Shown: one piece after another, positions 1-35,794 of the stretch
Position numbering within the stretch: the stretch's first letter is position 1
Layout of the letters: every line of letters begins with the position of its first letter
Source of the DNA: a virus
UHGV virus genome: UHGV-0192366
Length of the DNA stretch: 35,794 nucleotides
Strand: one strand, 5' to 3'
Made by a program: the position numbers and the translations under genes
The notes under the pieces: generated by a model
What the model was told of the DNA's origin: nothing
Seen by the model: the letters and a program-made list of their open reading frames with translations, nothing else
Databases searched by the model: none

Positions 1-20
1 TTGTCCTCCCTTCACAACAA

Positions 21-269
21 TTACAATATTAAGCCGCCAAGTCTCTGTTTCTCTTCTTCCGGGATTCTCAATGCCTTGCATATCAGCCTTAATTCCCGTA
101 AATTAAATTTATCCGGCTCACGTATTTTGGCGTACAGGGTGCTTTCTGGTATGCCTGTAAGAGCCGAAAGATCATCCATCCCTATATCCTTTAACCTTTT
201 CGCATTGTCAATACTGCCACGCAAAACCCGGTTTTTTATTTCGTTTTCTCCAACTGCTGTTCTTGGCAC
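21..269 (-). CDS. small HTH DNA-binding protein (possible excisionase/regulator)
   Basis: Track ORF starts with GTG at 269. An internal ATG (~179) with an AAAGGA RBS gives a 52-aa product, MDDLSALTGIPESTLYAKI..., which has an HTH-like segment. Confidence 0.4.
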   Translation of the reverse strand: MPRTAVGENEIKNRVLRGSIDNAKRLKDIGMDDLSALTGIPESTLYAKIREPDKFNLRELRLICKALRIPEEEKQRLGGLIL

Positions 270-433
270 GTTATCAATCCTCCATTCTTTTCCTCTACTG
301 CATCCATATCTGATCTCGCTTTCAGAATATCCATGCTATTCTTGGCAAGCATAAATCCCTGTGGGTCATTTTCTGCAAGATATTTCGCTTTTTTCACCAT
401 TTCTGCAATCTCTTTTCTGTCTTTTTCGCTCAT
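236..433 (-). CDS. hypothetical early protein (65 aa)
   Basis: ATG preceded by AGGAGGT. It sits in the early operon directly downstream of the antirepressor. Confidence 0.55.
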   Translation of the reverse strand: MSEKDRKEIAEMVKKAKYLAENDPQGFMLAKNSMDILKARSDMDAVEEKNGGLITCQEQQLEKTK

Positions 434-442
434 GCGTACCTC

Positions 443-1159
443 CTATGCTGCATTTAAAAACTTATTGATAAAATACTGCTGACCTTTACCGGTTACTTTT
501 GTGGTTTTGTTAATCCGAACGGAACCATCTGGATTCATAGCTGTTGTCTCTTTCACTTCAAACAGCCCTAAATTCATAGATTTCTGTGTGGGCGAGTTCC
601 ATTCCGTTCCTTTTCTCTTACTCAGATATCCATTTTCACGCAACCACTCAAATAAGCGCTTCTGCCCTGTTTCAACGCCGTTCTGTTTCAAAATCTTCGC
701 CAGATCGCCGATTAAGATGGATGTATGACTGGTAGCGACAGCATCCGCAAATATCGCTTTCGGCTTCATTTCCTCAATTTGCGCTGTCTGCTCTTCGATT
801 GTCTTCTGCGCTTCAAGTACTGCAAGCGCAAGAAGTTCTTTACCCTGTGGAACGTGTTCTTTGATGACGTTTTCCATCTGGTGAAATCGCTTGATGTATT
901 TTGCTGTGAACTCTGTTCCTTTGACTCCCGTGAGCTTGTGGGCGATAAATTCGCACCCCTCTTTTGTGATTAGGTAGCACGGATATTCTTTTCCTCTACC
1001 ATTTACATAAGTTGATTCTGCGAAAAAATCTGACTGGGGAATTTTCCCCAGTGAAAGTTGTTCGCAATATCTACGAATATCTTTCATCAAGTCATTGTGG
1101 GCTTTCCCAACCATCTCAGCCACTTCACGGCTGTCTAATTTCTGTTGCAATTCGTTCAA
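443..1159 (-). CDS. phage antirepressor (Rha N-terminal domain plus KilA-C/ORF6C C-terminal domain)
   Basis: N-terminus SREVAEMVGKAHNDLMKDIRRY...YPCYLITKEGCEFIAHKLTG is typical of Phage_pRha. C-terminus LFEWLRENGYL...GLFEVKETTAMNPDGSVRINKTTKVTGKGQQYF matches the KilA-C/ORF6C type. TTG start with an AGGAGGT RBS. Confidence 0.8.
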   Translation of the reverse strand: MNELQQKLDSREVAEMVGKAHNDLMKDIRRYCEQLSLGKIPQSDFFAESTYVNGRGKEYPCYLITKEGCEFIAHKLTGVKGTEFTAKYIKRFHQMENVIKEHVPQGKELLALAVLEAQKTIEEQTAQIEEMKPKAIFADAVATSHTSILIGDLAKILKQNGVETGQKRLFEWLRENGYLSKRKGTEWNSPTQKSMNLGLFEVKETTAMNPDGSVRINKTTKVTGKGQQYFINKFLNAA

Positions 1160-1207
1160 TACCTTTTACCTCCTATTTTTATTGCCGTCGTAACCTCCGT
1201 GGCGGGA

Positions 1208-1236
1208 TTGCTTTCTTTTTGTTTATCTCCTATACT
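1208..1236 (+). promoter_or_regulatory. sigma-70-like promoter (TTGCTT-17-TATACT) for the plus-strand moron operon
   Basis: Hexamers and 17-nt spacer read directly. About 45 nt upstream of the AAAGGAG RBS of the 1284 ORF. Confidence 0.4.
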
Positions 1237-1283
1237 GTAAATACAGGTGTTGCAGCACCGAGTATTATGAAAGGAGATTTATT

Positions 1284-1661
1284 ATGCTTGACACATTATC
1301 AATCATTGTCAACACTACTGTATCTGTTATTTCTGCAATTATAGACTTCGCAGCCGTCCCATTGTCAGCTGCATCCGTATTTATCTTGGTGGTCGATCGG
1401 CATGAGAAAAAGGAAAGCGAAAAAATGAAACTTATCGTTACTCCCAAAAGGAAATATGCGAATAAGCAAACCGGTATGCTTTACCTTTACCTCAGTTTTT
1501 CCAACGAATCATCACTTCCTATATCTGTATTGGATATGAGACTCATGGCGTGTGATGATTATTCGGATAATTTCACAAAGTATGATGTTGCACAAGGGAC
1601 TGTATCCGTTGAAAGCATGGAAATGATTCCAACCAACAGGAGGGGGGAAACCAATTCCTGA
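1284..1661 (+). CDS. hypothetical membrane protein (N-terminal hydrophobic segments), moron gene 1
   Basis: AAAGGAG RBS 7 nt upstream of ATG. Hydrophobic N-terminus IIVNTTVSVISAIIDFAAVPLSAASVFILVV. Oriented opposite to the early operon. Confidence 0.55.
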   Translation: MLDTLSIIVNTTVSVISAIIDFAAVPLSAASVFILVVDRHEKKESEKMKLIVTPKRKYANKQTGMLYLYLSFSNESSLPISVLDMRLMACDDYSDNFTKYDVAQGTVSVESMEMIPTNRRGETNS

Positions 1662-1668
1662 TACAAAT

Positions 1669-1938
1669 GTGAAAAAAACTTCTCCAATCCCAATTGTGAT
1701 ACCTCCATATGGCGCTTACGGCGGTTATTTCGGATTTTATTTTAATAAAGAGGATGCATTCATTCTTTGTCACAAGGACGTGAGGTTAGAAATCATAACT
1801 TCTCGCAAATCATATAAAATCGAAATGAACTTAAATGCCGCTAATTTTTATGAAACGTCTTATCGTGACGATGGACTGGTGTTTGGAAAAAGCGTTATAG
1901 GCACTCTTTACGTAGACACAACGATTAAAAGCTTATAA
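1669..1938 (+). CDS. hypothetical protein, moron gene 2
   Basis: ORF directly follows the 1284 ORF. GTG start with a distant G-rich RBS. Confidence 0.35.
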   Translation: MKKTSPIPIVIPPYGAYGGYFGFYFNKEDAFILCHKDVRLEIITSRKSYKIEMNLNAANFYETSYRDDGLVFGKSVIGTLYVDTTIKSL

Positions 1939-2292
1939 AATCGTGCATTTCATTCTCGTTCTACATATTGGACAATAAGTGCTTTCCGCTTCTTCTTTGC
2001 TGCATGTTTTCAAAATTGCTGTGCAACAATTCGGACAGGTAGTTACTACGTCAATTAGCCTGTCCGCTATTGTGGTTTTTATCAGAATAGAAATGGATAT
2101 CGCAATTAAGATCAACATGAACATAAAAAATATAAGCAAAAGCACTAAAACAATTATTGGGGCTCCTGGAACTAAACTCTTAAAACCACGCATCTTTCTC
2201 ACCTCGCTTTCTACTGCTCTGTCCTCTGCATCTTCCGGGCTTGGAACCGGCTTCGGCTGCATTACAGTGCCGGAACGTTCCGGCTTATTCAA
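1933..2292 (-). CDS. hypothetical membrane protein with C-terminal zinc-ribbon (CPNCC...CPIC)
   Basis: Central TM helix IIVLVLLLIFFMFMLILIAISISILI. C-terminal Cys4 motif. Second gene after the early promoter. Confidence 0.5.
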   Translation of the reverse strand: MNKPERSGTVMQPKPVPSPEDAEDRAVESEVRKMRGFKSLVPGAPIIVLVLLLIFFMFMLILIAISISILIKTTIADRLIDVVTTCPNCCTAILKTCSKEEAESTYCPICRTRMKCTIL

Positions 2293-2488
2293 TTACTTTA
2301 TATTCGCTTACTTCTCTTTCTACAAGGACAAGCTTTCCTTCATAATTGTTTGATTCCACTAAACCATCAAAACGATTTTTTGCTTTTTCGTAACTTGTGC
2401 TTGTAAATCTGCAGGGAATTCCTTGATAACTTAATGGGATAAAAAGTTTTCCGTTTTTCACCGTTCTGATTGAATATTCTTTCTTCAT
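2285..2488 (-). CDS. hypothetical first early gene (Cro-position, no recognisable HTH)
   Basis: GGGAGAAAGAAGGAAAG RBS. It lies directly downstream of a consensus minus-strand promoter and diverges from the CI-like gene. Confidence 0.5.
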   Translation of the reverse strand: MKKEYSIRTVKNGKLFIPLSYQGIPCRFTSTSYEKAKNRFDGLVESNNYEGKLVLVEREVSEYKVIE

Positions 2489-2573
2489 GTTCTTTCCTTC
2501 TTTCTCCCCGTCATGCCGATAGGACAGCGTTTTTAATTTTGGTTTGTTGTGTTGTTTTGTTGTCTATGGTTAC

Positions 2574-2602
2574 ATTATACTGACCTTTGGTAACTTTGTC
2601 AA
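2574..2602 (-). promoter_or_regulatory. early (lytic-direction) promoter TTGACA-17-TATAAT on the minus strand
   Basis: Plus-strand tgtcaa at ~2597-2602 and attata at ~2574-2579 with a 17-nt spacer. Perfect consensus. Confidence 0.6.
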
Positions 2603-2629
2603 CTCTTTTTTGTTGCCTTTGGTAACTTT
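2584..2629. repeat. two 14-bp direct repeats CCTTTGGTAACTTT (candidate operators) in the switch region
   Basis: Copies at ~2584-2597 and ~2616-2629. The first overlaps the minus promoter spacer and -35. The second abuts the -35 of the plus promoter. Confidence 0.55.
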
Positions 2630-2634
2630 TTTTC

Positions 2635-2663
2635 TTGACTTTGACTTTTTACTGATATATAAT
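2635..2663 (+). promoter_or_regulatory. promoter of the CI-like repressor gene TTGACT-17-TATAAT
   Basis: Hexamers and spacer read directly. GAAAGG RBS, ATG at 2687. Confidence 0.6.
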
Positions 2664-2686
2664 GTAATCAGAAAGGCGGTGAATAA

Positions 2687-3085
2687 ATGTCTTACGGGAA
2701 AAGAGTATTTGATCTGAGAAAGCAGTTAAATTTAACTCTCGAGAAATTCGGTGAACCACTAGGAGTGACTAAGACTGCGATCTCTAGAATAGAGAAAGAA
2801 GAACGTACAATAACAGATCAAATGGCTAAAGCCATATGTAGAGAATATGGAGTGAACGAAGAATGGCTATTATCTGGAACAGGCGAAATGTTCAAGCAAC
2901 CATCCGATGAAATTGGGTATTATGTAGAAGATTTACTGGAATATGACGGACATGGAAATCCTTTTTACGATATGATCATAGAAATGATGAAGAAATATCA
3001 AGAACTGGATGAAAAATCAAAAACTGTTATACGAGAGTACTTCAAAAGCGTAGGTTCTGGGTTAAGTGAAAAAAGGGAAGACTAA
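2687..3085 (+). CDS. XRE-family HTH repressor, CI-like (no peptidase S24 domain)
   Basis: HTH LTLEKFGEPLGVTKTAISRIEKEE followed by the NEEWLLSG motif common in Firmicutes phage repressors. Diverges from the early promoter. Confidence 0.75.
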   Translation: MSYGKRVFDLRKQLNLTLEKFGEPLGVTKTAISRIEKEERTITDQMAKAICREYGVNEEWLLSGTGEMFKQPSDEIGYYVEDLLEYDGHGNPFYDMIIEMMKKYQELDEKSKTVIREYFKSVGSGLSEKRED

Positions 3086-3192
3086 AGTCTCCCTCTTTTC
3101 TCCAGATACCTATGTAATATCGAAACAAGCTGCTTAATGATTCTGTAGTCGTTACCATTCAGCTTGGATAACAAGATATTTAATTCGTCCAT
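3082..3192 (-). CDS. 36-aa helical peptide ORF (MDELNILLSKLNGNDYRIIKQLVSILHRYLEKRGRL)
   Basis: GGAGGG RBS 8 nt upstream of ATG. Below the ORF-track cutoff. Its stop overlaps the stop of the CI-like gene convergently. Confidence 0.4.
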   Translation of the reverse strand: MDELNILLSKLNGNDYRIIKQLVSILHRYLEKRGRL

Positions 3193-3241
3193 CGTGAGTC
3201 CCTCCTAACTGCAAAAACACATGTTCGAAATTCCTGAATAT

Positions 3242-3270
3242 ATAATACTATTTCAGTGAATAAAAATCAA
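3242..3270 (-). promoter_or_regulatory. minus-strand promoter TTGATT-17-TATTAT, flanked by inverted repeat ATGTTCGAA / TTCGAACAT
   Basis: Hexamers read on the minus strand. IR arms at ~3221-3229 and ~3279-3287 bracket the promoter. Confidence 0.45.
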
Positions 3271-3388
3271 TATTTTGTTCGAACATTTGTTCTGTTATTT
3301 TATGGCAATATTTTGCCCTCTATTAAGTAAACAATTAAAATTCGGGAAACTTACGCAAAAATGGACAATCGTCCCAGATCTGGGACAC

Positions 3389-3586
3389 TTATTTGTATGG
3401 AGAGTCGATAAGGTCAGAAATTCGGACTTTTAAGCCCCTGGCAAGCAATTCCAATGTGTCGGCTGTCGGTGATATTTCACCATTTGCAATGCGGTTGATC
3501 GTTGATTTTGATATTCCGGTCGCAATGGATACTTGCCGAGTAGATAGGTTTTTATCGAGCATGATCTTATCGAGTAGTATTTTCAT
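3389..3586 (-). CDS. small XRE-family HTH protein (Cro/SinR-like, 65 aa)
   Basis: Classic HTH LSTRQVSIATGISKSTINRIANGE. Diverges from the lipoprotein gene. Direct repeats ATACTGGAAA x2 lie in the intergenic region 3609-3641. Confidence 0.7.
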   Translation of the reverse strand: MKILLDKIMLDKNLSTRQVSIATGISKSTINRIANGEISPTADTLELLARGLKVRISDLIDSPYK

Positions 3587-3711
3587 AATATTTTAATTGT
3601 AGTATATTCCGATACTGGAAACTACAGGGAAATACTGGAAATGATATAACCGCTTCGGCGTTTATATATAGAGTAAAGTGGTGTTAATGTACATAAGAAA
3701 GTGAGGAAGCT

Positions 3712-4242
3712 ATGAAAAAGAAAATTGTAGCAATGTTATTAGTAGGAGCTATGGCATTATCCATTACAGCATGTGGTGGGGATGCCGAACCATCCAAAGA
3801 CGCCGAGGCAAAGACAGAAGCAACAACAGAGCAGAAAGAAGGATCAAAAGAAGAAGCACAGCCAGTCGATGACGGAATCATAGATTTTACAGCAGAAAAA
3901 TTTAATGTAAAATATGTACGACATGAATTTGCGAATGATTATGAGGGAAATAAATGTCTGCTTTACTATTATACCTTTACAAATAATTCGGACAAAAACG
4001 CAACAGCTGGAATTGCTGCAAACGTACAGTGTTTTCAGGACGGTGGCGAGTGTGAAATAGGAATTATGGCAGAACAGAACGACTCTATGAACAATTACGC
4101 TATAAATGAAGTGCAGCCAGGTGGAACGGTTGAAGTATGCCAGGTATATAAATTGAAGAGTGATACTGAGCTCACAATCGAAGCATCCGATATGATATCG
4201 TTTGACAACAAGAAGGATACTCAGAAAATCGCCGTGCAATAA
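3712..4242 (+). CDS. secreted lipoprotein (lipobox LSITAC); candidate superinfection-exclusion/lysogenic-conversion protein
   Basis: Signal peptide MKKKIVAMLLVGAMALSITAC-GG. GAGGAAG RBS. Located between the immunity genes and int. Confidence 0.7.
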   Translation: MKKKIVAMLLVGAMALSITACGGDAEPSKDAEAKTEATTEQKEGSKEEAQPVDDGIIDFTAEKFNVKYVRHEFANDYEGNKCLLYYYTFTNNSDKNATAGIAANVQCFQDGGECEIGIMAEQNDSMNNYAINEVQPGGTVEVCQVYKLKSDTELTIEASDMISFDNKKDTQKIAVQ

Positions 4243-4280
4243 AATAAAAACCGCCCCAGTGCTACCAACACTGAGACGGT
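4241..4280 (-). terminator. rho-independent terminator on the minus strand (12-bp stem with 2 G.U pairs, then UUUUUAUUUU)
   Basis: Minus-strand RNA folds as accgucucagug-uugguag-cacuggggcggu followed by uuuuuauuuu. The plus-strand version is weaker and has no U-tract. Confidence 0.45.
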
Positions 4281-4408
4281 CTACATATCCGAAGATATGC
4301 GATTAAAATCCAAGAATATTGTATCATCTTCGGAGCAGTCATGCAAGTGGAACATCAGTTCGCACGTTGGCTGTTATTTTTATACTTAAATTTAAAGGAG
4401 ATGACGAA

Positions 4409-5515
4409 ATGGCAACAGCAAAGCAGCTGCCCTCCGGTACATGGAGGTGTCTTGTATATAGCCACAAAGAAAAGCTATATGACAGGGAAGGAAAACCAAT
4501 TATCGACGAGAAGACAGGGAAACAGAAGGAAAAGAGAATATACGAATCCTTTACAAGCTCCCTTCCGGGGCGAAAGGGAAAGCAGGATGCAGAAGCGCAG
4601 GCGGCTACATTTCTTGCAGAGCGAGAATTTAAACAGCGCCCGGAAAACCTAAGCATAAGAGAGGCCTTTAAACGGTACATAGCCGCGAAAGAAAATGTGC
4701 TGTCAGAAACCACATTGCGCGGGTATGAGACGATTATGAACAACCAGATTGCAGATATTGCAGAAATCAGTATACGCAAGATCACACCAGAGAATGTGCA
4801 GATGTGGATCAATAATCTATCCGCAAGACTATCGCCAAAAACCGTAAAGAACGCCTATGGACTTTTTATCCCGGTAATGTCTATGTATGCCCCAGATCGG
4901 ACATTTAAAACCACCCTCCCTCAGTCGGAAGAACTAGAGTATTATACTCCATCCGATCAAGATATAGTAAATCTAATAGAGTACATTAAGGGAACAGAAC
5001 TTGAAAAAGCTGTGCTTCTGGCTGCTTTTGGCAGCCTTAGACGCGGAGAAGTGTGCGGACTCGAAAAAGAGGATATAAACGGAAATTCGATTAGAGTCCG
5101 GATTACAAGAGTGCGCGGAAGAAAAGGGATGATCGAGAAGTCACCTAAGACGAAAAAGAGTTACCGATATATTATTTTTCCAGAATTTGTTATACGAAAA
5201 TTTGATGATGTAGAAGGAAAACTTGTTAAGATGCACCCGGAAGATATCTCTAAAAAGTTTGGGCGTATACTGCAAGCGGCAGGGATACCAAAGTTCCGAT
5301 TCCACGATCTCAGACATTATACCGCATCGATCATGCACGCTATCGGGATACCTGACCAGTATATAATGAAGCGTGGCGGTTGGAAATCTGATCGCGTGTT
5401 AAAAAAAGTCTATCGCAACACGATTGATGCAGAAGACAAGAAATTTATCGATAAAGTAAACTCACATTTCGAGAACATGCAACACGAAATGCAACACGTA
5501 GAAAAAGAAGCCTGA
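4409..5515 (+). CDS. int: tyrosine recombinase / phage integrase
   Basis: AAAGGAG RBS, ATG at 4409 (the track start at 4319 is TTG). C-terminal catalytic region HDLRHYTASIM...GGWKSDRVLKKVYRNT is typical of Y-recombinases. N-terminal arm-binding-like SGTWRC. Confidence 0.9.
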   Translation: MATAKQLPSGTWRCLVYSHKEKLYDREGKPIIDEKTGKQKEKRIYESFTSSLPGRKGKQDAEAQAATFLAEREFKQRPENLSIREAFKRYIAAKENVLSETTLRGYETIMNNQIADIAEISIRKITPENVQMWINNLSARLSPKTVKNAYGLFIPVMSMYAPDRTFKTTLPQSEELEYYTPSDQDIVNLIEYIKGTELEKAVLLAAFGSLRRGEVCGLEKEDINGNSIRVRITRVRGRKGMIEKSPKTKKSYRYIIFPEFVIRKFDDVEGKLVKMHPEDISKKFGRILQAAGIPKFRFHDLRHYTASIMHAIGIPDQYIMKRGGWKSDRVLKKVYRNTIDAEDKKFIDKVNSHFENMQHEMQHVEKEA

Positions 5516-5542
5516 ATTTACGCGCATTTTAAGCAAAAATGT

Positions 5543-5567
5543 GAGGGTTCGACTCCCGCCAGGTCCA
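5543..5567 (+). other. attP core candidate: tRNA/tmRNA 3'-end-like segment (T-arm GGTTCGACTCC plus acceptor 3' strand CAGGTCC plus A73)
   Basis: GAGGGTTCGACTCCCGCCAGGTCCA lies immediately 3' of int. No D or anticodon arms upstream, so it is a 3' fragment only. One mismatch in the T-stem. Confidence 0.5.
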
Positions 5568-5572
5568 TGATA

Positions 5573-5609
5573 AAGGGAATCGCGAGAAATCGTAGATTCC
5601 CTTTTTTAT
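5573..5609 (+). terminator. rho-independent terminator downstream of int
   Basis: AGGGAATC...GATTCCCTTTTTTATT: 8-9 bp stem followed by a T-tract. Confidence 0.6.
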
Positions 5610-5716
5610 TGGCTTTATCGGATATACTATTTTATAAAAAATATAATATTTTATAATTTGTGTTGCATTTTACACTGGTATGCAACACGATATGCAACAC
5701 GAAAATGATACAATAT

Positions 5717-5896
5717 TCAGGACGGCAACTCCATCCGCCCAACACTCATATACGCTGCACGTAAAAAGGTGTGCATCATTTCGGTTGTCAAGATCATCCC
5801 TCTTGGCAGCCGGAACTTGAATGTATTACCTGGTATCTCCAAAAACTCTTGGTAAAGCAAAAATGTATCGTAAGATTCGTAGATCTGGTATTCCAT
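5717..5896 (-). CDS. hypothetical 59-aa ORF in the attP P' arm region
   Basis: GAGGGGGAA RBS 5-6 nt upstream of ATG. Upstream TTCAAT-16-TATAAT. Below the track cutoff. Confidence 0.35.
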   Translation of the reverse strand: MEYQIYESYDTFLLYQEFLEIPGNTFKFRLPRGMILTTEMMHTFLRAAYMSVGRMELPS

Positions 5897-5995
5897 GATT
5901 GTTCCCCCTCTTGCATTGATTACATATTATTATAACACAGAGGGGCTTGAATTGAATTTATTAAAAAATACATTTCACTGACAAATAATATTATT

Positions 5996-6030
5996 CCCCT
6001 CAGAGAGCTGATCTCCGAGGGGATTTTATT
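5996..6030. terminator. bidirectional hairpin terminator downstream of the amidase gene
   Basis: CCCCTC-agagagctgatct-ccGAGGGG followed by ATTTTATT. A/T-rich on both sides. Confidence 0.45.
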
Positions 6031-6832
6031 AGATAGATGTAGATGGTTTTCTGTTCAGCACCGCAAGTAATCTTGCGTGCCACGGCGCTTTCTTTGTCCA
6101 ATGATAAGATGGCATATCTCTCCCATTGTTCGCTTTGTAAATATCCATCAGGATCTTCATCTCATCCGGATGTCCCAAAGCCGTAATCTTATCATCATGA
6201 TACCAATATACACATCCTTTTCCCTCTACTGTAAACATACACTGCATAGTCTCTTCTCCTTCCTGATCTTCTGTATTCTGTTTGTTTCCATGTCCACTTC
6301 CTGCGGATGCTTTGCTGTCGATTGCCTTTGCGATCAGCTCAGCAATCCCTCTCGCTCCTAAGCTCCGGTATCTGGCCACATCGTCTGTTCCGGTGCAAAA
6401 TAATGTCTCTACGATCATACCGGGCATATTGGATGCATTCAGATCATGATAGCCGGAACTATATTTAACACCGCGGTTAACAAATCCTTTTTCTTCAAAA
6501 TTCTTGCAGATATTACTTGCGATCGTATTCATGGTCTGGTTAGATGCATCGTATAACCACACCTCTGTACCGCCAGCTGACGCCGCTCCTGCCGCATTCA
6601 TGTGCAAGGTGACATAGATATCGCATCCCGCACTATTCGCCTTATTTGTGCCGTCTGCCAGCTCGCCAGACACATTGGATGCGTTGGAATTACAATCAAC
6701 CACAGTATGACCGACAGCCTCTAACATTGGTGCGAGCTCATTGTAGATCTTCCGCACTTCTTCCTGCTCATCGATCAGACCGATCGCGCCCTTGCAATTT
6801 GGAGAGTGCCCTCCCCTTAAACCGATTTTCAT
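6029..6832 (-). CDS. N-acetylmuramoyl-L-alanine amidase (Amidase_3 family endolysin) with unassigned C-terminal domain
   Basis: N-terminus MKIGLRGGHSPNCKGAIGLIDE...GCDIYVTLHMNAAG is typical of CwlA-type amidase_3. Confidence 0.8.
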   Translation of the reverse strand: MKIGLRGGHSPNCKGAIGLIDEQEEVRKIYNELAPMLEAVGHTVVDCNSNASNVSGELADGTNKANSAGCDIYVTLHMNAAGAASAGGTEVWLYDASNQTMNTIASNICKNFEEKGFVNRGVKYSSGYHDLNASNMPGMIVETLFCTGTDDVARYRSLGARGIAELIAKAIDSKASAGSGHGNKQNTEDQEGEETMQCMFTVEGKGCVYWYHDDKITALGHPDEMKILMDIYKANNGRDMPSYHWTKKAPWHARLLAVLNRKPSTSI

Positions 6833-6918
6833 TACTCCTGTTCCTCCTGCTCTTCTGTCTCAAACGCTTTTTCCAGTTCTTCTGCTGTTGTTCTTCCAAA
6901 TTCGTTCTGTTCGCTCAT
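6832..6918 (-). CDS. 28-aa highly acidic peptide ORF (MSEQNEFGRTTAEELEKAFETEEQEEQE), translationally coupled to the amidase
   Basis: AGGAGGTGAG RBS. Its stop overlaps the amidase ATG (TAATG). Confidence 0.35.
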   Translation of the reverse strand: MSEQNEFGRTTAEELEKAFETEEQEEQE

Positions 6919-6936
6919 GTTCTCACCTCCTTGCAT

Positions 6937-6965
6937 AATAAAAGAGAGCCTGTTTCCAAGCTCTC
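6937..6965 (-). terminator. intrinsic terminator between the holin and amidase genes
   Basis: Minus-strand GAGAGC-uuggaaacag-GCUCUC followed by UUUUAUUAU. Confidence 0.5.
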
Positions 6966-6971
6966 CTGAAT

Positions 6972-7220
6972 CTATTTATATGTAAGTGCCCTCTCCGAAT
7001 CTCCTGTTCCCGGTGTTGTTGGGTCTACCACTACACCGAGGATCGCCAGCACTGCAAAGAGCGCATTGATTACGGTTAATAGCTTATCCCCAAGGTCTCC
7101 AAGGTCGATGGTAAGACCAAACACTGCCGCGATAGCCTGTACCAACAGCAAGAGTGCCGGAATCAGTGCCACCCAGAATGCCTTGTTTTTAATTCTTACA
7201 ATCCAGTTAATCTTCTTCAT
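6972..7220 (-). CDS. holin (phi-LC3/LL-H family, Phage_holin_1)
   Basis: MKKINWIVRIKNKAFWVALIPALLLLVQ...two TM segments...VVDPTTPGTGDSERALTYK matches this holin family. Confidence 0.85.
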   Translation of the reverse strand: MKKINWIVRIKNKAFWVALIPALLLLVQAIAAVFGLTIDLGDLGDKLLTVINALFAVLAILGVVVDPTTPGTGDSERALTYK

Positions 7221-7232
7221 TTTACGTCCTCC

Positions 7233-7514
7233 TTAAAAAAGCATTGCTGCTACTGCCCCGATGACTGCACCAATCAGAGCGGTTACAACTCCATCCCATC
7301 GTCTGGCTGGAGTCTGCTCAAGATGTGTCACTTTTGCGGTCAGCTGCACAAGGGTCTGGTTCATAAATCCCACCTCTTTGGTCAGTCCTACCATCTCCTG
7401 TGCCAGCTGGTGTACTACATTTACAATGTCTTCAGCTTCTTTCATTCGGTGCTTTAGAGAGCCGATTTCTTTTCCGTGCTCTGCAAGTTTCACTTCTACT
7501 TCATTTTCTGTCAT
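7233..7514 (-). CDS. xhlA: XhlA-family phage membrane protein (hemolysin XhlA-like)
   Basis: N-terminal coiled-coil plus C-terminal TM helix VVTALIGAVIGAVAAMLF. Located adjacent to the holin as in PBSX-type lysis cassettes. Confidence 0.7.
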   Translation of the reverse strand: MTENEVEVKLAEHGKEIGSLKHRMKEAEDIVNVVHQLAQEMVGLTKEVGFMNQTLVQLTAKVTHLEQTPARRWDGVVTALIGAVIGAVAAMLF

Positions 7515-7535
7515 GTCTTTCCTCCAGTTTTAAAG

Positions 7536-7562
7536 TATAAAAATAAGACCATCACGGTCTTG
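7536..7562 (-). terminator. intrinsic terminator after the tail genes (before the lysis cassette)
   Basis: Minus-strand AAGACC-gugau-GGUCUU followed by AUUUUUAUAC. Confidence 0.5.
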
Positions 7563-7585
7563 CTCTGATCTCCATATTCGCTCCT

Positions 7586-10438
7586 TTAGTCATCCGTAAT
7601 CCATGTAAATGTTCTGGTGTGCTCGCAATATGCCGGATTATCTACAATTAAGGATATCTCTCCGCCTTTTGATATGTGATACCTACCAGAGCCGAATATA
7701 GATGTGCCTACAACTTCGTTGCATGGCTCAGTGATATCTATAGATGGTTGGTATCCAGCCGGAATTTGTATCTCATCGAAAGGGCCGTGATTTCCTTGGG
7801 ATGGAAATTGCGCAAGCATTGTTAGCCTACAAGTTACCACACACCCTCTTCTTTTTAATTCGACACGTGCATAGTTTTGTGAGTTTGTACTTATGTACGG
7901 ACCACTTACTCTTCCGGAGTCATAATTTGTTGCTTTAGATATATTTACCTCGTATGATCCGGTGCTTTTGATGTATATACCGTCCCGTTTAAAATTAACA
8001 AGGTTTGAAATGGTGGCTCCGTCAAAATACTGCGCAATCTGCGTTGGGAATATAGACAAGCTTGTGTGTCTACCATTGTTCATCCCATTCGCCATAAATA
8101 CGCCCTTGCTTATCGCAGAGCTGTTTATCCCGTTTTCATCCTCGGAGTAGATCTCTCCGGTATTTACTTGGATAAAAAAGTGTCCGTCCAGACTCTTTAT
8201 AAGTCCAGCGGTTACAGTTCCGAGGTTTGCGGCAATCGCACTTAGCGCCTCTACATTCAGATTTTCTACCGAAATGTAATAGATCACCCACTTACTGCCG
8301 TCCCATCTTTTAATCGGCTCTCCGCTTGCAGTCTGCCAGAGCTGTCCCGCTTTTGGATTTTCCGGAGCTGTTGGAGACACGATAATGCCGGAATCCCCGT
8401 CTGCCCCATTCTGCCCGTGTACTCCGATGATAATAGGGGTTGTCTTGGTCGAGGTTCCATTTGTGTAGGCATAAACTTCGTAGCTCCACAAATATTTTTT
8501 TACGTCCGTCATGTCCTGCTCCGTAGTGCTCCACCCAGAAGAGGATATTGTGATTCCGGTACTCTTTTCGGATGCGAGGTAGTACTTTGTAATAGATTCG
8601 ATTCCAACACCGTCCTGACCATCATCCCCTTTATACTTCGACCACTGATAATCTGTGGGATTGCTACTTTCTGTCGGTACTTCCTTGTTATAGGCAAATC
8701 CGATGTAATATTTTCCGTTCGGGCTGTCAGACATCCCGTTTCCGCTGGCATCATCCGCATATCTCACCCACGTATAGTAAGTTTTTCCGTCATCTCCGGG
8801 CTTTCCTGGTACTCCCTCTCCGGTGATCCTTGCCCACTGGTAATCTTCCGGATTATTGGACATTACTGGAGTCACCTTATTGTAGGCAATTCCTAAGTAT
8901 TCCTTTCCATCTGGACTGCTGGACATCCCGTTTCCATACTCGTCATCAGCAAATTTAAACCATGTGTAATAAGTTGTTCCGTCCTGACCATCCTCTCCGT
9001 CCATTACATCCGTAATCGTAACCTCGTAATATCCACGCTTTACTCCGCTTTCGAACGCCGTAAAAGAGTACACTGCTTTTACATCCACATCCTCTGCATT
9101 AACCGTAACACTCTTGCCAACGTAAAACTCTGTCCCATCTTTACTCCACCGGATTTCCAGATTTCCAGACACATCCACACCGTTGTTGTAAGCGTAGGCT
9201 GTCAGCGTTGTGCTCCCGATGCCGTTTTTAAAGATAATTCCATTGTTTGTGGCAATGGAGCAGGTGTAAATCTTATTTTTGTTAATAAGGTCTTGCATCC
9301 TCTGTAATAAGCTGTCCGAAATTTCGGATGTAAGCTCTTTGTAGTTGCTAAACACTGTCTTGGCAGTCTTTGGATTGGTAAGGCTTCGTACCTGCTCCGA
9401 CACCCTCGCCTGTAGATAGAGGACTGGTGTCCACTCCTGATCCTGCATCCTCACGGTGTCCCCGATGTTGGTGTCAAAATATCCATCCACCTCGTAGGTC
9501 ACTACCGGTTCGGATGCAACTTTTAGATCAGATAATGCCATACTATAGAGCTTGTCCTTGCTGTCTGTATCGTACTCTTTTCGCAGCATGATATAAGCAT
9601 CGTCCTTGTTTACGATGTTGGACGGGAATCGATCTCTTGCCTGCGGTGCCCGGATGAGTGCCCCGTCTGTAAAGTACTCAATATTGCCGTTTTCATCGTA
9701 TTCTTTCTTGTCAAGACCATTGATTGTCAAACCATCCTTTCCGGTCGGCTGGATACAGGTGTAAAGCTTCTCGGCATCTGTGGTTTTACGGATTCCGGTA
9801 ATTCCTTTTCCGTACCGCAGGACAATGTCATTCCTGTATTCTCCGACTCCACTGTTGGTGTCGGAGTGTTCTCGGTAGACATTCAGGACGATCTCTTTTA
9901 AAGAGTAGTCTTTGTTTAAGACTGTTTCAAATTCGATTTCTGCCGAAAATACGTTGGCCAGAGAAAATAGCCTCTTTAATACAGACGTTGTGCCTGTCCA
10001 CTCATTGGTGATCCGTTTATCTGATACCTCGTTAAGCCCCAATTTCAGCGTTCTCTCCGCATCAAATATGGCAAGGTACTCTCCAAAGCTCATTGCACTG
10101 GCGGCCTTGTATGCCCCGGAATCCTCATTGATCAGCTCGAAAGATAACGACCACGCCGTAGCTGTGATCGTCTCCTCTGTTTGCTCAGTGTTTACGATAT
10201 TTAAGTAATAGGATTTGCCCTTGCACTTAAACGCCACCTTATTCCCGACCGTGATATGCTGTGCGTCCGTGTGTTTGGCATTGACCGTAAAAGTGTAAGT
10301 ATTTGCCGCGCCCTGCAGGTATTCGTGTAATTCGTCTTTCCAGTAGTGCATAGACTTTTTATGTTTATTATCCATGTAAGCCAATGGTGCGTTACCTGTA
10401 CTTAATATCGCAATTCTGGCATTTTCTATCATAGACAT
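7586..10438 (-). CDS. tail-associated protein Tal / tail fibre (N-terminal prophage-tail endopeptidase-like domain, C-terminal receptor-binding region)
   Basis: 950 aa immediately downstream of Dit with an ATGA overlap (likely start M3 at ~10432). Central G-x-D-G repeats, beta-rich C-terminus. Confidence 0.7.
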   Translation of the reverse strand: MSMIENARIAILSTGNAPLAYMDNKHKKSMHYWKDELHEYLQGAANTYTFTVNAKHTDAQHITVGNKVAFKCKGKSYYLNIVNTEQTEETITATAWSLSFELINEDSGAYKAASAMSFGEYLAIFDAERTLKLGLNEVSDKRITNEWTGTTSVLKRLFSLANVFSAEIEFETVLNKDYSLKEIVLNVYREHSDTNSGVGEYRNDIVLRYGKGITGIRKTTDAEKLYTCIQPTGKDGLTINGLDKKEYDENGNIEYFTDGALIRAPQARDRFPSNIVNKDDAYIMLRKEYDTDSKDKLYSMALSDLKVASEPVVTYEVDGYFDTNIGDTVRMQDQEWTPVLYLQARVSEQVRSLTNPKTAKTVFSNYKELTSEISDSLLQRMQDLINKNKIYTCSIATNNGIIFKNGIGSTTLTAYAYNNGVDVSGNLEIRWSKDGTEFYVGKSVTVNAEDVDVKAVYSFTAFESGVKRGYYEVTITDVMDGEDGQDGTTYYTWFKFADDEYGNGMSSSPDGKEYLGIAYNKVTPVMSNNPEDYQWARITGEGVPGKPGDDGKTYYTWVRYADDASGNGMSDSPNGKYYIGFAYNKEVPTESSNPTDYQWSKYKGDDGQDGVGIESITKYYLASEKSTGITISSSGWSTTEQDMTDVKKYLWSYEVYAYTNGTSTKTTPIIIGVHGQNGADGDSGIIVSPTAPENPKAGQLWQTASGEPIKRWDGSKWVIYYISVENLNVEALSAIAANLGTVTAGLIKSLDGHFFIQVNTGEIYSEDENGINSSAISKGVFMANGMNNGRHTSLSIFPTQIAQYFDGATISNLVNFKRDGIYIKSTGSYEVNISKATNYDSGRVSGPYISTNSQNYARVELKRRGCVVTCRLTMLAQFPSQGNHGPFDEIQIPAGYQPSIDITEPCNEVVGTSIFGSGRYHISKGGEISLIVDNPAYCEHTRTFTWITDD
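8624..8998 (-). repeat. two tandem ~55-60-aa repeats within Tal (TYYTW(F/V)(K/R)(F/Y)ADD..GNGMS.SP.GK.Y.G.AYNK..P..SNP.DYQW), flanked by GxDGQDG collagen-like motifs
   Basis: Seen in the translation at aa ~481-605 and as diverged tandem DNA repeats. Confidence 0.6.
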
Positions 10439-11892
10439 ACCTCCCGTATTTTTGCTTTGATCGTCGGAGGAGGGCTGCTAAAATCCGAATAATAAAACTG
10501 GACTTCCGTAGTCCCCGGCGGCACCTTAAAATAATCCGTTCCGGTTACCTCATGTCCTGCGGATGCCACACCATCTACATAGACTTTCGTGCTTTCCCCG
10601 TCAATCTGTATCACATTTCCAGCTTGGAACCGGTTTGGAACATCCCTCTTTGCATCTACGCTGTGGCTCACAAATTCCATGGAGTACACGTGATTCTCTC
10701 CGATCCCTTCCCCAGACCCCCAGACACCAATAAAGGTGCTGATTTCTGTCACTTCAATGTCTTTCATTTCCGGTACCGTAAATGGTTTCACTTCTCCGTT
10801 AACATTAAATTCAAATCGTTCTCCAAACTTGGAGATACTGGATCGCCCTGCTTTCTGTCCGGTTCTCGGATTGTCCCAGCTACAGTCAAATTCAATCTTT
10901 CCCTTGTTGATTCCGTTTACGAAAAACTCCGCATATCCTTTATTGTTCCCAAGCTCATTTTTAAACACGGTCATAGCTGCTACATTGCGCTTGTTTCTGT
11001 CCGTCATTAAAAACTGGATAACACCTCGGTTGTTAAATGTTGATGTCGTAAAGTAATGATGCCAAGACAAGGTGCAGTTCTTAGCTCCGGTGTGTCCGTT
11101 GCTGTCCATTGGTACTTGTTTTGTCCAGCTCGGACCGTGCCACTGCTCTCCTGTCCCATAATTCGTGACTCGCAGGGCATAACCTCCTGTTCCGTTGGTG
11201 ATTGCAAGATTCCCGGTCTGCTTGTGCTCGCTTACAACGTGGACGGTGGTGGCATTGTTTAAAACCCAACCGCTTGTGCTTGGGGAAAAAATGTCATTGA
11301 TGAGGGTTTCCGATGCTTCATAGTCCTCCAAGTCTGTTTCCTCTACTTTTCCAAGCTGTATCGTTCCATATTGACTCACAAGTCCAATGTATCCATTTTC
11401 GTGTTTATGCGTAATCTCATAGTCCACGTCACACCATTCGGTGCCGTTGTTTTGGATTGTAATGGTCTGGTAGCCGCTCTGTTGGACTCCATAAAAGTCG
11501 AATTCTGCGGTGGAGTATGCTACCCCGTCAGGGATTAGCCATGTGATTGTGCCTTTTCCAAACATTGCGACCTGTGTTATGTCAAAATTGCCGTCAGGGA
11601 CAGCATAAAAATAGCGATCCGGATAATTCCCAAACACAAGCCTTTTCGGCTCTGCGACATTTAGGATTTTCTGAATCGCATCATAGTTTGCTAAGATATC
11701 GCCTTTAATTTCAAAGGGCATTTCTATCGTTCTGGACTTATAAGTTGTATACCCGTAATCTTCCCCTTTGCACGACTCTGCGCCGTCCAAAAGTTCTGTT
11801 TCACGGTCTACCCCGCTAAATGGGGAGAACCCAGAAAGCACGTTTAAATACTTTCCGAGTTCTTGGTCGTTAAACTTAACTGATAGGCTCAA
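10429..11892 (-). CDS. distal tail protein Dit (Sipho_tail family) with long C-terminal extension (evolved Dit)
   Basis: N-terminus MSLSVKFNDQELGKYLNVLSG...YPDRYFYAVPDG is Dit-like. 487 aa against ~250 aa for a canonical Dit. TTG start with an AGGAGGGG RBS. Confidence 0.7.
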   Translation of the reverse strand: MSLSVKFNDQELGKYLNVLSGFSPFSGVDRETELLDGAESCKGEDYGYTTYKSRTIEMPFEIKGDILANYDAIQKILNVAEPKRLVFGNYPDRYFYAVPDGNFDITQVAMFGKGTITWLIPDGVAYSTAEFDFYGVQQSGYQTITIQNNGTEWCDVDYEITHKHENGYIGLVSQYGTIQLGKVEETDLEDYEASETLINDIFSPSTSGWVLNNATTVHVVSEHKQTGNLAITNGTGGYALRVTNYGTGEQWHGPSWTKQVPMDSNGHTGAKNCTLSWHHYFTTSTFNNRGVIQFLMTDRNKRNVAAMTVFKNELGNNKGYAEFFVNGINKGKIEFDCSWDNPRTGQKAGRSSISKFGERFEFNVNGEVKPFTVPEMKDIEVTEISTFIGVWGSGEGIGENHVYSMEFVSHSVDAKRDVPNRFQAGNVIQIDGESTKVYVDGVASAGHEVTGTDYFKVPPGTTEVQFYYSDFSSPPPTIKAKIREVCL

Positions 11893-14219
11893 TTTCTGTC
11901 CCCTCCTAACATCTTTTCAAAATCTTGATTCTTTTTAATCTGGTTTTGCATCGGAGTGGCAAGTACTCTGGATGTCTCTACAGAGTCAATCTTATTGATG
12001 ATCTCGAGTGGTCTGTTGGCAAGTCTGGATAGACGATCTACTGCGTAGAGTAGCTCGTTATTATTTTCAGACTTCCGGATTCCAACGCTTTTCTGGTACG
12101 TTTGGCTTCCAGCGCTTTCCGGCACTGATAATGTTATACCGCTCACAGATGCAGACAACTGAGACACTACCTTACCGGATACTTTTTTCATCTCTTTGTA
12201 CGGCATATACTTTTCGTATCCAACACCTACGCCCATTGCAAGGTATTTCCCGACTTGGTCTCGCATAACTCTGGACGGTGATTTTATGCCGAAAAAATCG
12301 CAAATAGATGTAACTACACTATCAGCGAATCCTCCAATCTTGTCAATAATCCAACCAGTCATGTTGGATATTCCGTTCCAGATTCCTTGGACAATATTGC
12401 TTCCAATGGATATCATTTTCCCGGGAACGGATGAGATTGTGCTAATAATAGCATTTGCTATCCCAGAAACAGCGTTTTTAACAGCGACAATCGACGTCTG
12501 TATTACATTTGAGAATCCAGTCATCGCAGTACGTCCGATATCCCGCAATAAAATTGGAAGATTCTGAATAGAGGATTTAATTCCATTCAAAATATTTTTT
12601 CCACACTCTATTGCGAATCCGACCATAGACTTAATTCCATTTCCCAGTGCGGTTATAATGGTTTTACCAAGGTTCAGCCACTGGAATGCCATCAGTGTGT
12701 CGACGATAGCTGCTATGATCTGGGGAATATTTGCAATCAGAGTTGGTATTGCCTGAATAAGCCCGAGCGCCAACTGCCCAAGCAATTCCGCGCCCTTCAT
12801 TAAAATCGTCGGGAAATTGTCGTTAATAATGTTTGCGAATGTAGAAATAATCTCTGGGACTCGCTCAATCAATATCGGTATTGCGGTCACGATTCCCTCT
12901 ACCAATTTCTGTAGCAACTCAAAACCTTTTTGAATCATTACAGGTGCAGCTTCTGCAAGCTTTTCTCCGATTCCTTGTATAAAATCAAGCACTTTCGGCA
13001 GCGCTTCTGGGATTGCCTTTACGAATCCATCAATCAGATTGCTTAACAATTCATAGCCTTGCTGCAACAAACCTGGCCCCTGAGATGTTATCTGCTCGTA
13101 TAGAGTTGTAATAAGCTGGGTTATAAGTAAGCCGACAGACGGTAATACCTGCATCATCCCGTTTATTATTGCCTGTGTGATCTGGATCCCAGACGACAAC
13201 AGTTGCGGTATACTTGTGCTGATATTTTCTGCAAACGAACTTATGATCTGCGCTGACGCAGTTACGATTCCAGGCAACGACTGAATGATTCCAGTTGTTA
13301 TATTGGAAATAACTTGCCCGCCGATCTGCATCATTTCTCCCAGTTTCCCGGAATTAAGTGACTGCGAAAGACTGTCCATCAACAGGTTTCCAACTTCCGG
13401 GAGTTCTTTTGCAAGTCTTGGAACGATCTGCATCAAATTATTTGTTATATTTTCAGCCGCCGCCTTTACAGCATCTGCCAACTCCTGAGGTGAACTTGAA
13501 CCATTCAAAAAGTTATCAAACGCCGCTTTTGCGGATTGCACAGAACCCTCTATGGTAGTCAATGCTTCTGCACTTGTCGTTCCAGCTATACCCATATTTT
13601 CTTGAATCTTGTGGATTGCCTGAATGATCTGGTCGAACGACACATTGTCGAGATTCTCTATTTTTTCGTTGAGAATGCCACTGTCGTTAATCAAGCGGAT
13701 CATTTCAGCCTGCGTTCCACCATATCCAAGTTTCAGGTTATCCAACATTGTGTAGTTCTGCTTCGCAAATCCCTGATAAGCGTTTTGGATATCCGTCATG
13801 TTGGAACCAAATTTATTTGCATTGTCTGACATGTCTACCATTGCCATGTCTGCTATTCTGGCGGCTTCTGCGGTATTGTTTCCAAGCCCCTGTAAAAGTG
13901 ATGCAGAAAAGCTTGTTACAGTCTCCATGTACTTATTTGCGGATACACCAGCTGTCTTATACGCATTGTTCGCGTTATCGATCACTGTCTGCGCGCTATC
14001 TTTAAACAGCGTCTCAACACCGCCTATGTTCTGCTCCAAGCTTGCAACGGAATCAAGAGACATTTTAGACACTGCCACAAATGCTGCAGCAACGCCAGCT
14101 ACTGATCCGGCAATCACTTTCAATCCACCACTTGCAACACTGCCAAGTTTGGAAATTCCTGAATTAAATCCGGAATCGTTTATTTCTGTGTTAAATTTTA
14201 ATGAGCCATCATAACCCAT
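11889..14219 (-). CDS. tail tape-measure protein
   Basis: 776 aa. N-terminal TMP-like MGYDGSLKFNT...GISKLGSVASGGLKVIAG..., long Gly/Ile/Ala-rich helical repeats. AAAGGAGGG RBS. Sits between TAC/Gp15 and Dit. Confidence 0.85.
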   Translation of the reverse strand: MGYDGSLKFNTEINDSGFNSGISKLGSVASGGLKVIAGSVAGVAAAFVAVSKMSLDSVASLEQNIGGVETLFKDSAQTVIDNANNAYKTAGVSANKYMETVTSFSASLLQGLGNNTAEAARIADMAMVDMSDNANKFGSNMTDIQNAYQGFAKQNYTMLDNLKLGYGGTQAEMIRLINDSGILNEKIENLDNVSFDQIIQAIHKIQENMGIAGTTSAEALTTIEGSVQSAKAAFDNFLNGSSSPQELADAVKAAAENITNNLMQIVPRLAKELPEVGNLLMDSLSQSLNSGKLGEMMQIGGQVISNITTGIIQSLPGIVTASAQIISSFAENISTSIPQLLSSGIQITQAIINGMMQVLPSVGLLITQLITTLYEQITSQGPGLLQQGYELLSNLIDGFVKAIPEALPKVLDFIQGIGEKLAEAAPVMIQKGFELLQKLVEGIVTAIPILIERVPEIISTFANIINDNFPTILMKGAELLGQLALGLIQAIPTLIANIPQIIAAIVDTLMAFQWLNLGKTIITALGNGIKSMVGFAIECGKNILNGIKSSIQNLPILLRDIGRTAMTGFSNVIQTSIVAVKNAVSGIANAIISTISSVPGKMISIGSNIVQGIWNGISNMTGWIIDKIGGFADSVVTSICDFFGIKSPSRVMRDQVGKYLAMGVGVGYEKYMPYKEMKKVSGKVVSQLSASVSGITLSVPESAGSQTYQKSVGIRKSENNNELLYAVDRLSRLANRPLEIINKIDSVETSRVLATPMQNQIKKNQDFEKMLGGDRN

Positions 14220-14434
14220 ACTATCCCTCCTTTATGGATAGCACAGGCTCAATGGCTCAATTTAAAGTGCTTAAATCTTAATCTCTACTTCTTTTTTGCA
14301 CGTCCGGCACTTGATAAATGCATTGGTGCAAACGGAATTGTTGTTATAAATCAATAGCTTGCACCCGCAAAAAGGACACTTATACCACTTTCTCTCAAGT
14401 GATGGTTTTTTAATTTTACAACTCATCTGTCACC

Positions 14435-15007
14435 TCACATAAAAGCATTTCCGATATCATAATCAGTCAGGCTTTCAGACGGTAATTGAATCGATTTTTG
14501 AATCTTTTTAATTCGCTTTCTCTCTTCCTTGTCTTTAATTTCCGATAAATCAACACTGCGGTACATTATTCGCTGCTTGATTTCTGTATCATCAGACAGA
14601 CCATCGAAAAGCATCCGGAATTTCCACCAGTGCATATATTTAATGTCGATTAAATCAATCCCATAATCCCTGAGAAAGCCGGATAATATATACGGATAAT
14701 CAATGGAGTACGAGAACAAATTTTTCTTCGGCTTTTCTTGTGGTCTCCCACAATCACCTGTCTCCGCAACCTCTGCGCAATTTGCATCCATCGTTATAAA
14801 GCAGGACAATGCGCTTATAGCTTCTTCGTCTGCGACTACGTCATCAAGAAAATACTGCTGTATGATCGCGAATTTTTGAAGAGCATCAAGCTCTTGGTCT
14901 TTTAACATGTCCAAAAGCCTGATGTATTCACGGAAATCCGTAATAACCTTGATGTTTTCACCTTTCACATTTACCGTGTTCGGTAACTCTTCATAGAAAA
15001 AATTCAT
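14435..15007 (-). CDS. Gp15-like tail-assembly-associated protein (second chaperone-position gene)
   Basis: Lies between TAC and TMP. The first ATG (~15007) directly follows the TAC stop (TAAcATG). The track start at 15058 is TTG. Confidence 0.5.
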   Translation of the reverse strand: MNFFYEELPNTVNVKGENIKVITDFREYIRLLDMLKDQELDALQKFAIIQQYFLDDVVADEEAISALSCFITMDANCAEVAETGDCGRPQEKPKKNLFSYSIDYPYILSGFLRDYGIDLIDIKYMHWWKFRMLFDGLSDDTEIKQRIMYRSVDLSEIKDKEERKRIKKIQKSIQLPSESLTDYDIGNAFM

Positions 15008-15008
15008 G

Positions 15009-15374
15009 TTATTTCTTTGCACGTCTCTGAGCTCTATTCGGAGTATATTTGCTAACAACAGAATTTCTTCTCTTGTTTACGGCATTGATTTCTTTTTCAC
15101 ATACAGCAATGAACGAATCATAGCACTCTTCGCAAACTCTCAAATTCATCTTGCCGTCAAAAAGTTTTTCAGAAGTGCCTTCTCCAAAAATTCCGTCAAA
15201 AATATCATAAAATAGCAAACAATATTCCCTTGTTATTTCCGATATCTTCCCAACCTTTTCAAGGTTCTTCTCTCTCGGCTCAATGCTTTCAAATACTTTT
15301 TCGTATCTTTCCAAAAACTCTACGTCATCCATATCTATTTCAAGTTCTACATCGTTCCATTTCCACTGGCTCAT
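15009..15374 (-). CDS. tail assembly chaperone
   Basis: 121 aa, acidic, immediately downstream of the major tail protein module. AGGAGAGTGAG RBS. Confidence 0.55.
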   Translation of the reverse strand: MSQWKWNDVELEIDMDDVEFLERYEKVFESIEPREKNLEKVGKISEITREYCLLFYDIFDGIFGEGTSEKLFDGKMNLRVCEECYDSFIAVCEKEINAVNKRRNSVVSKYTPNRAQRRAKK

Positions 15375-15429
15375 TGGCTCACTCTCCTATTCTTTCTCGT
15401 ATTTTTTACCGCCTTAAAATCGGCGGCAG

Positions 15430-15954
15430 CTACTCCCCCATGTAATCACCCTTAGTGTAAGTGACTGTCTTAGATGTAATATCAGTCTCTGTAACATATC
15501 CTTCCTCGATTTCGGATACAGCTTTCAGTGATCCGCTATAAACCAATGCGTCCGTTCCATCTCCGTCCGAATCCGGTATAACTGCGTAAGTTCTCTTTGT
15601 TGCGTAACACTTGTCACCTTTCGTGTTCTTTTTGTAAAAATCCACCGTGACCACTTCCACATGTGCATCATCCGCAACTTTCTCACCGTCATGGATTGCC
15701 GCAATGCGCTCATGTACCGGATTGCCAACGTACATATCGAAGGAGTATTCCGTAGCCGGAGCATATCCAACTACATCTGATCTCTCGGTGCTTTCATCCA
15801 CGTACTGCCTGGAATACTCTTTCGGGTTTTTCCCGTTTGTCATTGCGGTAAAATTGGTCATTCTTTCAAATTTCGGAGAGCTGCCCGTTGCATCCGTGTT
15901 CATGAATGCTACACGCAAATGTCTGCCGACTAATTTTGGTGCTGTTACTGCCAT
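15430..15954 (-). CDS. major tail protein (TP901-1/phi13 family)
   Basis: True start is likely ATG ~15954 with an AGGAGGT RBS (the track ORF begins at GTG 15987). Ig-like beta-rich sequence typical of siphovirus MTPs. Confidence 0.7.
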   Translation of the reverse strand: MAVTAPKLVGRHLRVAFMNTDATGSSPKFERMTNFTAMTNGKNPKEYSRQYVDESTERSDVVGYAPATEYSFDMYVGNPVHERIAAIHDGEKVADDAHVEVVTVDFYKKNTKGDKCYATKRTYAVIPDSDGDGTDALVYSGSLKAVSEIEEGYVTETDITSKTVTYTKGDYMGE

Positions 15955-15956
15955 AC

Positions 15957-16376
15957 TTATACCTCCTGCGTATAAATTAAGCGGCACTCAATACGATACT
16001 TAGCTTTTTCCTCGTTGATATCGTACAAGTAACCACTGTTTAAAGTTTCAATTGATATTGGGCTTTTCTTTTCTTCGAGTTTTGGGAGGTTGTCGTTAAA
16101 ACTCTGCTGTTCCAACCACTCTTCGAAACCCTGGAAGAATCCACTGTTTTCGATATTGATTCTTGCGTCCTGATCGTATTCCTCTTGGCTCGTAAACGCG
16201 AATTGGAACTGCTTCTTTGCCCCACCGTCCATGTATCTCTGTATGATCGGGTCGCAAGGGAGAGGGTCAACAGAGTACCCCATATCCGTTCCAATGTAGT
16301 CCACGTTCACACGTCCATCACTTAAAAACGGACATGTGAGAATATATGATCTGACGCTGTCAATGAGATTTGACAT
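15957..16376 (-). CDS. tail-completion / head-tail joining region protein (hypothetical)
   Basis: Position immediately upstream of the MTP. AAAGGAG RBS. Confidence 0.4.
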   Translation of the reverse strand: MSNLIDSVRSYILTCPFLSDGRVNVDYIGTDMGYSVDPLPCDPIIQRYMDGGAKKQFQFAFTSQEEYDQDARINIENSGFFQGFEEWLEQQSFNDNLPKLEEKKSPISIETLNSGYLYDINEEKAKYRIECRLIYTQEV

Positions 16377-16761
16377 ACTTAGCCGCTCCTTTCAGTATAG
16401 AGTCTTTGTGACGATTTTTCATTCGCTCAAACCATCGTGATTTTTCCTTATGCTCATAATATTGTCTACGTGCATAAGGTGCAATCTGGTTGATCTCACC
16501 ACTGCCAATCACGGTGCCAAGGGTTGCTGACTTAACAAGTACTCCTGTCCGTCTTGGAGTCTCCGGGTTCATGCGCCGGATGCACTCAGAATCAACAAAC
16601 TCCTGTGCATTCGCAAAGCCAGATTCCATATTCGGCTTAAAGTTCGGATTCCAGTCAAGTCTCGCTATTGTCCTTCCTTTCAAATCTCCCTTGGAAATCG
16701 TGTAAGTTGATATCTTACCTCTCGGTGTCTCGATCTTAAATTTTTTCTTTCCTTTTGCCAC
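16360..16761 (-). CDS. minor capsid/HK97 gp10-like head-tail protein
   Basis: GTG start with a GGTGGGAG RBS. Position between the connector and tail genes. Basic N-terminus MAKGKKKFK. Confidence 0.4.
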   Translation of the reverse strand: MAKGKKKFKIETPRGKISTYTISKGDLKGRTIARLDWNPNFKPNMESGFANAQEFVDSECIRRMNPETPRRTGVLVKSATLGTVIGSGEINQIAPYARRQYYEHKEKSRWFERMKNRHKDSILKGAAKYVKSH

Positions 16762-17096
16762 TACACTCCCACCATCTTAATATGCGGATTGCCGCCAAAA
16801 GTATTGTAGTTTGCAGATGTAATCCTAGTCTTGTCCAGTCCGTCCAAGTCCTTAATCGTCTGCATGTCAACCTTACAATCGCCCTTTACAAGGTAATCGT
16901 CTTTCTTGATTCCCACGCTCGTATCCGGGATTCTGACTGTGTAGGTGTCTGCTTGCTTTAATCCATCTGTCGTGATCTGCGACTTTTCATTTTTGTACCA
17001 CCACACTTCCGGGATATATTCCCGTTCCCATTGATCCAGTCTTGTTTCCGGATCATACTGTCTGTGGTATATCGTAGCATCTGTATTGGTCAGCAT
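16761..17096 (-). CDS. head-tail joining/head closure protein (hypothetical)
   Basis: Preferred start ATG ~17096 with a GGGGGTGGAAG RBS and an ATGCTGA overlap with the upstream gene. The track shows an alternative start at 17168. Confidence 0.4.
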   Translation of the reverse strand: MLTNTDATIYHRQYDPETRLDQWEREYIPEVWWYKNEKSQITTDGLKQADTYTVRIPDTSVGIKKDDYLVKGDCKVDMQTIKDLDGLDKTRITSANYNTFGGNPHIKMVGV

Positions 17097-17476
17097 TCTT
17101 CCACCCCCGCATAGAGCAGACCTGTCGGTTCCAAGTATAGTTCCGCCGCCTGACACGCTTTCCGACATGACAATTCTTCTGATGTCTCATCAGCTGATTT
17201 TTCTTGTACATAGCTTACGGAATATCCATCCGTACTCTCCGATGCGATCCGTCTGCCACTGTTATTTTCTCGGCTTTTTTCATCCGAAATCAGTACATCA
17301 CAAACTGCACATACAGCAAGTTTCACCTCTTCCATTTCCGTGCAGTTGTCCGCACGCCCAAAGGTAATCCTCCGAACGTGGGCACTTGCTTTCACGATCT
17401 GCCTTTGAAATTCTTCTTCTGTGGCTCTTCCCTTATACTCCGTCATATAGAAGTTATAGTCCGCATACAAATTCAT
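17090..17476 (-). CDS. head-tail connector protein (gp6-like, Phage_connect_1)
   Basis: Located immediately after the capsid gene. GGAGTAGGAG RBS. Size and charge pattern typical of the family. Confidence 0.5.
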   Translation of the reverse strand: MNLYADYNFYMTEYKGRATEEEFQRQIVKASAHVRRITFGRADNCTEMEEVKLAVCAVCDVLISDEKSRENNSGRRIASESTDGYSVSYVQEKSADETSEELSCRKACQAAELYLEPTGLLYAGVEEC

Positions 17477-17488
17477 TCAGATCAACTC

Positions 17489-18346
17489 CTACTCCGCAGC
17501 AGTGTGCACATAGATAGCCACTTTCTTGTTATCTTTCGCCTCTGCGATACCTACGGTACGATATCCGAACTTCCAAGCATCTGCATCCTGGTTCTGATCC
17601 GGTGTGATGATCTTAGATACAGTGTGCTTCTGATTCTGGATTACTGCATTCTTGTCAACAATCAAGAAATCAATCTTCTTACCGCCTGTTGTTGTAAAGC
17701 CGCCGGCTCCAGATGCTGTCAACGTGACTTTGTCGAAAAATCTTCCCTCAGGAACTTCAATCACTCCAGCCCAGCCTTCCAGAACTTTCTTGGATGCCGT
17801 TGTATCAAGGTCCTCAATATCCCCTTTGAGTGCGGCAGAGATATACAGATAACAGGTTTCCGGCTTTGCCTCCGCATTTTTAATAGCAGTCTTGCCTTTT
17901 CTAATTGCTGCAATTCCGGCTTTCGCATCTGCAATCGCTGCTGCTACTTTATTAGCAGATGGTGCGTGTCCTGCATAAGATGCAAGTCTCCAAGCGTCAA
18001 GCTCCGGAACAACCTGTGTTCTCAAAAATTCTCCAGAAAGACGTCCGAAGGCAACGCCTGCAGACTCGATATTGTCCATAGCGTCCACAGTGAACATACG
18101 GCCTCGATCATAAGTACATTTCTTAGTCTCGTACTCAAGTGTCACGTCACCTGCAACATATCCTGTCTGCTTATTGTAATTTGCAAGACCGGACATCGTC
18201 ATTTTCGGAATCAAAATTTCATTTGCGTTTGCACCCTCTTTTACAAGTTCGTTTGGACCGTCTAATACGGCTGTAAGGGATGCCAGTTTATAAACCTCAT
18301 CAAGCATAGTAGAATATGCTTTTCTTAATGCAATTGTATTTGCCAT
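17489..18346 (-). CDS. major capsid protein
   Basis: 285 aa directly after the scaffold gene. Gene order and size fit a small HK97-fold capsid protein. Confidence 0.7.
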   Translation of the reverse strand: MANTIALRKAYSTMLDEVYKLASLTAVLDGPNELVKEGANANEILIPKMTMSGLANYNKQTGYVAGDVTLEYETKKCTYDRGRMFTVDAMDNIESAGVAFGRLSGEFLRTQVVPELDAWRLASYAGHAPSANKVAAAIADAKAGIAAIRKGKTAIKNAEAKPETCYLYISAALKGDIEDLDTTASKKVLEGWAGVIEVPEGRFFDKVTLTASGAGGFTTTGGKKIDFLIVDKNAVIQNQKHTVSKIITPDQNQDADAWKFGYRTVGIAEAKDNKKVAIYVHTAAE

Positions 18347-18373
18347 ATCTTTTTACCTCTTTCTTTCTAAAAA

Positions 18374-18922
18374 TTATTTTTCTGCCGGAAGTCCCATAGC
18401 CGCTCTGATTGCCGAGAAATTATCTCCACCTGTGCCAGAGCCGCCAGTTGCTCCCACTGCGTTTTTAAAAGGCTCATCAGAGCCAAATAAATAAGCATCG
18501 GACTCCTTTACGGTTTCCAATGCTCTTTTAATGTCCTCAGACTGGTTTTTTGATTCTTTCAAAGCATCCATATCAAGCATAGCCATGACTGCTTTTTCGT
18601 TGCGACCGCCGGCTGTCTTGATCGCTTCTTTGATCGTGTCGGAAAAGATGCGATCCGCTTCTTTTTCGGCATACTCAGCATCCTTGTCTTTCAGCTGTTG
18701 ATTCAGTTTGTTGATCTCGCCCTGCATAGCTGCTGGATCAACATCCTTAAACTTTTCCAGAGATTCTGTTGCAGTCTCAAGCTGACTCTTGTAATTGTCA
18801 CGCTCCCCCTCTGCTTTGGTTGTCTTTGCCTTTTCAGCGGCAATGTCTTTCCCGTTCTCTGCCATGATCTTATCAATAGCATCCTGTTCCAATCCAAGTC
18901 CTTTTAAAAATTCTGTTTTCAT
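18374..18922 (-). CDS. scaffolding protein (Phage_GP20-like)
   Basis: Likely start MKTEFLKGLGLEQDAIDKIMAENGKDI (ATG ~18922, AAAGGAG RBS). Charged helical coiled-coil sequence. Confidence 0.75.
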   Translation of the reverse strand: MKTEFLKGLGLEQDAIDKIMAENGKDIAAEKAKTTKAEGERDNYKSQLETATESLEKFKDVDPAAMQGEINKLNQQLKDKDAEYAEKEADRIFSDTIKEAIKTAGGRNEKAVMAMLDMDALKESKNQSEDIKRALETVKESDAYLFGSDEPFKNAVGATGGSGTGGDNFSAIRAAMGLPAEK

Positions 18923-19071
18923 GTTTCTGATCTCCTTTCGCATTAGGTTATTTTTAGGTGTGTAACCATCCACCACGAATTGACTGTTTAAGGTCTCATC
19001 TACTGACCAAAAAGGCATAAAAATAACACATATCTCTATGTGCCAATGTCTTACCTATTCAATTTTTACTC

Positions 19072-19170
19072 CTAAAGTAACGCCTGTACCTGTTCTTTTA
19101 AGCTCTCCGGTACATCATCAATTGTCAAGTGTCCACCTTTGATTCGGTTTGCTAAAAACTGTGCCATCAT
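19072..19170 (-). CDS. 32-aa ORF coupled to the upstream gene (MMAQFLANRIKGGHLTIDDVPESLKEQVQALL)
   Basis: GGAGGTG RBS. ATGA overlap with the stop of the 96-aa ORF. Confidence 0.3.
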   Translation of the reverse strand: MMAQFLANRIKGGHLTIDDVPESLKEQVQALL

Positions 19171-19457
19171 TTCACCTCCGCTTCCATCGTTGCTAAAATC
19201 AGTTCCTGTACCGCCTGATCTGTGACTTCCTGTGCTGCCTGTGTTGCTTTCAGGTCATTCTGCAATTTCCCATAGGCGCTCATTCCGTCATCGACAGCTT
19301 CATATTCTTTGATTACATTCTCTTCTGTTTCTGTATATCCAACAAAGACAAGGTTGCTAAATCCCTCCGGTTTCTCTTCCTTGAGTGGTTTGTAGCCCTC
19401 TTTCTTGATGGAGCTGATTCTCACAGTTCCGTTTTCCATAATTTTTGCATAGTTCAT
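19167..19457 (-). CDS. hypothetical protein (96 aa) in the head module
   Basis: Clean ORF coupled to the 393-aa gene. Confidence 0.5.
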   Translation of the reverse strand: MNYAKIMENGTVRISSIKKEGYKPLKEEKPEGFSNLVFVGYTETEENVIKEYEAVDDGMSAYGKLQNDLKATQAAQEVTDQAVQELILATMEAEVK

Positions 19458-19458
19458 T

Positions 19459-20640
19459 TTAAATCTCCTTTCGATAGGTTACTTTAATATCTGGGTCAAC
19501 TTCTCCACCATCCACCGTGATTACTGTGGTAGGGTAGTAGGTTTTTAAGGCTCGGATAGCATCTTGCTCGGATTGTGGAAGGGGGACGAATTCGGTGGTT
19601 TCTGATTTTCCGATAATATTGAGTGGGTATTCTTTCAATTTTGCTCTAATTTCAGAAGCTGTTTTCCCGTAAAACTCTTGAGTGTTAAGCGTATAAAGCC
19701 CATTATTATTGCCATTCCCGAATAAGACAAATGGTTCCCCGTTCGACATTCTCTTTGCATACAACTTGTCGCAATATCCAGTTTTTTCTTTCTTGTCAAT
19801 ATTTTTGACTCTAAAAAAGAATCCGTTGGGCGGATACAAAGAAAGGCTAATGGTTTCATCAATTGTTGCTATCACGCTCCCATACAACCACCCAATCTCT
19901 CCACCCTGCTCTACCAGTCTGTCCCACTTTGTTATTGGGCGGTCGGATGTGAGAGTGAGGACTTGTTCTTTACTCCAATTCTGCTCGGCGTTGGTAATTT
20001 TCACATTCACTTCATACTTCTGCTTCTCATCATTCCACTTCCCAGAGTTTTTAATTTCCTGCGGATATTCTGGGCTTGGGGATGGTTTACCGCCTGTGTA
20101 GGGTTCGTAAGGAGTGGCAGTAGTTCCTGTTTCTAGTTGTATCTCTTTAATGGTTGTCGTCACTCCTTGTGACGAGTCGTGTCCAGATGAGGCATAAAAT
20201 AGCACTTTTACCGCTTTTCCGGTAAGTGTAAATGTTTTACTTTGCCTTCCACCTTGTTTAATAGTCCCGCCACCAATGTTTTGATTTTGTTCATTATAAA
20301 AGGCAAATAGACTTTCTGATGCACTCTTGTCATTAGAAAATATAGCAGACAATGTATATGTGCCTGTTTGTATTGGATTATCAAGCATTACATATTTCAC
20401 TCCACTTACTATAACAGTGCTATCTGATCTCCATAAGTTCACACCTCTTGTATTAAGCTGTTCCGTTTTCCCACCAAGCTCCAACCTCTCAAGCGGCGCA
20501 TCCAAGCTGTTTGGCAGTACCAACATCCCTGTACCCTCTAGCTCTACCCTGTCATAATTAGGTGGCTGCGGAGTGGAGACTCCTAAAGGGCAGATCATAT
20601 CCACTCCTATGATTCCTGTTCCATCTACCATTTTAAGCAT
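19459..20640 (-). CDS. hypothetical two-domain beta-rich protein (393 aa) inserted in the head module; candidate head fibre/decoration or moron
   Basis: AAAGGAG RBS. Pro-rich linker PYEPYTGGKPSPSPEYPQ between two beta-rich halves. No motif I can assign. Confidence 0.6.
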   Translation of the reverse strand: MLKMVDGTGIIGVDMICPLGVSTPQPPNYDRVELEGTGMLVLPNSLDAPLERLELGGKTEQLNTRGVNLWRSDSTVIVSGVKYVMLDNPIQTGTYTLSAIFSNDKSASESLFAFYNEQNQNIGGGTIKQGGRQSKTFTLTGKAVKVLFYASSGHDSSQGVTTTIKEIQLETGTTATPYEPYTGGKPSPSPEYPQEIKNSGKWNDEKQKYEVNVKITNAEQNWSKEQVLTLTSDRPITKWDRLVEQGGEIGWLYGSVIATIDETISLSLYPPNGFFFRVKNIDKKEKTGYCDKLYAKRMSNGEPFVLFGNGNNNGLYTLNTQEFYGKTASEIRAKLKEYPLNIIGKSETTEFVPLPQSEQDAIRALKTYYPTTVITVDGGEVDPDIKVTYRKEI

Positions 20641-20906
20641 TGTACTTCTACTCCTTTTTCGCTGGTTGCTGTGGGGATGATCTGGACGAGGTTACTCTTT
20701 CCACCGCCGTAAGAACCGTACTGCAATCGCTGTGCAGTCTGCGCCGGAATCAGTACACTTTGTTCTTTTGTCGCGTCCCTTTCCAGAGATGCGTAGATAT
20801 CACCGTCCGTGAAATTCTTGACCAGAAATTCTGATGATGCCACCTCAAATTCAAAAATCAATGTTGCTTCCGCTGTCGGTTGTCTGATTACTTTTACTTT
20901 ACTCAT
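20625..20906 (-). CDS. hypothetical protein (93 aa) in the head module
   Basis: AGGAGG RBS. Lies between the minor head gene and the 393-aa gene. Confidence 0.5.
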   Translation of the reverse strand: MSKVKVIRQPTAEATLIFEFEVASSEFLVKNFTDGDIYASLERDATKEQSVLIPAQTAQRLQYGSYGGGKSNLVQIIPTATSEKGVEVQCLKW

Positions 20907-20920
20907 TTCTGCCTCCTAAA

Positions 20921-22093
20921 TCATTTTGGTACAGGTGCCACTCTGCCGCGCATATCGTAATAGATACGCTCACGTTCTTGATGCAGCCCCATTCGTTTAC
21001 AAAATCTGGTGTACTCCCCGAGTTGTCCTTGATACTTCGCTTTCGCGATTATTACATCGTCTGGGTCAGCTCCACCCTGTTTTAACAGCACAGCCTTTTC
21101 TCTCTGTGCTCTCATTGCTGTTTCCATTTTCCTCTGTTGCTGTTTGGCTTCGTATAAGGTGTATTCCTTGCCGTTAAATGTCTTAGGTATACTTTCCTTG
21201 CGGTTTTGCTCTGCAAGCCAAGAATCAGACCAATTCCGCTCTGACACGCCCTTTACGAAAGGGTAATATTCGTGGTAACAGTTTACTCCAAGTAGTCCGG
21301 TGACTGTTCCAAGACCGCATACCGTAACAAGTTCTTTTTTACTCCACACCTTACCTTGCCAGACGGCGTGTGATGGTCTCGCTCCGGCGTGCCATTCCAC
21401 CTCAAAATAATCTGTTCCAAGCTTTTTGGCGTTCATTTCCGTGATTTTCCCAGTAAGCTGTGATACTCCTGTCATAACCGCTCTCCTTGCCGCCACGTCT
21501 ACCCTGCTATGCCACCCGGAAGCGTAATCAATGCTCCTGAGTCCGCTGTTTGTGAGCTGAGTGACCACCTTGCGAATCATGGTATTATAATCAAATGCGC
21601 CGTAAACCACGCCTGTAATAGCCTTATCAAGGTATCCTTGGTAGATGTCAGATAATGGAGTCATAACAAGCCTACCGCCGCCGTAGTCCACATAAAACCC
21701 CATGGACTTTGTGACATTCCGCAGATCATCATTGCTCTGCTGGATAAAGCCGTCTGTAAGCTGTTGCAACTCCTTATTATCCTCGTAGGGTATATATTCC
21801 GCATTGACCTGCTCGTAGATGTCTTTATTGCGGACATATTCCCAATCAATAACCTTGTCATACAGCTCAAACACTTCCGGATATGATAGGTTCAGCGCGG
21901 TTTTTATCATCTTTTCGATGTCCTCAGAAGAGTATCCGATAATCTGCAACCGGTTAATCTGCCAGTCTGCCGTGCTTGTAATTTTCCCGGCTTTTTTGAT
22001 TCTGCGAACAATGTCCTCAAGAATCATATGCTCCAAGTCCAGAAAATGCTTTTCAATCTGGCCGGATAGTTGTTTCTTGTAGTCCTCTCTCAA
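20921..22093 (-). CDS. minor head protein (Mu F-like / SPP1 gp7 family)
   Basis: GWHSRVDVAARRAVMTGVSQ and downstream motifs are typical of Phage_Mu_F. Located after the portal. Start may be TTG at 22093 or an internal ATG. Confidence 0.75.
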   Translation of the reverse strand: MREDYKKQLSGQIEKHFLDLEHMILEDIVRRIKKAGKITSTADWQINRLQIIGYSSEDIEKMIKTALNLSYPEVFELYDKVIDWEYVRNKDIYEQVNAEYIPYEDNKELQQLTDGFIQQSNDDLRNVTKSMGFYVDYGGGRLVMTPLSDIYQGYLDKAITGVVYGAFDYNTMIRKVVTQLTNSGLRSIDYASGWHSRVDVAARRAVMTGVSQLTGKITEMNAKKLGTDYFEVEWHAGARPSHAVWQGKVWSKKELVTVCGLGTVTGLLGVNCYHEYYPFVKGVSERNWSDSWLAEQNRKESIPKTFNGKEYTLYEAKQQQRKMETAMRAQREKAVLLKQGGADPDDVIIAKAKYQGQLGEYTRFCKRMGLHQERERIYYDMRGRVAPVPK

Positions 22094-22102
22094 TTAGATC
22101 AC

Positions 22103-23455
22103 CTACTCCATGACTTGGTTCTGTTCCGGCAACATCTTTTTCGCTGTGGCTTCGTCCTCGTTGTACCATTTCATGCGGTATTCCAAGTGCGACATCACGC
22201 CCATACTCACGTCCTGTCTATCCTGCTGACGCTCTGTTTCCTCATCGGTCAGAATGGAATCATTAAACTTGCAAGAGAACTCATATCCCGAATTAAGCAT
22301 ACTGTTGTAGAATGCAAGCCCGGCGGCGAAGTCTTCCAAACAATCATATAGATTGTTCTGGATTGCCGTCACTCTGTTGTACTTCCGGTTCTTTGATGCT
22401 TTAATTTCCGTGGCTGTCTTTGCCACTTCCTGTGCATCTGACAGGTCTCCATAAGCAAGTCCTACAGAAAATTCAATCTCACGCTTGTATTCCTCCAACC
22501 CGCGCTTAAAGGCTTCGTCCCTCATTTCTGGGGAGTATTCCTTTAACAGTTCTTGGTCTTTCCCAGCATCCAGATTCATTCCCCGGTACAGTTTGTTTTT
22601 AAGTTTCGGTAGTCCAAACTTGCCAGTTGCCTTGTCTTGCTTAAGCGCTCTATTATCCACATGGATAGCACGCTCGCCCGATTCGTATTCCCAGTCAAGC
22701 CTTGCCCCCTGTGTATCCGCTTTCCGAATCAGTTCAGCGGCAGATTCATATACTGATACACCGCAGGCAGAACCATCCACCTTGTTTTTAATTGGATTCC
22801 TGTAATATCCGAAGTCCATTCGATTCATGCCGGGGTATGTAATCGGTCCAGATAGGATATTTTCCCACTCTTCCACTGCTTCTAAGCTGCACGGAAGACC
22901 GATATCATTCGCTGTCTGGGAGTGAAAACACTTGTTTTCTATGGTCAGATTCCCATCCACAAAATAGTGTCGTTCAAGCCTTGTGAAATAATCAGCATCA
23001 CCAACCTTTTTTACGGTCAGAAATGCAATATCATTCGGCTTTCCATCATCCCCAAAACTGATCGGTATGATCTTGTCGGCTGAGACAAATTCTGCAGCCG
23101 CTTCCCCAAGTGGTTTCAAAACGAATGACCCAAGCGCAAGCCCTTCTTGCAGGCTTTCGTTCAGACTTGCGATATTCTTCTGATAGATCTTGTCCAGACG
23201 TTCATTTGTCACACTGGTTTCTATTTCCACAAGCGCGCAGTCTGCAAACTCTCGGCAGATTCCGTCTTCAATTCCAAGGGAAACAATGCTATCAGAAATC
23301 CAATCTGCATCCCCATTTAACATCTGTCTCCATCTGTTGATTGCATCTATCATGTCGTTGGATAGTGCGATATCCTTGCCGATGATCTGTTTTAATGTCG
23401 TATATCCAAACATCCTCATGATTCCTTTCCATAATCTCTTAATTCCATCAAACAT
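22103..23455 (-). CDS. portal protein (SPP1 gp6-like)
   Basis: 450 aa immediately after terL with overlap. GAGGTGGAAG RBS. Confidence 0.75.
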   Translation of the reverse strand: MFDGIKRLWKGIMRMFGYTTLKQIIGKDIALSNDMIDAINRWRQMLNGDADWISDSIVSLGIEDGICREFADCALVEIETSVTNERLDKIYQKNIASLNESLQEGLALGSFVLKPLGEAAAEFVSADKIIPISFGDDGKPNDIAFLTVKKVGDADYFTRLERHYFVDGNLTIENKCFHSQTANDIGLPCSLEAVEEWENILSGPITYPGMNRMDFGYYRNPIKNKVDGSACGVSVYESAAELIRKADTQGARLDWEYESGERAIHVDNRALKQDKATGKFGLPKLKNKLYRGMNLDAGKDQELLKEYSPEMRDEAFKRGLEEYKREIEFSVGLAYGDLSDAQEVAKTATEIKASKNRKYNRVTAIQNNLYDCLEDFAAGLAFYNSMLNSGYEFSCKFNDSILTDEETERQQDRQDVSMGVMSHLEYRMKWYNEDEATAKKMLPEQNQVME

Positions 23456-24782
23456 CTTCCACCTCTTCGATTAGGTATTTCATATCGCGCTCGATTGTAT
23501 ATTCAAATGCATCCAAGCTGTCAATGTCAGTGCTGCCGTCATCCAGACGTTCATCCTTCCCAACAGCTTCTTTGTTCCAGACCGCATCTGAAAAAGCGGT
23601 TTGCAGAGATTCGCAGTCTTTTGTAATAAAAAACCGCCCAGCCCCCATGAGCTTGACGGTGCATCTGATCCTGTCGTTGATTGGTCTTTTCTTTGCTGGT
23701 TTGACAGCGATCCACGGATATTCTTTTTCTACGGCGTTTCGGATGGAATTACCAAGTACTGTCTCCGCATTGTCCCAGAATACGGATTCTACGTTGCAAT
23801 ACTGCACGTAATCACCTCTTTTCACACATACCGAATATTGTTCTATTACTTCTCTGATAAATTCGCAAAACAACTCATTCAACCTATTGCTGTCGATGTC
23901 TTCTTTTTCATCTTTCGCCGTGATTCTACGTGATTTTAGCGCAATTACATCTCTGTAATTATCCGTATACCCTCTGGCAACGAACGAGTGACCAGATTGA
24001 TTACCACCGAAGTCCAAACCGATCTCGATTGATGTGATATCCTCTTTTCGGAATTGCTTATACTCTGATTCCTGCGAGATATTATCCACGATTTCGCACC
24101 GGAACGCTTCTGGATTGTCTGCAAACCGCTTGTAAATCGATCCGTCAGCTCTTTTCCATAGGCCAAGAATGAGACGGTCATAGTAGATTGTCCCCTCGTA
24201 CTCTTTGCAGAGATCCTCAACAAATCCAGGATTTAGAAATGGATTATCAAATATGGTGTACTTTTGTAGATATATATCTAGCTCCACATTGTCTATAAAC
24301 TCTTTCAACCAATGTGTGGGGTGTTCCGGGTTACAAGCCCCATCAAAGCAGGAATACGGTTTATCAAGACGGGATTTTAACATCTGGAAGACTTCTTTGT
24401 TCCATTTCGCAATCTCATCCCCGTAACAATATTTGATGGATGCTCCCTGTATCTTCGCAACCTGGCTGACCTTTTCTGCGCCGAGACAATAGACATCCTC
24501 GCCGCATACTCTAGCCACATTCCGGTTATTGATGTTCCCGATCAGGTCGCTGGTATAGATTTCTCTCATCGGTTGCAGGACATTTCGTTCTATGGATTCT
24601 TTCGAGACTCCCATGATTACATTTAATCCTGGCTTTCCTGCTCTTTCCCGGATTCTATGCGGTACGATATAAGCAGTATCGACAAAAGACTTTCCAGAAC
24701 GCACCGCTCCAGACTTGATATTCCATCTGTGCGTTGCGTTAATTATGTACTCATTTTGTTTCTGGCTTAGCTGCATTGTCAT
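23448..24782 (-). CDS. terL: terminase large subunit (PBSX family)
   Basis: N-terminal Walker-A-like AVRSGKS, conserved ATPase and nuclease regions, 444 aa. Overlaps terS. Confidence 0.85.
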   Translation of the reverse strand: MTMQLSQKQNEYIINATHRWNIKSGAVRSGKSFVDTAYIVPHRIRERAGKPGLNVIMGVSKESIERNVLQPMREIYTSDLIGNINNRNVARVCGEDVYCLGAEKVSQVAKIQGASIKYCYGDEIAKWNKEVFQMLKSRLDKPYSCFDGACNPEHPTHWLKEFIDNVELDIYLQKYTIFDNPFLNPGFVEDLCKEYEGTIYYDRLILGLWKRADGSIYKRFADNPEAFRCEIVDNISQESEYKQFRKEDITSIEIGLDFGGNQSGHSFVARGYTDNYRDVIALKSRRITAKDEKEDIDSNRLNELFCEFIREVIEQYSVCVKRGDYVQYCNVESVFWDNAETVLGNSIRNAVEKEYPWIAVKPAKKRPINDRIRCTVKLMGAGRFFITKDCESLQTAFSDAVWNKEAVGKDERLDDGSTDIDSLDAFEYTIERDMKYLIEEVEDV

Positions 24783-25218
24783 GCAATCCTTTCAAGATTT
24801 CATCCAGCTTCTCAATCGCTGTCCTATCTTCATATTCCTGCTTATCTCTCCACTTGTCCGGTTTCCGGTTCTTCAACCAGAAGATCTGGGCTGTAGTGTC
24901 CGGCGCTACTTGCTTTGTGACCTTTTTCGTAGTTTTCATTTCATCGAATTCCGGTATATATTCTCTGGTCGTTTCCGTGTACTCATATCCAAGCGCACGT
25001 TTTAGCAAAGCATTCTCGACTTGACGATCAACGACCTCTTTTCCTCTTTTTAGGGTGTCCGAAATGTCCGAATACTTGTCTTTCCAGCTATTTAATGTGC
25101 TTCTGGAAATCCCGATATTATCTGCAATCTGCTCATCTGTCAAGCCATCTCTCGCCCATCCCTCTATCTTCAGCAAGCCTTCCGGCTCTAGCCACTCTTG
25201 ATATTTACCTTTTGCCAT
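24751..25218 (-). CDS. terS: terminase small subunit (P27/Terminase_4 family)
   Basis: MAKGKYQEWLEPEGLLKIEGWARDGLTDEQIADNIGISRSTLNSW (HTH). ATG ~25218 with a GGTGGTGAG RBS (the track start at 25230 is GTG). Confidence 0.75.
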   Translation of the reverse strand: MAKGKYQEWLEPEGLLKIEGWARDGLTDEQIADNIGISRSTLNSWKDKYSDISDTLKRGKEVVDRQVENALLKRALGYEYTETTREYIPEFDEMKTTKKVTKQVAPDTTAQIFWLKNRKPDKWRDKQEYEDRTAIEKLDEILKGLHDNAAKPETK

Positions 25219-25276
25219 CCGACTCACCACCTTTATAGCATAATAAAAGCACCCATCTCTGGATGCTAAGAATTTA

Positions 25277-25377
25277 GGACTACTGCAAAATAAGAATTAA
25301 TAACGCCAACAAAAACCAAAATAACCAAATACACAATCAAAATTTATAAGAAAAAAGGAGGAACCTTGCAGTAGTCC
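25277..25377. repeat. 12-bp perfect inverted repeat GGACTACTGCAA / TTGCAGTAGTCC flanking a 77-nt A-rich spacer between tRNA-Asn and terS
   Basis: Arms at ~25277-25288 and ~25366-25377. Confidence 0.5.
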
Positions 25378-25381
25378 ACAA

Positions 25382-25454
25382 CGGGTATAGCAGGATTCGA
25401 ACCTGCGACAAATCGGTTAACAGCCGATCGCTCTACCAACTGAGCTATACACCC
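25382..25454 (-). tRNA. tRNA-Asn (anticodon GTT), phage-encoded
   Basis: Canonical cloverleaf read manually: acceptor GGGTGTA/TATACCC, D-arm GCTCAGTTGGTAGAGC, anticodon stem-loop ATCGG-CTGTTAA-CCGAT, T-arm GCAGGTTCGAATCCTGC. CCA not encoded. Confidence 0.8.
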
Positions 25455-25648
25455 GTAGGATGCCTTTTATTGACATCCTTAACCCTATCCGCACTCGGGT
25501 ACTGACACTAAATATAGATTGCTGAATCTATTTTTGTTTGTTTCGCAGATCTGCGGATATCTGCGTTTTGGTACCATTTGTGATGTAAGTCCGGTGTGCA
25601 CTCCCAGAACAGACCTCAGCTGTGCAGCCTGTATACTCACATCACAAA

Positions 25649-25720
25649 GCGGAGCACTTGGAATCGAACCAAGGACACAGGGCGCGACCCTGCGCGTCTA
25701 CCACTGATGCTATACTCCGC
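25649..25720 (-). ncRNA. non-canonical tRNA-like gene (perfect acceptor, D and T arms; anticodon arm CAGGG-TCGCG-CCCTG with a 5-nt loop)
   Basis: GCGGAGTATAGCATCAGTGGTAGACGCGCAGGGTCGCGCCCTGTGTCCTTGGTTCGATTCCAAGTGCTCCGC. T-arm CTTGGTTCGATTCCAAG and acceptor pairing are intact. The anticodon loop is too short. Possible G-1:C73. Confidence 0.5.
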
Positions 25721-25867
25721 ATAAAAACACCGCCAGACAAGAAAGGGTAGAAGTCTGACGGTGTTCCGAATGTTCGGAAAGAAAGTTAATTGCTAGAACT
25801 TAACTTTTAACTCCATGTTATACTATAAACTCCTAAAAGCGAAAAATGTGAAAAAAACGAAATAACT

Positions 25868-26284
25868 TTATTTTTCTTTCATCCAATTCTGAAATTCCAT
25901 TCTTACACTGTCTTTTGTGCATCTCCCTCCCATTTTTATCGCTACAGAGTCCCATGTCAGTCCTTGCATCACCTTGAACCGGATAATCCTCTGTATCCTT
26001 ACCGGAGCTTTATTGATTACTCGCTCTGCTTTTACTTTAATCCGCTTTGCGTTCAGCTTTCGTTCTTCCAACAACCGTTCCTCTTCGTCTATATTCACCG
26101 TGTTCTCTATACATCCAGAGATATTAAAGCTCTGCGGTTGGTACGGAAACTCTGGATTGCTGCCTGTCACTTTATCCTGAACAAACGTCTTTCTTCTGTG
26201 CCGTCTGATATCTTCCTCTGTCTCTTTCACAAGCGCTTTCGCATCCATGTACTCATAGATTATATTCTTATCCACCTCAATCAC
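25868..26284 (-). CDS. ArpU/RinA-like late-gene transcriptional activator (putative)
   Basis: ~135 aa gene just upstream of terS and the tRNAs. C-terminal region-4-like HTH VMQGLTWDSVAIKMG. Likely GTG start ~26275 after GGGAGGTG. Confidence 0.4.
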   Translation of the reverse strand: MIEVDKNIIYEYMDAKALVKETEEDIRRHRRKTFVQDKVTGSNPEFPYQPQSFNISGCIENTVNIDEEERLLEERKLNAKRIKVKAERVINKAPVRIQRIIRFKVMQGLTWDSVAIKMGGRCTKDSVRMEFQNWMKEK

Positions 26285-26501
26285 CTCCCGGAATTGGCTT
26301 TTTGATGTTGTACTTGCTCGCTATGTATCCTAGAGTGTCCGTATTTGTTCTGTCAGCCCTTTTAAAATCACAGGCAAATGCTTTATGCTCCTGTTGCTTT
26401 AAAGCTGTCTCGCAGGGCTTTTTCGTTGCCATATCATGTGCATCTATCTTTCGGATGACTCCTGCCGTCTCCTTTCTGCGCTTCATGGTCTCTCTTGTCA
26501 T
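26277..26501 (-). CDS. hypothetical protein (74 aa, basic)
   Basis: Clean ORF in the early operon. Confidence 0.4.
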   Translation of the reverse strand: MTRETMKRRKETAGVIRKIDAHDMATKKPCETALKQQEHKAFACDFKRADRTNTDTLGYIASKYNIKKPIPGGD

Positions 26502-27103
26502 TCCTGCATCACCTCAATTTCCTCTCCTGTCAGCTCTTCAAGCTTCTGTCGCATTTCTTCAATGGTCATTTTCTTTGGTTCTTTGCGCTCCCAGATGAGT
26601 TCGAGATTGCTTTTAACAAACACTTCTTCTATGCTTTCGAGTGATTCTGGAATAATTCTATAGACCTTGACGATATCCCCGCCTCTGTAGGTACCGTACC
26701 ACTCCAAATTATTTGTATATCCACTGATTTCATTGCGTCCGCATTCTCTTACGGCCAACCCAGCTAATACAAGATACCTATTCCCATCTCTCTGTTCAAC
26801 CACCATTCCGTCTTTTAAATCCGCTTTTGTAAATTCTTTCTGCATGTAATCACTCCATTCCAAGATTTTATAATTGTACTTTTCTGCATAAACACGAGAC
26901 GAATATTCTCCGATTCCGTAATAACACGTTCCTTCGTTGTGCACATTATAACTTGTATTTTCCAAATAACTATCACCTGTGCACCACTTCATTCCTTGCT
27001 CATGCATTCTTTCGCAAAAGTCTTTCGCTTCCTCTTCTGTCTTGCAGTGTACTGCAATCTTATTTTCTTCATTTTTAAATTCATCCCAGTTAAATTTTTT
27101 CAT
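26498..27103 (-). CDS. hypothetical phage protein (201 aa)
   Basis: Clean ORF. The 4-nt overlap with the downstream gene suggests coupling. Confidence 0.5.
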   Translation of the reverse strand: MKKFNWDEFKNEENKIAVHCKTEEEAKDFCERMHEQGMKWCTGDSYLENTSYNVHNEGTCYYGIGEYSSRVYAEKYNYKILEWSDYMQKEFTKADLKDGMVVEQRDGNRYLVLAGLAVRECGRNEISGYTNNLEWYGTYRGGDIVKVYRIIPESLESIEEVFVKSNLELIWERKEPKKMTIEEMRQKLEELTGEEIEVMQE

Positions 27104-27107
27104 CTTT

Positions 27108-27299
27108 CTACCTCACTATCTTTCGAGCTATCCAATCCAAAAACACCACAAATAGCAGTATCGGGAATCCCGCAGCCATCAGGTAATCCGCACCTTCTAG
27201 CTCTACATCCTCTTCCAATCCTGTCTTTAAAGTAATCACGGTTCCTAGCCCCAATATGTAGTAAAGGGCTAGGAATGCGATTGTAATTAAAATGTCCAT
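27108..27299 (-). CDS. small membrane protein (63 aa, two TM helices)
   Basis: ILITIAFLALYYILGLGTVITL and GFPILLFVVFLDWIA hydrophobic segments. Confidence 0.45.
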   Translation of the reverse strand: MDILITIAFLALYYILGLGTVITLKTGLEEDVELEGADYLMAAGFPILLFVVFLDWIARKIVR

Positions 27300-27300
27300 G

Positions 27301-27486
27301 TTATTCCTCCTTACCTACATACTTCTCCACAATATCTACTGCACAAGTCAGCCCATAAAGATAGCTTTCCAGCTCTTCTGCTGTTTTGTTTGCTCCGTGT
27401 CTTTTCCTTTCTTCCTTCAAGGTTTCGTAGGCGTCATTTTTCATGGATTCGATTTCTTCCACGATTTTCTCTAATGTGTTCATCAC
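27301..27486 (-). CDS. hypothetical protein (61 aa)
   Basis: Coupled ORF in the operon. Confidence 0.4.
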   Translation of the reverse strand: MMNTLEKIVEEIESMKNDAYETLKEERKRHGANKTAEELESYLYGLTCAVDIVEKYVGKEE

Positions 27487-27959
27487 TCCACCTCCAATAA
27501 TTCCGGATTATCAAAAATATTGCCGTAAACTTCAAACTCGCTTCTCTCAATGTAGAAATCTGTCAACGGCATCGGAAGGCAAAACGGTTCGCATTTACTC
27601 AACGCATCTGTTTCAATCACTTCTGTATGCCATCCAATAACTTCATCGACTCTTCTTAACGTTTCTGCATCAATAACATAAAATTTTCCAAACGAAACTT
27701 TTGATAAATCTTTGTCGTTTCCATGACCTCGTAAAATATCATTCTCCCAAATCTTCTTACCATTCTTGTCGGTCAGTCCTGTGTACTGGCAGAGGGTGTC
27801 AGGATCAATCAAGTCATTAAATATATTAGTTCCATTACAAATCAGATGTTTTATCGGTTTACCATCTTCTGTTAGCGGATTGGTAATATATGCATACTGG
27901 CCTTCCACCCATTCACCGTTATCTTTTCTCTTTGCTTTAAAAAGGATTTCTCTATTCAT
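27483..27959 (-). CDS. YopX-family phage protein
   Basis: ILFKAKRKDNGEWVEGQY...LCQYTGLTDKNGKKIWENDIL...EVYGNIFDNPELLE is a hallmark of YopX. Confidence 0.8.
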   Translation of the reverse strand: MNREILFKAKRKDNGEWVEGQYAYITNPLTEDGKPIKHLICNGTNIFNDLIDPDTLCQYTGLTDKNGKKIWENDILRGHGNDKDLSKVSFGKFYVIDAETLRRVDEVIGWHTEVIETDALSKCEPFCLPMPLTDFYIERSEFEVYGNIFDNPELLEVE

Positions 27960-28125
27960 CTTTTACCTCCACTTCATTGTCGTATTTCATACACTTTCCA
28001 TCCTTGTACGCTACACATTTCTCTTTAATACACGGATGCAACACTGGTCTAACAAAATCGCCGTTGCCAATAAGCATTGCTTTTATCTCTTCTTTTCCCG
28101 TTAAATCAGGGCAAAATAAAATCAT
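27952..28125 (-). CDS. small Cys-rich protein (57 aa from ATG ~28125)
   Basis: ATGA-type overlap with the Lar stop. CPD...C..C..C pattern. The track start at 28146 is GTG. Confidence 0.4.
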   Translation of the reverse strand: MILFCPDLTGKEEIKAMLIGNGDFVRPVLHPCIKEKCVAYKDGKCMKYDNEVEVKDE

Positions 28126-28301
28126 TCTTTCACTCTCCTGTTCCACATTCCACTAGCCGTAGTTTCTAAAGCACAATTTTGTGTTGCAACTCCGCATTCT
28201 TTGCAGTACACAAAAGCTGATATAACTTTTCCATCAAATCCGTAATTGATTTTCAGCATTGCTTCTCCACCACAAAATGGGCATTTCTTTAATTCTTCCA
28301 T
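28122..28301 (-). CDS. lar: Lar-family restriction-alleviation-like zinc-ribbon protein (59 aa)
   Basis: MEELKKCPFCGGEAMLKINYGFDGKVISAFVYCKECGVATQNCALETTASGMWNRRVKE. The CPFCGG...CxxCG signature matches the Lar family. Below the track cutoff. TAAATG junction with the upstream gene. Confidence 0.55.
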   Translation of the reverse strand: MEELKKCPFCGGEAMLKINYGFDGKVISAFVYCKECGVATQNCALETTASGMWNRRVKE

Positions 28302-28631
28302 TTATTCACTCCAATCTAATCTCTGTCCGCAATCCCAACAATAGTTTGTGTTCTGTCTTTCATTCATCATTTCTGTCAACAGACAGTTACCGCAAGTCTG
28401 ACAAGTGTAATATTTCGTTTTCTTAATTAAGCCATCACTCATTCCATTTTCCCTGGGTCTCTTCGGCAACTGCTTTTCTAATGCTTCGATTGCTACTAGA
28501 AATGCATCGACATAATTGTTATAATCACTTCTTTCTCTAGTTTTCTGCGGAAGTGAGCGCAATGTTGCATTGTACGCATCTCGCATTTTGCACATTCTCT
28601 CTATCGCTTCTCTAACTTTCTTCTCGTTCAT
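28302..28631 (-). CDS. hypothetical protein with C-terminal zinc ribbon (CQTCGN...CWDCGQ)
   Basis: Cys4 motif at the C-terminus, helical N-terminus. Confidence 0.5.
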   Translation of the reverse strand: MNEKKVREAIERMCKMRDAYNATLRSLPQKTRERSDYNNYVDAFLVAIEALEKQLPKRPRENGMSDGLIKKTKYYTCQTCGNCLLTEMMNERQNTNYCWDCGQRLDWSE

Positions 28632-28806
28632 CTAATTTTCCTCCCGTTATTTTCAACCATAAACCACTCTCTCCATCTTTTTCGTAGAGAAAATCCGTCT
28701 CTATCCCACAGACCGCCAATTCATTCATTGTCCTCACGCAATCCTCTGCATCAGCGCATTTGATCGTGTCGCCTTTTCGCAAGCGTGTTTCTTCTGTTTT
28801 TGGCAT
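28612..28806 (-). CDS. hypothetical protein (64 aa)
   Basis: ORF between the MTase and the zinc-ribbon gene. Confidence 0.4.
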   Translation of the reverse strand: MPKTEETRLRKGDTIKCADAEDCVRTMNELAVCGIETDFLYEKDGESGLWLKITGGKLDEREES

Positions 28807-28821
28807 TAGTCATTCCTCCTA

Positions 28822-30183
28822 CTACGCAAACCTAATTTGCTGCTCATCCTCATATATTTCTATGTTCGGCACCCTATTCCCGATTTTTAAATACGGGCAG
28901 TTTGCTTCTACCAGTTTCTGTGCCATGATTGGCACTACACTGTTTCCGATTCTAGCTACTTGTTTTGCGATCGGATATCTCCTGTATTTGTAATCCCTGT
29001 CAATGATGTAGTCCTCCGGAAATCCTTGCATTAATTTAAGCTCTTCCGGTTTTAACATTCTTAGGAAAATATCCTTCAGGACATACTTTTCGCCTTCGAT
29101 ATCCAGAATCACATTTACTAATCCGAAACGATCTTTTGTAGTAATCGTTGCAAGCGGATTTGAAAGTTCTTGTCCTCCGCCAGTTCCGTAATACTTAATT
29201 AAAAACGCAGATATCAATCCAAAATGTCCAGGTGATGTTGTGATTGTGTGTAAAGGTTCGTTGCATCCCTGTCCGATTCCACTTTTATAAAATTTTGTAA
29301 CAAAAGCTGTCACCAGGCCATACCTGTTTGATGTGTCGATTGTTTTAATTGGTTCTGTCAGCAACTGTCCTCTTGATTCTCCAATTTTTGTTTCTCCGTG
29401 GTATTGAATCATAAATGCAACAGCATCTTTATTTCTCACGATATAGGGAGATGGATTGTCTATTACATATTTTCTGATTCCATTTGCAATCCTTTTCATC
29501 GTTGCATCTGCCAACGGTTTTGGTCTATCAAATATTGTTTTCCCTAAATCAGACCAATCGATATATGCCCCGCATTCCTGCCATTTCGGATCTCTGGATT
29601 TAAAATTCGTCTTTTCTGGCCACACGATGTCTTTTCCATCTCTCCTGAAAATTGCATACCAGCGCTTTCTTGTAGTTGGCGCGCCATAGTCTGCCGCAAT
29701 AAGCTCCCGGCAGTCGAATATATACCCGAGACTCTTCATTGCCGCAATGAACTTCTTATAATCTTCCCCACGCCGCTCCTTAATCGGATGCCCGTTTTCA
29801 TCCAAAGGCCCCCACTGTTGGATTTCTTCCACGTTTTCCATGATAATCACATCAGGAAGAATTGCTTTTGCGTGTTTGTATACCGCCCAAGGCAAAATCC
29901 GAAGTCCTTTTTCCCTCGGCTTCCCACCTTTTGCCTTACTGTGGCTGGTGCAATCAGGACTCGCCCACATTAAAGCAACTCGCTTTCCTTTCACATATTT
30001 CTTCAAATCTACCTTGAAGATATCTTCTGTGAGATGCAATGTTTTCGGATGGTTTGTCTTGTGCATCAAAATTGCATCCGGATCGTGATTGATTGCAATA
30101 TCTACTTGTCTTCCAAGTGCCATTTCTATTCCTACGCTCGCTCCACCTCCTCCGGCGAAGCAATCTATAATCAAATTTTCCAT
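28822..30183 (-). CDS. DNA (cytosine-5)-methyltransferase, orphan, with triplicated target-recognition-like repeats (multispecific phage type)
   Basis: Motif I DCFAGGGGAS, IV SPDC, VI IIMENVEE, VIII TRKRWYAIFRR, X GNSVVP. Variable region aa ~278-360 has three repeats P(I/L)xTIxT..(Y/F)GL(V/I)xAF..K(F/Y)Y. No cognate endonuclease gene nearby. Confidence 0.85.
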   Translation of the reverse strand: MENLIIDCFAGGGGASVGIEMALGRQVDIAINHDPDAILMHKTNHPKTLHLTEDIFKVDLKKYVKGKRVALMWASPDCTSHSKAKGGKPREKGLRILPWAVYKHAKAILPDVIIMENVEEIQQWGPLDENGHPIKERRGEDYKKFIAAMKSLGYIFDCRELIAADYGAPTTRKRWYAIFRRDGKDIVWPEKTNFKSRDPKWQECGAYIDWSDLGKTIFDRPKPLADATMKRIANGIRKYVIDNPSPYIVRNKDAVAFMIQYHGETKIGESRGQLLTEPIKTIDTSNRYGLVTAFVTKFYKSGIGQGCNEPLHTITTSPGHFGLISAFLIKYYGTGGGQELSNPLATITTKDRFGLVNVILDIEGEKYVLKDIFLRMLKPEELKLMQGFPEDYIIDRDYKYRRYPIAKQVARIGNSVVPIMAQKLVEANCPYLKIGNRVPNIEIYEDEQQIRFA

Positions 30184-30257
30184 TTTCTCAGAAGCCCGGT
30201 ATACCCTTGCCCCGGCCGGAGGCTGGCTCCTTTCTATTTTCGCTTATTTTTTATAAC

Positions 30258-30746
30258 CTACTGTAAATACCTCCGCATTAATATCCGGTTTGGATTCGAT
30301 ACCGCTCTGTTGAGCCGGCAACTAGTCCGCACCCAGCCCTCGTGAAACTCCATGTAATTTGCAATGTTGCCAAAGATATCCTTGACCGAAGCTTCCTGTT
30401 TCTTTGACTCAGGCATCATATCGTTATCCTTCAGGAAGTTTTTAAACGTTTCAATGCTCGCATCTATTCCGCTCTCTTCGCTTATTGCTGCATAGATGTT
30501 CTGGATCGTAAGTCCGTATTCGATCATGTACTTAATTTCTCCCTTGTACGGTTCGTATTGTTTTCTTTTATTTTCCATCTTTCTTAACCACATCCTCTTG
30601 TTTGCTATTACCCTCTTTTTCACTTCTTTTCCGGTAATATCCTCAAGCACTCTGCAGATATGCTCATCCGAGCATCCGAGTTTTACCATCTCTTCGATTT
30701 GGAACTGGTACGGATCCAGAAAGTGTGCTGGCCTACGCATTTTCAA
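30258..30746 (-). CDS. hypothetical protein (162 aa)
   Basis: Clean ORF upstream of the MTase. Confidence 0.45.
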   Translation of the reverse strand: MKMRRPAHFLDPYQFQIEEMVKLGCSDEHICRVLEDITGKEVKKRVIANKRMWLRKMENKRKQYEPYKGEIKYMIEYGLTIQNIYAAISEESGIDASIETFKNFLKDNDMMPESKKQEASVKDIFGNIANYMEFHEGWVRTSCRLNRAVSNPNRILMRRYLQ

Positions 30747-30924
30747 CCTCTCTTTCCAGCCACTCTTTTTGGCTCTTGTACAAATTCAGGTATTTATCAC
30801 GGTTTTCTTCGTACAGATCGTTTTCTAAATCCTCATCTATTCTTGTAAGTATCATCTTCACTGCGGAGATTTCTGGCGTATCCGTTTCTCCTGTTATGCT
30901 ATTTAACTTCTCATTATTTGTCAT
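30733..30924 (-). CDS. hypothetical protein (63 aa, acidic)
   Basis: ORF overlapping the next gene start by 14 nt. Confidence 0.35.
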   Translation of the reverse strand: MTNNEKLNSITGETDTPEISAVKMILTRIDEDLENDLYEENRDKYLNLYKSQKEWLEREVENA

Positions 30925-31051
30925 TTTCCTCTCACCCTTTTCTTCCTCTTCCGCTTTGTACTGCCGTACATAAACGCTGCCATATTGCCCGGTTTGAATC
31001 CTGCAGACTGTTTTCTATGGCTGCTAAAGCTGTATTTTCCTCTGTCCATGC

Positions 31052-31630
31052 TTACTCCCTTTCTAAACTCCACCATGCTTTCACGTTCTTTCCATATCCG
31101 GTTGTCTGTATCTTTATTTTTAATTCGTTTCTTGCTTTCATAACATCTGACCGTTTGATTCCCGCTGCATCTGACTCCATGAGCAGTTTCGCTCCGTCAT
31201 ATCGTCCGCCTGCCATTTTATCTTTTAACCATTCCACCGCCTTGTCATAATCGGTCTTAGATACCTCGTTGACCTTGTCCTTAATCTTTTCCAGCTGGAT
31301 GGTGTTGGTGTTCATCTTGTTCCAGATCTTTTCAAAATTCTCCTGCATGATTCTGCGGTTCTCTAAAATCTCATCCCGGATGACTGTAAGTGCCTGTGCT
31401 GCGGTCATGCCTTTCTTTTCCGGCTCTTTTACCAGACTTCCCGGTTCAAGTCCGAGAAGTAAACACATGGTTCTTTCAAAATCTTCTGTCTGTTCCGGGT
31501 TCTTTGCCATACTGCAGACAAAAGACTTGCTTCTCCCGAGTTCCGCCGAGAATTTCTCTTTCGTCTTGCCCTGCTTTTCTAGTTCCTTGCAGAGCAAAGC
31601 GTAATTTATCGTTACTTTCTTCGGTTCCAT
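31052..31630 (-). CDS. hypothetical HTH-containing protein (192 aa)
   Basis: N-terminus INYALLCKELEKQGKTKEKFSAELGRSKSFVCSM is HTH-like. Follows the replisome organizer. Confidence 0.45.
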   Translation of the reverse strand: MEPKKVTINYALLCKELEKQGKTKEKFSAELGRSKSFVCSMAKNPEQTEDFERTMCLLLGLEPGSLVKEPEKKGMTAAQALTVIRDEILENRRIMQENFEKIWNKMNTNTIQLEKIKDKVNEVSKTDYDKAVEWLKDKMAGGRYDGAKLLMESDAAGIKRSDVMKARNELKIKIQTTGYGKNVKAWWSLERE

Positions 31631-31639
31631 AATTCCTCC

Positions 31640-32512
31640 TTAATTTGACTTCAACAACTGCTCTTCCAGAGAGTCCATGTCGTATCCTCTGCGCTCAAAG
31701 TTGTTTAGGTTTCTGCTTACTGGCGGTTTTGATTGCTTTGCATCTTTGTTTTTATAATTCCCATCCAGAATCTTTGCCATATTTGCATCATTCATCATCC
31801 AATCAAAGGTTGCCGACCAATTCCGGTTATTTTCCCCTTTCAGAAAATCACTTTCCTCTGCAAGCTCAAATCCCCTCTTAATGTCATCAATGGAATATTT
31901 TCTTAATCTTGCTTTAATTGCTCGTTTTCTTTTTTCAGATAATCGTGTTAAGCGAGGGAATGACACGCAAGTGGCATTATACATATCAGCTATTTGCTGA
32001 TAATCTACTCTATTACCTCTTATATCTCTTTCTTTATCTTTATCTTCTTCTTTATCTATATCTGTAGCGTGACTTCCCAAATTTGTCACACTTACGTCAC
32101 GTGACATTTCTGTGACACACTCAATTTTCTGTTTTTCCCTCTGTTTTTGCTTCCTAATCCGGTTCTGCTCCCTGATTTTCTCGAGGGCTTCCGCGTTCTG
32201 GTGCTCTTCCCAACCCGGAATAGTAAAAAATCCATTGTCCGTCACGATCATTTCAAGCTGCTCCAGTGATTGTAAGGCTAATTTCACGGTATTTTCCTCA
32301 AAATCAAGTTCATCAGCCAACATTTTAGGCGTGTATGGGATGTTCTGTGTCAAAAACACCATCCCGTTACTATTGCACCGCCCAGCCATGGTAAGCAGCA
32401 TTACCCAGATTAAGACAATATTGTTCCCGTCCGGTAATTTCCGCAGATGCTTGATTTTGCGATTATCAAACATGTCTGTTGTAATCTTGATCCACTTTAC
32501 CTCTGCCATCAC
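31640..32512 (-). CDS. phage replisome organizer (N-terminal phage_rep_org_N domain, DnaD-like)
   Basis: MMAEVKWIKITTDMFDNRKIKHLRKLPDGNNIVLIWVMLLTMAGRCN matches the conserved replisome-organizer N-terminus. Confidence 0.8.
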   Translation of the reverse strand: MMAEVKWIKITTDMFDNRKIKHLRKLPDGNNIVLIWVMLLTMAGRCNSNGMVFLTQNIPYTPKMLADELDFEENTVKLALQSLEQLEMIVTDNGFFTIPGWEEHQNAEALEKIREQNRIRKQKQREKQKIECVTEMSRDVSVTNLGSHATDIDKEEDKDKERDIRGNRVDYQQIADMYNATCVSFPRLTRLSEKRKRAIKARLRKYSIDDIKRGFELAEESDFLKGENNRNWSATFDWMMNDANMAKILDGNYKNKDAKQSKPPVSRNLNNFERRGYDMDSLEEQLLKSN

Positions 32513-32919
32513 TCATCCTCCGCAATATAGACCACCACGCAAGGCGTGTCCGAATATACCTTTTCAATTTCCAAACTGGTCACCTGCTTATCATCGGTGT
32601 ATGCGACTCCGTTCAGTCCATCCAGAATGATTTTTGCGATATTATCCAAGTCCGGCTTTTTATTCGGCTTTATTTCGCCTTTTAATGCTTTCTCCTTATT
32701 CTTCTTAGACCAGCTCTCTGAAATCGGAAATTTCGCTAAAATACGAACTCTCAGAGGCATCTCTGTATAAAGAACGCCTGCGCTTTGTTTATAAATCCTC
32801 GCAACTTCCTTTTCATACTTCTTGGTTTCTGGTGGCGTGTATGTAATGACCTTAAATCCAGCTCTGCGGAATTTTGGTCTTGCTTTTCCAACGGGTTTTC
32901 CCGGAATTGTAATTATCAT
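32509..32919 (-). CDS. rusA: RusA-family Holliday-junction resolvase
   Basis: GKPVGKARPKF...DLDNIAKIILDGLNGVAYTDDKQV is a canonical RusA motif. Confidence 0.85.
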   Translation of the reverse strand: MIITIPGKPVGKARPKFRRAGFKVITYTPPETKKYEKEVARIYKQSAGVLYTEMPLRVRILAKFPISESWSKKNKEKALKGEIKPNKKPDLDNIAKIILDGLNGVAYTDDKQVTSLEIEKVYSDTPCVVVYIAEDE

Positions 32920-33032
32920 TCGTTCTCCTTTCTGCTCCCGGAGTTACCGGGAGACAATGAATCTGGCTTACTTAAGGTATTTGTGACGTACTACACAGCA
33001 GCCATGAACGGGTTACAATTTATAGCAAAGGT

Positions 33033-33428
33033 TTAACCCTTACTAACATAGTGAAATTCTTGCCGGAACTGTTCTTCTGTTCCGTAGTGCTGCAAATAAT
33101 ACTCTTTGCAGCGTTTTCTTAAGTATCGGTCAACTTTCGATGCATTCTCCCCTGCCCTTGTTCCGTTTGGATGCAGATCCGGTCTCAGTGGAGCTATGAA
33201 TCCGTAATATTCCGAAAGTTCAATTTCTCTCGATGTGTGGCTAAAAATATGATGACGCTCCACTCCGTAAACTCCGGTGTACATGCAGTGATCCATGTCC
33301 TCTGTAAATATGCTCCACAGCTTCTTTGACCTGCCGGATGCTCTTTGATGACCTTTTTTCTTTTTCTTTCGCTTCGGCTTTGGGAATGCCATGTCACTGT
33401 AATCAATACTCACAGTTCGATCCCCCAT
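33033..33428 (-). CDS. hypothetical basic protein with HNH-like ERHHI motif (possible nuclease)
   Basis: KPKRKKKKKGHQRASG basic N-terminus. The VERHHIF...HPNG motif gives only weak support for a nuclease. Confidence 0.3.
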   Translation of the reverse strand: MGDRTVSIDYSDMAFPKPKRKKKKKGHQRASGRSKKLWSIFTEDMDHCMYTGVYGVERHHIFSHTSREIELSEYYGFIAPLRPDLHPNGTRAGENASKVDRYLRKRCKEYYLQHYGTEEQFRQEFHYVSKG

Positions 33429-33949
33429 TTTTGTCTAAGCTCTTCTTTTTCATCTGGGGTCAAAAGGTCTGCATCTGGTATTCCAACCTCTCTGCAATCT
33501 TCCAACACGCCTTTGATGAGTCTGCTCATTTCCTTGGTGTTATACTTGCTTGACCCTTTGTAGCATTGCAGAGTGTGTAATGTTTCAACTCTCCCTTTTA
33601 GGTCTTTTACTTCCTGTGCTCCGCGATCTATCACAATTCGGAACACTGACTGTGCCAGATAGATATCTTTTTCCCTGAGCGGTATGTACTCAAAAGCACC
33701 GTGGGATTTTAATTCATTTAGGTACGCTTGCCACCTGGTGATGTCCAACTTTTCCGCTAATTTATCGAGTAACACCCACAAATAAGAGTTCGCGTCAAGG
33801 CTTCTCTTTGCTCTGTACGGCTTTATTTCAAGCGTTAATTTCTCATAATCTTTCAGTTCATCGTAGGCTTGTCGGAAGTCCTCTACGGATTCGAATAGGA
33901 TGGTGTGGCAATCTATCAAACGACCTTTTAATCTTCCTGTAAACCTCAT
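33410..33949 (-). CDS. ninB: NinB/Orf-family recombination mediator (putative)
   Basis: YRAKRSLDANSYLWVLLDKLA resembles lambda Orf ERNRSLDQNRKLWACLGDVS. Location is downstream of the SSAP. Confidence 0.45.
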   Translation of the reverse strand: MRFTGRLKGRLIDCHTILFESVEDFRQAYDELKDYEKLTLEIKPYRAKRSLDANSYLWVLLDKLAEKLDITRWQAYLNELKSHGAFEYIPLREKDIYLAQSVFRIVIDRGAQEVKDLKGRVETLHTLQCYKGSSKYNTKEMSRLIKGVLEDCREVGIPDADLLTPDEKEELRQKWGIEL

Positions 33950-34665
33950 TATTCTTCTCCCATATTTCTCATAAGCTTTTTAAATTGCTCCACTGTCAGT
34001 TCTCGCAAACCCGACACCTTATAATGCCGACACACATTCGCTATTGTCTGCTTATGCTTCGGAATGCAAATTTCCAGTGTTTTTACCTGTGATTCGGTCA
34101 CATAGTTTTCGAGAGGTTCTTCTTGATTGGCAGGATTATAATTTCCGACATTTCTACCAAGCGAAAATACTACTTTTCCGGTTTTCTCATTTTCGATTTT
34201 CAGTGCATCTATGTTTCTTTCTTTGTCATAACCAACATAACTTACTCGGAAACGATCATAACAAGTGCTTCCATTACCATTCTGTTTCGCGGAAATTTCG
34301 CATTTATCGGATGGGATCCAAATAAACGGAGCGGTATATAACTCTCTTCCGATTCCCCAATTAAAGCAAGCTCTCTTAAAGCTGTCGGATGCAAGGCCTT
34401 TCTGTTTTTCAGTAAAGCTTTCCGTTCCTGTATCTTCTTTGGAAACCCAGATACCTTTATCATCATCCCATATACTCACGGTGCAGTTTGCGTTGTCTCT
34501 GCTATGTTCTCTTTTCCAATTTAACTTTCCAACAGTTTCATCCAAGATATTCATATCGCACCTTGCATCTTTGTATAGTAATAGTGATATCCCATTACTC
34601 TTCACCGTTGCGATACGACATTCAATCTCGTTCGCTTTTAATGTTCTGAACTCCATATTTCTCAC
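33949..34665 (-). CDS. single-strand annealing protein, Rad52/Sak-like (putative)
   Basis: Position between Gp157 and NinB as in Sfi21-like recombination modules. The N-terminal beta-rich region is compatible with the Rad52 fold. Family assignment unverified. Confidence 0.4.
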   Translation of the reverse strand: MRNMEFRTLKANEIECRIATVKSNGISLLLYKDARCDMNILDETVGKLNWKREHSRDNANCTVSIWDDDKGIWVSKEDTGTESFTEKQKGLASDSFKRACFNWGIGRELYTAPFIWIPSDKCEISAKQNGNGSTCYDRFRVSYVGYDKERNIDALKIENEKTGKVVFSLGRNVGNYNPANQEEPLENYVTESQVKTLEICIPKHKQTIANVCRHYKVSGLRELTVEQFKKLMRNMGEE

Positions 34666-35130
34666 CTACCGAATCTGAATATTATTGTTCTGTACCAATA
34701 CAACTCCAGATAACTCAACACCATCTTTCAGTGCCTTTTTCACCTTTGTTTTATCAACCTCAGGATCAGCAAATTTCAAGTATTCCTTGTCCAGTTTTGA
34801 AACATCTTGCACCTCTACACTCTCTGATTTTCGATAAGAGATGCTGACTCTTGCTGTTTTGAATTTCTCGCCACACAGGTAGCCAGACAGGTATTCTTTT
34901 AGATTTCTTGCCTTGTTTTCACATGATTTCTGGCGGTCAGCCAGTTTATTTTTCTCTGCCTTGATTGCTTCTGCATCAGATAAGAGGTTTTTGATCCAGA
35001 GAGCAATTCCCTCTACCTTTTTGTCAAAATCCATCTGCAACTGTGCCAGCTTTTCCGGGTCGATAATCTCGCCTGTTTCCTGATCTACACAATCTAAAAT
35101 CTCTTCGTCAATCTCGTATAATGTTGCCAT
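34666..35130 (-). CDS. Siphovirus Gp157-family protein
   Basis: MATLYEIDEEI...AEAIKAEKNKLADRQKSCENKARNLKEYL closely follows the Sipho_Gp157 consensus. GGAGG RBS. Confidence 0.75.
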   Translation of the reverse strand: MATLYEIDEEILDCVDQETGEIIDPEKLAQLQMDFDKKVEGIALWIKNLLSDAEAIKAEKNKLADRQKSCENKARNLKEYLSGYLCGEKFKTARVSISYRKSESVEVQDVSKLDKEYLKFADPEVDKTKVKKALKDGVELSGVVLVQNNNIQIR

Positions 35131-35255
35131 TTGTTATTTCCTCCATAAAATTGCAATAATTCTGATAGTGCCTTTTGCGCACCCTAAAATATCTGTCTTT
35201 TTCAGCCGCTTCTTGATCTGTTATTTCTTCCAGTTCTTCTGTATATCCGTACATA

Positions 35256-35519
35256 TTATTTGCCCACCATATCTACTGCTTTTTCCAGTAATACTTTTGC
35301 CAAAACGATTGCATCATCTAGTTGCTTATCTGTTTCAATACCGTCAAACAAATCGTAATCTCTATCAGCAACAAATCCGTTTTCTTGTGCGCTTAAAAAT
35401 ATTCTGTTACCGTAGTTCGAAAATTCAATGTTTACGTACGGATACCCATCCTTACCTTTTCCGCGCTCTTGAATCTCAAGAATTAAGTCTAAAAGTTCAT
35501 GTATTTTCTTTCTGTCCAT
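35256..35519 (-). CDS. hypothetical protein (87 aa)
   Basis: Clean ORF. TAATATG junction with a possible 49-aa downstream ORF. Confidence 0.45.
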   Translation of the reverse strand: MDRKKIHELLDLILEIQERGKGKDGYPYVNIEFSNYGNRIFLSAQENGFVADRDYDLFDGIETDKQLDDAIVLAKVLLEKAVDMVGK

Positions 35520-35606
35520 TGCTTATCCTCCTAAAATCTGTTAATATAGAATCGTATTTTTTCCTGAGTACCTACGGCTCCCCAGCCTTTTTGTAGGTGC
35601 TCATTT

Positions 35607-35792
35607 TTAATACCCAAATATCAACCACCATCCGATCAACGCCAGTACAAACCCGATCACAGATGCTGCAACCTTATGCCAGTAAGGCTTGTCCTGCTCC
35701 GGTAACTCAACAGATACGGAGCGGATATCCCAACCGTTTAATGCGTTCTGCTGCTGGGTTGTCTGGCAATGGTAAGTTCCTTTAATCTCCAT
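35607..35792 (-). CDS. small membrane protein (61 aa); RBS supplied by the window start if the molecule is circular
   Basis: C-terminal TM helix VAASVIGFVLALIGWWLIFGY. ATG at 35792. The reverse complement of window positions 1-20 gives GGGAGG 6 nt upstream across the junction. Confidence 0.5.
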   Translation of the reverse strand: MEIKGTYHCQTTQQQNALNGWDIRSVSVELPEQDKPYWHKVAASVIGFVLALIGWWLIFGY

Positions 35793-35794
35793 GC

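Follow-up and report, generated by a model that had tools for sequence, protein, structure and literature searches.

A complete temperate siphovirus genome of Mediterraneibacter gnavus whose attachment core matches the 3' end of the host tmRNA gene

Relatives and host of the phage

Few phages of Mediterraneibacter gnavus, a gut species associated with inflammatory bowel disease, have been described. The 3' end of ssrA, the tmRNA gene, is a long-known class of integration site for prophages and islands; known ssrA elements carry a tyrosine integrase gene beside attP and a core that corresponds to the 3' end of tmRNA and rebuilds the gene upon integration, and they supply their own terminator. 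Among the phages isolated on M. gnavus, phiRg519T2, phiRM10, phiRgPS_6 and their relatives (MT980836-41) are temperate siphoviruses with genomes of 36-38 kb (Buttimer et al. 2023, PMC10072058), and the attB reported for this group lies in tRNA-Lys or at an intergenic site of 21 bp, and not in ssrA (PMC10072058). RG-TP1 (PQ571303) was induced from M. gnavus DB_YZ_1. Another report on M. gnavus phages did not identify their integration sites (PMC13435783).

The window, i.e., the whole 35,794-bp stretch of DNA that was analysed, is very probably the complete genome of a temperate siphovirus of M. gnavus, assembled from the excised form and with a circular map. It shares blocks of 86-94% nucleotide identity with RG-TP1, phiRg519T2, phiRM10 and phiRgPS_6. 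With RG-TP1, it has in common the gene order, the structural/packaging module and parts of the early region (80-90% nucleotide identity), and the large terminases are 94.8% identical at the amino acid level. However, only about 47% of the window aligns to RG-TP1, which has its own integration module (with a phrog_95 integrase), other genes for replication, namely primase/helicase and Sak4, and no annotated tRNA genes. The phages of the phiRg519T2 group resemble the window elsewhere, namely in the replication/recombination region, the tail fibre, the lysis cassette and the tRNA pair (84-97% identical; the same tRNA-Asn/tRNA-Ala pair is annotated in phiRg519T2), whereas their head/packaging module differs (bIL285-type terminase) and the tyrosine integrases share only about 20% identity. 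As compared at the sequence level, the genome combines parts of known M. gnavus phages (RG-TP1 and the phiRg phages) in a mosaic, together with an integrase that the phage records searched do not contain. RG-TP1 is the best record, and its alignment (about 47% of the window at about 86%) corresponds to roughly 40% similarity, a rough megablast figure and not a VIRIDIC one; by the usual whole-genome nucleotide criteria of 95% for species and 70% for genus, the window lies below 70% intergenomic similarity to any described phage in the collection searched, a collection without the 29 RgGU phages of 2026.

Host assignment comes from bacterial genes next to integrated copies. The SmpB gene found 9 kb from attR encodes exactly WP_347105628.1 of M. 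gnavus, and both a phospholipase C family protein in the left flank and an ABC protein in an alternative right flank are also named after this species. On these sequence matches, the host is Mediterraneibacter (Ruminococcus) gnavus, a human gut bacterium.

Integrase and attachment site at ssrA

The tyrosine integrase gene (4409..5515, plus strand) encodes a 368-aa protein that starts at an ATG preceded by an AAAGGAG ribosome-binding site. A start at 4319 (TTG) had been given before, but the corresponding 398-aa version is not on record, and 4409 is the real start; the exact 368-aa protein is on record in 46 contig blocks. It matches Pfam PF14659 and PF00589 and shows the LRRGE, HDLRH, GGW and KVY motifs, and the catalytic-domain match with the conserved R..HxxR..W..Y residues predicts tyrosine recombinase activity. 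The same sequence is deposited as DAJ10855.1, 'Integrase [Caudoviricetes sp.]', and its 90% cluster includes WP_268806428.1 from M. gnavus. Relative to known phages, no entry of the phage collection searched exceeds 41% identity to it, and it is missing from the phage records searched, including those of isolated M. gnavus phages. A tentative, rather doubtful reading would make the int/attP module (4409..5701) an uncharacterised ssrA-specific integrase lineage of M. gnavus, exchanged as a cassette among phage backbones of this species that are otherwise unrelated, and a plus-strand cassette at 1284..2353 a new prophage-expressed defence/exclusion locus.

Downstream of the integrase gene lies the 24-bp att core GGGTTCGACTCCCGCCAGGTCCAT (5545..5568, plus strand), which equals the 3' half of the host tmRNA T-arm, the 3' strand of the acceptor stem and one following base. 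Its right boundary was set by the attP/attR alignment, where 11 contigs diverge exactly after ...GGTCCAT, and its left boundary by attL (contig L031) and attB (contig L032), in both of which the 3' end of the tmRNA gene is identical to the attP core at 24 of 24 positions. Integration at the 3' end of a tRNA or tmRNA gene, as predicted by the initial annotation, can thus be narrowed down to tmRNA (ssrA). With the 25-nt core that it had proposed for a search of host assemblies, 185,579 species genomes gave 0 matches, since the A at its second position belongs to the phage arm; the true identity block is 24 nt long and ends in T. A 30-nt attB-side pattern gave 34 matches, none of them to the species-representative genome of M. 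gnavus, so its ssrA 3' flank may differ or be occupied.

All four att forms were recovered. In addition to attP in the window, attR (int, core, then M. gnavus genes) is present in six contigs, while attL in L031 joins a full tmRNA gene (called by ARAGORN; Rfam RF00023, 139.9 bits, model 1-374/374) to the lysis-side arm of the phage; attL and attR stand on different contigs. An intact, unoccupied attB is found at the ssrA 3' end in L032. Within the core, several contigs break off (L013 at 5560, L017 at 5554, L018 at 5557), as expected where integrated and excised forms coexist.

Repeats that may serve as arm-type integrase sites flank the core. Two tandem copies of ATGCAACACG in a 12-nt register (5477..5498, plus strand) overlap the 3' end of int and are putative P-arm sites, and ATGCAACAC(G), present once in inverted (5660..5668) and twice in direct orientation (5680..5701), would form the P' arm. 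The ATGCAACACG repeat has four exact copies in the window, all adjoining the core, versus 0.07 expected, and the P'-arm repeats are kept in L031, which carries attL, as well as in L005 and L009. The layout in phiRg519T2 is analogous, built on another repeat. Directly after the core, a hairpin followed by a T-run (5571..5610, plus strand; -28.9 kcal/mol, z = -3.5) stands where L032 has a host hairpin and T-run after attB. As in the known ssrA elements, the integrase may bind the arm repeats to the left and right of the core and recombine attP with the 3' end of ssrA; the core copy brought in by the phage would then restore the tmRNA gene at its 3' end, and the hairpin of the phage would replace the host terminator and end transcription of the rebuilt tmRNA gene.

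Closure of the circular map

The initial annotation had taken the window for an entire temperate phage genome in circular attP form, and the recovery of all att forms together with independent contigs that close the circle bears this out. The order int(+)-attP-lysis(-) that it had read is also found: the integrase gene and the core are followed by three minus-strand genes, encoding a 59-aa product (5717..5896), an endolysin (6029..6832) and a holin (6972..7220). Self-comparison of the ends, another of its proposals, found neither a direct nor an inverted terminal repeat in the window, which hence holds no internal evidence of circularity; this is supplied by external contigs. Read together, the window end ...CTCCATGC and the window start TTGTCCTCCC... 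give the minus-strand sequence GGGAGGacaagcATG, which, as noted from the start, rebuilds GGGAGG-6nt-ATG for the ORF at 35607..35792 (61 aa, starting 2 nt from the window end). The ribosome-binding site (1..10, minus strand; GGGAGG at bases 5..10) is contiguous with its ORF in L009 at 100%. The linear window is very probably a circle opened arbitrarily, at a place where an ATG became separated from its ribosome-binding site.

Contig L009 is 100% identical to the window over 30203..35794 plus 1..6071 (11,663 nt), unbroken across the junction and with no mismatch. Four integrated prophages with host flank (L011, L004, L006 and L003) also cross the junction, at 85-94% identity, and L009 and L011 have the same 22-nt spacer at the junction as the window. 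Further coverage comes from L013 and L070, which belong to one scaffold (5560..32520 at 99.9%), and from L071 (19312..34776 at 100%). In all, three independent metagenome scaffolds from different samples tile the whole 35,794-bp circle at 99.9-100%. In agreement with the first impression that no host genes are visible, the ORFs with a family match are all phage-type and both sides of the core are phage sequence; family searches of the ORFs and the contig comparison found no host sequence joined to any part of the window. The map is closed, with nothing missing and without host DNA, and the assemblies point to an excised molecule.

A junction between int, core and lysis genes would also be made by two prophage copies integrated in tandem, and an assembler could falsely close an integrated prophage through the 24-bp attL/attR repeat. 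The core is indeed a direct repeat in lysogens at which many contigs break, and integrated copies of close relatives are common. Such an origin is nonetheless highly improbable, given that assemblies usually finish with k-mers longer than the repeat, that the int-attP-lysis junction occurs independently in L009, L015 and L005 (about 503x coverage per contig name), which differ in sample and assembler, and that host sequence is attached nowhere in the window. Scarcely more probable is a defective prophage remnant or a satellite in place of a viable phage: several ORFs lack a known family and no excisionase was identified among the window ORFs, but the modules are all complete and intact, the same sequence recurs at 99.9-100% in samples from several individuals, also in excised form, and close relatives are plaque-forming (PMC10072058). 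A complete temperate phage genome is thus the preferred reading of the window.

Gene content and packaging

The lysogeny module comprises the integrase, a CI-type HTH repressor (2687..3085, plus strand), divergent consensus promoters (2574..2602, minus strand; 2635..2663, plus strand) and an anti-repressor with pRha and ANT domains (443..1159, minus strand). The lysis-lysogeny switch region (2285..3085) also holds a 67-aa ORF in the Cro position (2285..2488, minus strand). The decision would be set by the CI-type repressor and the leftward early operon, through the (near-)perfect divergent promoters (2574..2663), with the anti-repressor downstream. As had been proposed, the early operon runs across the junction, from the anti-repressor through a 65-aa ORF (236..433) and an HTH_26 protein (21..269) to the small ORFs of 61 aa (35607..35792) and 87 aa (35256..35519), which together occupy 35256..35792, and on to a Gam-like protein (34666..35130), all on the minus strand. 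A plus-strand cassette at 1284..2353, unannotated, runs against this operon, and relatives have other genes in its place. Between repressor and integrase, a DUF5067 lipoprotein gene (3712..4242, plus strand) is likely expressed from the prophage, a role suggested by its position.

The remaining genes are on the minus strand. Beyond Gam, they encode an Erf-like annealing protein (33949..34656), a NinB-like protein (33410..33949), RusA (32509..32919) and a DnaD-like replisome organiser (31640..32509); after induction, the genome would excise and replicate by means of this organiser and the Gam, Erf-like, NinB and RusA recombination set. Late or delayed-early genes, including unknowns, follow (25868..31630), among them genes for a C5 cytosine DNA methyltransferase (28822..30123), a Lar-like (28122..28301) and a YopX-like protein (27483..27959), and a putative late transcription regulator (25868..26275, phrog_36). 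ARAGORN calls a tRNA-Asn(GTT) (25381..25455; Rfam tRNA, 75 bits) and, more weakly, a tRNA-like Ala-CGC (25648..25720) below the Rfam threshold.

The virion, packaging and lysis set is complete, from small and large terminase through portal (22103..23455, phrog_533), minor capsid protein 2 (20921..22093, PF06152), scaffold (18374..18922, PF06810), major head protein (17489..18346, phrog_422) and connectors to tape measure (11889..14219), Dit/Sipho_tail (10429..11892), tail fibre/Prophage_tail (7586..10438), holin and endolysin. The major head protein shares the segment 14271..18346 with the tail chaperone, tail tube and connector genes (Phage_Gp15, DUF6673, DUF6751), and three genes of 96, 393 and 93 aa (19167..20906) have no family match. 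The Phage_holin_1 holin and the Amidase_3 endolysin were identified by Pfam on identical genes in L013, and a 93-aa protein (7233..7514) completes the lysis cassette (6029..7514), which is also supported by the annotation of RG-TP1 and phiRg519T2. The 59-aa ORF, which marks the phage end on the lysis side and is named hypothetical in M. gnavus or Caudoviricetes sp., has its exact product in 462 blocks, always as the last prophage gene beside host DNA or an integrase.

Neither terminase family assignment of the initial annotation holds as given. The 442-aa large subunit (23448..24776) passes Pfam Terminase_6N (7e-12; 45.9 versus 22 bits), and its full-length match to the PBSX model TIGR01547 (92.7 bits, E = 3e-26) is below the NCBIfam curated cut-off of 105.05; in sequence it resembles the PBSX family but falls outside it under the curated threshold. 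The small subunit (24751..25218), called P27-family, matches phrog_309 (5.7e-70) and weakly HTH_23 and GP3_package, and no TIGR01558 or Terminase_4 match was found in Pfam or NCBIfam at E <= 0.01. From family resemblance, headful packaging with circular permutation is plausible: the Terminase_6N/PBSX-like enzyme would package concatemers, probably by headful, into circularly permuted virion DNA. Packaging from a fixed cos site, with unique ends and a circular map that reflects only an intracellular circle or concatemer, is rather unlikely, though much less so than a false circle or a defective element. It would fit the sub-threshold PBSX match and the uninformative small-terminase family, and the published papers searched on M. 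gnavus phages report no termini; against it, an HNH endonuclease ORF was not seen beside the terminase genes, the window ends inside a translation-initiation region, which is not a plausible physical end, and the large subunit is accompanied by a weakly A118-type portal and an SPP1 gp7-like minor capsid protein 2. Such a set of portal, minor capsid protein 2 and Terminase_6N is usual in pac-type siphoviruses of Firmicutes.

Otherwise a textbook temperate siphovirus, whose value lies in clean annotation rather than discovery, this genome adds a well-bounded temperate phage of M. gnavus, with a 24-bp ssrA core and four att forms drawn from public data. The defined att site could serve as a site-specific integration tool and could help to set prophage boundaries in M. 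gnavus genomes.

Circularity of the genome and its gene content

The window has neither a terminal direct nor a terminal inverted repeat and thus holds no internal proof of circularity. When its last bases are joined to its first, the minus strand reads GGGAGGacaagcATG for the 61-aa ORF 35607..35792, as the initial annotation stated; the window is opened 2 nt upstream of the start codon, and it is not plausible that this point is a physical DNA end. The public contig L009 (ENA ERZ28650032 scaffold_160) is 100% identical to 30203..35794 and then directly to 1..6071, i.e., over 11,663 nt across the junction with zero mismatches, and the host-integrated relatives L011, L004, L006, and L003 run through the same junction at 85-94% identity. 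Three scaffolds of different samples tile the whole circle, namely the one comprising contigs L013 and L070 (5560..32520, 99.9%), L071 (19312..34776, 100%), and L009 (30203 via the junction to 6071, 100%), which indicates that the map is circular and that nothing is missing. Confirmation of the junction comes from ENA/Logan contigs; a junction-spanning 34-mer had no matches in IMG/VR. The observation that had led to a complete phage genome in attP form being proposed is confirmed and its reading supported, although the core, the integrase start, and the terminase families had to be corrected.

A false circle closed through the 24-bp att repeat, or tandem prophage copies, could be considered instead, but three further assemblies, each of a different sample, contain the attP junction too (the contig name of one gives a coverage of about 503x), so that either origin is unlikely. 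That the window represents a defective element is also unlikely, given that its modules are intact and that the identical sequence was recovered in excised form in several samples. A phage-plasmid was considered as well and rejected, as the window is devoid of partition or plasmid replication genes.

Nearly all of the approximately 60 ORFs lie on the minus strand, except for a short plus-strand block (repressor, lipoprotein gene, and integrase) and a small cassette at 1284..2353. GC content ranges from 36 to 47% and GC skew is negative throughout except at 2,000-6,000, a profile matching one long leftward transcription unit and a rightward lysogeny block. Family searches, together with precomputed Pfam matches on identical genes in public contigs, reveal a full temperate siphovirus gene set. 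Lysogeny and early control involve the integrase (4409..5515), a CI-type repressor (2687..3085), a Cro-position ORF (2285..2488), and an anti-repressor (443..1159). Gam-like, Erf-like, NinB-like, RusA, and DnaD-like replisome organiser genes form the replication and recombination module (31640..35130), while a C5 DNA methyltransferase (28822..30123), Lar-like and YopX-like proteins, and a putative late regulator (25868..26275) make up the modification and late control group. Packaging and head genes encode the small and large terminase, portal, SPP1-gp7-type minor capsid protein, scaffold, major head protein, and connectors; the tail and lysis genes are those for the tape measure, Dit, tail fibre, holin, and Amidase_3 endolysin. 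The family searches saw no host housekeeping-type genes among the window ORFs, and no excisionase was recognised in the window. Both switch promoters lie between the Cro-position ORF and the repressor: a perfect leftward promoter (TTGACA-17-TATAAT, 2574..2602) and a rightward one (TTGACT-17-TATAAT, 2635..2663).

The plus-strand cassette at 1284..2353, located between the Cro-position gene and the anti-repressor, carries three ORFs (125, 89, and 124 aa) that oppose the direction of the early operon. In relatives, the same slot holds 85- and 118-aa ORFs (L004 and L011) or DUF2513 (L006), and it looks like a swappable accessory slot expressed from the prophage. Neither the cassette nor the other unfamiliar ORFs had a family in PADLOC, Pfam, or PHROGs; this includes a 393-aa head-module ORF (19459..20640, minus strand), whose counterpart in phages sharing an identical terminase can be anywhere between 379 and 529 aa long. 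In close relatives with the identical large terminase, the scaffold gene is separated from the small head-module genes by a Tad2-like gene of the anti-Thoeris family PF11195 (L067 16208..16720, L068 16126..16638, L069 15331..15843, and L072 9574..10086); the window has no gene at this position (19019..19166). In the untranslated gap directly upstream of the scaffold gene, whose called start in identical contigs is 18922 and not 19018, lies an Rfam GP20-b RNA motif (RF03003; 18944..19008, minus strand; 48.6 bits versus a gathering score of 36.2), a cis-regulatory motif known at phage scaffold (GP20) genes. Two tRNAs were called in the window. The tRNA-Asn is solid (75 bits in Rfam); the adjacent tRNA-Ala(CGC) called by ARAGORN (25648..25720, minus strand), also annotated in phage phiRg519T2, is below the gathering score of the Rfam tRNA model, its best clan match being tRNA-Sec (24.8 bits versus 47), and may be an aberrant or decayed tRNA.

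Integration at the 3' end of ssrA

The integrase had been assigned a TTG start at 4319 (398 aa), a version that is not on record; the correct start is the ATG at 4409, preceded by the ribosome-binding site AAAGGAG, and the resulting 368-aa product is recorded on many contigs. These contigs are of two kinds. In L005, L009, and L015, int precedes the 59-aa ORF and the lysis genes, just as it does in the window; in L003, L004, L006, L007, L011, and L012, as well as L008 and L010, bacterial genes come next. Both kinds are identical up to ...CCAGGTCCAT and diverge immediately after, which places the right edge of the core at 5568. As for attL, a search by the 59-aa ORF led only to prophages that use other integrases or sites. 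Contig L031 emerged from an IMG/VR scan for a pattern of the core and the right (P') phage arm; in it, a complete tmRNA gene (tag peptide ADENYALAA by ARAGORN; 139.9 bits over the full-length Rfam model RF00023) continues into the core and from there into the arm of the phage. A tRNA-Ala target, which would share G3:U70 and A73 with tmRNA, was rejected because both ARAGORN and Rfam call a full tmRNA gene at attL. On the left, GGGTTCG... is preceded by ...GGACGC in the host and by ...AATGTGA in the phage, leaving an unbroken identity of 24 bp, GGGTTCGACTCCCGCCAGGTCCAT (5545..5568). The 25-mer core first proposed, GAGGGTTCGACTCCCGCCAGGTCCA, had no matches in 185,579 species genomes (one genome per species) because its second base (A) is phage-specific arm sequence.

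A second genome scan, with a host-side 30-mer, returned 34 Lachnospiraceae loci, one of which (L032) is an intact, unoccupied attB composed of the tmRNA 3' end, the core, and the host terminator and genes. What follows the core there is the same terminator and genes as after attR in L003, at 98.8% identity. All four sites, attP, attB, attL, and attR, are therefore documented, attL and attR never on one single contig. Contigs starting inside the core (at 5554, 5557, and 5560) reflect what assemblers do where integrated and excised forms mix. In an Rfam scan of the att region, tmRNA was matched only partially and without significance (7.1 bits), which is what a fragment of 24 nt should give.

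The core is surrounded by four copies of the decamer ATGCAACACG, the only ones in the window (0.07 expected by chance): two tandem copies overlap the end of int (5477..5498) and two lie at 5680..5701, with an inverted 9-mer of the repeat at 5660..5668. Conserved in L005, L009, and the attL contig, these repeats are putative arm-type integrase sites. Phage phiRg519T2 has the same arm-repeat design, but with its own different repeat and an unrelated integrase. Directly after the core, a strong hairpin with a T-run (5571..5610; -28.9 kcal/mol, z = -3.5) sits where L032 has the host ssrA terminator. Once integrated, this hairpin would terminate the rebuilt tmRNA gene, which is intact in the lysogen because the core supplies the 3' half of the T-arm and the acceptor strand without any change.

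M. gnavus also offers a second context (L008 3883..3930 and L010), where an ABC/OpuAC transporter operon lies beyond attR and the host hairpin after the core closely resembles the P'-arm hairpins of L005 (10075..10120) and of the window, which suggests that the phage arm was originally copied from a host ssrA terminator. In strains of this type, homology between attP and attB would reach well beyond 24 bp.

Several records point to M. gnavus as the host: the SmpB gene of L003, 9 kb beyond attR, is residue-for-residue WP_347105628.1 ('SmpB [Mediterraneibacter gnavus]'), the integrase 90% cluster contains WP_268806428.1 from this species, the protein encoded to the left of ssrA in L031 falls into a cluster with phospholipase C family proteins of M. 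gnavus, and the ABC protein adjoining attR in L008 and L010 is named M. gnavus. In the main host context, that of L003 (11108..20743), about 9 kb with ASCH, holin-like, AzlCD, and fucose-utilisation genes separate ssrA from smpB/rnr; other M. gnavus contigs have another block downstream of ssrA, so that its 3' flank seems to vary within the species and to be prone to islands. The 59-aa ORF beside attP (5717..5896, minus strand) is found with identical sequence in 462 contig blocks and invariably marks the outer end of M. gnavus prophages (L021-L030), even of those with quite different integrases (serine recombinases) and sites, such as one inside or beside a Mn-catalase gene. One 290-kb M. gnavus scaffold (ERZ28604754 scaffold_5; L025 and L026) harbours a pair of related prophages, separated by about 40 kb, whose 59-aa end genes are identical; one lies beside a serine recombinase and the other beside the Mn-catalase site.

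Packaging and relationship to known phages

The terminases had been attributed to the P27 (small) and PBSX (large) families. The small terminase has no P27-family match in Pfam or NCBIfam, where it has only an HTH and a weak GP3_package match, and it strongly matches phrog_309. The large terminase passes Pfam Terminase_6N and does align end to end to the PBSX model TIGR01547, but at 92.7 bits versus a cut-off of 105.05, i.e., a resemblance only. Its 442-aa form is on record, and the 444-aa form from the first ATG, which is not, was discarded. Three features are in keeping with pac-type siphoviruses of Firmicutes: an A118-type portal (weak match), minor capsid protein 2, and the lack of an HNH endonuclease next to the terminase genes. 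Headful packaging is the mode we consider likely, and cos-type packaging, its rival, is less likely. The M. gnavus phage papers searched held no packaging or termini data. In the Logan contig L069 (1..8000), the same terminase and head module is directly beside Tn916-Xis, MobA/MobL relaxase, Toprim/DnaB-like, and aminoglycoside-resistance-type genes, which means either that a phage has inserted next to a mobilisable element or that the assembly is chimeric.

Every one of the best nucleotide matches of the window is an M. gnavus phage. For RG-TP1, the alignment takes in 57% of 1..25000 (86% identity) and 25% of the remainder (89%), and its TerL is 94.8% identical to that of the window. In turn, phiRM10, phiRgPS_6, and phiRg519T2 (Buttimer et al.) cover 52-57% of 25001..35794 at 89-94% and also match the tail fibre and lysis genes. 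The genome is a mosaic of RG-TP1-type head and packaging genes with phiRg-type replication, tRNA region, tail tip, and lysis. The window integrase is found in neither RG-TP1 nor the phiRg group; that of phiRg519T2 is about 20% identical to it, and no record in the phage collection searched exceeds 41%. Since the exact integrase (DAJ10855.1) and the exact 59-aa protein (DAJ10892.1) also have 'MAG TPA ... [Caudoviricetes sp.]' entries, GenBank probably already contains this genome, or one almost identical to it, under an uncultivated gut phage.

For the Buttimer phage group, the attB sites published are tRNA-Lys and an intergenic site of 21 bp (PMC10072058), and a search of the supplement of that paper for tmRNA, ssrA, and the core sequence gave no occurrences; another study, on 29 phages, did not determine where they integrate (PMC13435783). 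The window is an ordinary complete temperate phage genome. Integration into the 3' end of ssrA is a long-known strategy in general, and its use here is a new datum for M. gnavus rather than a new mechanism.

Follow-up and report, generated by a model that had tools for sequence, protein, structure and literature searches.

A predicted SOS-gated mini anti-repressor gene convergent with a cI-like repressor gene in a temperate phage of the Mediterraneibacter (Ruminococcus) gnavus type

The closest described counterpart of the locus presented here is the AimX-AimC pair (with AimL) of the "extended arbitrium" phages phi106, phiW23 and BMBtp14 (Kabel et al., 10.1101/2025.11.23.689978). AimC is a short XRE repressor (80-140 aa) in which a linker joins the HTH to a helical C-terminal domain for oligomerisation; an autocleavage domain is lacking, and the repressor gene and the early lytic operon are transcribed in opposite directions. 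AimX is encoded by a tiny helical ORF (29-80 aa) which is convergent with the repressor gene and overlaps its 3' end; the anti-repressor sequences are highly divergent and follow the repressor family. [quoted passage not shown] The authors of that study likened the system to SinI/SinR (10.1101/2025.11.23.689978). In the present locus, a repressor of 132 aa with an HTH, a helical C-terminal domain and no autocleavage domain recurs, as do a convergent, overlapping ORF (36 aa) and divergent peptide sequences that follow the repressor family. On the other side of the repressor gene, divergent consensus promoters precede a first leftward ORF without an HTH match. In contrast to the arbitrium phages, AimR and AimP are absent and their position is occupied by a gene for a 65-aa XRE protein or by nothing. 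Further differences are that two predicted LexA boxes flank the promoter, that the hosts are Lachnospiraceae (Clostridia) and not Bacillus, that the peptide has no sequence similarity to AimX, and that the likeness to AimC is confined to the level of the HTH; the function of the peptide is here a predicted one.

Three other groups of systems are related in principle. The LexA-controlled anti-repressors Tum (phage 186), GfoA/GfhA/GftA (Gifsy) and AntC (N15) act on small, non-cleavable repressors (~136 aa), and a LexA box on the promoter of the small anti-repressor gene wires induction to SOS, the binding freeing the repressor from DNA (PMC3121763), as is predicted here. These proteins measure ~70-146 aa and lack relatedness in sequence, and their genes are found beside dinI homologues, a long way from the immunity region. 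The present gene, in contrast, is at most half as long and directly adjoins that of the repressor. SinI-SinR of Bacillus subtilis (PDB 1b0n) likewise combines an XRE repressor carrying a helical C-terminal multimerisation domain with a small helical antagonist that engages it, which is again a prediction for the present pair. However, SinI is recognisably homologous to the C-terminal domain of SinR and is controlled by Spo0A rather than SOS; the resemblance between the peptide and cI is weak, and the peptide had no match to the Pfam SinI family. In the TF-smORF modules of the VqmA-Qtip type, known from plasmid-like phages of Vibrio and Aeromonas, a small transcription-factor gene adjoins the gene of a small protein (~57-61 aa; ORFs of 171 and 183 nt) without detectable homologues, which inactivates the cognate cI without proteolysis (PMC10432266). 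Those modules are SOS-independent and are situated away from cI, and the gene of the factor is transcribed divergently from the smORF, which the factor activates (Silpe et al. 2023; PMC10432266). The present locus differs in the predicted LexA boxes of its peptide promoter and in an XRE gene that is dispensable and arranged in tandem with the peptide gene.

The analysed DNA (the window) is a stretch of 35,794 nucleotides, UHGV-0192366, which represents a temperate phage of the M. gnavus type. The features of the locus are listed in Table 1. All the features which a sequence-only reading of this DNA had pointed out were recovered at the positions given there, namely the 65-aa minus-strand HTH gene, the TTGATT-17-TATTAT promoter, the inverted repeat around it, the 36-aa ORF with its strong ribosome-binding site and with a stop codon overlapping that of cI, and the direct repeats, which were found in exactly two copies. 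Beyond the HTH gene lie a lipoprotein gene and int, on the strand opposite to the peptide gene.

Table 1. Coordinates of the genes, predicted regulatory sites and repeats of the locus
Feature	Position	Strand	Remarks
Rha/KilAC "antirepressor" gene	443-1159		in the early operon
First leftward ORF	2285-2488		67 aa; no HTH match (Pfam); relatives annotate "Cro-like" at that position
Operator-like repeats CCTTTGGTAACTTT	2584-2597, 2616-2629		variant at 2555-2576; candidate operators
Leftward promoter of the switch region	2602-2574		TTGACA-17-TATAAT
Rightward promoter of the switch region	2635-2663		TTGACT-17-TATAAT
cI-like gene	2687-3085	+	132 aa; HTH_3/HTH_19 the only Pfam domains
Bidirectional intrinsic terminator	3068-3102	both	stop codons of cI and the peptide gene inside the hairpin
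36-aa ORF MDELNILLSKLNGNDYRIIKQLVSILHRYLEKRGRL	3082-3192	-	proposed mini anti-repressor
Shine-Dalgarno AGGAGGG	3206-3200	-	7 nt before the peptide ATG
LexA box 1 CGAACATGTGTTT (predicted)	3215-3227	-	~+9 to +21 of the predicted transcript; exact core GAACnnnnGTTT
Inverted-repeat arms AACACATGTTCGAA, TTCGAACATTTGTT	3216-3229, 3278-3291		13/14 complementary
Peptide promoter, sigma-A type	3242-3270	-	-35 TTGATT 3270-3265; 17-nt spacer; -10 TATTAT 3247-3242
LexA box 2 CGAACATTTGTTCT (predicted)	3280-3293	+	end 10 nt upstream of -35
Palindromic hairpin GTCCCAGATCTGGGAC	3371-3386		directly 3' of the 65-aa XRE gene, between it and the peptide promoter
65-aa XRE gene	3389-3586	-	HTH_26/HTH_3 (Pfam); bare HTH domain
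Candidate operator of the 65-aa XRE protein	3596-3641		ATTGTAGTATATTCC-N5-TGGAAACTACAGG; overlaps the direct repeats
Direct repeats ATACTGGAAA	3612-3621, 3632-3641
Third LexA-type box CGAACTGATGTTC (predicted)	4350-4362	-	overlaps -35 TTCGCA (4359-4364) of the predicted int promoter; int ATG 4409

The cI-like gene and the leftward early genes are transcribed away from each other, with consensus promoters and repeated operator-like sites between them. The interval 2555-2663 is taken as the genetic-switch region, the operator role of its repeats being suggested by sequence. The 132-aa product is the proposed master repressor. In its AF2 model (pLDDT 80.8) an N-terminal XRE HTH (helices at 3-63) is followed by a C-terminal domain of three helices (72-84, 92-105 and 109-131). 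No S24 autocleavage domain was found in the protein by the Pfam scan, and there was no ImmA-like protease among the scanned ORFs adjoining the gene. Since the autocleavage domain is lacking, the repressor should not be cleavable through RecA. To our knowledge, short XRE repressors incapable of self-cleavage are present in most gut Firmicute prophages, and DNA-damage sensing there is largely unexplained. The homologues of the repressor formed ~1000 clusters, in which the C-terminal domain was better conserved than the HTH. Among PDB sequences, the cI profile matched the phi106 repressor 9sf2_A best, over the HTH only (E 1e-9). The Foldseek matches of the cI model were HTH-dominated as well and included 9sf2 and 9iaq; SinR was at rank 9.

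The peptide promoter matches the consensus at 9 of 12 positions, which taken alone is no better than chance in a region with 16 promoter-like sites against 7.3 expected. It is nevertheless credible because both hexamers are conserved across lineages in which the 17-nt spacers are unrelated. A plus-strand promoter using TATAAT at 3241-3246 was rejected, as no -35 was present at a workable spacing. The inverted repeat which brackets the peptide promoter is real and longer than the sequence-only reading had it; what was missed there is its identity, the key to the timing of expression. The repeat is predicted to form two clostridial-type LexA (SOS) boxes, GAACnnnnGTT[CT], on either side of the promoter. 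The source of the clostridial core GAACnnnnGTTT was PMC4234289; the motif was taken from C. difficile and B. subtilis and may not be that of the host. Neither box overlaps the -10 or the -35, which differs from classical LexA promoters. Box 1 was conserved despite diverging flanks, appearing as GAACAGTTGTTC or GAACATTTGTTC in other lineages and with a weaker GTTT half-site in the lineage of the window. Box 2 was found at the loci of every LexA-boxed lineage and was perfect, CGAACATTTGTTCG, in L050 and L053. The two boxes and the promoter hexamers are phylogenetically footprinted, persisting where the sequence between them is unrelated.

Exactly three GAACNNNNGTTY sites, each preceded by C, were detected in the 35.8 kb window (0.43 expected), two around the peptide promoter and one on the int promoter; three sites were reached in 1 of 100 shuffled windows. 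A box with at most one mismatch within 100 bp of another with at most two mismatches occurred in 7 of 300 shuffles. Over the whole window, matches to CGAACNNNNGTTCG with up to 2 mismatches were not enriched (11 versus 10.7 expected), and therefore the exact core alone is informative for LexA. In nearly every related locus the integrase ORF was preceded, at a distance of 45-68 nt, by a LexA-type box whose half-sites were constant and whose spacers varied. RG-TP1, a relative with the same element and ORF (gp44), was recovered by mitomycin C induction. The L086/L087 lineage has the peptide and the small XRE gene but, over 5.4 kb, not one LexA-type box, so SOS gating does not apply throughout. In the genome scan for two boxes, L051, L052 and L054 were excluded as chance matches in coding sequence of Flavobacteria or Bacteroidetes, and L075 as an unrelated TTCGAA-rich array.

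We consider it fairly probable that the 36-aa peptide is an SOS-gated mini anti-repressor under LexA control which antagonises cI in the manner of AimX and AimC. In the lysogen, the cI-like repressor would shut the leftward early operon, and host LexA would hold the peptide promoter shut via the two boxes, located shortly before the -35 and near the beginning of the transcribed region (Table 1). Upon DNA damage LexA would be inactivated, and a peptide transcript of ~170 nt, ending at the terminator common with cI, would be made. The peptide would bind the helical C-terminal (oligomerisation) domain of the cognate cI, and the peptide-bound cI would no longer oligomerise or bind its operators, resulting in lytic growth. 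The third LexA box would couple int, presumably for excision, to the same SOS signal. LexA binding at the promoter boxes is suggested by their sequence; the precedents of AimX/AimC in Bacillus phages, of Tum and of the Gifsy anti-repressors are the ground for proposing that the peptide interacts with cI, with the consequence just described. The presence of a Rha/KilAC "antirepressor" gene in the early operon as well counts against this explanation. The system would be an equivalent of AimX/AimC that lacks AimR/AimP and has no sequence homology to AimX.

If the anti-repressor explanation is true, a family of 32-42 aa proteins (310 clusters) links DNA damage to induction in temperate phages of M. 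gnavus and related Lachnospiraceae, and the AimX/AimC mechanism, published in 2025, extends beyond Bacillus and beyond arbitrium signalling. The mitomycin inducibility of this group of M. gnavus phages would then be explained, and cross-induction among co-resident prophages would be predicted. The expression of a single 36-aa peptide would provide a handle to switch R. gnavus prophages on, and thereby for the phage-based manipulation of an IBD-associated species. The locus also illustrates that such genes can be recognised from sequence alone, the anchor being a LexA-boxed promoter directed convergently towards the gene of a short repressor.

In 54 of 71 loci, the 65-aa XRE gene was located upstream of the peptide gene and in the same orientation; among these are lineages F and G, at ~40% identity (estimated by eye). 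It was absent from the other 17, to which phiRg507T2_2 and phiRg519T2 belong, and these loci, cultured temperate phages included, had the promoter, the boxes and the peptide unchanged. On this sequence evidence the gene is a recurrent syntenic partner, but a dispensable one; the idea of a mere lineage-specific insertion was dropped when the gene turned up in divergent lineages. The hairpin 3' of it was found in all lineages with compensatory changes (GTCCGAGATCTCGGAC, GTCCGGGTTCCCGGAC, GTACACTATAGTGTAC); whether it serves as a terminator is uncertain, and there is no adjacent U-tract. In the candidate operator upstream, the TGTAGT...ACTACA and TTCC...GGAA symmetry was conserved, and the second ATACTGGAAA copy was partly conserved in relatives, e.g. 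as AAACTGGAAA...ATAATGGTAA.

The sequence-only reading had joined the 65-aa XRE gene and the peptide gene into one regulatory module. Its synteny part stood, but the loci without the XRE gene and the conserved hairpin before the peptide promoter speak against a single unit. A stronger form of the idea makes the pair a TF-smORF module in which the peptide promoter is regulated chiefly by the XRE protein, as activator or second repressor, with LexA as an add-on; it partly overlaps the explanation preferred here and appears doubtful. The frequency of the pairing, including the lineages at ~40% identity, agrees with it, and so does the placement of the XRE gene, which is that of AimR relative to aimX. 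In L086/L087, where the LexA boxes are absent, the XRE protein is the only candidate regulator. GTTTCC-containing sequences occur upstream of the XRE gene and also between its 3' hairpin and box 2, but another copy of the candidate operator sequence CTGGAAACTACAGG was not found around the peptide promoter when up to 3 mismatches were allowed. Furthermore, the -35 and -10 of the peptide promoter are adequate, so an activator should be unnecessary; the hairpin separates the two units, and the 17 loci without the XRE gene have the rest of the element. The 65-aa protein is not required for the proposed SOS circuit and probably adds a second input.

The peptide had also been suggested to be a SinI-like antagonist of one of the two XRE proteins. 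This is the best-supported mechanism by sequence and by the AimX/AimC precedent, and the choice of target can be narrowed to cI. Across 77 loci, peptide clusters corresponded one-to-one to clusters of the cI C-terminal domain, while as many as 4 peptide clusters were combined with one cI HTH cluster. The morons, the HTH domains and the type of integrase, tyrosine or serine, varied freely with respect to the peptide family. The C-terminal domain of cI, rather than the 65-aa bare HTH protein, is accordingly the best-supported candidate target. The co-segregation could simply reflect adjacency, as the coding regions abut and leave no room for recombination. A copy of the cI C-terminal helices in the peptide is not claimed: the hhalign probability between the two was 2%, and the peptide HMM scored 5 bits on cI, a value reached by ~10 of 2295 decoys. 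Peptide family E matched the cI of the window in BLASTP (E 2e-4) over the IEMMKK stretch, which was a single cross-family match chosen post hoc.

[quoted passage not shown] As a possible but tentative extension, this pair may be a portable "induction-specificity" cassette, separate from the "immunity-specificity" of the HTH, with recombination in the NEEWLxxGxGEMF linker, which is conserved, and with the 65-aa XRE protein as the second, non-SOS input. If so, heteroimmune prophages sharing a cassette would be cross-induced by each other's peptides, as in Gifsy crosstalk, and prophages with different cassettes would be insulated from one another. In lineages without LexA boxes, such as L086, there would be no input other than the 65-aa XRE protein. 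The locus would constitute an arbitrium-like decision node, with no known signal, in the phages of a gut bacterium associated with IBD.

A peptide that is SOS-induced but directed at a target other than cI is rather unlikely. It might modulate RecA/LexA as DinI or AriS do, inhibit a host function or defence system, or serve as a directionality factor of the integrase. The LexA boxes before int suggest a small phage SOS regulon, and cI does not have to be the target of each of its members; the basic tail YRYLEKRGRL, which is strongly conserved, could touch nucleic acid or another partner, and significant homology to the cI C-terminal domain is missing. Against this, the peptide is strictly paired with the family of that domain and not with the integrase type, morons or HTH, and its gene has the same position and overlap as in AimX/AimC. 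In addition, an uncleavable repressor needs an SOS-linked inactivator, and no other candidate is found under a LexA box in the window.

Control of cI at the RNA level was considered on the basis of the convergent arrangement, in which the TAG stop of the peptide gene (complement of 3082-3084) overlaps the TAA of cI (3083-3085) by 2 nt. On the minus strand, the terminator at the end of the peptide gene had a folding energy of -19.9 kcal/mol (z -3.1), which none of 200 shuffles equalled, and is followed by UUUUUU; on the plus strand the energy was -14.7 kcal/mol, and the hairpin was also found by the terminator scan. As this strong terminator is common to both genes, their antisense overlap is limited to ~25-30 nt, which lies inside it. 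Antisense or collision control, put forward in the sequence-only reading, is consequently unlikely. Read-through is possible, and aimX itself was once believed to work at the RNA level, but in Bacillus the aimX stop-codon and recoded alleles excluded an RNA role both in cis and in trans (10.1101/2025.11.23.689978). That convergent transcription into cI, by antisense RNA or polymerase collision, is the function and the ORF only incidental is very unlikely, since the third-codon-position bias and the low pN/pS described below point to selection on the protein, and eight unrelated nucleotide families have the same ORF size and helical pattern. The Rfam scan of 2400-4500 (E up to 1) gave two sub-threshold chance matches and no known RNA family.

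By itself a 36-aa ORF is uninformative, as 76 ORFs of at least 25 aa are present in the first 6.5 kb; it is regarded as a gene because it is conserved in other loci. An intact ORF of 32-42 aa was found at the equivalent position, convergent with the repressor gene and overlapping it as in the window, in all the ~85 related loci examined, which include sets fetched independently via the cI protein and via the peptide; this conservation in homologous phages had been named as a check in the sequence-only reading. The Shine-Dalgarno was present as AGGAGG, AGGGGG or GGAGG in every lineage. The variable sites at codon positions 1/2/3 numbered 8/8/24 (chi-square 12.8, p ~0.002), and the pooled pN/pS was 0.08-0.33. 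On this sequence evidence the ORF is under purifying selection and evolves as a protein. A chance ORF within 100 bp conserved merely as a regulatory or recombination element is scarcely credible: short ORFs are plentiful and this one is unannotated in most database records, but its intactness at every locus in 8 sequence families, its codon-position bias, its Shine-Dalgarno at the correct distance and its family of 310 clusters all contradict it. From the sequence comparisons, the 36-aa ORF is a real, conserved and separately promoted gene convergent with cI.

The peptide family comprised 157 clusters at 90% identity and 310 at 50% identity, all "hypothetical" or unannotated. No homology to AimX, SinI, Tum or any Pfam, PHROG or PDB entry was detectable. 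The searches of the peptides against Pfam and PHROGs yielded nothing significant, the best PHROG match being phrog_32332 (function not assigned; E 1.4e-4), with peptide family D only. The peptide profile matched only designed helical proteins among the PDB sequences (best E 0.16), and AimX was not among the matches. The sequences fell into at least 8 families, all with a helix-loop-helix pattern. In the AF2 model of the peptide (pLDDT 91), the helices extend over residues 2-9 and 16-33.

The best explanation of the region between the cI-like gene and the lipoprotein gene, held with moderate confidence, is a LexA-gated, AimX-like mini anti-repressor. All the features listed in the sequence-only reading were present in the window: a 36-aa ORF with an AGGAGGG RBS and a stop overlapping that of cI, a TTGATT-17-TATTAT promoter on the minus strand, a 65-aa HTH gene and two exact ATACTGGAAA repeats. 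The region is rich in promoter-like sites and in short ORFs, and none of these features was significant alone; the weight of evidence lies in the comparison with other loci.

The genome is circularly permuted and belongs to a temperate siphophage from the Mediterraneibacter (Ruminococcus) gnavus group. The stretch 3201-4396 was 82-91% identical to Ruminococcus phages RG-TP1, phiRg507T2_2, phiRM10, phiRg519T2 and others. The switch region has two divergent, near-perfect promoters of the sigma-70 type, the leftward one TTGACA-17-TATAAT and the rightward one TTGACT-17-TATAAT; a repeat resembling an operator, (C)CTTTGGTAACTTT / TCTATGGTTACATT, is interleaved with them in three copies.

Positions of the genes and elements discussed, in window coordinates
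Feature	Position	Strand	Remark
Rha/KilAC protein gene, one of the leftward early genes	443-1159	-	238 aa
Two ORFs (125 and 89 aa)	1284-1938	+	inside otherwise minus-strand early region
Switch region	2555-2663		two consensus divergent promoters, repeated operator-like sites
cI-like gene	2687-3085	+	
36-aa ORF	3082-3192	-	ATG at 3190-3192
Conserved element, ~100 bp			between 36-aa ORF and 65-aa XRE gene
Box 1	3227-3215		arm of the inverted repeat
Box 2	3280-3292		arm of the inverted repeat
Hairpin	3371-3386		directly after 65-aa XRE stop
65-aa XRE gene	3389-3586	-	
UUCG-type hairpin	3644-3667		
DUF5067 lipoprotein	3712-4242	+	
Third LexA-type box	4350-4362		overlaps -35 of predicted integrase promoter (4359-4386)
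Tyrosine integrase	4409-5515	+	ATG at 4409
Lysis genes			after integrase

Homology to the R. gnavus phages begins at 3201, a mosaic joint adjoining the ATG of the 36-aa ORF. The ~100-bp element was conserved at an estimated ~89% (one 103-nt match was 89.3% identical), and cI and the small ORF varied between phages; the small ORF with its SD was nevertheless found in each R. gnavus phage compared, the RG-TP1 counterpart being annotated as gp44, hypothetical protein. Patterns drawn from the element picked out about 75 loci in IMG/VR and GTDB genomes, and in every phage-type locus among them an intact ORF of 32-42 aa stood at this offset. These ORFs formed at least 8 sequence families with a single helix-loop-helix pattern. 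Within families, 8, 8 and 24 variable sites fell on codon positions 1, 2 and 3, and the pooled pN/pS was 0.08-0.33. Loci fetched independently via the cI protein or distant peptide homologues had the same arrangement, in which the ORF overlaps an XRE gene of 128-136 aa by 4 nt. The peptide family comprised 157 clusters at 90% identity and 310 at 50%, almost all of 33-110 aa and almost none with a Pfam domain or a name beyond 'hypothetical'. In the AF2 model of the peptide, helices spanned residues 2-9 and 16-33 (pLDDT 91). Conservation, codon-position bias and pN/pS thus bear out the small ORF as a real gene, as judged from comparative sequence data.

The inverted repeat described around the peptide promoter was present, although it is longer than stated: 14 nt with 13/14 complementary. 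Its description as a plain repeat missed the link to SOS, since the arms, read on the appropriate strands as CGAACATGTGTTT (box 1) and CGAACATTTGTTC (box 2), exactly match the clostridial LexA core GAACnnnnGTT[TC], a consensus borrowed from C. difficile and B. subtilis. In C. difficile the core has been applied to lexA, recA, ruvC and uvrB and validated there, and the B. subtilis LexA consensus is GAACN4GTTC (PMC4234289). The repeat is accordingly read as two predicted LexA boxes. Only three core sites, each with a 5' C, occurred in the whole window (0.43 expected; three were reached in 1/100 shuffles). The minus-strand layout was constant across lineages: box 2, 9-10 nt, -35 (TTGATT, TTGAAA or TTAATC), 17 nt, -10 (TATTAT, TATATT, TATGAT, TATTCT or TATCAT), ~15 nt ending in GGAATTT, box 1, SD and ATG. 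The hexamers and boxes persisted and the 17-nt spacers were unrelated. Lineages F, G and H had a stronger box 1, GAACAGTTGTTC or GAACATTTGTTC, and box 2 was a perfect CGAACATTTGTTCG in two related loci (L050 and L053); another locus, L088, had a single box within the spacer of a TTGCAA-17-TATAAT promoter. RG-TP1 was obtained through mitomycin C induction.

Two metagenome contigs carrying the cI homologue P0034 (L086 and L087; relevant stretch about 2900-3340) keep the peptide, 36 aa long (MEQLQKLLSKLDESDKAIIRQLCAVVYRYLEKRKRL), with an XRE gene of 64 aa lying 133 nt upstream of it, and no LexA-type box was found anywhere in their 5.4 kb, which implies a different, possibly XRE-dependent, trigger there. 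In an unrelated 58-kb viral contig (L075, IMGVR_UViG_3300015214_000041), a dense overlapping TTCGAA / CGAACATTTGTT array at about 2176-2255 packed several LexA-like half-sites into 110 bp, with neither a small ORF nor an XRE gene next to it.

In the cI protein, an XRE HTH is joined through a conserved NEEWLxxGxGEMF linker to a C-terminal domain of three helices; there is no peptidase domain. Among about 1000 cI homologue clusters, the C-terminal domain was conserved more than the HTH. In 77 loci, the pairing of peptide clusters with clusters of the C-terminal domain was strictly one-to-one, whereas a single HTH cluster could be found with as many as four peptide clusters, and a single peptide cluster with as many as three HTH clusters. 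Repressor HTH domains were shuffled between C-terminal-domain/peptide cassettes, with apparent breakpoints in the linker (residues ~57-69, window about 2855-2895). The likely target of the peptide is the C-terminal domain of cI; the one-to-one pairing fits a cognate binding pair but would also follow from tight physical linkage, so it supports this target without settling it. Any direct likeness of the peptide to the last cI helices was no more than a hint.

Foldseek and PDB sequence searches returned 9sf2 (phi106 repressor with AimX) and 9iaq, leading to Kabel et al. (bioRxiv 10.1101/2025.11.23.689978). According to that study, AimR-AimP in most arbitrium systems is followed by AimX, a helical 29-80 aa anti-repressor; in phi106 a LexA site lies immediately upstream of its gene, which converges on aimC and overlaps it. 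The aimC product, an XRE repressor of 80-140 aa, has no cleavage domain, and its gene is transcribed divergently from cro-like aimL. By binding the C-terminal domain of AimC, AimX blocks oligomerisation and DNA binding, and it works as a protein, not RNA. The sequence of AimX varies widely and follows that of AimC, and few aimC/aimL homologues were found outside arbitrium systems (10.1101/2025.11.23.689978). The module in the window is built in the same way, but it lacks AimR and AimP, has two predicted LexA boxes and resides in Lachnospiraceae; the peptide had no sequence similarity to AimX. The SinI-like antagonist suggested earlier is the best model by pairing and analogy: the predicted LexA gate on the peptide promoter would yield a mini anti-repressor acting against the cI C-terminal domain. 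Tum, the Gifsy anti-repressors and AntC follow the same logic, but the protein in the window is much smaller and encoded inside the immunity region (PMC3121763). Vibriophage TF-smORF modules, unlike this one, are SOS-independent (PMC10432266).

Antisense control of cI, proposed from the convergent layout, is unlikely, since both genes end at a common bidirectional intrinsic terminator (minus strand -19.9 kcal/mol, z -3.1, then a U-run) that limits the predicted peptide transcript to ~170 nt and its overlap with the cI mRNA to ~25-30 nt.

The 65-aa XRE gene had been counted as part of a single module, but it is not obligatory: it was missing from 17/71 loci (phiRg507T2_2, phiRg519T2 and 15 others), with promoter and peptide unchanged. 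A homologue lay upstream on the same strand in the other 54/71, with an estimated ~40% identity in lineages F and G, and also in L086, L090 and L092. We conclude from this distribution that the gene is a recurrent but dispensable partner. As it occupies the position equivalent to AimR, its product may regulate the peptide promoter, or else the divergent moron/integrase unit. A palindromic hairpin with compensatory changes (stem C:G to G:C) always stood 3' of the gene, preceded by AAGTGT and at the same position in L053, L055, L063, L086, L090 and L092. It had no adjoining U-tract; its possible roles include 3' stabilisation or processing, atypical termination, and protein binding at the palindrome. 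Upstream of the gene, a conserved symmetric ATTGTAGTATATTCC-N5-TGGAAACTACAGG overlapped the direct repeats, which are exact in the window but only partly conserved in their second copy in relatives; no second ATTGTAGTATATTCC-N5-TGGAAACTACAGG was found near the peptide promoter. The hairpin ATATAACCGCTTCGGCGTTTATAT with a UUCG-type loop (-7.2 kcal/mol, z -0.7, not exceptional) was conserved ahead of the moron genes in every phage of the R. gnavus type, with or without the XRE gene.

Nearly all of the related phages (L001-L049, L078-L083) carried a box equivalent to the third one 45-68 nt upstream of the integrase ORF, for integrases of both the tyrosine and the serine type, with conserved half-sites and an ATAT, GTTT, ATTT, ATCA or ATCT spacer. 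Its recurrence suggests that integrase expression, and hence excision, may be SOS-inducible. No LexA box was found at the Phage_pRha + KilAC (ANT) 'antirepressor' gene of the leftward early operon, for which reinforcement of cI inactivation after derepression is one possible role. The two plus-strand ORFs of the early region had no Pfam match and look like a moron-type island, since other genes occupy the same position in relatives.

Follow-up and report, generated by a model that had tools for sequence, protein, structure and literature searches.

A conserved tRNA-like element ahead of the small terminase gene

A stripped tRNA-like element, fixed between a terminator and a hairpin, stands at the head of the late operon in a prevalent group of gut phages. 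All 178 related phage sequences that we compared carry one such element in this slot, and none of them (0/178) has a canonical tRNA there. We suggest, tentatively, that the element does not decode but serves as a punctuation signal at which RNase P and RNase Z would cut, in the manner of the t-elements of plant mitochondria; its conserved position and the nucleotides at its ends are best accounted for by a processing signal. The element was analyzed in the genome of a temperate R. gnavus siphophage (UHGV-0192366), the whole 35,794-nt stretch of which we refer to as the window.

In the window the element is 73 nt long, reads GCGGAGUAUAGCAUCAGUGGUAGACGCGCAGGGUCGCGCCCUGUGUCCUUGGUUCGAUUCCAAGUGCUCCGC-U in the RNA sense and lies 192 nt upstream of a canonical tRNA-Asn (Table 1). 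ARAGORN calls it tRNA-Ala(cgc) over exactly the tabulated interval and strand, and the sequences of its T arm (CUUGG-UUCGAUU-CCAAG) and of its anticodon-like arm (CAGGG-UCGCG-CCCUG, loop of 5 nt) agree with a preliminary description of this DNA, which had reported a tRNA-like gene with a 5-nt anticodon loop beside a canonical tRNA-Asn. The neighbor is indeed canonical, as both ARAGORN (gtt) and Rfam report. The 5-nt loop also holds, as the closing G:C pair has a probability of 0.99 in the fold ensemble and opening it for a 7-nt loop would cost ~3.2 kcal/mol. The anticodon-like stem can even be extended to 6–7 pairs via G28·U44 and U34·G38, leaving a loop of 3–5 nt.

The other arms had been described as canonical around a 7-bp acceptor stem, which does not hold for the acceptor or D stems. 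The acceptor helix consists of eight contiguous pairs, from G1-C72 to A8-U65, such that acceptor and T stems together make 13 bp and not 12, and the D stem has 5 bp and not 3–4. In the window this D stem contains an internal A·C mismatch (25708/25696); 9 of the 13 L sequence variants described below have an A-U pair at this place. The element folds better than most shuffled sequences (z = −2.85, with 1 of 200 shuffles equally good). Our covariance model R2 scores it at 101.9 bits and finds one copy in the window; two covariance models reveal no further copies there, the lone extra match being a T-arm-like fragment beside the integrase.

Table 1 Features of the element and its surroundings in the window.
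Feature	Position	Strand	Basis or remark
tRNA-like element, class L	25648–25720	−	ARAGORN, fold, covariance model R2
Element, acceptor 5' strand	25720–25713	−	
Element, D arm	25710–25694	−	
Element, anticodon-like hairpin	25693–25677	−	5-nt loop UCGCG at 25687–25683
Element, T arm	25673–25657	−	
Element, acceptor 3' strand	25656–25649	−	
Element, unpaired U73	25648	−	
Intrinsic-terminator-like hairpin T1	25723–25764	−	read from sequence; conserved in most relatives
Long hairpin X, ~70 nt	25578–25647	−	fold; starts directly after U73
Conserved spacer core	25456–25577	−	alignment, 126 sequences tabulated
Canonical tRNA-Asn(GUU)	25381–25455	−	ARAGORN; Rfam tRNA 75 bits
Promoter-like stretch after RinA-like gene	25811–25863	−	read from sequence
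RinA-family late regulator gene	25868–26284	−	tblastn, 85–94% identity to annotated R. gnavus phage proteins
Small terminase gene (terS)	24751–25230	−	Pfam HTH_23 and GP3_package; terminase small subunit annotation in RG-TP1

Four structural classes keep the acceptor helix and T arm

The 178 sequences all belong to one closely related, recombining phage group, and their elements fall into four classes, L (64 sequences), S1 (65), S2 (33) and S3 (16). Class L elements, including that of the window, are 70–72 nt long; the loop of their anticodon-like hairpin has 5 or 7 nt, or the hairpin carries lesions. Classes S1, S2 and S3 are 44, 45 and 39 nt long, respectively, and have no anticodon arm, which is absent from 114 of the 178 sequences. 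Of the named R. gnavus phages, phiRg507T2_2 has an L element, RG-TP1 and phiRgPS_6 have S1 elements and phiRM10 has an S2 element. Where the arm is present, its loop differs between variants (UCGCG, 5 nt, in the window; GUCGCGA, a true 7-nt loop, in variant LC; GGUAUCG elsewhere), and its lesions include a mismatch in L133 and deletions of 1–2 nt in L148 and L059/L146. In one contig (L111), the 5' part of an S2 element is fused at the T loop to the 3' part of a tRNA-Asn, in what could be an assembly chimera.

The acceptor and T stems, which are split 8/5 in class L and 9/4 in variant LC, are 97–99% paired overall and show compensatory changes. Among the 13 L variants 97.4% of cells are paired and three pairs have changed on both sides; the corresponding values are 99.1% and 5 of 13 pairs for S1 and S2 taken together, and 98.5% and 5 of 11 pairs for all S classes, against 28–52% pairing in slid controls. 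Stepwise series of pairs are also seen, such as U-A, U·G and C-G in the T stem. The L anticodon-like hairpin has one compensatory change (A30-U42 to G-C).

Near-invariant across the family are the T loop, the linker GG, U(−1), G1 and U73, and the GGUUCRA of the T arm is invariant or nearly so. The nucleotide at −1 is U in 168 of 178 sequences and G1 is invariant. U likewise predominates at the unpaired position that follows the stem (177 of 178) and at the position after it (169 of 178), and CCA is not encoded. The S classes have G1·U72 or G1-C72 and C3:G70 or U3·G70, within an acceptor of 6 bp plus a purine-purine mismatch. The pattern suggests that the anticodon arm is dispensable and that what is under selection is the tRNA half recognized by end-processing enzymes (acceptor helix, T arm and a GG-containing, D-loop-like linker able to form the elbow), along with U(−1), G1, the unpaired U73 and the U at +74.

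The element resembles a tRNA mimic more than a decoder

Judged from its sequence, the element is most likely a tRNA mimic and not a decoder, because it lacks the G3:U70 pair of tRNA-Ala, has no conserved anticodon and scores under the tRNA threshold. Infernal-type scoring, which the preliminary description had named as a check, places it below threshold: the Rfam tRNA model (RF00005, gathering 29 bits) gives no match to the element at gathering, and tRNA-Sec (RF01852), with 24.8 bits against a threshold of 47, is the top-scoring clan member when 351 nt are searched at E ≤ 10. This weak match is explained by the 8/5 acceptor/T branch of the L forms, which is the 13-bp branch of tRNA-Sec (8/5 in bacteria). 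A tRNA-Sec identity was rejected, as the element is without a UCA anticodon, a long variable arm or the 6-bp stem and 4-nt loop of the tRNA-Sec D arm, and none of the 18 variable-arm positions is filled in the tRNA-Sec alignment. Variant LC, the most tRNA-like with its 7-nt loop, has no tRNA match in Rfam at E ≤ 1, and in the S1 region (locus L002) nothing in Rfam at E ≤ 10 lies over the S1 element. The stems depart from canonical tRNA geometry (7-bp acceptor, 5-bp T, 3–4-bp D), being 8+5, or 9+4 in LC, with a 5-bp D stem, and neither a conserved anticodon nor a loop of 7 nt in which position 33 is U and position 37 a purine is common to the family.

It is extremely unlikely, in our judgment, that the element works in decoding as a true but unusual tRNA-Ala(CGC), the identity given to it by ARAGORN and in GenBank records. 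Opening the closing G:C pair would give the loop G-U-CGC-G-C, with U33 and G37, and variant LC has a true 7-nt loop, both of which speak for decoding. However, the element and LC alike fall short in the Rfam tRNA search, position 3:70 is G3:C70 in 13 of 13 L variants and the Ala identity pair in none, and the 13-bp acceptor and T stems, the 5-bp D stem and G32 are all out of keeping with such a tRNA. Other L variants have the loop GGUAUCG, without U33, or lesions, several of them are not called by ARAGORN, and most of the phages have no anticodon arm. Codon supplementation was rejected as well, given that this arm is missing in most phages and that the use of GCG in the window is ordinary, at 13.1 per 1000.

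A tRNA-like molecule could also be charged without being used by the ribosome. In that case the L form would be aminoacylated via its acceptor end, through either G-1:C73 (His-type) or G1:C72, C2:G71 and G3:C70 with U73 (Gly-type), and would be used outside decoding. The 8-bp stem permits both readings, since its first pair can be read as G-1:C73 or as G1:C72 with U73, and the L acceptor end and D loop presumably resemble those of Firmicute tRNA-Gly, a likeness that we used as a lead only. We consider this quite improbable, as the S classes, with G1·U72 or G1-C72, C3:G70 and a 6-bp stem, do not share G-1:C73 and have neither identity set, the GUG anticodon of tRNA-His type is in no L variant, there is no NCC anticodon, and there is no evident gene for a transferase or other user.

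Hairpins abut the element on both sides

The upstream hairpin, T1, consists of ACACCGUCAGAC, a 14-nt C/U-rich loop and GUCUGGCGGUGU, followed by a U tract, and the fold of the leader around it has z = −4.8. It was not called by a terminator scan because its loop exceeds the 8-nt limit of the tool. Only 2 nt (AU) separate its end from G1, a gap that leaves no room for a promoter. In the relatives the element likewise lies 2–8 nt downstream of a terminator-like hairpin, of which there are at least five unrelated sequences, T1 and at least four others, including the terminators of inserted morons. On the other side, a helix of at least 6 bp begins 0–4 nt past U73 in 68 of 69 distinct downstream sequences, compared with 12% of random positions, and hairpin X has several sequence-distinct forms among the relatives.

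The R. gnavus phage proteins that match the product of the gene upstream of this module are annotated 'RinA family transcriptional activator'; the product itself has no Pfam match. The first late protein gene downstream is terS. Between the regulator gene and T1, three TTTC[G/A] direct repeats spaced ~10 nt apart are followed by TATAGTATAAC, a layout that also occurs in relatives (with TTGTCC repeats) and at L130, a RinA locus 65% identical. This stretch is a putative late promoter upstream of the leader and T1; a sigma-70 scan neither called it nor found a promoter for the element. The tRNA downstream of the element is swappable, being Asn, Ile-UAU, Lys-UUU or Trp-CCA, with Arg-CCU as a second gene at two loci, and morons (HicAB and several others) are inserted always exactly at the 5' edge of the element. 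Terminators, hairpin X, cargo tRNA, regulator gene and morons are all exchanged freely, yet the slot is never empty and the T arm is never lost.

This constancy bears on whether the element is a functionless relic, that is, a captured tRNA gene that is decaying and looks conserved through close kinship. The D-stem A·C mismatch in the window's variant and the anticodon-arm mismatches and deletions in others are what such decay would leave, and the sequences come from one recombining phage group, so that the number of independent substitutions is modest. Nevertheless, four very different classes keep their acceptor and T stems through two-sided changes (5 of 11 pairs in the S classes), the element has outlasted every replacement of its flanking modules, and the S forms are too reduced and too uniform for random decay; we therefore regard a relic as improbable. 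Recent decay of a phage tRNA, one of the preliminary proposals, is disfavored for similar reasons, as the same or more reduced forms are found in 178 of 178 sequences with stems kept by compensatory substitutions. A normal tRNA at this place in relatives, which the preliminary description held would imply recent decay, was seen in none of the 178.

The mosaic flanks, the position of the morons (HicAB and others) exactly at the 5' edge and the L111 fusion of S2 to tRNA-Asn at the T loop would all suit a role at the DNA level, either as a recombination joint or landing pad for the exchange of morons and tRNA cargo or as part of a packaging or integration site. Such a role is very improbable, however, since the compensatory base-pair changes indicate selection on an RNA fold and not on a DNA site, and since the L111 fusion could be an assembly chimera. 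Moreover, the integrase lies 20 kb from the element, together with a separate probable attP that resembles a tRNA 3' end (4319–5570), which argues against the integration signal that had been offered as one alternative; the processing signal that had been offered alongside it is a part that we retain.

A proposed model for punctuation of the late leader

We propose that RNA polymerase would read past the terminator hairpin upstream of the element, which would then be transcribed as part of a long untranslated leader lying between the genes for the late regulator and terS. The RNA of the element would fold into a mini-L shape, the host RNase P would cut at its 5' end and RNase Z would cut after U73. 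The upstream RNA would be left ending in the terminator hairpin, like a terminated transcript, while the downstream RNA would start 0–4 nt from the base of hairpin X and may thereby acquire a structured, exonuclease-resistant 5' end that could stabilize it. The excised RNA of 39–72 nt would be either a by-product or a small stable RNA. With the upstream RNA ending in a terminator hairpin and the downstream RNA starting at hairpin X, the element would act as a t-element-like punctuation mark. Its end nucleotides fit tRNA processing because of U(−1), G1, U73, U74 and the absence of an encoded CCA, and Firmicutes RNase Z cuts CCA-less precursors directly after the discriminator (PMC8549757).

Several points count against this proposal. 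Efficient termination upstream would leave little element RNA, unless late transcription is antiterminated, and the canonical tRNA ~190 nt downstream already supplies RNase P and RNase Z sites, such that a further signal would call for a separate explanation. The D arm and anticodon-like hairpin that are kept in the L forms would be superfluous for cutting alone, the 6-bp acceptor and purine-purine mismatch of the S forms weigh against them as putative RNase P and RNase Z substrates, and a hairpin abutting the RNase Z site might hinder cleavage instead of benefiting from it. The modest number of independent substitutions, from a single recombining group, also counts here.

An alternative is that the element acts in trans, as a released, CCA-added mini-tRNA that titrates a host factor reading the acceptor end and elbow. 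Candidate targets would be a defence toxin acting on tRNA 3' ends or acceptor stems by modification or cleavage, or else EF-Tu, SmpB, the CCA-adding enzyme or a T-box platform. The conserved part is exactly the acceptor, T arm and elbow, with the anticodon arm free to vary or vanish; the tRNA-like body of the L forms exceeds the needs of a cutting signal; and the four structural classes and the diversity of acceptor sequences could reflect an arms race. In addition, Asn, Lys, Ile, Trp and Arg tRNAs, the cargo found here, belong to the kinds discussed as counter-defence tRNAs (PMC10264068). However, an element without its own promoter and behind a terminator would be of uncertain abundance, and a decoy role does not explain the strict abutment of hairpins on both sides, so we consider a trans-acting mimic unlikely. 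That these phages free from their late leader a 39–72-nt, anticodon-less, CCA-tailed sponge or decoy for a host reader of acceptors or 3' ends, as RNA-based counter-defence, is decidedly doubtful. The preliminary description had proposed a mimic or decoy, for example against host anticodon nucleases; the scores and identity elements bear out a tRNA mimic, but a decoy for anticodon nucleases is disfavored, as the anticodon arm is the unconserved part of the element and is absent from 114 of 178 sequences.

Comparison with known systems

The t-elements of plant mitochondria are non-canonical cloverleaves with a GGTTCRANYCC T arm, at which cuts by RNase P and RNase Z make mRNA ends (PMC1920247). 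The phage element, too, departs from the canonical tRNA fold but keeps an acceptor stem and a GGTTCRANYCC T arm, and has a place at RNA-unit boundaries; both are partial or non-canonical tRNAs that do not decode. They differ in that t-elements are organellar and are excised as small RNAs by cleavages mapped experimentally (PMC1920247), whereas excision of the phage element is predicted, and in that the phage element is invariably set between a terminator hairpin and a long hairpin and has forms of only 39–45 nt. By analogy, t-elements appear to be the best functional counterpart of the phage element.

In mascRNA/MALAT1-type modules, RNase P (and RNase Z) is brought to a longer transcript by a tRNA-like fold within it, and the 3' end of the upstream RNA is structured and protected. 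The modules belong to lncRNAs of the eukaryotic nucleus, are unrelated to the element in sequence and have a triple helix, not a terminator hairpin, as their protective structure. The P4 CI RNA and the P1/P7 C4 RNA are small phage RNAs matured by RNase P from leaders via a tRNA-like acceptor helix, and they are antisense to nearby targets. An antisense role of this type was rejected for the element, as complementarity to it within the window is not above chance (no match of at least 12 nt, and two 11-mers, about the chance expectation).

The S classes are built like the tRNA-like domain of tmRNA, with an acceptor stem and a T arm, a D-loop analogue that lacks its D stem, and no anticodon arm; the window's L form, unlike the tmRNA domain, still has D and anticodon-like hairpins. 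Also unlike tmRNA, the phage element has no G3·U70, mRNA-like domain or pseudoknots, and its S forms are contiguous and 39–45 nt long. ARAGORN, which reports both tRNA and tmRNA, finds no tmRNA in the window or at S-type loci, and the Rfam search of the S1 locus gave zero matches to tmRNA families.

Irregular tRNAs and allo-tRNAs have long acceptor stems, and include G-1 'tRNA1' species that are possibly charged but unused in translation (PMC5389517). They resemble the element in their non-7/5 acceptor/T geometry, in their occurrence in phages and bacteria and in having been proposed as regulatory non-coding RNAs, but their acceptor/T branches have 12 bp (8/4 or 9/3) and their anticodon loops the usual 7 nt (PMC5389517), whereas the element has 13 bp and a degenerate or missing arm. 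Finally, some phage tRNAs with altered anticodon loops are reported to escape host anticodon nucleases (PMC10264068). These too are phage-borne, have unusual anticodon loops and lie among cargo tRNAs, but they are functional decoders with 7-nt loops and conserved anticodons, while the element's arm is unconserved and often absent.

Distribution and implications

Rfam searches of the window, the S1 locus and the LC variant, at gathering and permissive E-values, gave no family except the sub-threshold tRNA-Sec. A weak LhrC/Hrs12-like resemblance, which lies in the upstream hairpin and not in the element and is far under threshold, was rejected. An exact-protein look-up of TerS returned metagenomic contigs only. 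We found no published description of the element in the literature, where R. gnavus phage papers list only the tRNAs called by ARAGORN or tRNAscan. A search of genome contigs anchored on RinA returned two loci, one with an S1 element and the other, at 65% identity, with the promoter, leader and terminator present and the tRNA-like element absent; tblastn against cultured phages, also anchored on RinA, returned no phages beyond the same seven records.

GenBank records of R. gnavus phages label the L element tRNA-Ala, and leave the reduced forms unannotated or overlaid by a hypothetical CDS (RG-TP1). With the element mislabelled or unannotated in this way, phage tRNA counts, and the codon-supplementation arguments built on them, are wrong for this phage group. 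If the punctuation reading is true, the element would be a bacterial-virus counterpart of the organellar t-elements, with host RNase P and RNase Z used to shape late RNAs; if it acts in trans, it would be a new kind of tRNA mimic, and an RNA-based counter-defence distinct from the decoder tRNAs of phages. The 39-nt S3 form is a natural minimal candidate substrate for tRNA-end enzymes, and resembles, in compact natural form, the tRNA-based processing cassettes of synthetic biology.

The spacer downstream of hairpin X

The highly conserved core of the spacer between hairpin X and the tRNA-Asn contains direct and inverted repeats, GCAGAU-AUCC-GCAGAU-CUGC and UAGAUUCAGCAAUCUA, and may serve as an RNA, as a promoter or as a site for packaging. 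The fold of the whole spacer has z = −3.55, and its last hairpin, GGAUGUC..GGCAUCC (25478–25458), ends 3 nt short of the tRNA-Asn.

A tRNA-like gene that departs from the canonical fold

ARAGORN calls two tRNA genes in the window, tRNA-Asn(gtt) and "tRNA-Ala(cgc)", the latter being the tRNA-like element (RNA sense GCGGAGUAUAGCAUCAGUGGUAGACGCGCAGGGUCGCGCCCUGUGUCCUUGGUUCGAUUCCAAGUGCUCCGC-U). Its T arm, CUUGG-UUCGAUU-CCAAG, and its anticodon-like arm, CAGGG-UCGCG-CCCUG, are exactly as given in the preliminary description. In the folding ensemble, the G:C pair closing the 5-nt loop forms with probability 0.99, and opening it to obtain a 7-nt loop costs ~3.2 kcal/mol. The tRNA-Asn scores 75 bits on the Rfam tRNA model and the element falls below the gathering score of that model; in a focused permissive Rfam search it comes closest to tRNA-Sec, scoring 24.8 bits where 47 are required. 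This match stems from a real peculiarity, as 8 pairs run without interruption in the acceptor helix and acceptor plus T form 13 bp. The D stem is 5 pairs long and has an A.C mismatch in the window that is A-U in most relatives. The gene is thus as odd as first noted, but the accompanying claim that every other arm is canonical does not fully hold for the acceptor helix and the D stem. It is extremely improbable that the element is a true tRNA-Ala(CGC), as every defining feature tested contradicts this. GenBank carries the label tRNA-Ala on this form of the element in four cultured phages (the annotation is found in MT980836-MT980840), and the published phage descriptions merely list tRNAs from ARAGORN or tRNAscan.

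Features of the window discussed in the text
Feature	Position	Strand	Remark
Tyrosine-integrase gene	ORF 4319-5515		Pfam Phage_integrase
GTGAGGGTTCGACTCCCGCCAGGTCCA	5541-5570	+	directly 3' of the integrase gene; probable attP core
GP20-b RNA motif (RF03003)	18944-19008	-	Rfam, 48.6 bits vs gathering 36.2
Terminator-like hairpin	25248-25267	-	immediately 5' of the terS ribosome-binding site
12-bp long-range stem	25366-25377 with 25277-25288	-	GGACUACUGCAA/UUGCAGUAGUCC
tRNA-Asn(gtt)	25381-25455	-	ARAGORN
Spacer core	25456-25577	-	
Hairpin X	25578-25647	-	corresponding position in ~170 loci
tRNA-like element, "tRNA-Ala(cgc)"	25648-25720	-	ARAGORN
Leader	25723-25825	-	promoter-like TATAGTATAAC to element
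Terminator-like hairpin T1 with U tract	25764-25723	-	end of the structured leader
Three direct repeats ~10 nt apart, then TATAnTATAA box	25839-25863	-	just 3' of the late-regulator gene; likely promoter
RinA-family late regulator gene	25868-26284	-	

Four forms of the element in related phages

The close relatives of the window are temperate siphophages of Ruminococcus (Mediterraneibacter) gnavus, including phiRg507T2_2, phiRgIBDN1, RG-TP1, phiRM10 and others, with 83-94% identity in the element region. IMG/VR was scanned with three exact patterns, anchored respectively in T1, the 5' part of the element and the conserved spacer; the matches, combined with GenBank phages and one MAG, give 178 sequences, each with one element in the slot. 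None of the 178 has a canonical tRNA there, which argues against the recent decay that had been proposed. One more distant RinA locus that was examined lacks the element.

Four structural classes are found. Class L, that of the window, comprises 64 sequences in 13 variants of 70-72 nt, and the others are S1 (65 sequences, 44 nt), S2 (33 sequences, 45 nt) and S3 (16 sequences, 39 nt). In the S forms, a 6-bp acceptor stem is followed by a 9-15-nt linker with an invariant GG, a T arm (5-bp stem, GGUUCRA loop), a single unpaired purine and the returning 3' strand of the acceptor. The anticodon arm is wholly absent from all three, and the D arm is a 2-3-bp mini-helix in S1 and S2 and missing in S3. 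The variable part of class L is the anticodon-like hairpin, most commonly CAGGG-UCGCG-CCCUG with its 5-nt loop; GCGG-GGUAUCG-CCGC (a 7-nt loop without U33), CAGG-GUCGCGA-CCUG (7-nt loop) and versions with a stem mismatch or deletions of 1-2 nt also occur. Since no part is less conserved than the anticodon arm, a decoy for anticodon nucleases, as suggested earlier, is disfavoured. Several L variants are not called by ARAGORN, the 7-nt-loop variant is not recognized by Rfam, and an Rfam search of the S1 region returns no match over the S1 element. In RG-TP1 (PQ571303.1), a CDS for a 47-aa 'hypothetical protein' that overlies the terminator hairpin and S1 element (positions 1943-2086 of locus L002) is probably a spurious gene call.

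Base pairing is largely maintained, which is evidence that selection acts on an RNA fold. Standard pairs make up 97.4% of cells in the L alignment, with 3 pairs changed on both sides, 99.1% in the S1+S2 alignment (5 of 13 pairs, including both mini-helix pairs) and 98.5% in the all-S alignment (5 of 11 pairs), where slid-partner controls give 28-52% pairing, although sequence counts overstate independent events because the phages are closely related and recombining. Complete stepwise series are seen in the L T stem (U-A, U.G, C-G) and the S acceptor stem (C-G, U.G, U-A and G-C/A-U). Neutral decay is quite unlikely, as it clashes with these compensatory changes and with a slot that is never empty despite the swapping of all its surroundings.

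Hairpins bracket the element

On the minus strand, the RinA-family regulator is followed by a promoter-like stretch, a leader ending in T1, 2 nt, the element, the 70-nt hairpin X, a very conserved spacer, tRNA-Asn and terS. From their sequence, the repeats and TATAnTATAA box are likely a regulator-dependent late promoter. Such repeats occupy the same position in L001-L008 and L130. They read TTTC[G/A] in the window and TTGTCC in relatives, and the layout persists in locus L130, whose RinA is only 65% identical. The late regulator itself is of several unrelated types (RinA-like, Sigma70_r4-containing and others).

The element always lies 2-8 nt downstream of a terminator-like hairpin with a U tract, a position where at least five hairpins unrelated to one another are found: T1, the one terminating an inserted, Pfam-confirmed HicA/HicB cassette, two before S3, and one after a different inserted gene. 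The element has no space for its own promoter. Its transcription must come from polymerases passing the upstream terminator, and the location of the late genes behind at least one terminator suggests processive antitermination. Morons are always upstream of the element, each with its own terminator. They enter precisely at the junction of the late-regulator unit with the element (L046 8892-9554, also L048, L087, L102 and L108; L154, L160, L166, L167, L184), and they encode the HicA/HicB toxin-antitoxin and several membrane or unknown proteins.

Downstream, 68 of 69 distinct sequences form a helix of at least 6 bp, part of a 41-71-nt hairpin, that begins 0-4 nt past U73, compared with 12% at random positions in the same loci. 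Hairpin X has several sequence-distinct forms, all with a long closing stem; in the two commonest this stem differs by compensatory changes and the internal GGGAGUGCAC is shared. Rfam returns no match to hairpin X. The leader folds into three hairpins (z = -4.8) and may act as an independent small RNA or in antitermination; the 14-nt C/U-rich loop of its terminator hairpin (CCCUUUCU) is conserved, and this hairpin has a weak, sub-threshold likeness to LhrC-type sRNAs.

A possible processing signal

The end nucleotides are nearly fixed: position 1 is G in all 178 sequences, N(-1) is U in 168, the first unpaired base 3' of the acceptor stem is U in 177 and the base after it is U in 169, and CCA is never encoded at the element in this set. 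Bacterial RNase P prefers U(-1) and G(+1). In Firmicutes, RNase Z cuts CCA-less precursors directly 3' of the discriminator (PMC8549757). The constrained features (acceptor helix, T arm, a GG linker able to form the elbow, and end nucleotides) are precisely those read by RNase P, RNase Z and the CCA-adding enzyme, while the decoding parts are unconstrained.

The element is best regarded as a bacteriophage example of the non-decoding, tRNA-like elements involved in processing or mimicry. The most economical mechanism, which we put forward tentatively, is a punctuation signal like the t-elements of plant mitochondria, the closest documented analogue (PMC1920247); its steps beyond the fold and conservation are ones we infer. 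Cleavage by RNase P would leave an upstream RNA ending in the terminator hairpin, and cleavage by RNase Z a downstream RNA whose 5' end lies at the base of hairpin X. A trans-acting mimic of the acceptor and elbow would account for this conservation as well and for the class diversity, but it leaves the hairpin sandwich unexplained and has no known partner, and we consider it rather unlikely. Charging with an amino acid via a His-like (G-1:C73) or Gly-like (G1:C72, C2:G71, G3:C70, U73) acceptor end is conceivable for L and very unlikely overall, as the S classes do not have such ends; irregular G-1 tRNAs are reported that may be charged yet have no use in translation (PMC5389517). Unusually small forms and a fixed architecture set the element apart, and we found no description of it among Rfam families or in the literature.

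The downstream cargo and other sites

The canonical tRNA downstream is also bracketed by hairpins and is exchangeable: it is Asn-GUU in most sequences, otherwise Ile-UAU, Lys-UUU or Trp-CCA. These swaps indicate that the element, hairpin sandwich and spacer core form a constant module, with the decoder as cargo. S3-type phages almost always carry Trp-CCA, and two loci have a second tRNA gene, Arg-CCU.

In one contig (L111, ~1200-1290, minus strand), an S2 element and tRNA-Asn are fused at the T loop, the former supplying the 5' portion and the latter the 3' portion, with ~250 nt deleted; this reflects either T-loop/T-loop recombination or an assembly chimera. This fusion and the insertion of morons at the element edge would fit a DNA-level role as a recombination joint, which is highly improbable given that it leaves the RNA-type covariation unexplained. 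An integration signal, also raised in the preliminary description, is disfavoured because the integrase and a probable attP resembling a tRNA 3' end lie at 4319-5570. There, GTGAGGGTTCGACTCCCGCCAGGTCCA resembles the end of a tRNA or tmRNA, with T arm and 3' acceptor strand; as a probable attP core, proposed from its sequence, it would imply that the phage integrates into a tRNA-type gene of its host.

The spacer core (GCAGAUAUCCGCAGAUCUGC, an A-rich run, UAGAUUCAGCAAUCUA and, further on, GGAUGUC..GGCAUCC) is the region's most conserved non-coding stretch and is kept across different late-regulator families. Candidate roles are those of an excised ncRNA, a promoter that depends on an activator (TATATT, no -35) and a packaging site. 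The 12-bp long-range stem begins 4 nt past tRNA-Asn and encloses ~80 nt. Elsewhere, GP20-b, a known phage cis-regulatory motif, lies within the structural gene region.

What the first reader, a model, noticed from the sequence alone, without database searches (positions are those of the whole stretch)
27952..30183. Anti-restriction island: orphan multispecific C5-MTase, Lar-like protein and a run of coupled Cys-rich/zinc-ribbon mini-proteins
The methyltransferase has all catalytic motifs but no partner endonuclease. It also has three tandem TRD-like repeats, as in SPbeta/phi3T self-protecting phages. Immediately downstream are four small genes (64 aa; 109 aa with Cys4; 59-aa Lar-like CPFCGG protein; 57-aa Cys protein) joined by TAAATG/ATGA overlaps, so they are translated as a unit. 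Only Lar has an ascribed anti-restriction role. The others are uncharacterised and may be new anti-defense factors.
Basis: partly seen in the sequence, partly recalled or inferred. Interest (0 to 1): 0.55.

Follow-up and report, generated by a model that had tools for sequence, protein, structure and literature searches.

The report
Phage orphan methylase plus small genes
This is the variable accessory region of a temperate Ruminococcus gnavus gut phage, holding a restriction-evading cytosine methylase from a known broad-specificity family, a Lar-like zinc protein and several small proteins of unknown function; it is largely ordinary and already annotated this way in related phages.

Summary
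- C5-methyltransferase, 453 aa
- s64, 64 aa
- z109, a 109-aa zinc-ribbon protein
- lar59, a 59-aa Lar/RalR-family protein
- c57, a 57-aa protein with four conserved cysteines
- then YopX

The window is a whole temperate R. gnavus siphophage and encodes no restriction enzyme, so the methylase is an orphan.

Its three 32-33-aa repeats are real. They are not SPbeta-type recognition domains. They mark a huge phage- and plasmid-borne family whose members carry 1-10 such units. The last two units are conserved across the family; only the upstream units vary. Tested relatives (Aeromonas ARM81ld_p31, Paracoccus prophage enzymes) have relaxed specificity.

The "island" is not a co-inherited unit:
- The methylase and Lar co-occur no more than chance predicts.
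- Gene overlaps are genome-wide.
- Every small gene has its own ribosome-binding site.
- s64 is not cysteine-rich.

Only s64-z109 is a fixed pair. No function could be assigned to s64, z109 or c57.

Published R. gnavus phage papers already list both the methylase and Lar as restriction-evasion genes. The most interesting by-product is the variable repeat number in the methylase family.

The parts
28822..30183 (-). Orphan DNA cytosine-C5 methyltransferase, 453 aa, of the phage/plasmid family with tandem 32-aa units
   Evidence: PF00145 E 1.8e-25 and phrog_116 E 1.3e-85. AF2 model pLDDT 78.9, best PDB matches M.HaeIII and M.HhaI at E ~1e-15 to 1e-16. 35% identical over 95% of its length to Aeromonas phage ARM81ld_p31.
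29950..29961 (-). Motif IV, S75-P-D-C78, holding the catalytic cysteine (family variant of the usual P-C)
   Evidence: S75, P76 and C78 are invariant in alignments A1 and A5.
29830..29838 (-). Motif VI, E116-N-V118
   Evidence: Invariant in A1 and A5.
29275..29370 (-). Repeat unit 1 (residues 272-303, GQLLTEPIKTIDTSNRYGLVTAFVTKFYKSGI). This is the variable position (-3 from the end).
   Evidence: Repeat HMM i-E 4e-15. Positional analysis.
29176..29274 (-). Repeat unit 2 (residues 304-336). Penultimate unit, conserved across the family.
   Evidence: Repeat HMM i-E 1.2e-19. 107 of 140 penultimate units best match another protein's penultimate unit.
29077..29175 (-). Repeat unit 3 (residues 337-369). 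Last unit, the canonical PxxTxTT...G element before motif IX.
   Evidence: Repeat HMM i-E 3.5e-10. 126 of 141 last units best match another protein's last unit.
28936..29061 (-). Motifs IX (R375-MLKPEELKLMQGFP) and X (G413-NSV)
   Evidence: Aligned to 3g7u motifs IX-X. Invariant R375, E381, F388, G413, N414, V416.
28612..28806 (-). s64: 64-aa protein of unknown function, predicted beta-alpha-beta-beta fold, not Cys-rich. Fixed upstream partner of z109.
   Evidence: No Pfam, PHROG, NCBIfam or PADLOC family. 62 homologue clusters, those named by a source from M. gnavus or an R. gnavus phage. Always 175 nt upstream of z109 in 23 of 80 loci. AF2 pLDDT 78 with no significant structural match.
28302..28631 (-). 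z109: 109-aa protein with an N-terminal helical part (MxEKKVREAIE...AIEALEKQLPKK) and a C-terminal C4 zinc ribbon ending CGQRLDWSE
   Evidence: phrog_10714 E 3.5e-18, function unknown. Only sub-threshold zinc-ribbon Pfam hits. C77, C80 and C101 invariant. 327 relatives in IMG/VR.
28122..28301 (-). lar59: Lar/RalR-family zinc-ribbon protein, 59 aa
   Evidence: PF14354 47.2 bits (GA 28.6) and TIGR03655 41.6 bits (cut-off 39.6). 29% identical to E. coli RalR/Lar b1348, with the 4 Cys and WN[KR]R aligned.
27952..28125 (-). c57: 57-aa protein with four conserved cysteines (C5, C32, C37, C45), unknown function
   Evidence: 82 homologue clusters, no family. Cys conservation 0.90-0.99. AGGAG lies upstream of ATG 28125.
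27483..27959 (-). YopX-family protein, 158 aa.
   Evidence: PF09643 E 6.1e-17, TIGR01671 52.8 bits.

Best explanation
The region is part of the hypervariable accessory block, analogous to the lambda nin region. It lies between the replication module (replisome organiser, RusA) and the late activator (RinA-like) of a temperate Ruminococcus/Mediterraneibacter gnavus siphophage.

Methylase. The first gene is an orphan C5-cytosine methyltransferase from a very large family carried by phages and plasmids. The hallmark of this family is a target-recognition region built from tandem 32-aa units with consensus GQSLDEPLHTITTKDRFGLVTAFLTKYYGTGG. By inference, the enzyme methylates cytosines in many short sequence contexts on replicating phage DNA. 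Progeny would then enter new hosts pre-protected against several type II restriction enzymes.

Small genes. The following genes are independent, separately exchangeable cassettes, transcribed in the same early operon:
- the s64-z109 pair
- a Lar/RalR-like zinc ribbon
- the four-cysteine c57
- YopX

Their functions are unknown. Lar59 may modulate type I restriction or act as a small DNase. z109 and c57 are probably metal-binding proteins that bind nucleic acid or protein.

Shown: gene identities, orphan status, repeat architecture, family distribution, mosaicism.

Inferred: methylase activity, breadth of specificity, the protective role, and any role of the small proteins.
For: Genome context.
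- The window is a complete phage: antirepressor, cI-like repressor, integrase, amidase, terminase, replisome organiser, RusA and Gp157.
- It is related to published R. gnavus phages.
- No nuclease partner is present.

Methylase.
- All MTase motifs are invariant and the fold matches C5-MTases.
- Homologues occur in 374 phage and 422 plasmid records, with 8166 representative clusters at E<=0.001.
- Repeat units number 1-10 per protein, mode 5, in 141 full-length representatives.
- ARM81ld_p31 (35% identity over 95% of the query, five units) is described as having relaxed specificity (PMC5537653).
- Two Paracoccus prophage enzymes, which PMC5537653 links to this family through Phi2LM21_p23, gave partial protection at CCNGG, CCWGG, AGCT, CCGG and GCN7GC (PMC3925955).
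- Close homologues (82-87% identical) sit in unrelated phage backbones, always without a nuclease.

Mosaicism.
- The same slot holds an N6/N4 MTase in phiRM10 and a PAPS-reductase in phiRgPS_6.
- In 80 z109 loci, the MTase is present in 7 and Lar in 17.

Published annotation. Related phages are already annotated with a DNA methyltransferase and Lar as R-M evasion factors (PMC10072058), and specifically with a C5 MTase (IPR001525) and Lar in PMC13435783.
Against: - No methylation data exist for this phage or any close homologue.
- One family member, Phi2LM21_p23, was inactive in E. coli (PMC5537653).
- The start codon has only a weak Shine-Dalgarno sequence.
- GGCC and CCWGG are depleted in the genome. 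This suggests the lineage still avoids some sites rather than relying on methylation.
- AF2 could not model units 2-3 (pLDDT below 50), so how the units contact DNA is unknown.
- Some C5-MTase-like enzymes transfer other groups. The 8yf3 carboxymethyltransferase is among the top matches.
Confidence: 0.68

Rival explanations
1. This is a dedicated anti-restriction/anti-defence island. The methylase, Lar and the small coupled proteins are co-selected and co-translated, and s64, z109 and c57 are new anti-defence factors.
For: - Two members have anti-restriction annotations.
- The genes are in one transcription unit with no internal promoter or terminator signal on the minus strand.
- z109 relatives often lie next to DNA-modification genes. 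Among 142 upstream ORFs of z109 homologues there were 9 C5 MTases, 7 PAPS reductases, 2 N6/N4 MTases and 1 N6 MTase.
- Lar is directly downstream of z109 in 15-17 of 80 loci.
- A z109-like gene directly follows an 87%-identical MTase in unrelated phages.
Against: - MTase and Lar co-occur at chance level: 1 of 80 loci against 1.5 expected, and 5 of 29 phages against 5.8 expected (PMC13435783).
- The exact gene order occurs in none of the 80 loci.
- Overlaps and short gaps are the rule across the genome, at 30 of 45 junctions, and each gene has its own SD.
- The small proteins give no hit in any family library or in the PDB.
- No control for the base rate of MTases near any small gene of this region was possible.
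Confidence: 0.15
2. The methylase serves the phage's own biology, such as regulating replication, gene expression or packaging, rather than restriction evasion. The Dziewit/Radlinska group proposed this for MTases located by replication modules.
For: - The gene lies directly downstream of the replication module.
- PMC5537653 argues that MTase genes adjacent to replication or segregation genes may be regulatory.
- Site avoidance of GGCC and CCWGG persists.
Against: - The gene is dispensable in the phage group. It is absent from most relatives, and the slot may hold other genes or nothing.
- Near-identical copies move between unrelated backbones and plasmids.
- Relaxed specificity in tested relatives fits protection better than site-specific regulation (PMC3925955).
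Confidence: 0.12
3. Lar59 is not a restriction-alleviation factor. It is a RalR-like small DNase: either a toxin or a host-DNA-degrading takeover factor.
For: - E. coli Lar is the same protein as RalR, shown to be a Mg/Ca-dependent non-specific DNase and the toxin of a type I toxin-antitoxin pair (PMC4041452; one search shows the current annotation 'endodeoxyribonuclease toxin RalR').
- Lar59 aligns with RalR over 58 residues, including the 4 Cys and the WNKR/WNRR motif. The K52Q change in that motif inactivates RalR.
Against: - Identity is only 29%.
- No antisense RNA partner was looked for or seen.
- Restriction alleviation by Rac Lar was shown genetically (King and Murray 1995, cited in PMC11318856).
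- A 59-aa zinc ribbon is an unusual nuclease.
Confidence: 0.2
4. The three repeats are three independent recognition domains, giving three discrete specificities as in phage SPR.
For: - Each unit carries the P-x-x-T-[IL]-T-T...G core, which also occurs in the SPR, rho11s and H2 sequences (SPTITT, TTLTS, SPTLTT).
- Unit number varies among homologues.
Against: - The units are 32-33 aa and 41-52% identical to each other.
- The last two units are positionally orthologous in nearly all family members, whatever the unit count.
- The unit profile does not detect the SPR recognition domains (E = 2).
- Tested relatives give partial protection at many sites rather than full protection at a few (PMC3925955).
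Confidence: 0.1

Closest known systems
Relaxed-specificity phage m5C methyltransferases (Aeromonas phage ARM81ld_p31; Paracoccus prophage JCM7686_0772 and JCM7686_2655; Sinorhizobium Phi2LM21_p23)
   Same: - Full-length homology to ARM81ld_p31: 35% identity over 95% of the query.
- The same S-P-D-C motif IV.
- The same tandem 32-aa units, five in ARM81ld_p31.
- Orphan, phage-borne, and located near replication genes.
   Different: - Only three units and 453 aa, at the short end of the family; the Proteobacterial enzymes are 550-700 aa.
- Host is a Gram-positive gut anaerobe.
- Activity and specificity are untested here.
Multispecific C5-methyltransferases of Bacillus phages SPR, SPbeta, phi3T, rho11s and H2
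   Same: - Orphan phage C5-MTase.
- An enlarged variable region between motifs VIII and IX.
- Reiterated P-T-[IL]-T-T...G cores.
- A self-protection rationale.
   Different: - Different subfamily: 24% identity in the catalytic N-terminus only, E 6e-5.
- Motif IV is S-P-D-C here, against G-S-P-C-Q in the Bacillus enzymes.
- The units are shorter, mutually similar and partly family-invariant.
- The repeat profile does not find the Bacillus recognition domains.
Lar / RalR of the E. coli Rac prophage (PF14354, TIGR03655)
   Same: - Size.
- A CPFCG...CxxC zinc ribbon.
- A C-terminal WN[KR]R motif.
- Scores above both curated cut-offs.
- Prophage-borne.
   Different: - 29% identity.
- Firmicute phage.
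- Neither alleviation of type I restriction nor DNase activity has been tested.
- No RalA-like antisense RNA is known.
nin region of lambdoid phages and the replication-to-rinA accessory region of Staphylococcus and dairy siphophages
   Same: - The same genome position.
- Many small, tightly packed, dispensable and mosaic genes, including YopX, methylases and zinc-ribbon proteins.
   Different: The gene families are largely specific to gut Lachnospiraceae phages.

Membership tests
DNA cytosine-C5 methyltransferase (PF00145) | Profile score above the curated threshold | tested here: met
   90.5 bits against GA 22, residues 5-426. TIGR00675 reaches only 78.4 bits against a cut-off of 100.65, so it is not a canonical Dcm.
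DNA cytosine-C5 methyltransferase (PF00145) | Catalytic motifs I (FxGxG), IV (catalytic Cys), VI (ENV), VIII, IX and X (GN[SA]V) | tested here: met
   F9/G11/G13/G14, S75-P76-x-C78, E116-N117-V118, T170/R172/R174, R375...F388 and G413-N414-V416 are all invariant in A1 and A5. Motif IV reads P-D-C rather than P-C, a family-wide variant.
DNA cytosine-C5 methyltransferase (PF00145) | C5-MTase fold | tested here: met
   AF2 pLDDT 78.9 with a confident catalytic core. M.HaeIII 3ubt E 3.8e-16; M.HhaI matches at about 1e-15.
DNA cytosine-C5 methyltransferase (PF00145) | Transfers methyl to C5 of cytosine in DNA | not testable with these tools
   Needs bisulfite or nanopore methylome data or an in vitro assay.
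Relaxed-specificity phage m5C MTases (ARM81ld_p31 type) | Full-length homology and shared tandem-unit architecture | tested here: met
   35.4% identity over 95% of the query. Unit HMM finds 5 units in ARM81ld_p31 and 3 here.
Relaxed-specificity phage m5C MTases (ARM81ld_p31 type) | Orphan: no cognate endonuclease | tested here: met
   No nuclease family other than RusA in the window. None next to close homologues.
Relaxed-specificity phage m5C MTases (ARM81ld_p31 type) | Partial protection at many unrelated cytosine-containing sites | not testable with these tools
   Known only for relatives (PMC3925955, PMC5537653).
SPbeta/SPR-type multispecific C5-MTases | Close sequence relationship to SPR, rho11s, H2 and phi3T enzymes | tested here: not met
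   BLASTP 24% identity over 147 aa, E 6e-5, N-terminal core only.
SPbeta/SPR-type multispecific C5-MTases | Several contiguous, mutually dissimilar recognition domains, each dispensable and giving one specificity | tested here: not met
   Units are 41-52% identical to each other. The last two are positionally conserved across the family. The unit profile misses the SPR recognition domains. Dispensability itself is not testable here.
SPbeta/SPR-type multispecific C5-MTases | Recognition-domain core motif [ST]-P-T-[IL]-T-[TS]...G | tested here: met
   EPIKTIDT, EPLHTITT and NPLATITT here, against SPTITT, SPTLTT and TTLTS in SPR and rho11s. A short motif only.
Lar restriction-alleviation family (PF14354 / TIGR03655) | Profile scores above curated cut-offs | tested here: met
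   47.2 against 28.6, and 41.6 against 39.6.
Lar restriction-alleviation family (PF14354 / TIGR03655) | Four zinc-ribbon cysteines and C-terminal WN[KR]R aligned with E. coli Lar/RalR | tested here: met
   C7, C10, C33, C36 and W53-N-R-R aligned.
Lar restriction-alleviation family (PF14354 / TIGR03655) | Alleviates type I restriction and enhances modification | not testable with these tools
   The archetype also has DNase-toxin activity (PMC4041452).
Named zinc-ribbon families (for z109 and c57) | Score above the gathering threshold of a curated zinc-ribbon family | tested here: not met
   z109's best hit is Zn_ribbon_6 at 15.8 bits against GA 25. c57 has no hit. Conserved Cys patterns still support metal binding.
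Anti-defence gene island (co-selected cluster) | Members co-occur more often than expected from their separate frequencies | tested here: not met
   MTase 7 of 80, Lar 17 of 80, both 1 of 80, against 1.5 expected. Published phages: MTase 8, Lar 21, both 5 of 29, against 5.8 expected. Only s64-z109 is a fixed pair.
Translationally coupled operon segment | Stop/start overlaps distinguishing this run from the rest of the genome | tested here: not met
   The overlaps exist, but 17 of 45 junctions overlap and 13 of 45 are 0-20 nt across the genome. Every gene has its own SD.

The most novel reading that the evidence does not exclude
The tandem 32-aa units of this phage and plasmid methylase family may be add-on DNA-recognition modules. 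A conserved two-unit core would be extended upstream by 0-8 fast-diverging units, and the number and identity of those extra units would set how many sequence contexts the enzyme methylates. That would give a structural explanation for the 'relaxed specificity' seen experimentally. It would also be a second, independently evolved route to multispecific self-protection besides the SPbeta-type enzymes. Separately, the fixed s64-z109 pair could be a new anti-restriction or methylase-modulating module.
Probability: 0.25. Interest if true: 0.6.

Novelty: new member of a known kind. Interest (0 to 1): 0.33.

Why it matters
As stated, the finding adds little. Orphan methylases and Lar-like genes are already listed as restriction-evasion genes in the published R. 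gnavus phages.

Two points could matter:

1. Methylase family. It is extremely widespread on phages and plasmids and is known to be promiscuous. Here it is shown to vary from 1 to 10 recognition-like units around a conserved two-unit core. This gives a concrete, testable handle on how mobile elements broaden methylation specificity, and possibly a scaffold for engineering.

2. Phage engineering. R. gnavus phages are being developed for gut microbiome engineering. Knowing which accessory genes overcome strain-specific restriction would help predict and extend host range.

Tried and rejected
- **AF2 of the methylase**. The catalytic core was confident, but units 2-3 had pLDDT below 50, so the geometry of the repeats could not be read.
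- **AF2 of s64, then Foldseek against PDB and BFVD**. The small beta-alpha-beta-beta fold was predicted reasonably (mean pLDDT 78), but the only match was an uncharacterised gut siphovirus protein.
- **Profile searches of s64, c57 and z109 against PDB sequences**. Nothing was significant.
- **A DksA/TraR-like reading of z109** (helical part plus CxxC-x17-CxxC; 1tjl at E 0.46). Rejected for three reasons: the Cys spacing varies among homologues, no zf-dskA_traR hit appeared, and the DxxDxA motif is absent.
- **PADLOC and NCBIfam scans of all small proteins**. No family beyond Lar and YopX was found.
- **z109 as a dedicated methylase partner.** About a quarter of z109 loci have a DNA-modification gene among the two nearest large upstream ORFs. 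The rest have YopX, Lar, replication genes or unknowns, and no matched control was available. Treated as unproven.
- **Promoter and terminator scan**. Hits were not above shuffle expectation.
- **Literature.** The original ARM81 methylase paper (J Gen Virol 2016) and Trautner 1996 (PMC450048) are not held. Their content is cited only through papers that are held, or marked as my own knowledge.


Full report
**1. What is there**

All genes in 25.9-35.1 kb of the window lie on the minus strand. In transcription order, the finding covers:

| Gene | Coordinates | Length |
|---|---|---|
| C5-methyltransferase | 30183-28822 | 453 aa |
| s64 | 28806-28612 | 64 aa |
| z109 | 28631-28302 | 109 aa |
| lar59 | 28301-28122 | 59 aa |
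| c57 | 28125-27952 | 57 aa |
| YopX protein (just outside the range) | 27959-27483 | 158 aa |

Family hits:
- The 453-aa protein matches PF00145 (E 1.8e-25) and phrog_116.
- lar59 passes PF14354 (47.2 bits against 28.6) and TIGR03655 (41.6 against 39.6).
- z109 matches only phrog_10714, which has no known function.
- s64 and c57 match nothing.

The junctions:
- MTase to s64: 15-nt gap
- s64 to z109: 20-nt overlap
- z109 to lar59: TAAATG
- lar59 to c57: ATGA
- c57 to YopX: 8-nt overlap

**2. Context**

The window is an entire temperate siphophage. It encodes an antirepressor, a cI-like repressor, an integrase, an amidase, structural genes, a terminase, two tRNAs, a RinA-like activator, the accessory block, a replisome organiser, RusA and Gp157. 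It shares 93-96%-identical patches with the published R. gnavus phages phiRM10 and phiRgPS_6.

No restriction endonuclease is encoded, so the methylase is an orphan.

The published descriptions of these phages already name a DNA methyltransferase and a Lar-family protein as restriction-evasion genes. This is stated in PMC10072058. PMC13435783 reports Lar in 21 of 29 phages, a C5 MTase in 8 of 29, and both in 5 of 29.

**3. The methylase**

All catalytic motifs are present and invariant among homologues. Motif IV reads S-P-D-C, a family-wide variant. An AF2 model has a confident catalytic core and matches M.HaeIII and M.HhaI at E ~1e-15 to 1e-16.

The three repeats are real:
- They cover residues 272-303, 304-336 and 337-369.
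- The best 20-aa self-score is 57, against 27.1 +/- 3.7 in shuffles.
- Units are 41-52% identical at protein level and 46-57% at DNA level, so the duplication is old.

**4. The repeats are a family trait**

Homologues are abundant:
- 374 phage records, from Gordonia, Mycobacterium, Pseudomonas, Vibrio, Burkholderia and others
- 422 plasmid records
- 8166 representative clusters at E<=0.001

A profile of the unit has the consensus GQSLDEPLHTITTKDRFGLVTAFLTKYYGTGG. It finds 1-10 units per protein, mode 5, in 141 full-length representatives.

The units are positionally ordered:
- 126 of 141 last units best match another protein's last unit.
- 107 of 140 penultimate units best match another protein's penultimate unit.
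- Units further upstream are much more divergent and intermix.
- Units within one protein are less alike (mean score 17) than same-position units across proteins (45, 31 and 23).

The window's enzyme therefore has the conserved two-unit core plus a single variable unit.

**5. Relation to SPbeta-type enzymes**

I fetched the SPR, rho11s and H2 methylases. They are only remotely related: 24% identity, E 6e-5, in the N-terminal core only.

Their sequences contain the short P-T-[IL]-T-T...G core, and my own recollection is that these cores lie in the mapped recognition domains. But the unit profile does not detect those domains (E = 2). It gives only a marginal hit (5.8 bits) to the conserved element just before motif IX.

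The comparison is an analogy of principle, not membership.

**6. Closest experimentally studied relatives**

- Aeromonas phage ARM81ld_p31 is 35% identical over 95% of the query and has five units. It is described as an m5C MTase with relaxed specificity (PMC5537653).
[quoted passage not shown] The link to our enzyme is through Phi2LM21_p23 (H19; PMC5537653).
- Phi2LM21_p23 itself was inactive in E. coli.

The best inference is that this is a promiscuous self-protecting methylase. Activity is not shown.

**7. Is it an island?**

Close homologues of the methylase (82-87% identical) occur in phages with unrelated replication modules (RecT, ERCC4 plus primase). They are followed by different small genes.

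In 80 IMG/VR loci carrying a z109 relative:
- s64 is present in 23, always exactly 175 nt upstream of z109.
- Lar is present in 17, usually immediately downstream of z109.
- The methylase (at least 89% identical) is present in 7.
- c57 is present in 7.
- The methylase and Lar occur together in 1, against 1.5 expected by chance.
- The window's full gene order occurs in none.

The slot upstream of s64 holds different things in different phages: the C5 MTase; an N6/N4 MTase plus a 127-aa ORF (phiRM10); a PAPS reductase (phiRgPS_6); the 127-aa ORF alone; other ORFs; or nothing.

Among 142 distinct large ORFs upstream of z109 relatives were 9 C5 MTases, 7 PAPS reductases, 2 N6/N4 MTases and 1 N6 MTase. 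There were also 9 YopX, 8 Lar and various replication genes. This is a mosaic accessory region, not a co-inherited unit. Only s64-z109 behaves as a pair.

**8. Coupling**

Of the 45 junctions between consecutive minus-strand ORFs, 17 overlap and 13 are 0-20 nt. Every small gene here has its own GGAG-type ribosome-binding site. The overlaps are real but do not single out this run.

**9. The small proteins**

- **s64.** It conserves one Cys only. It has many decayed variants that keep just the 5' and 3' ends. It is predicted as a beta-alpha-beta-beta domain (pLDDT 78) with no informative structural match.
- **z109.** It combines a conserved helical N-terminus with a variable C4 zinc ribbon ending CGQRLDWSE. 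PDB profile searches gave nothing significant, and a DksA/TraR-like idea was rejected.
- **c57.** It conserves four cysteines (C5, C32, C37, C45) but matches no family or structure.
- **lar59.** It aligns with E. coli RalR/Lar at 29% identity, including the four Cys and WN[KR]R. RalR has been shown to be a non-specific DNase toxin (PMC4041452), so the 'restriction alleviation' label is itself uncertain.
- None of the small proteins matches a defence-system model.

**10. Verdict**

- Orphan, probably broad-specificity, self-protecting methylase: yes.
- Lar-family member: yes.
- SPbeta-like triple recognition domains: no.
- A coupled anti-defence island: not supported.
- New anti-defence factors: untested.

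The finding is a new member of known kinds. The by-product worth following is the 1-10-unit architecture of the methylase family.

Noticed in passing
whole window: GGCC is strongly under-represented (17 observed against 48 expected, z -4.5). CCWGG (19 against 42) and GATC (131 against 183) are also depleted, while CCGG, GCGC and AGCT are at expectation. This suggests long-term selection by HaeIII-like and EcoRII-like restriction despite the methylase, or a recent acquisition of the methylase.
   Followed up: no
window 28612-28631 and IMG/VR loci L017-L041, L071, L090: s64 stays 86-95% identical while the overlapping z109 drops to 37% identity in some phages (L071, L090). Many s64 homologues are internal-deletion remnants that keep only the first ~21 and last ~14 codons. 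The conserved ends, and the conserved z109 N-terminus MxEKKVREAIE, look like recombination linker sequences at a mosaic boundary.
   Followed up: partly
window 28807-30257, compared with L001 (phiRM10) 2948-4144 and L002 (phiRgPS_6) 4351-5235: The slot between the conserved upstream gene (30258-30746) and s64 is a cassette-exchange hot spot. In different relatives it holds a C5 MTase, an N6/N4 MTase plus a 127-aa ORF, a PAPS-reductase (DndC-like?) protein, the 127-aa ORF alone, or nothing.
   Followed up: partly
window 25381-25455 and 25648-25720 (minus strand): Two phage-borne tRNA genes, tRNA-Asn(GTT) and tRNA-Ala(CGC), lie between the RinA-like activator gene and the small terminase gene. 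phiRM10 carries tRNA-Asn and phiRgPS_6 carries tRNA-Ile in the corresponding stretch downstream of RinA.
   Followed up: no
window 30184-30257: The 74-nt gap before the methylase start contains a GC-rich near-palindrome (CCGGCCGGAGGCTGG, 30212-30228), and the start codon has only a weak ribosome-binding site. This could be a regulatory element limiting methylase expression.
   Followed up: no
methylase homologues P0265-P0414 and plasmid hits H50-H64: The same methylase family is common on plasmids (422 records; 58 conjugative and 142 mobilizable; Acinetobacter, Streptomyces, Bacillus). Some representatives reach 800-1084 aa, with the MTase match starting around residue 430-515, so they carry large N-terminal extensions or fusions.
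   Followed up: no
methylase, PDB matches 8yf3: A recently solved DNA cytosine C5-carboxymethyltransferase (8yf3) is among the closest solved relatives by sequence (E 3e-5) and by fold. The chemistry installed by C5-MTase-like phage enzymes cannot be assumed to be methylation. No Cx-SAM synthase was found among the window proteins scanned against Pfam.
   Followed up: no
L010-L012 5680-5931 and 5907-6221: In unrelated gut phages, an 87%-identical methylase is followed by a z109-like gene. Next comes an 83-aa protein with a weak Lar C-terminal motif. After that is a DUF551-like protein whose first 22 residues are 77% identical to c57. Small-protein N-termini seem to be shuffled onto different C-terminal domains.
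   Followed up: no
window 26498-27103 (minus strand): A 201-aa protein of unknown function is conserved (47-88% identity) in 25 of the 80 z109 loci. It has a sub-threshold ubiquitin-like hit at its C-terminus (PF14560, 21.4 bits against 23.1).
   Followed up: no
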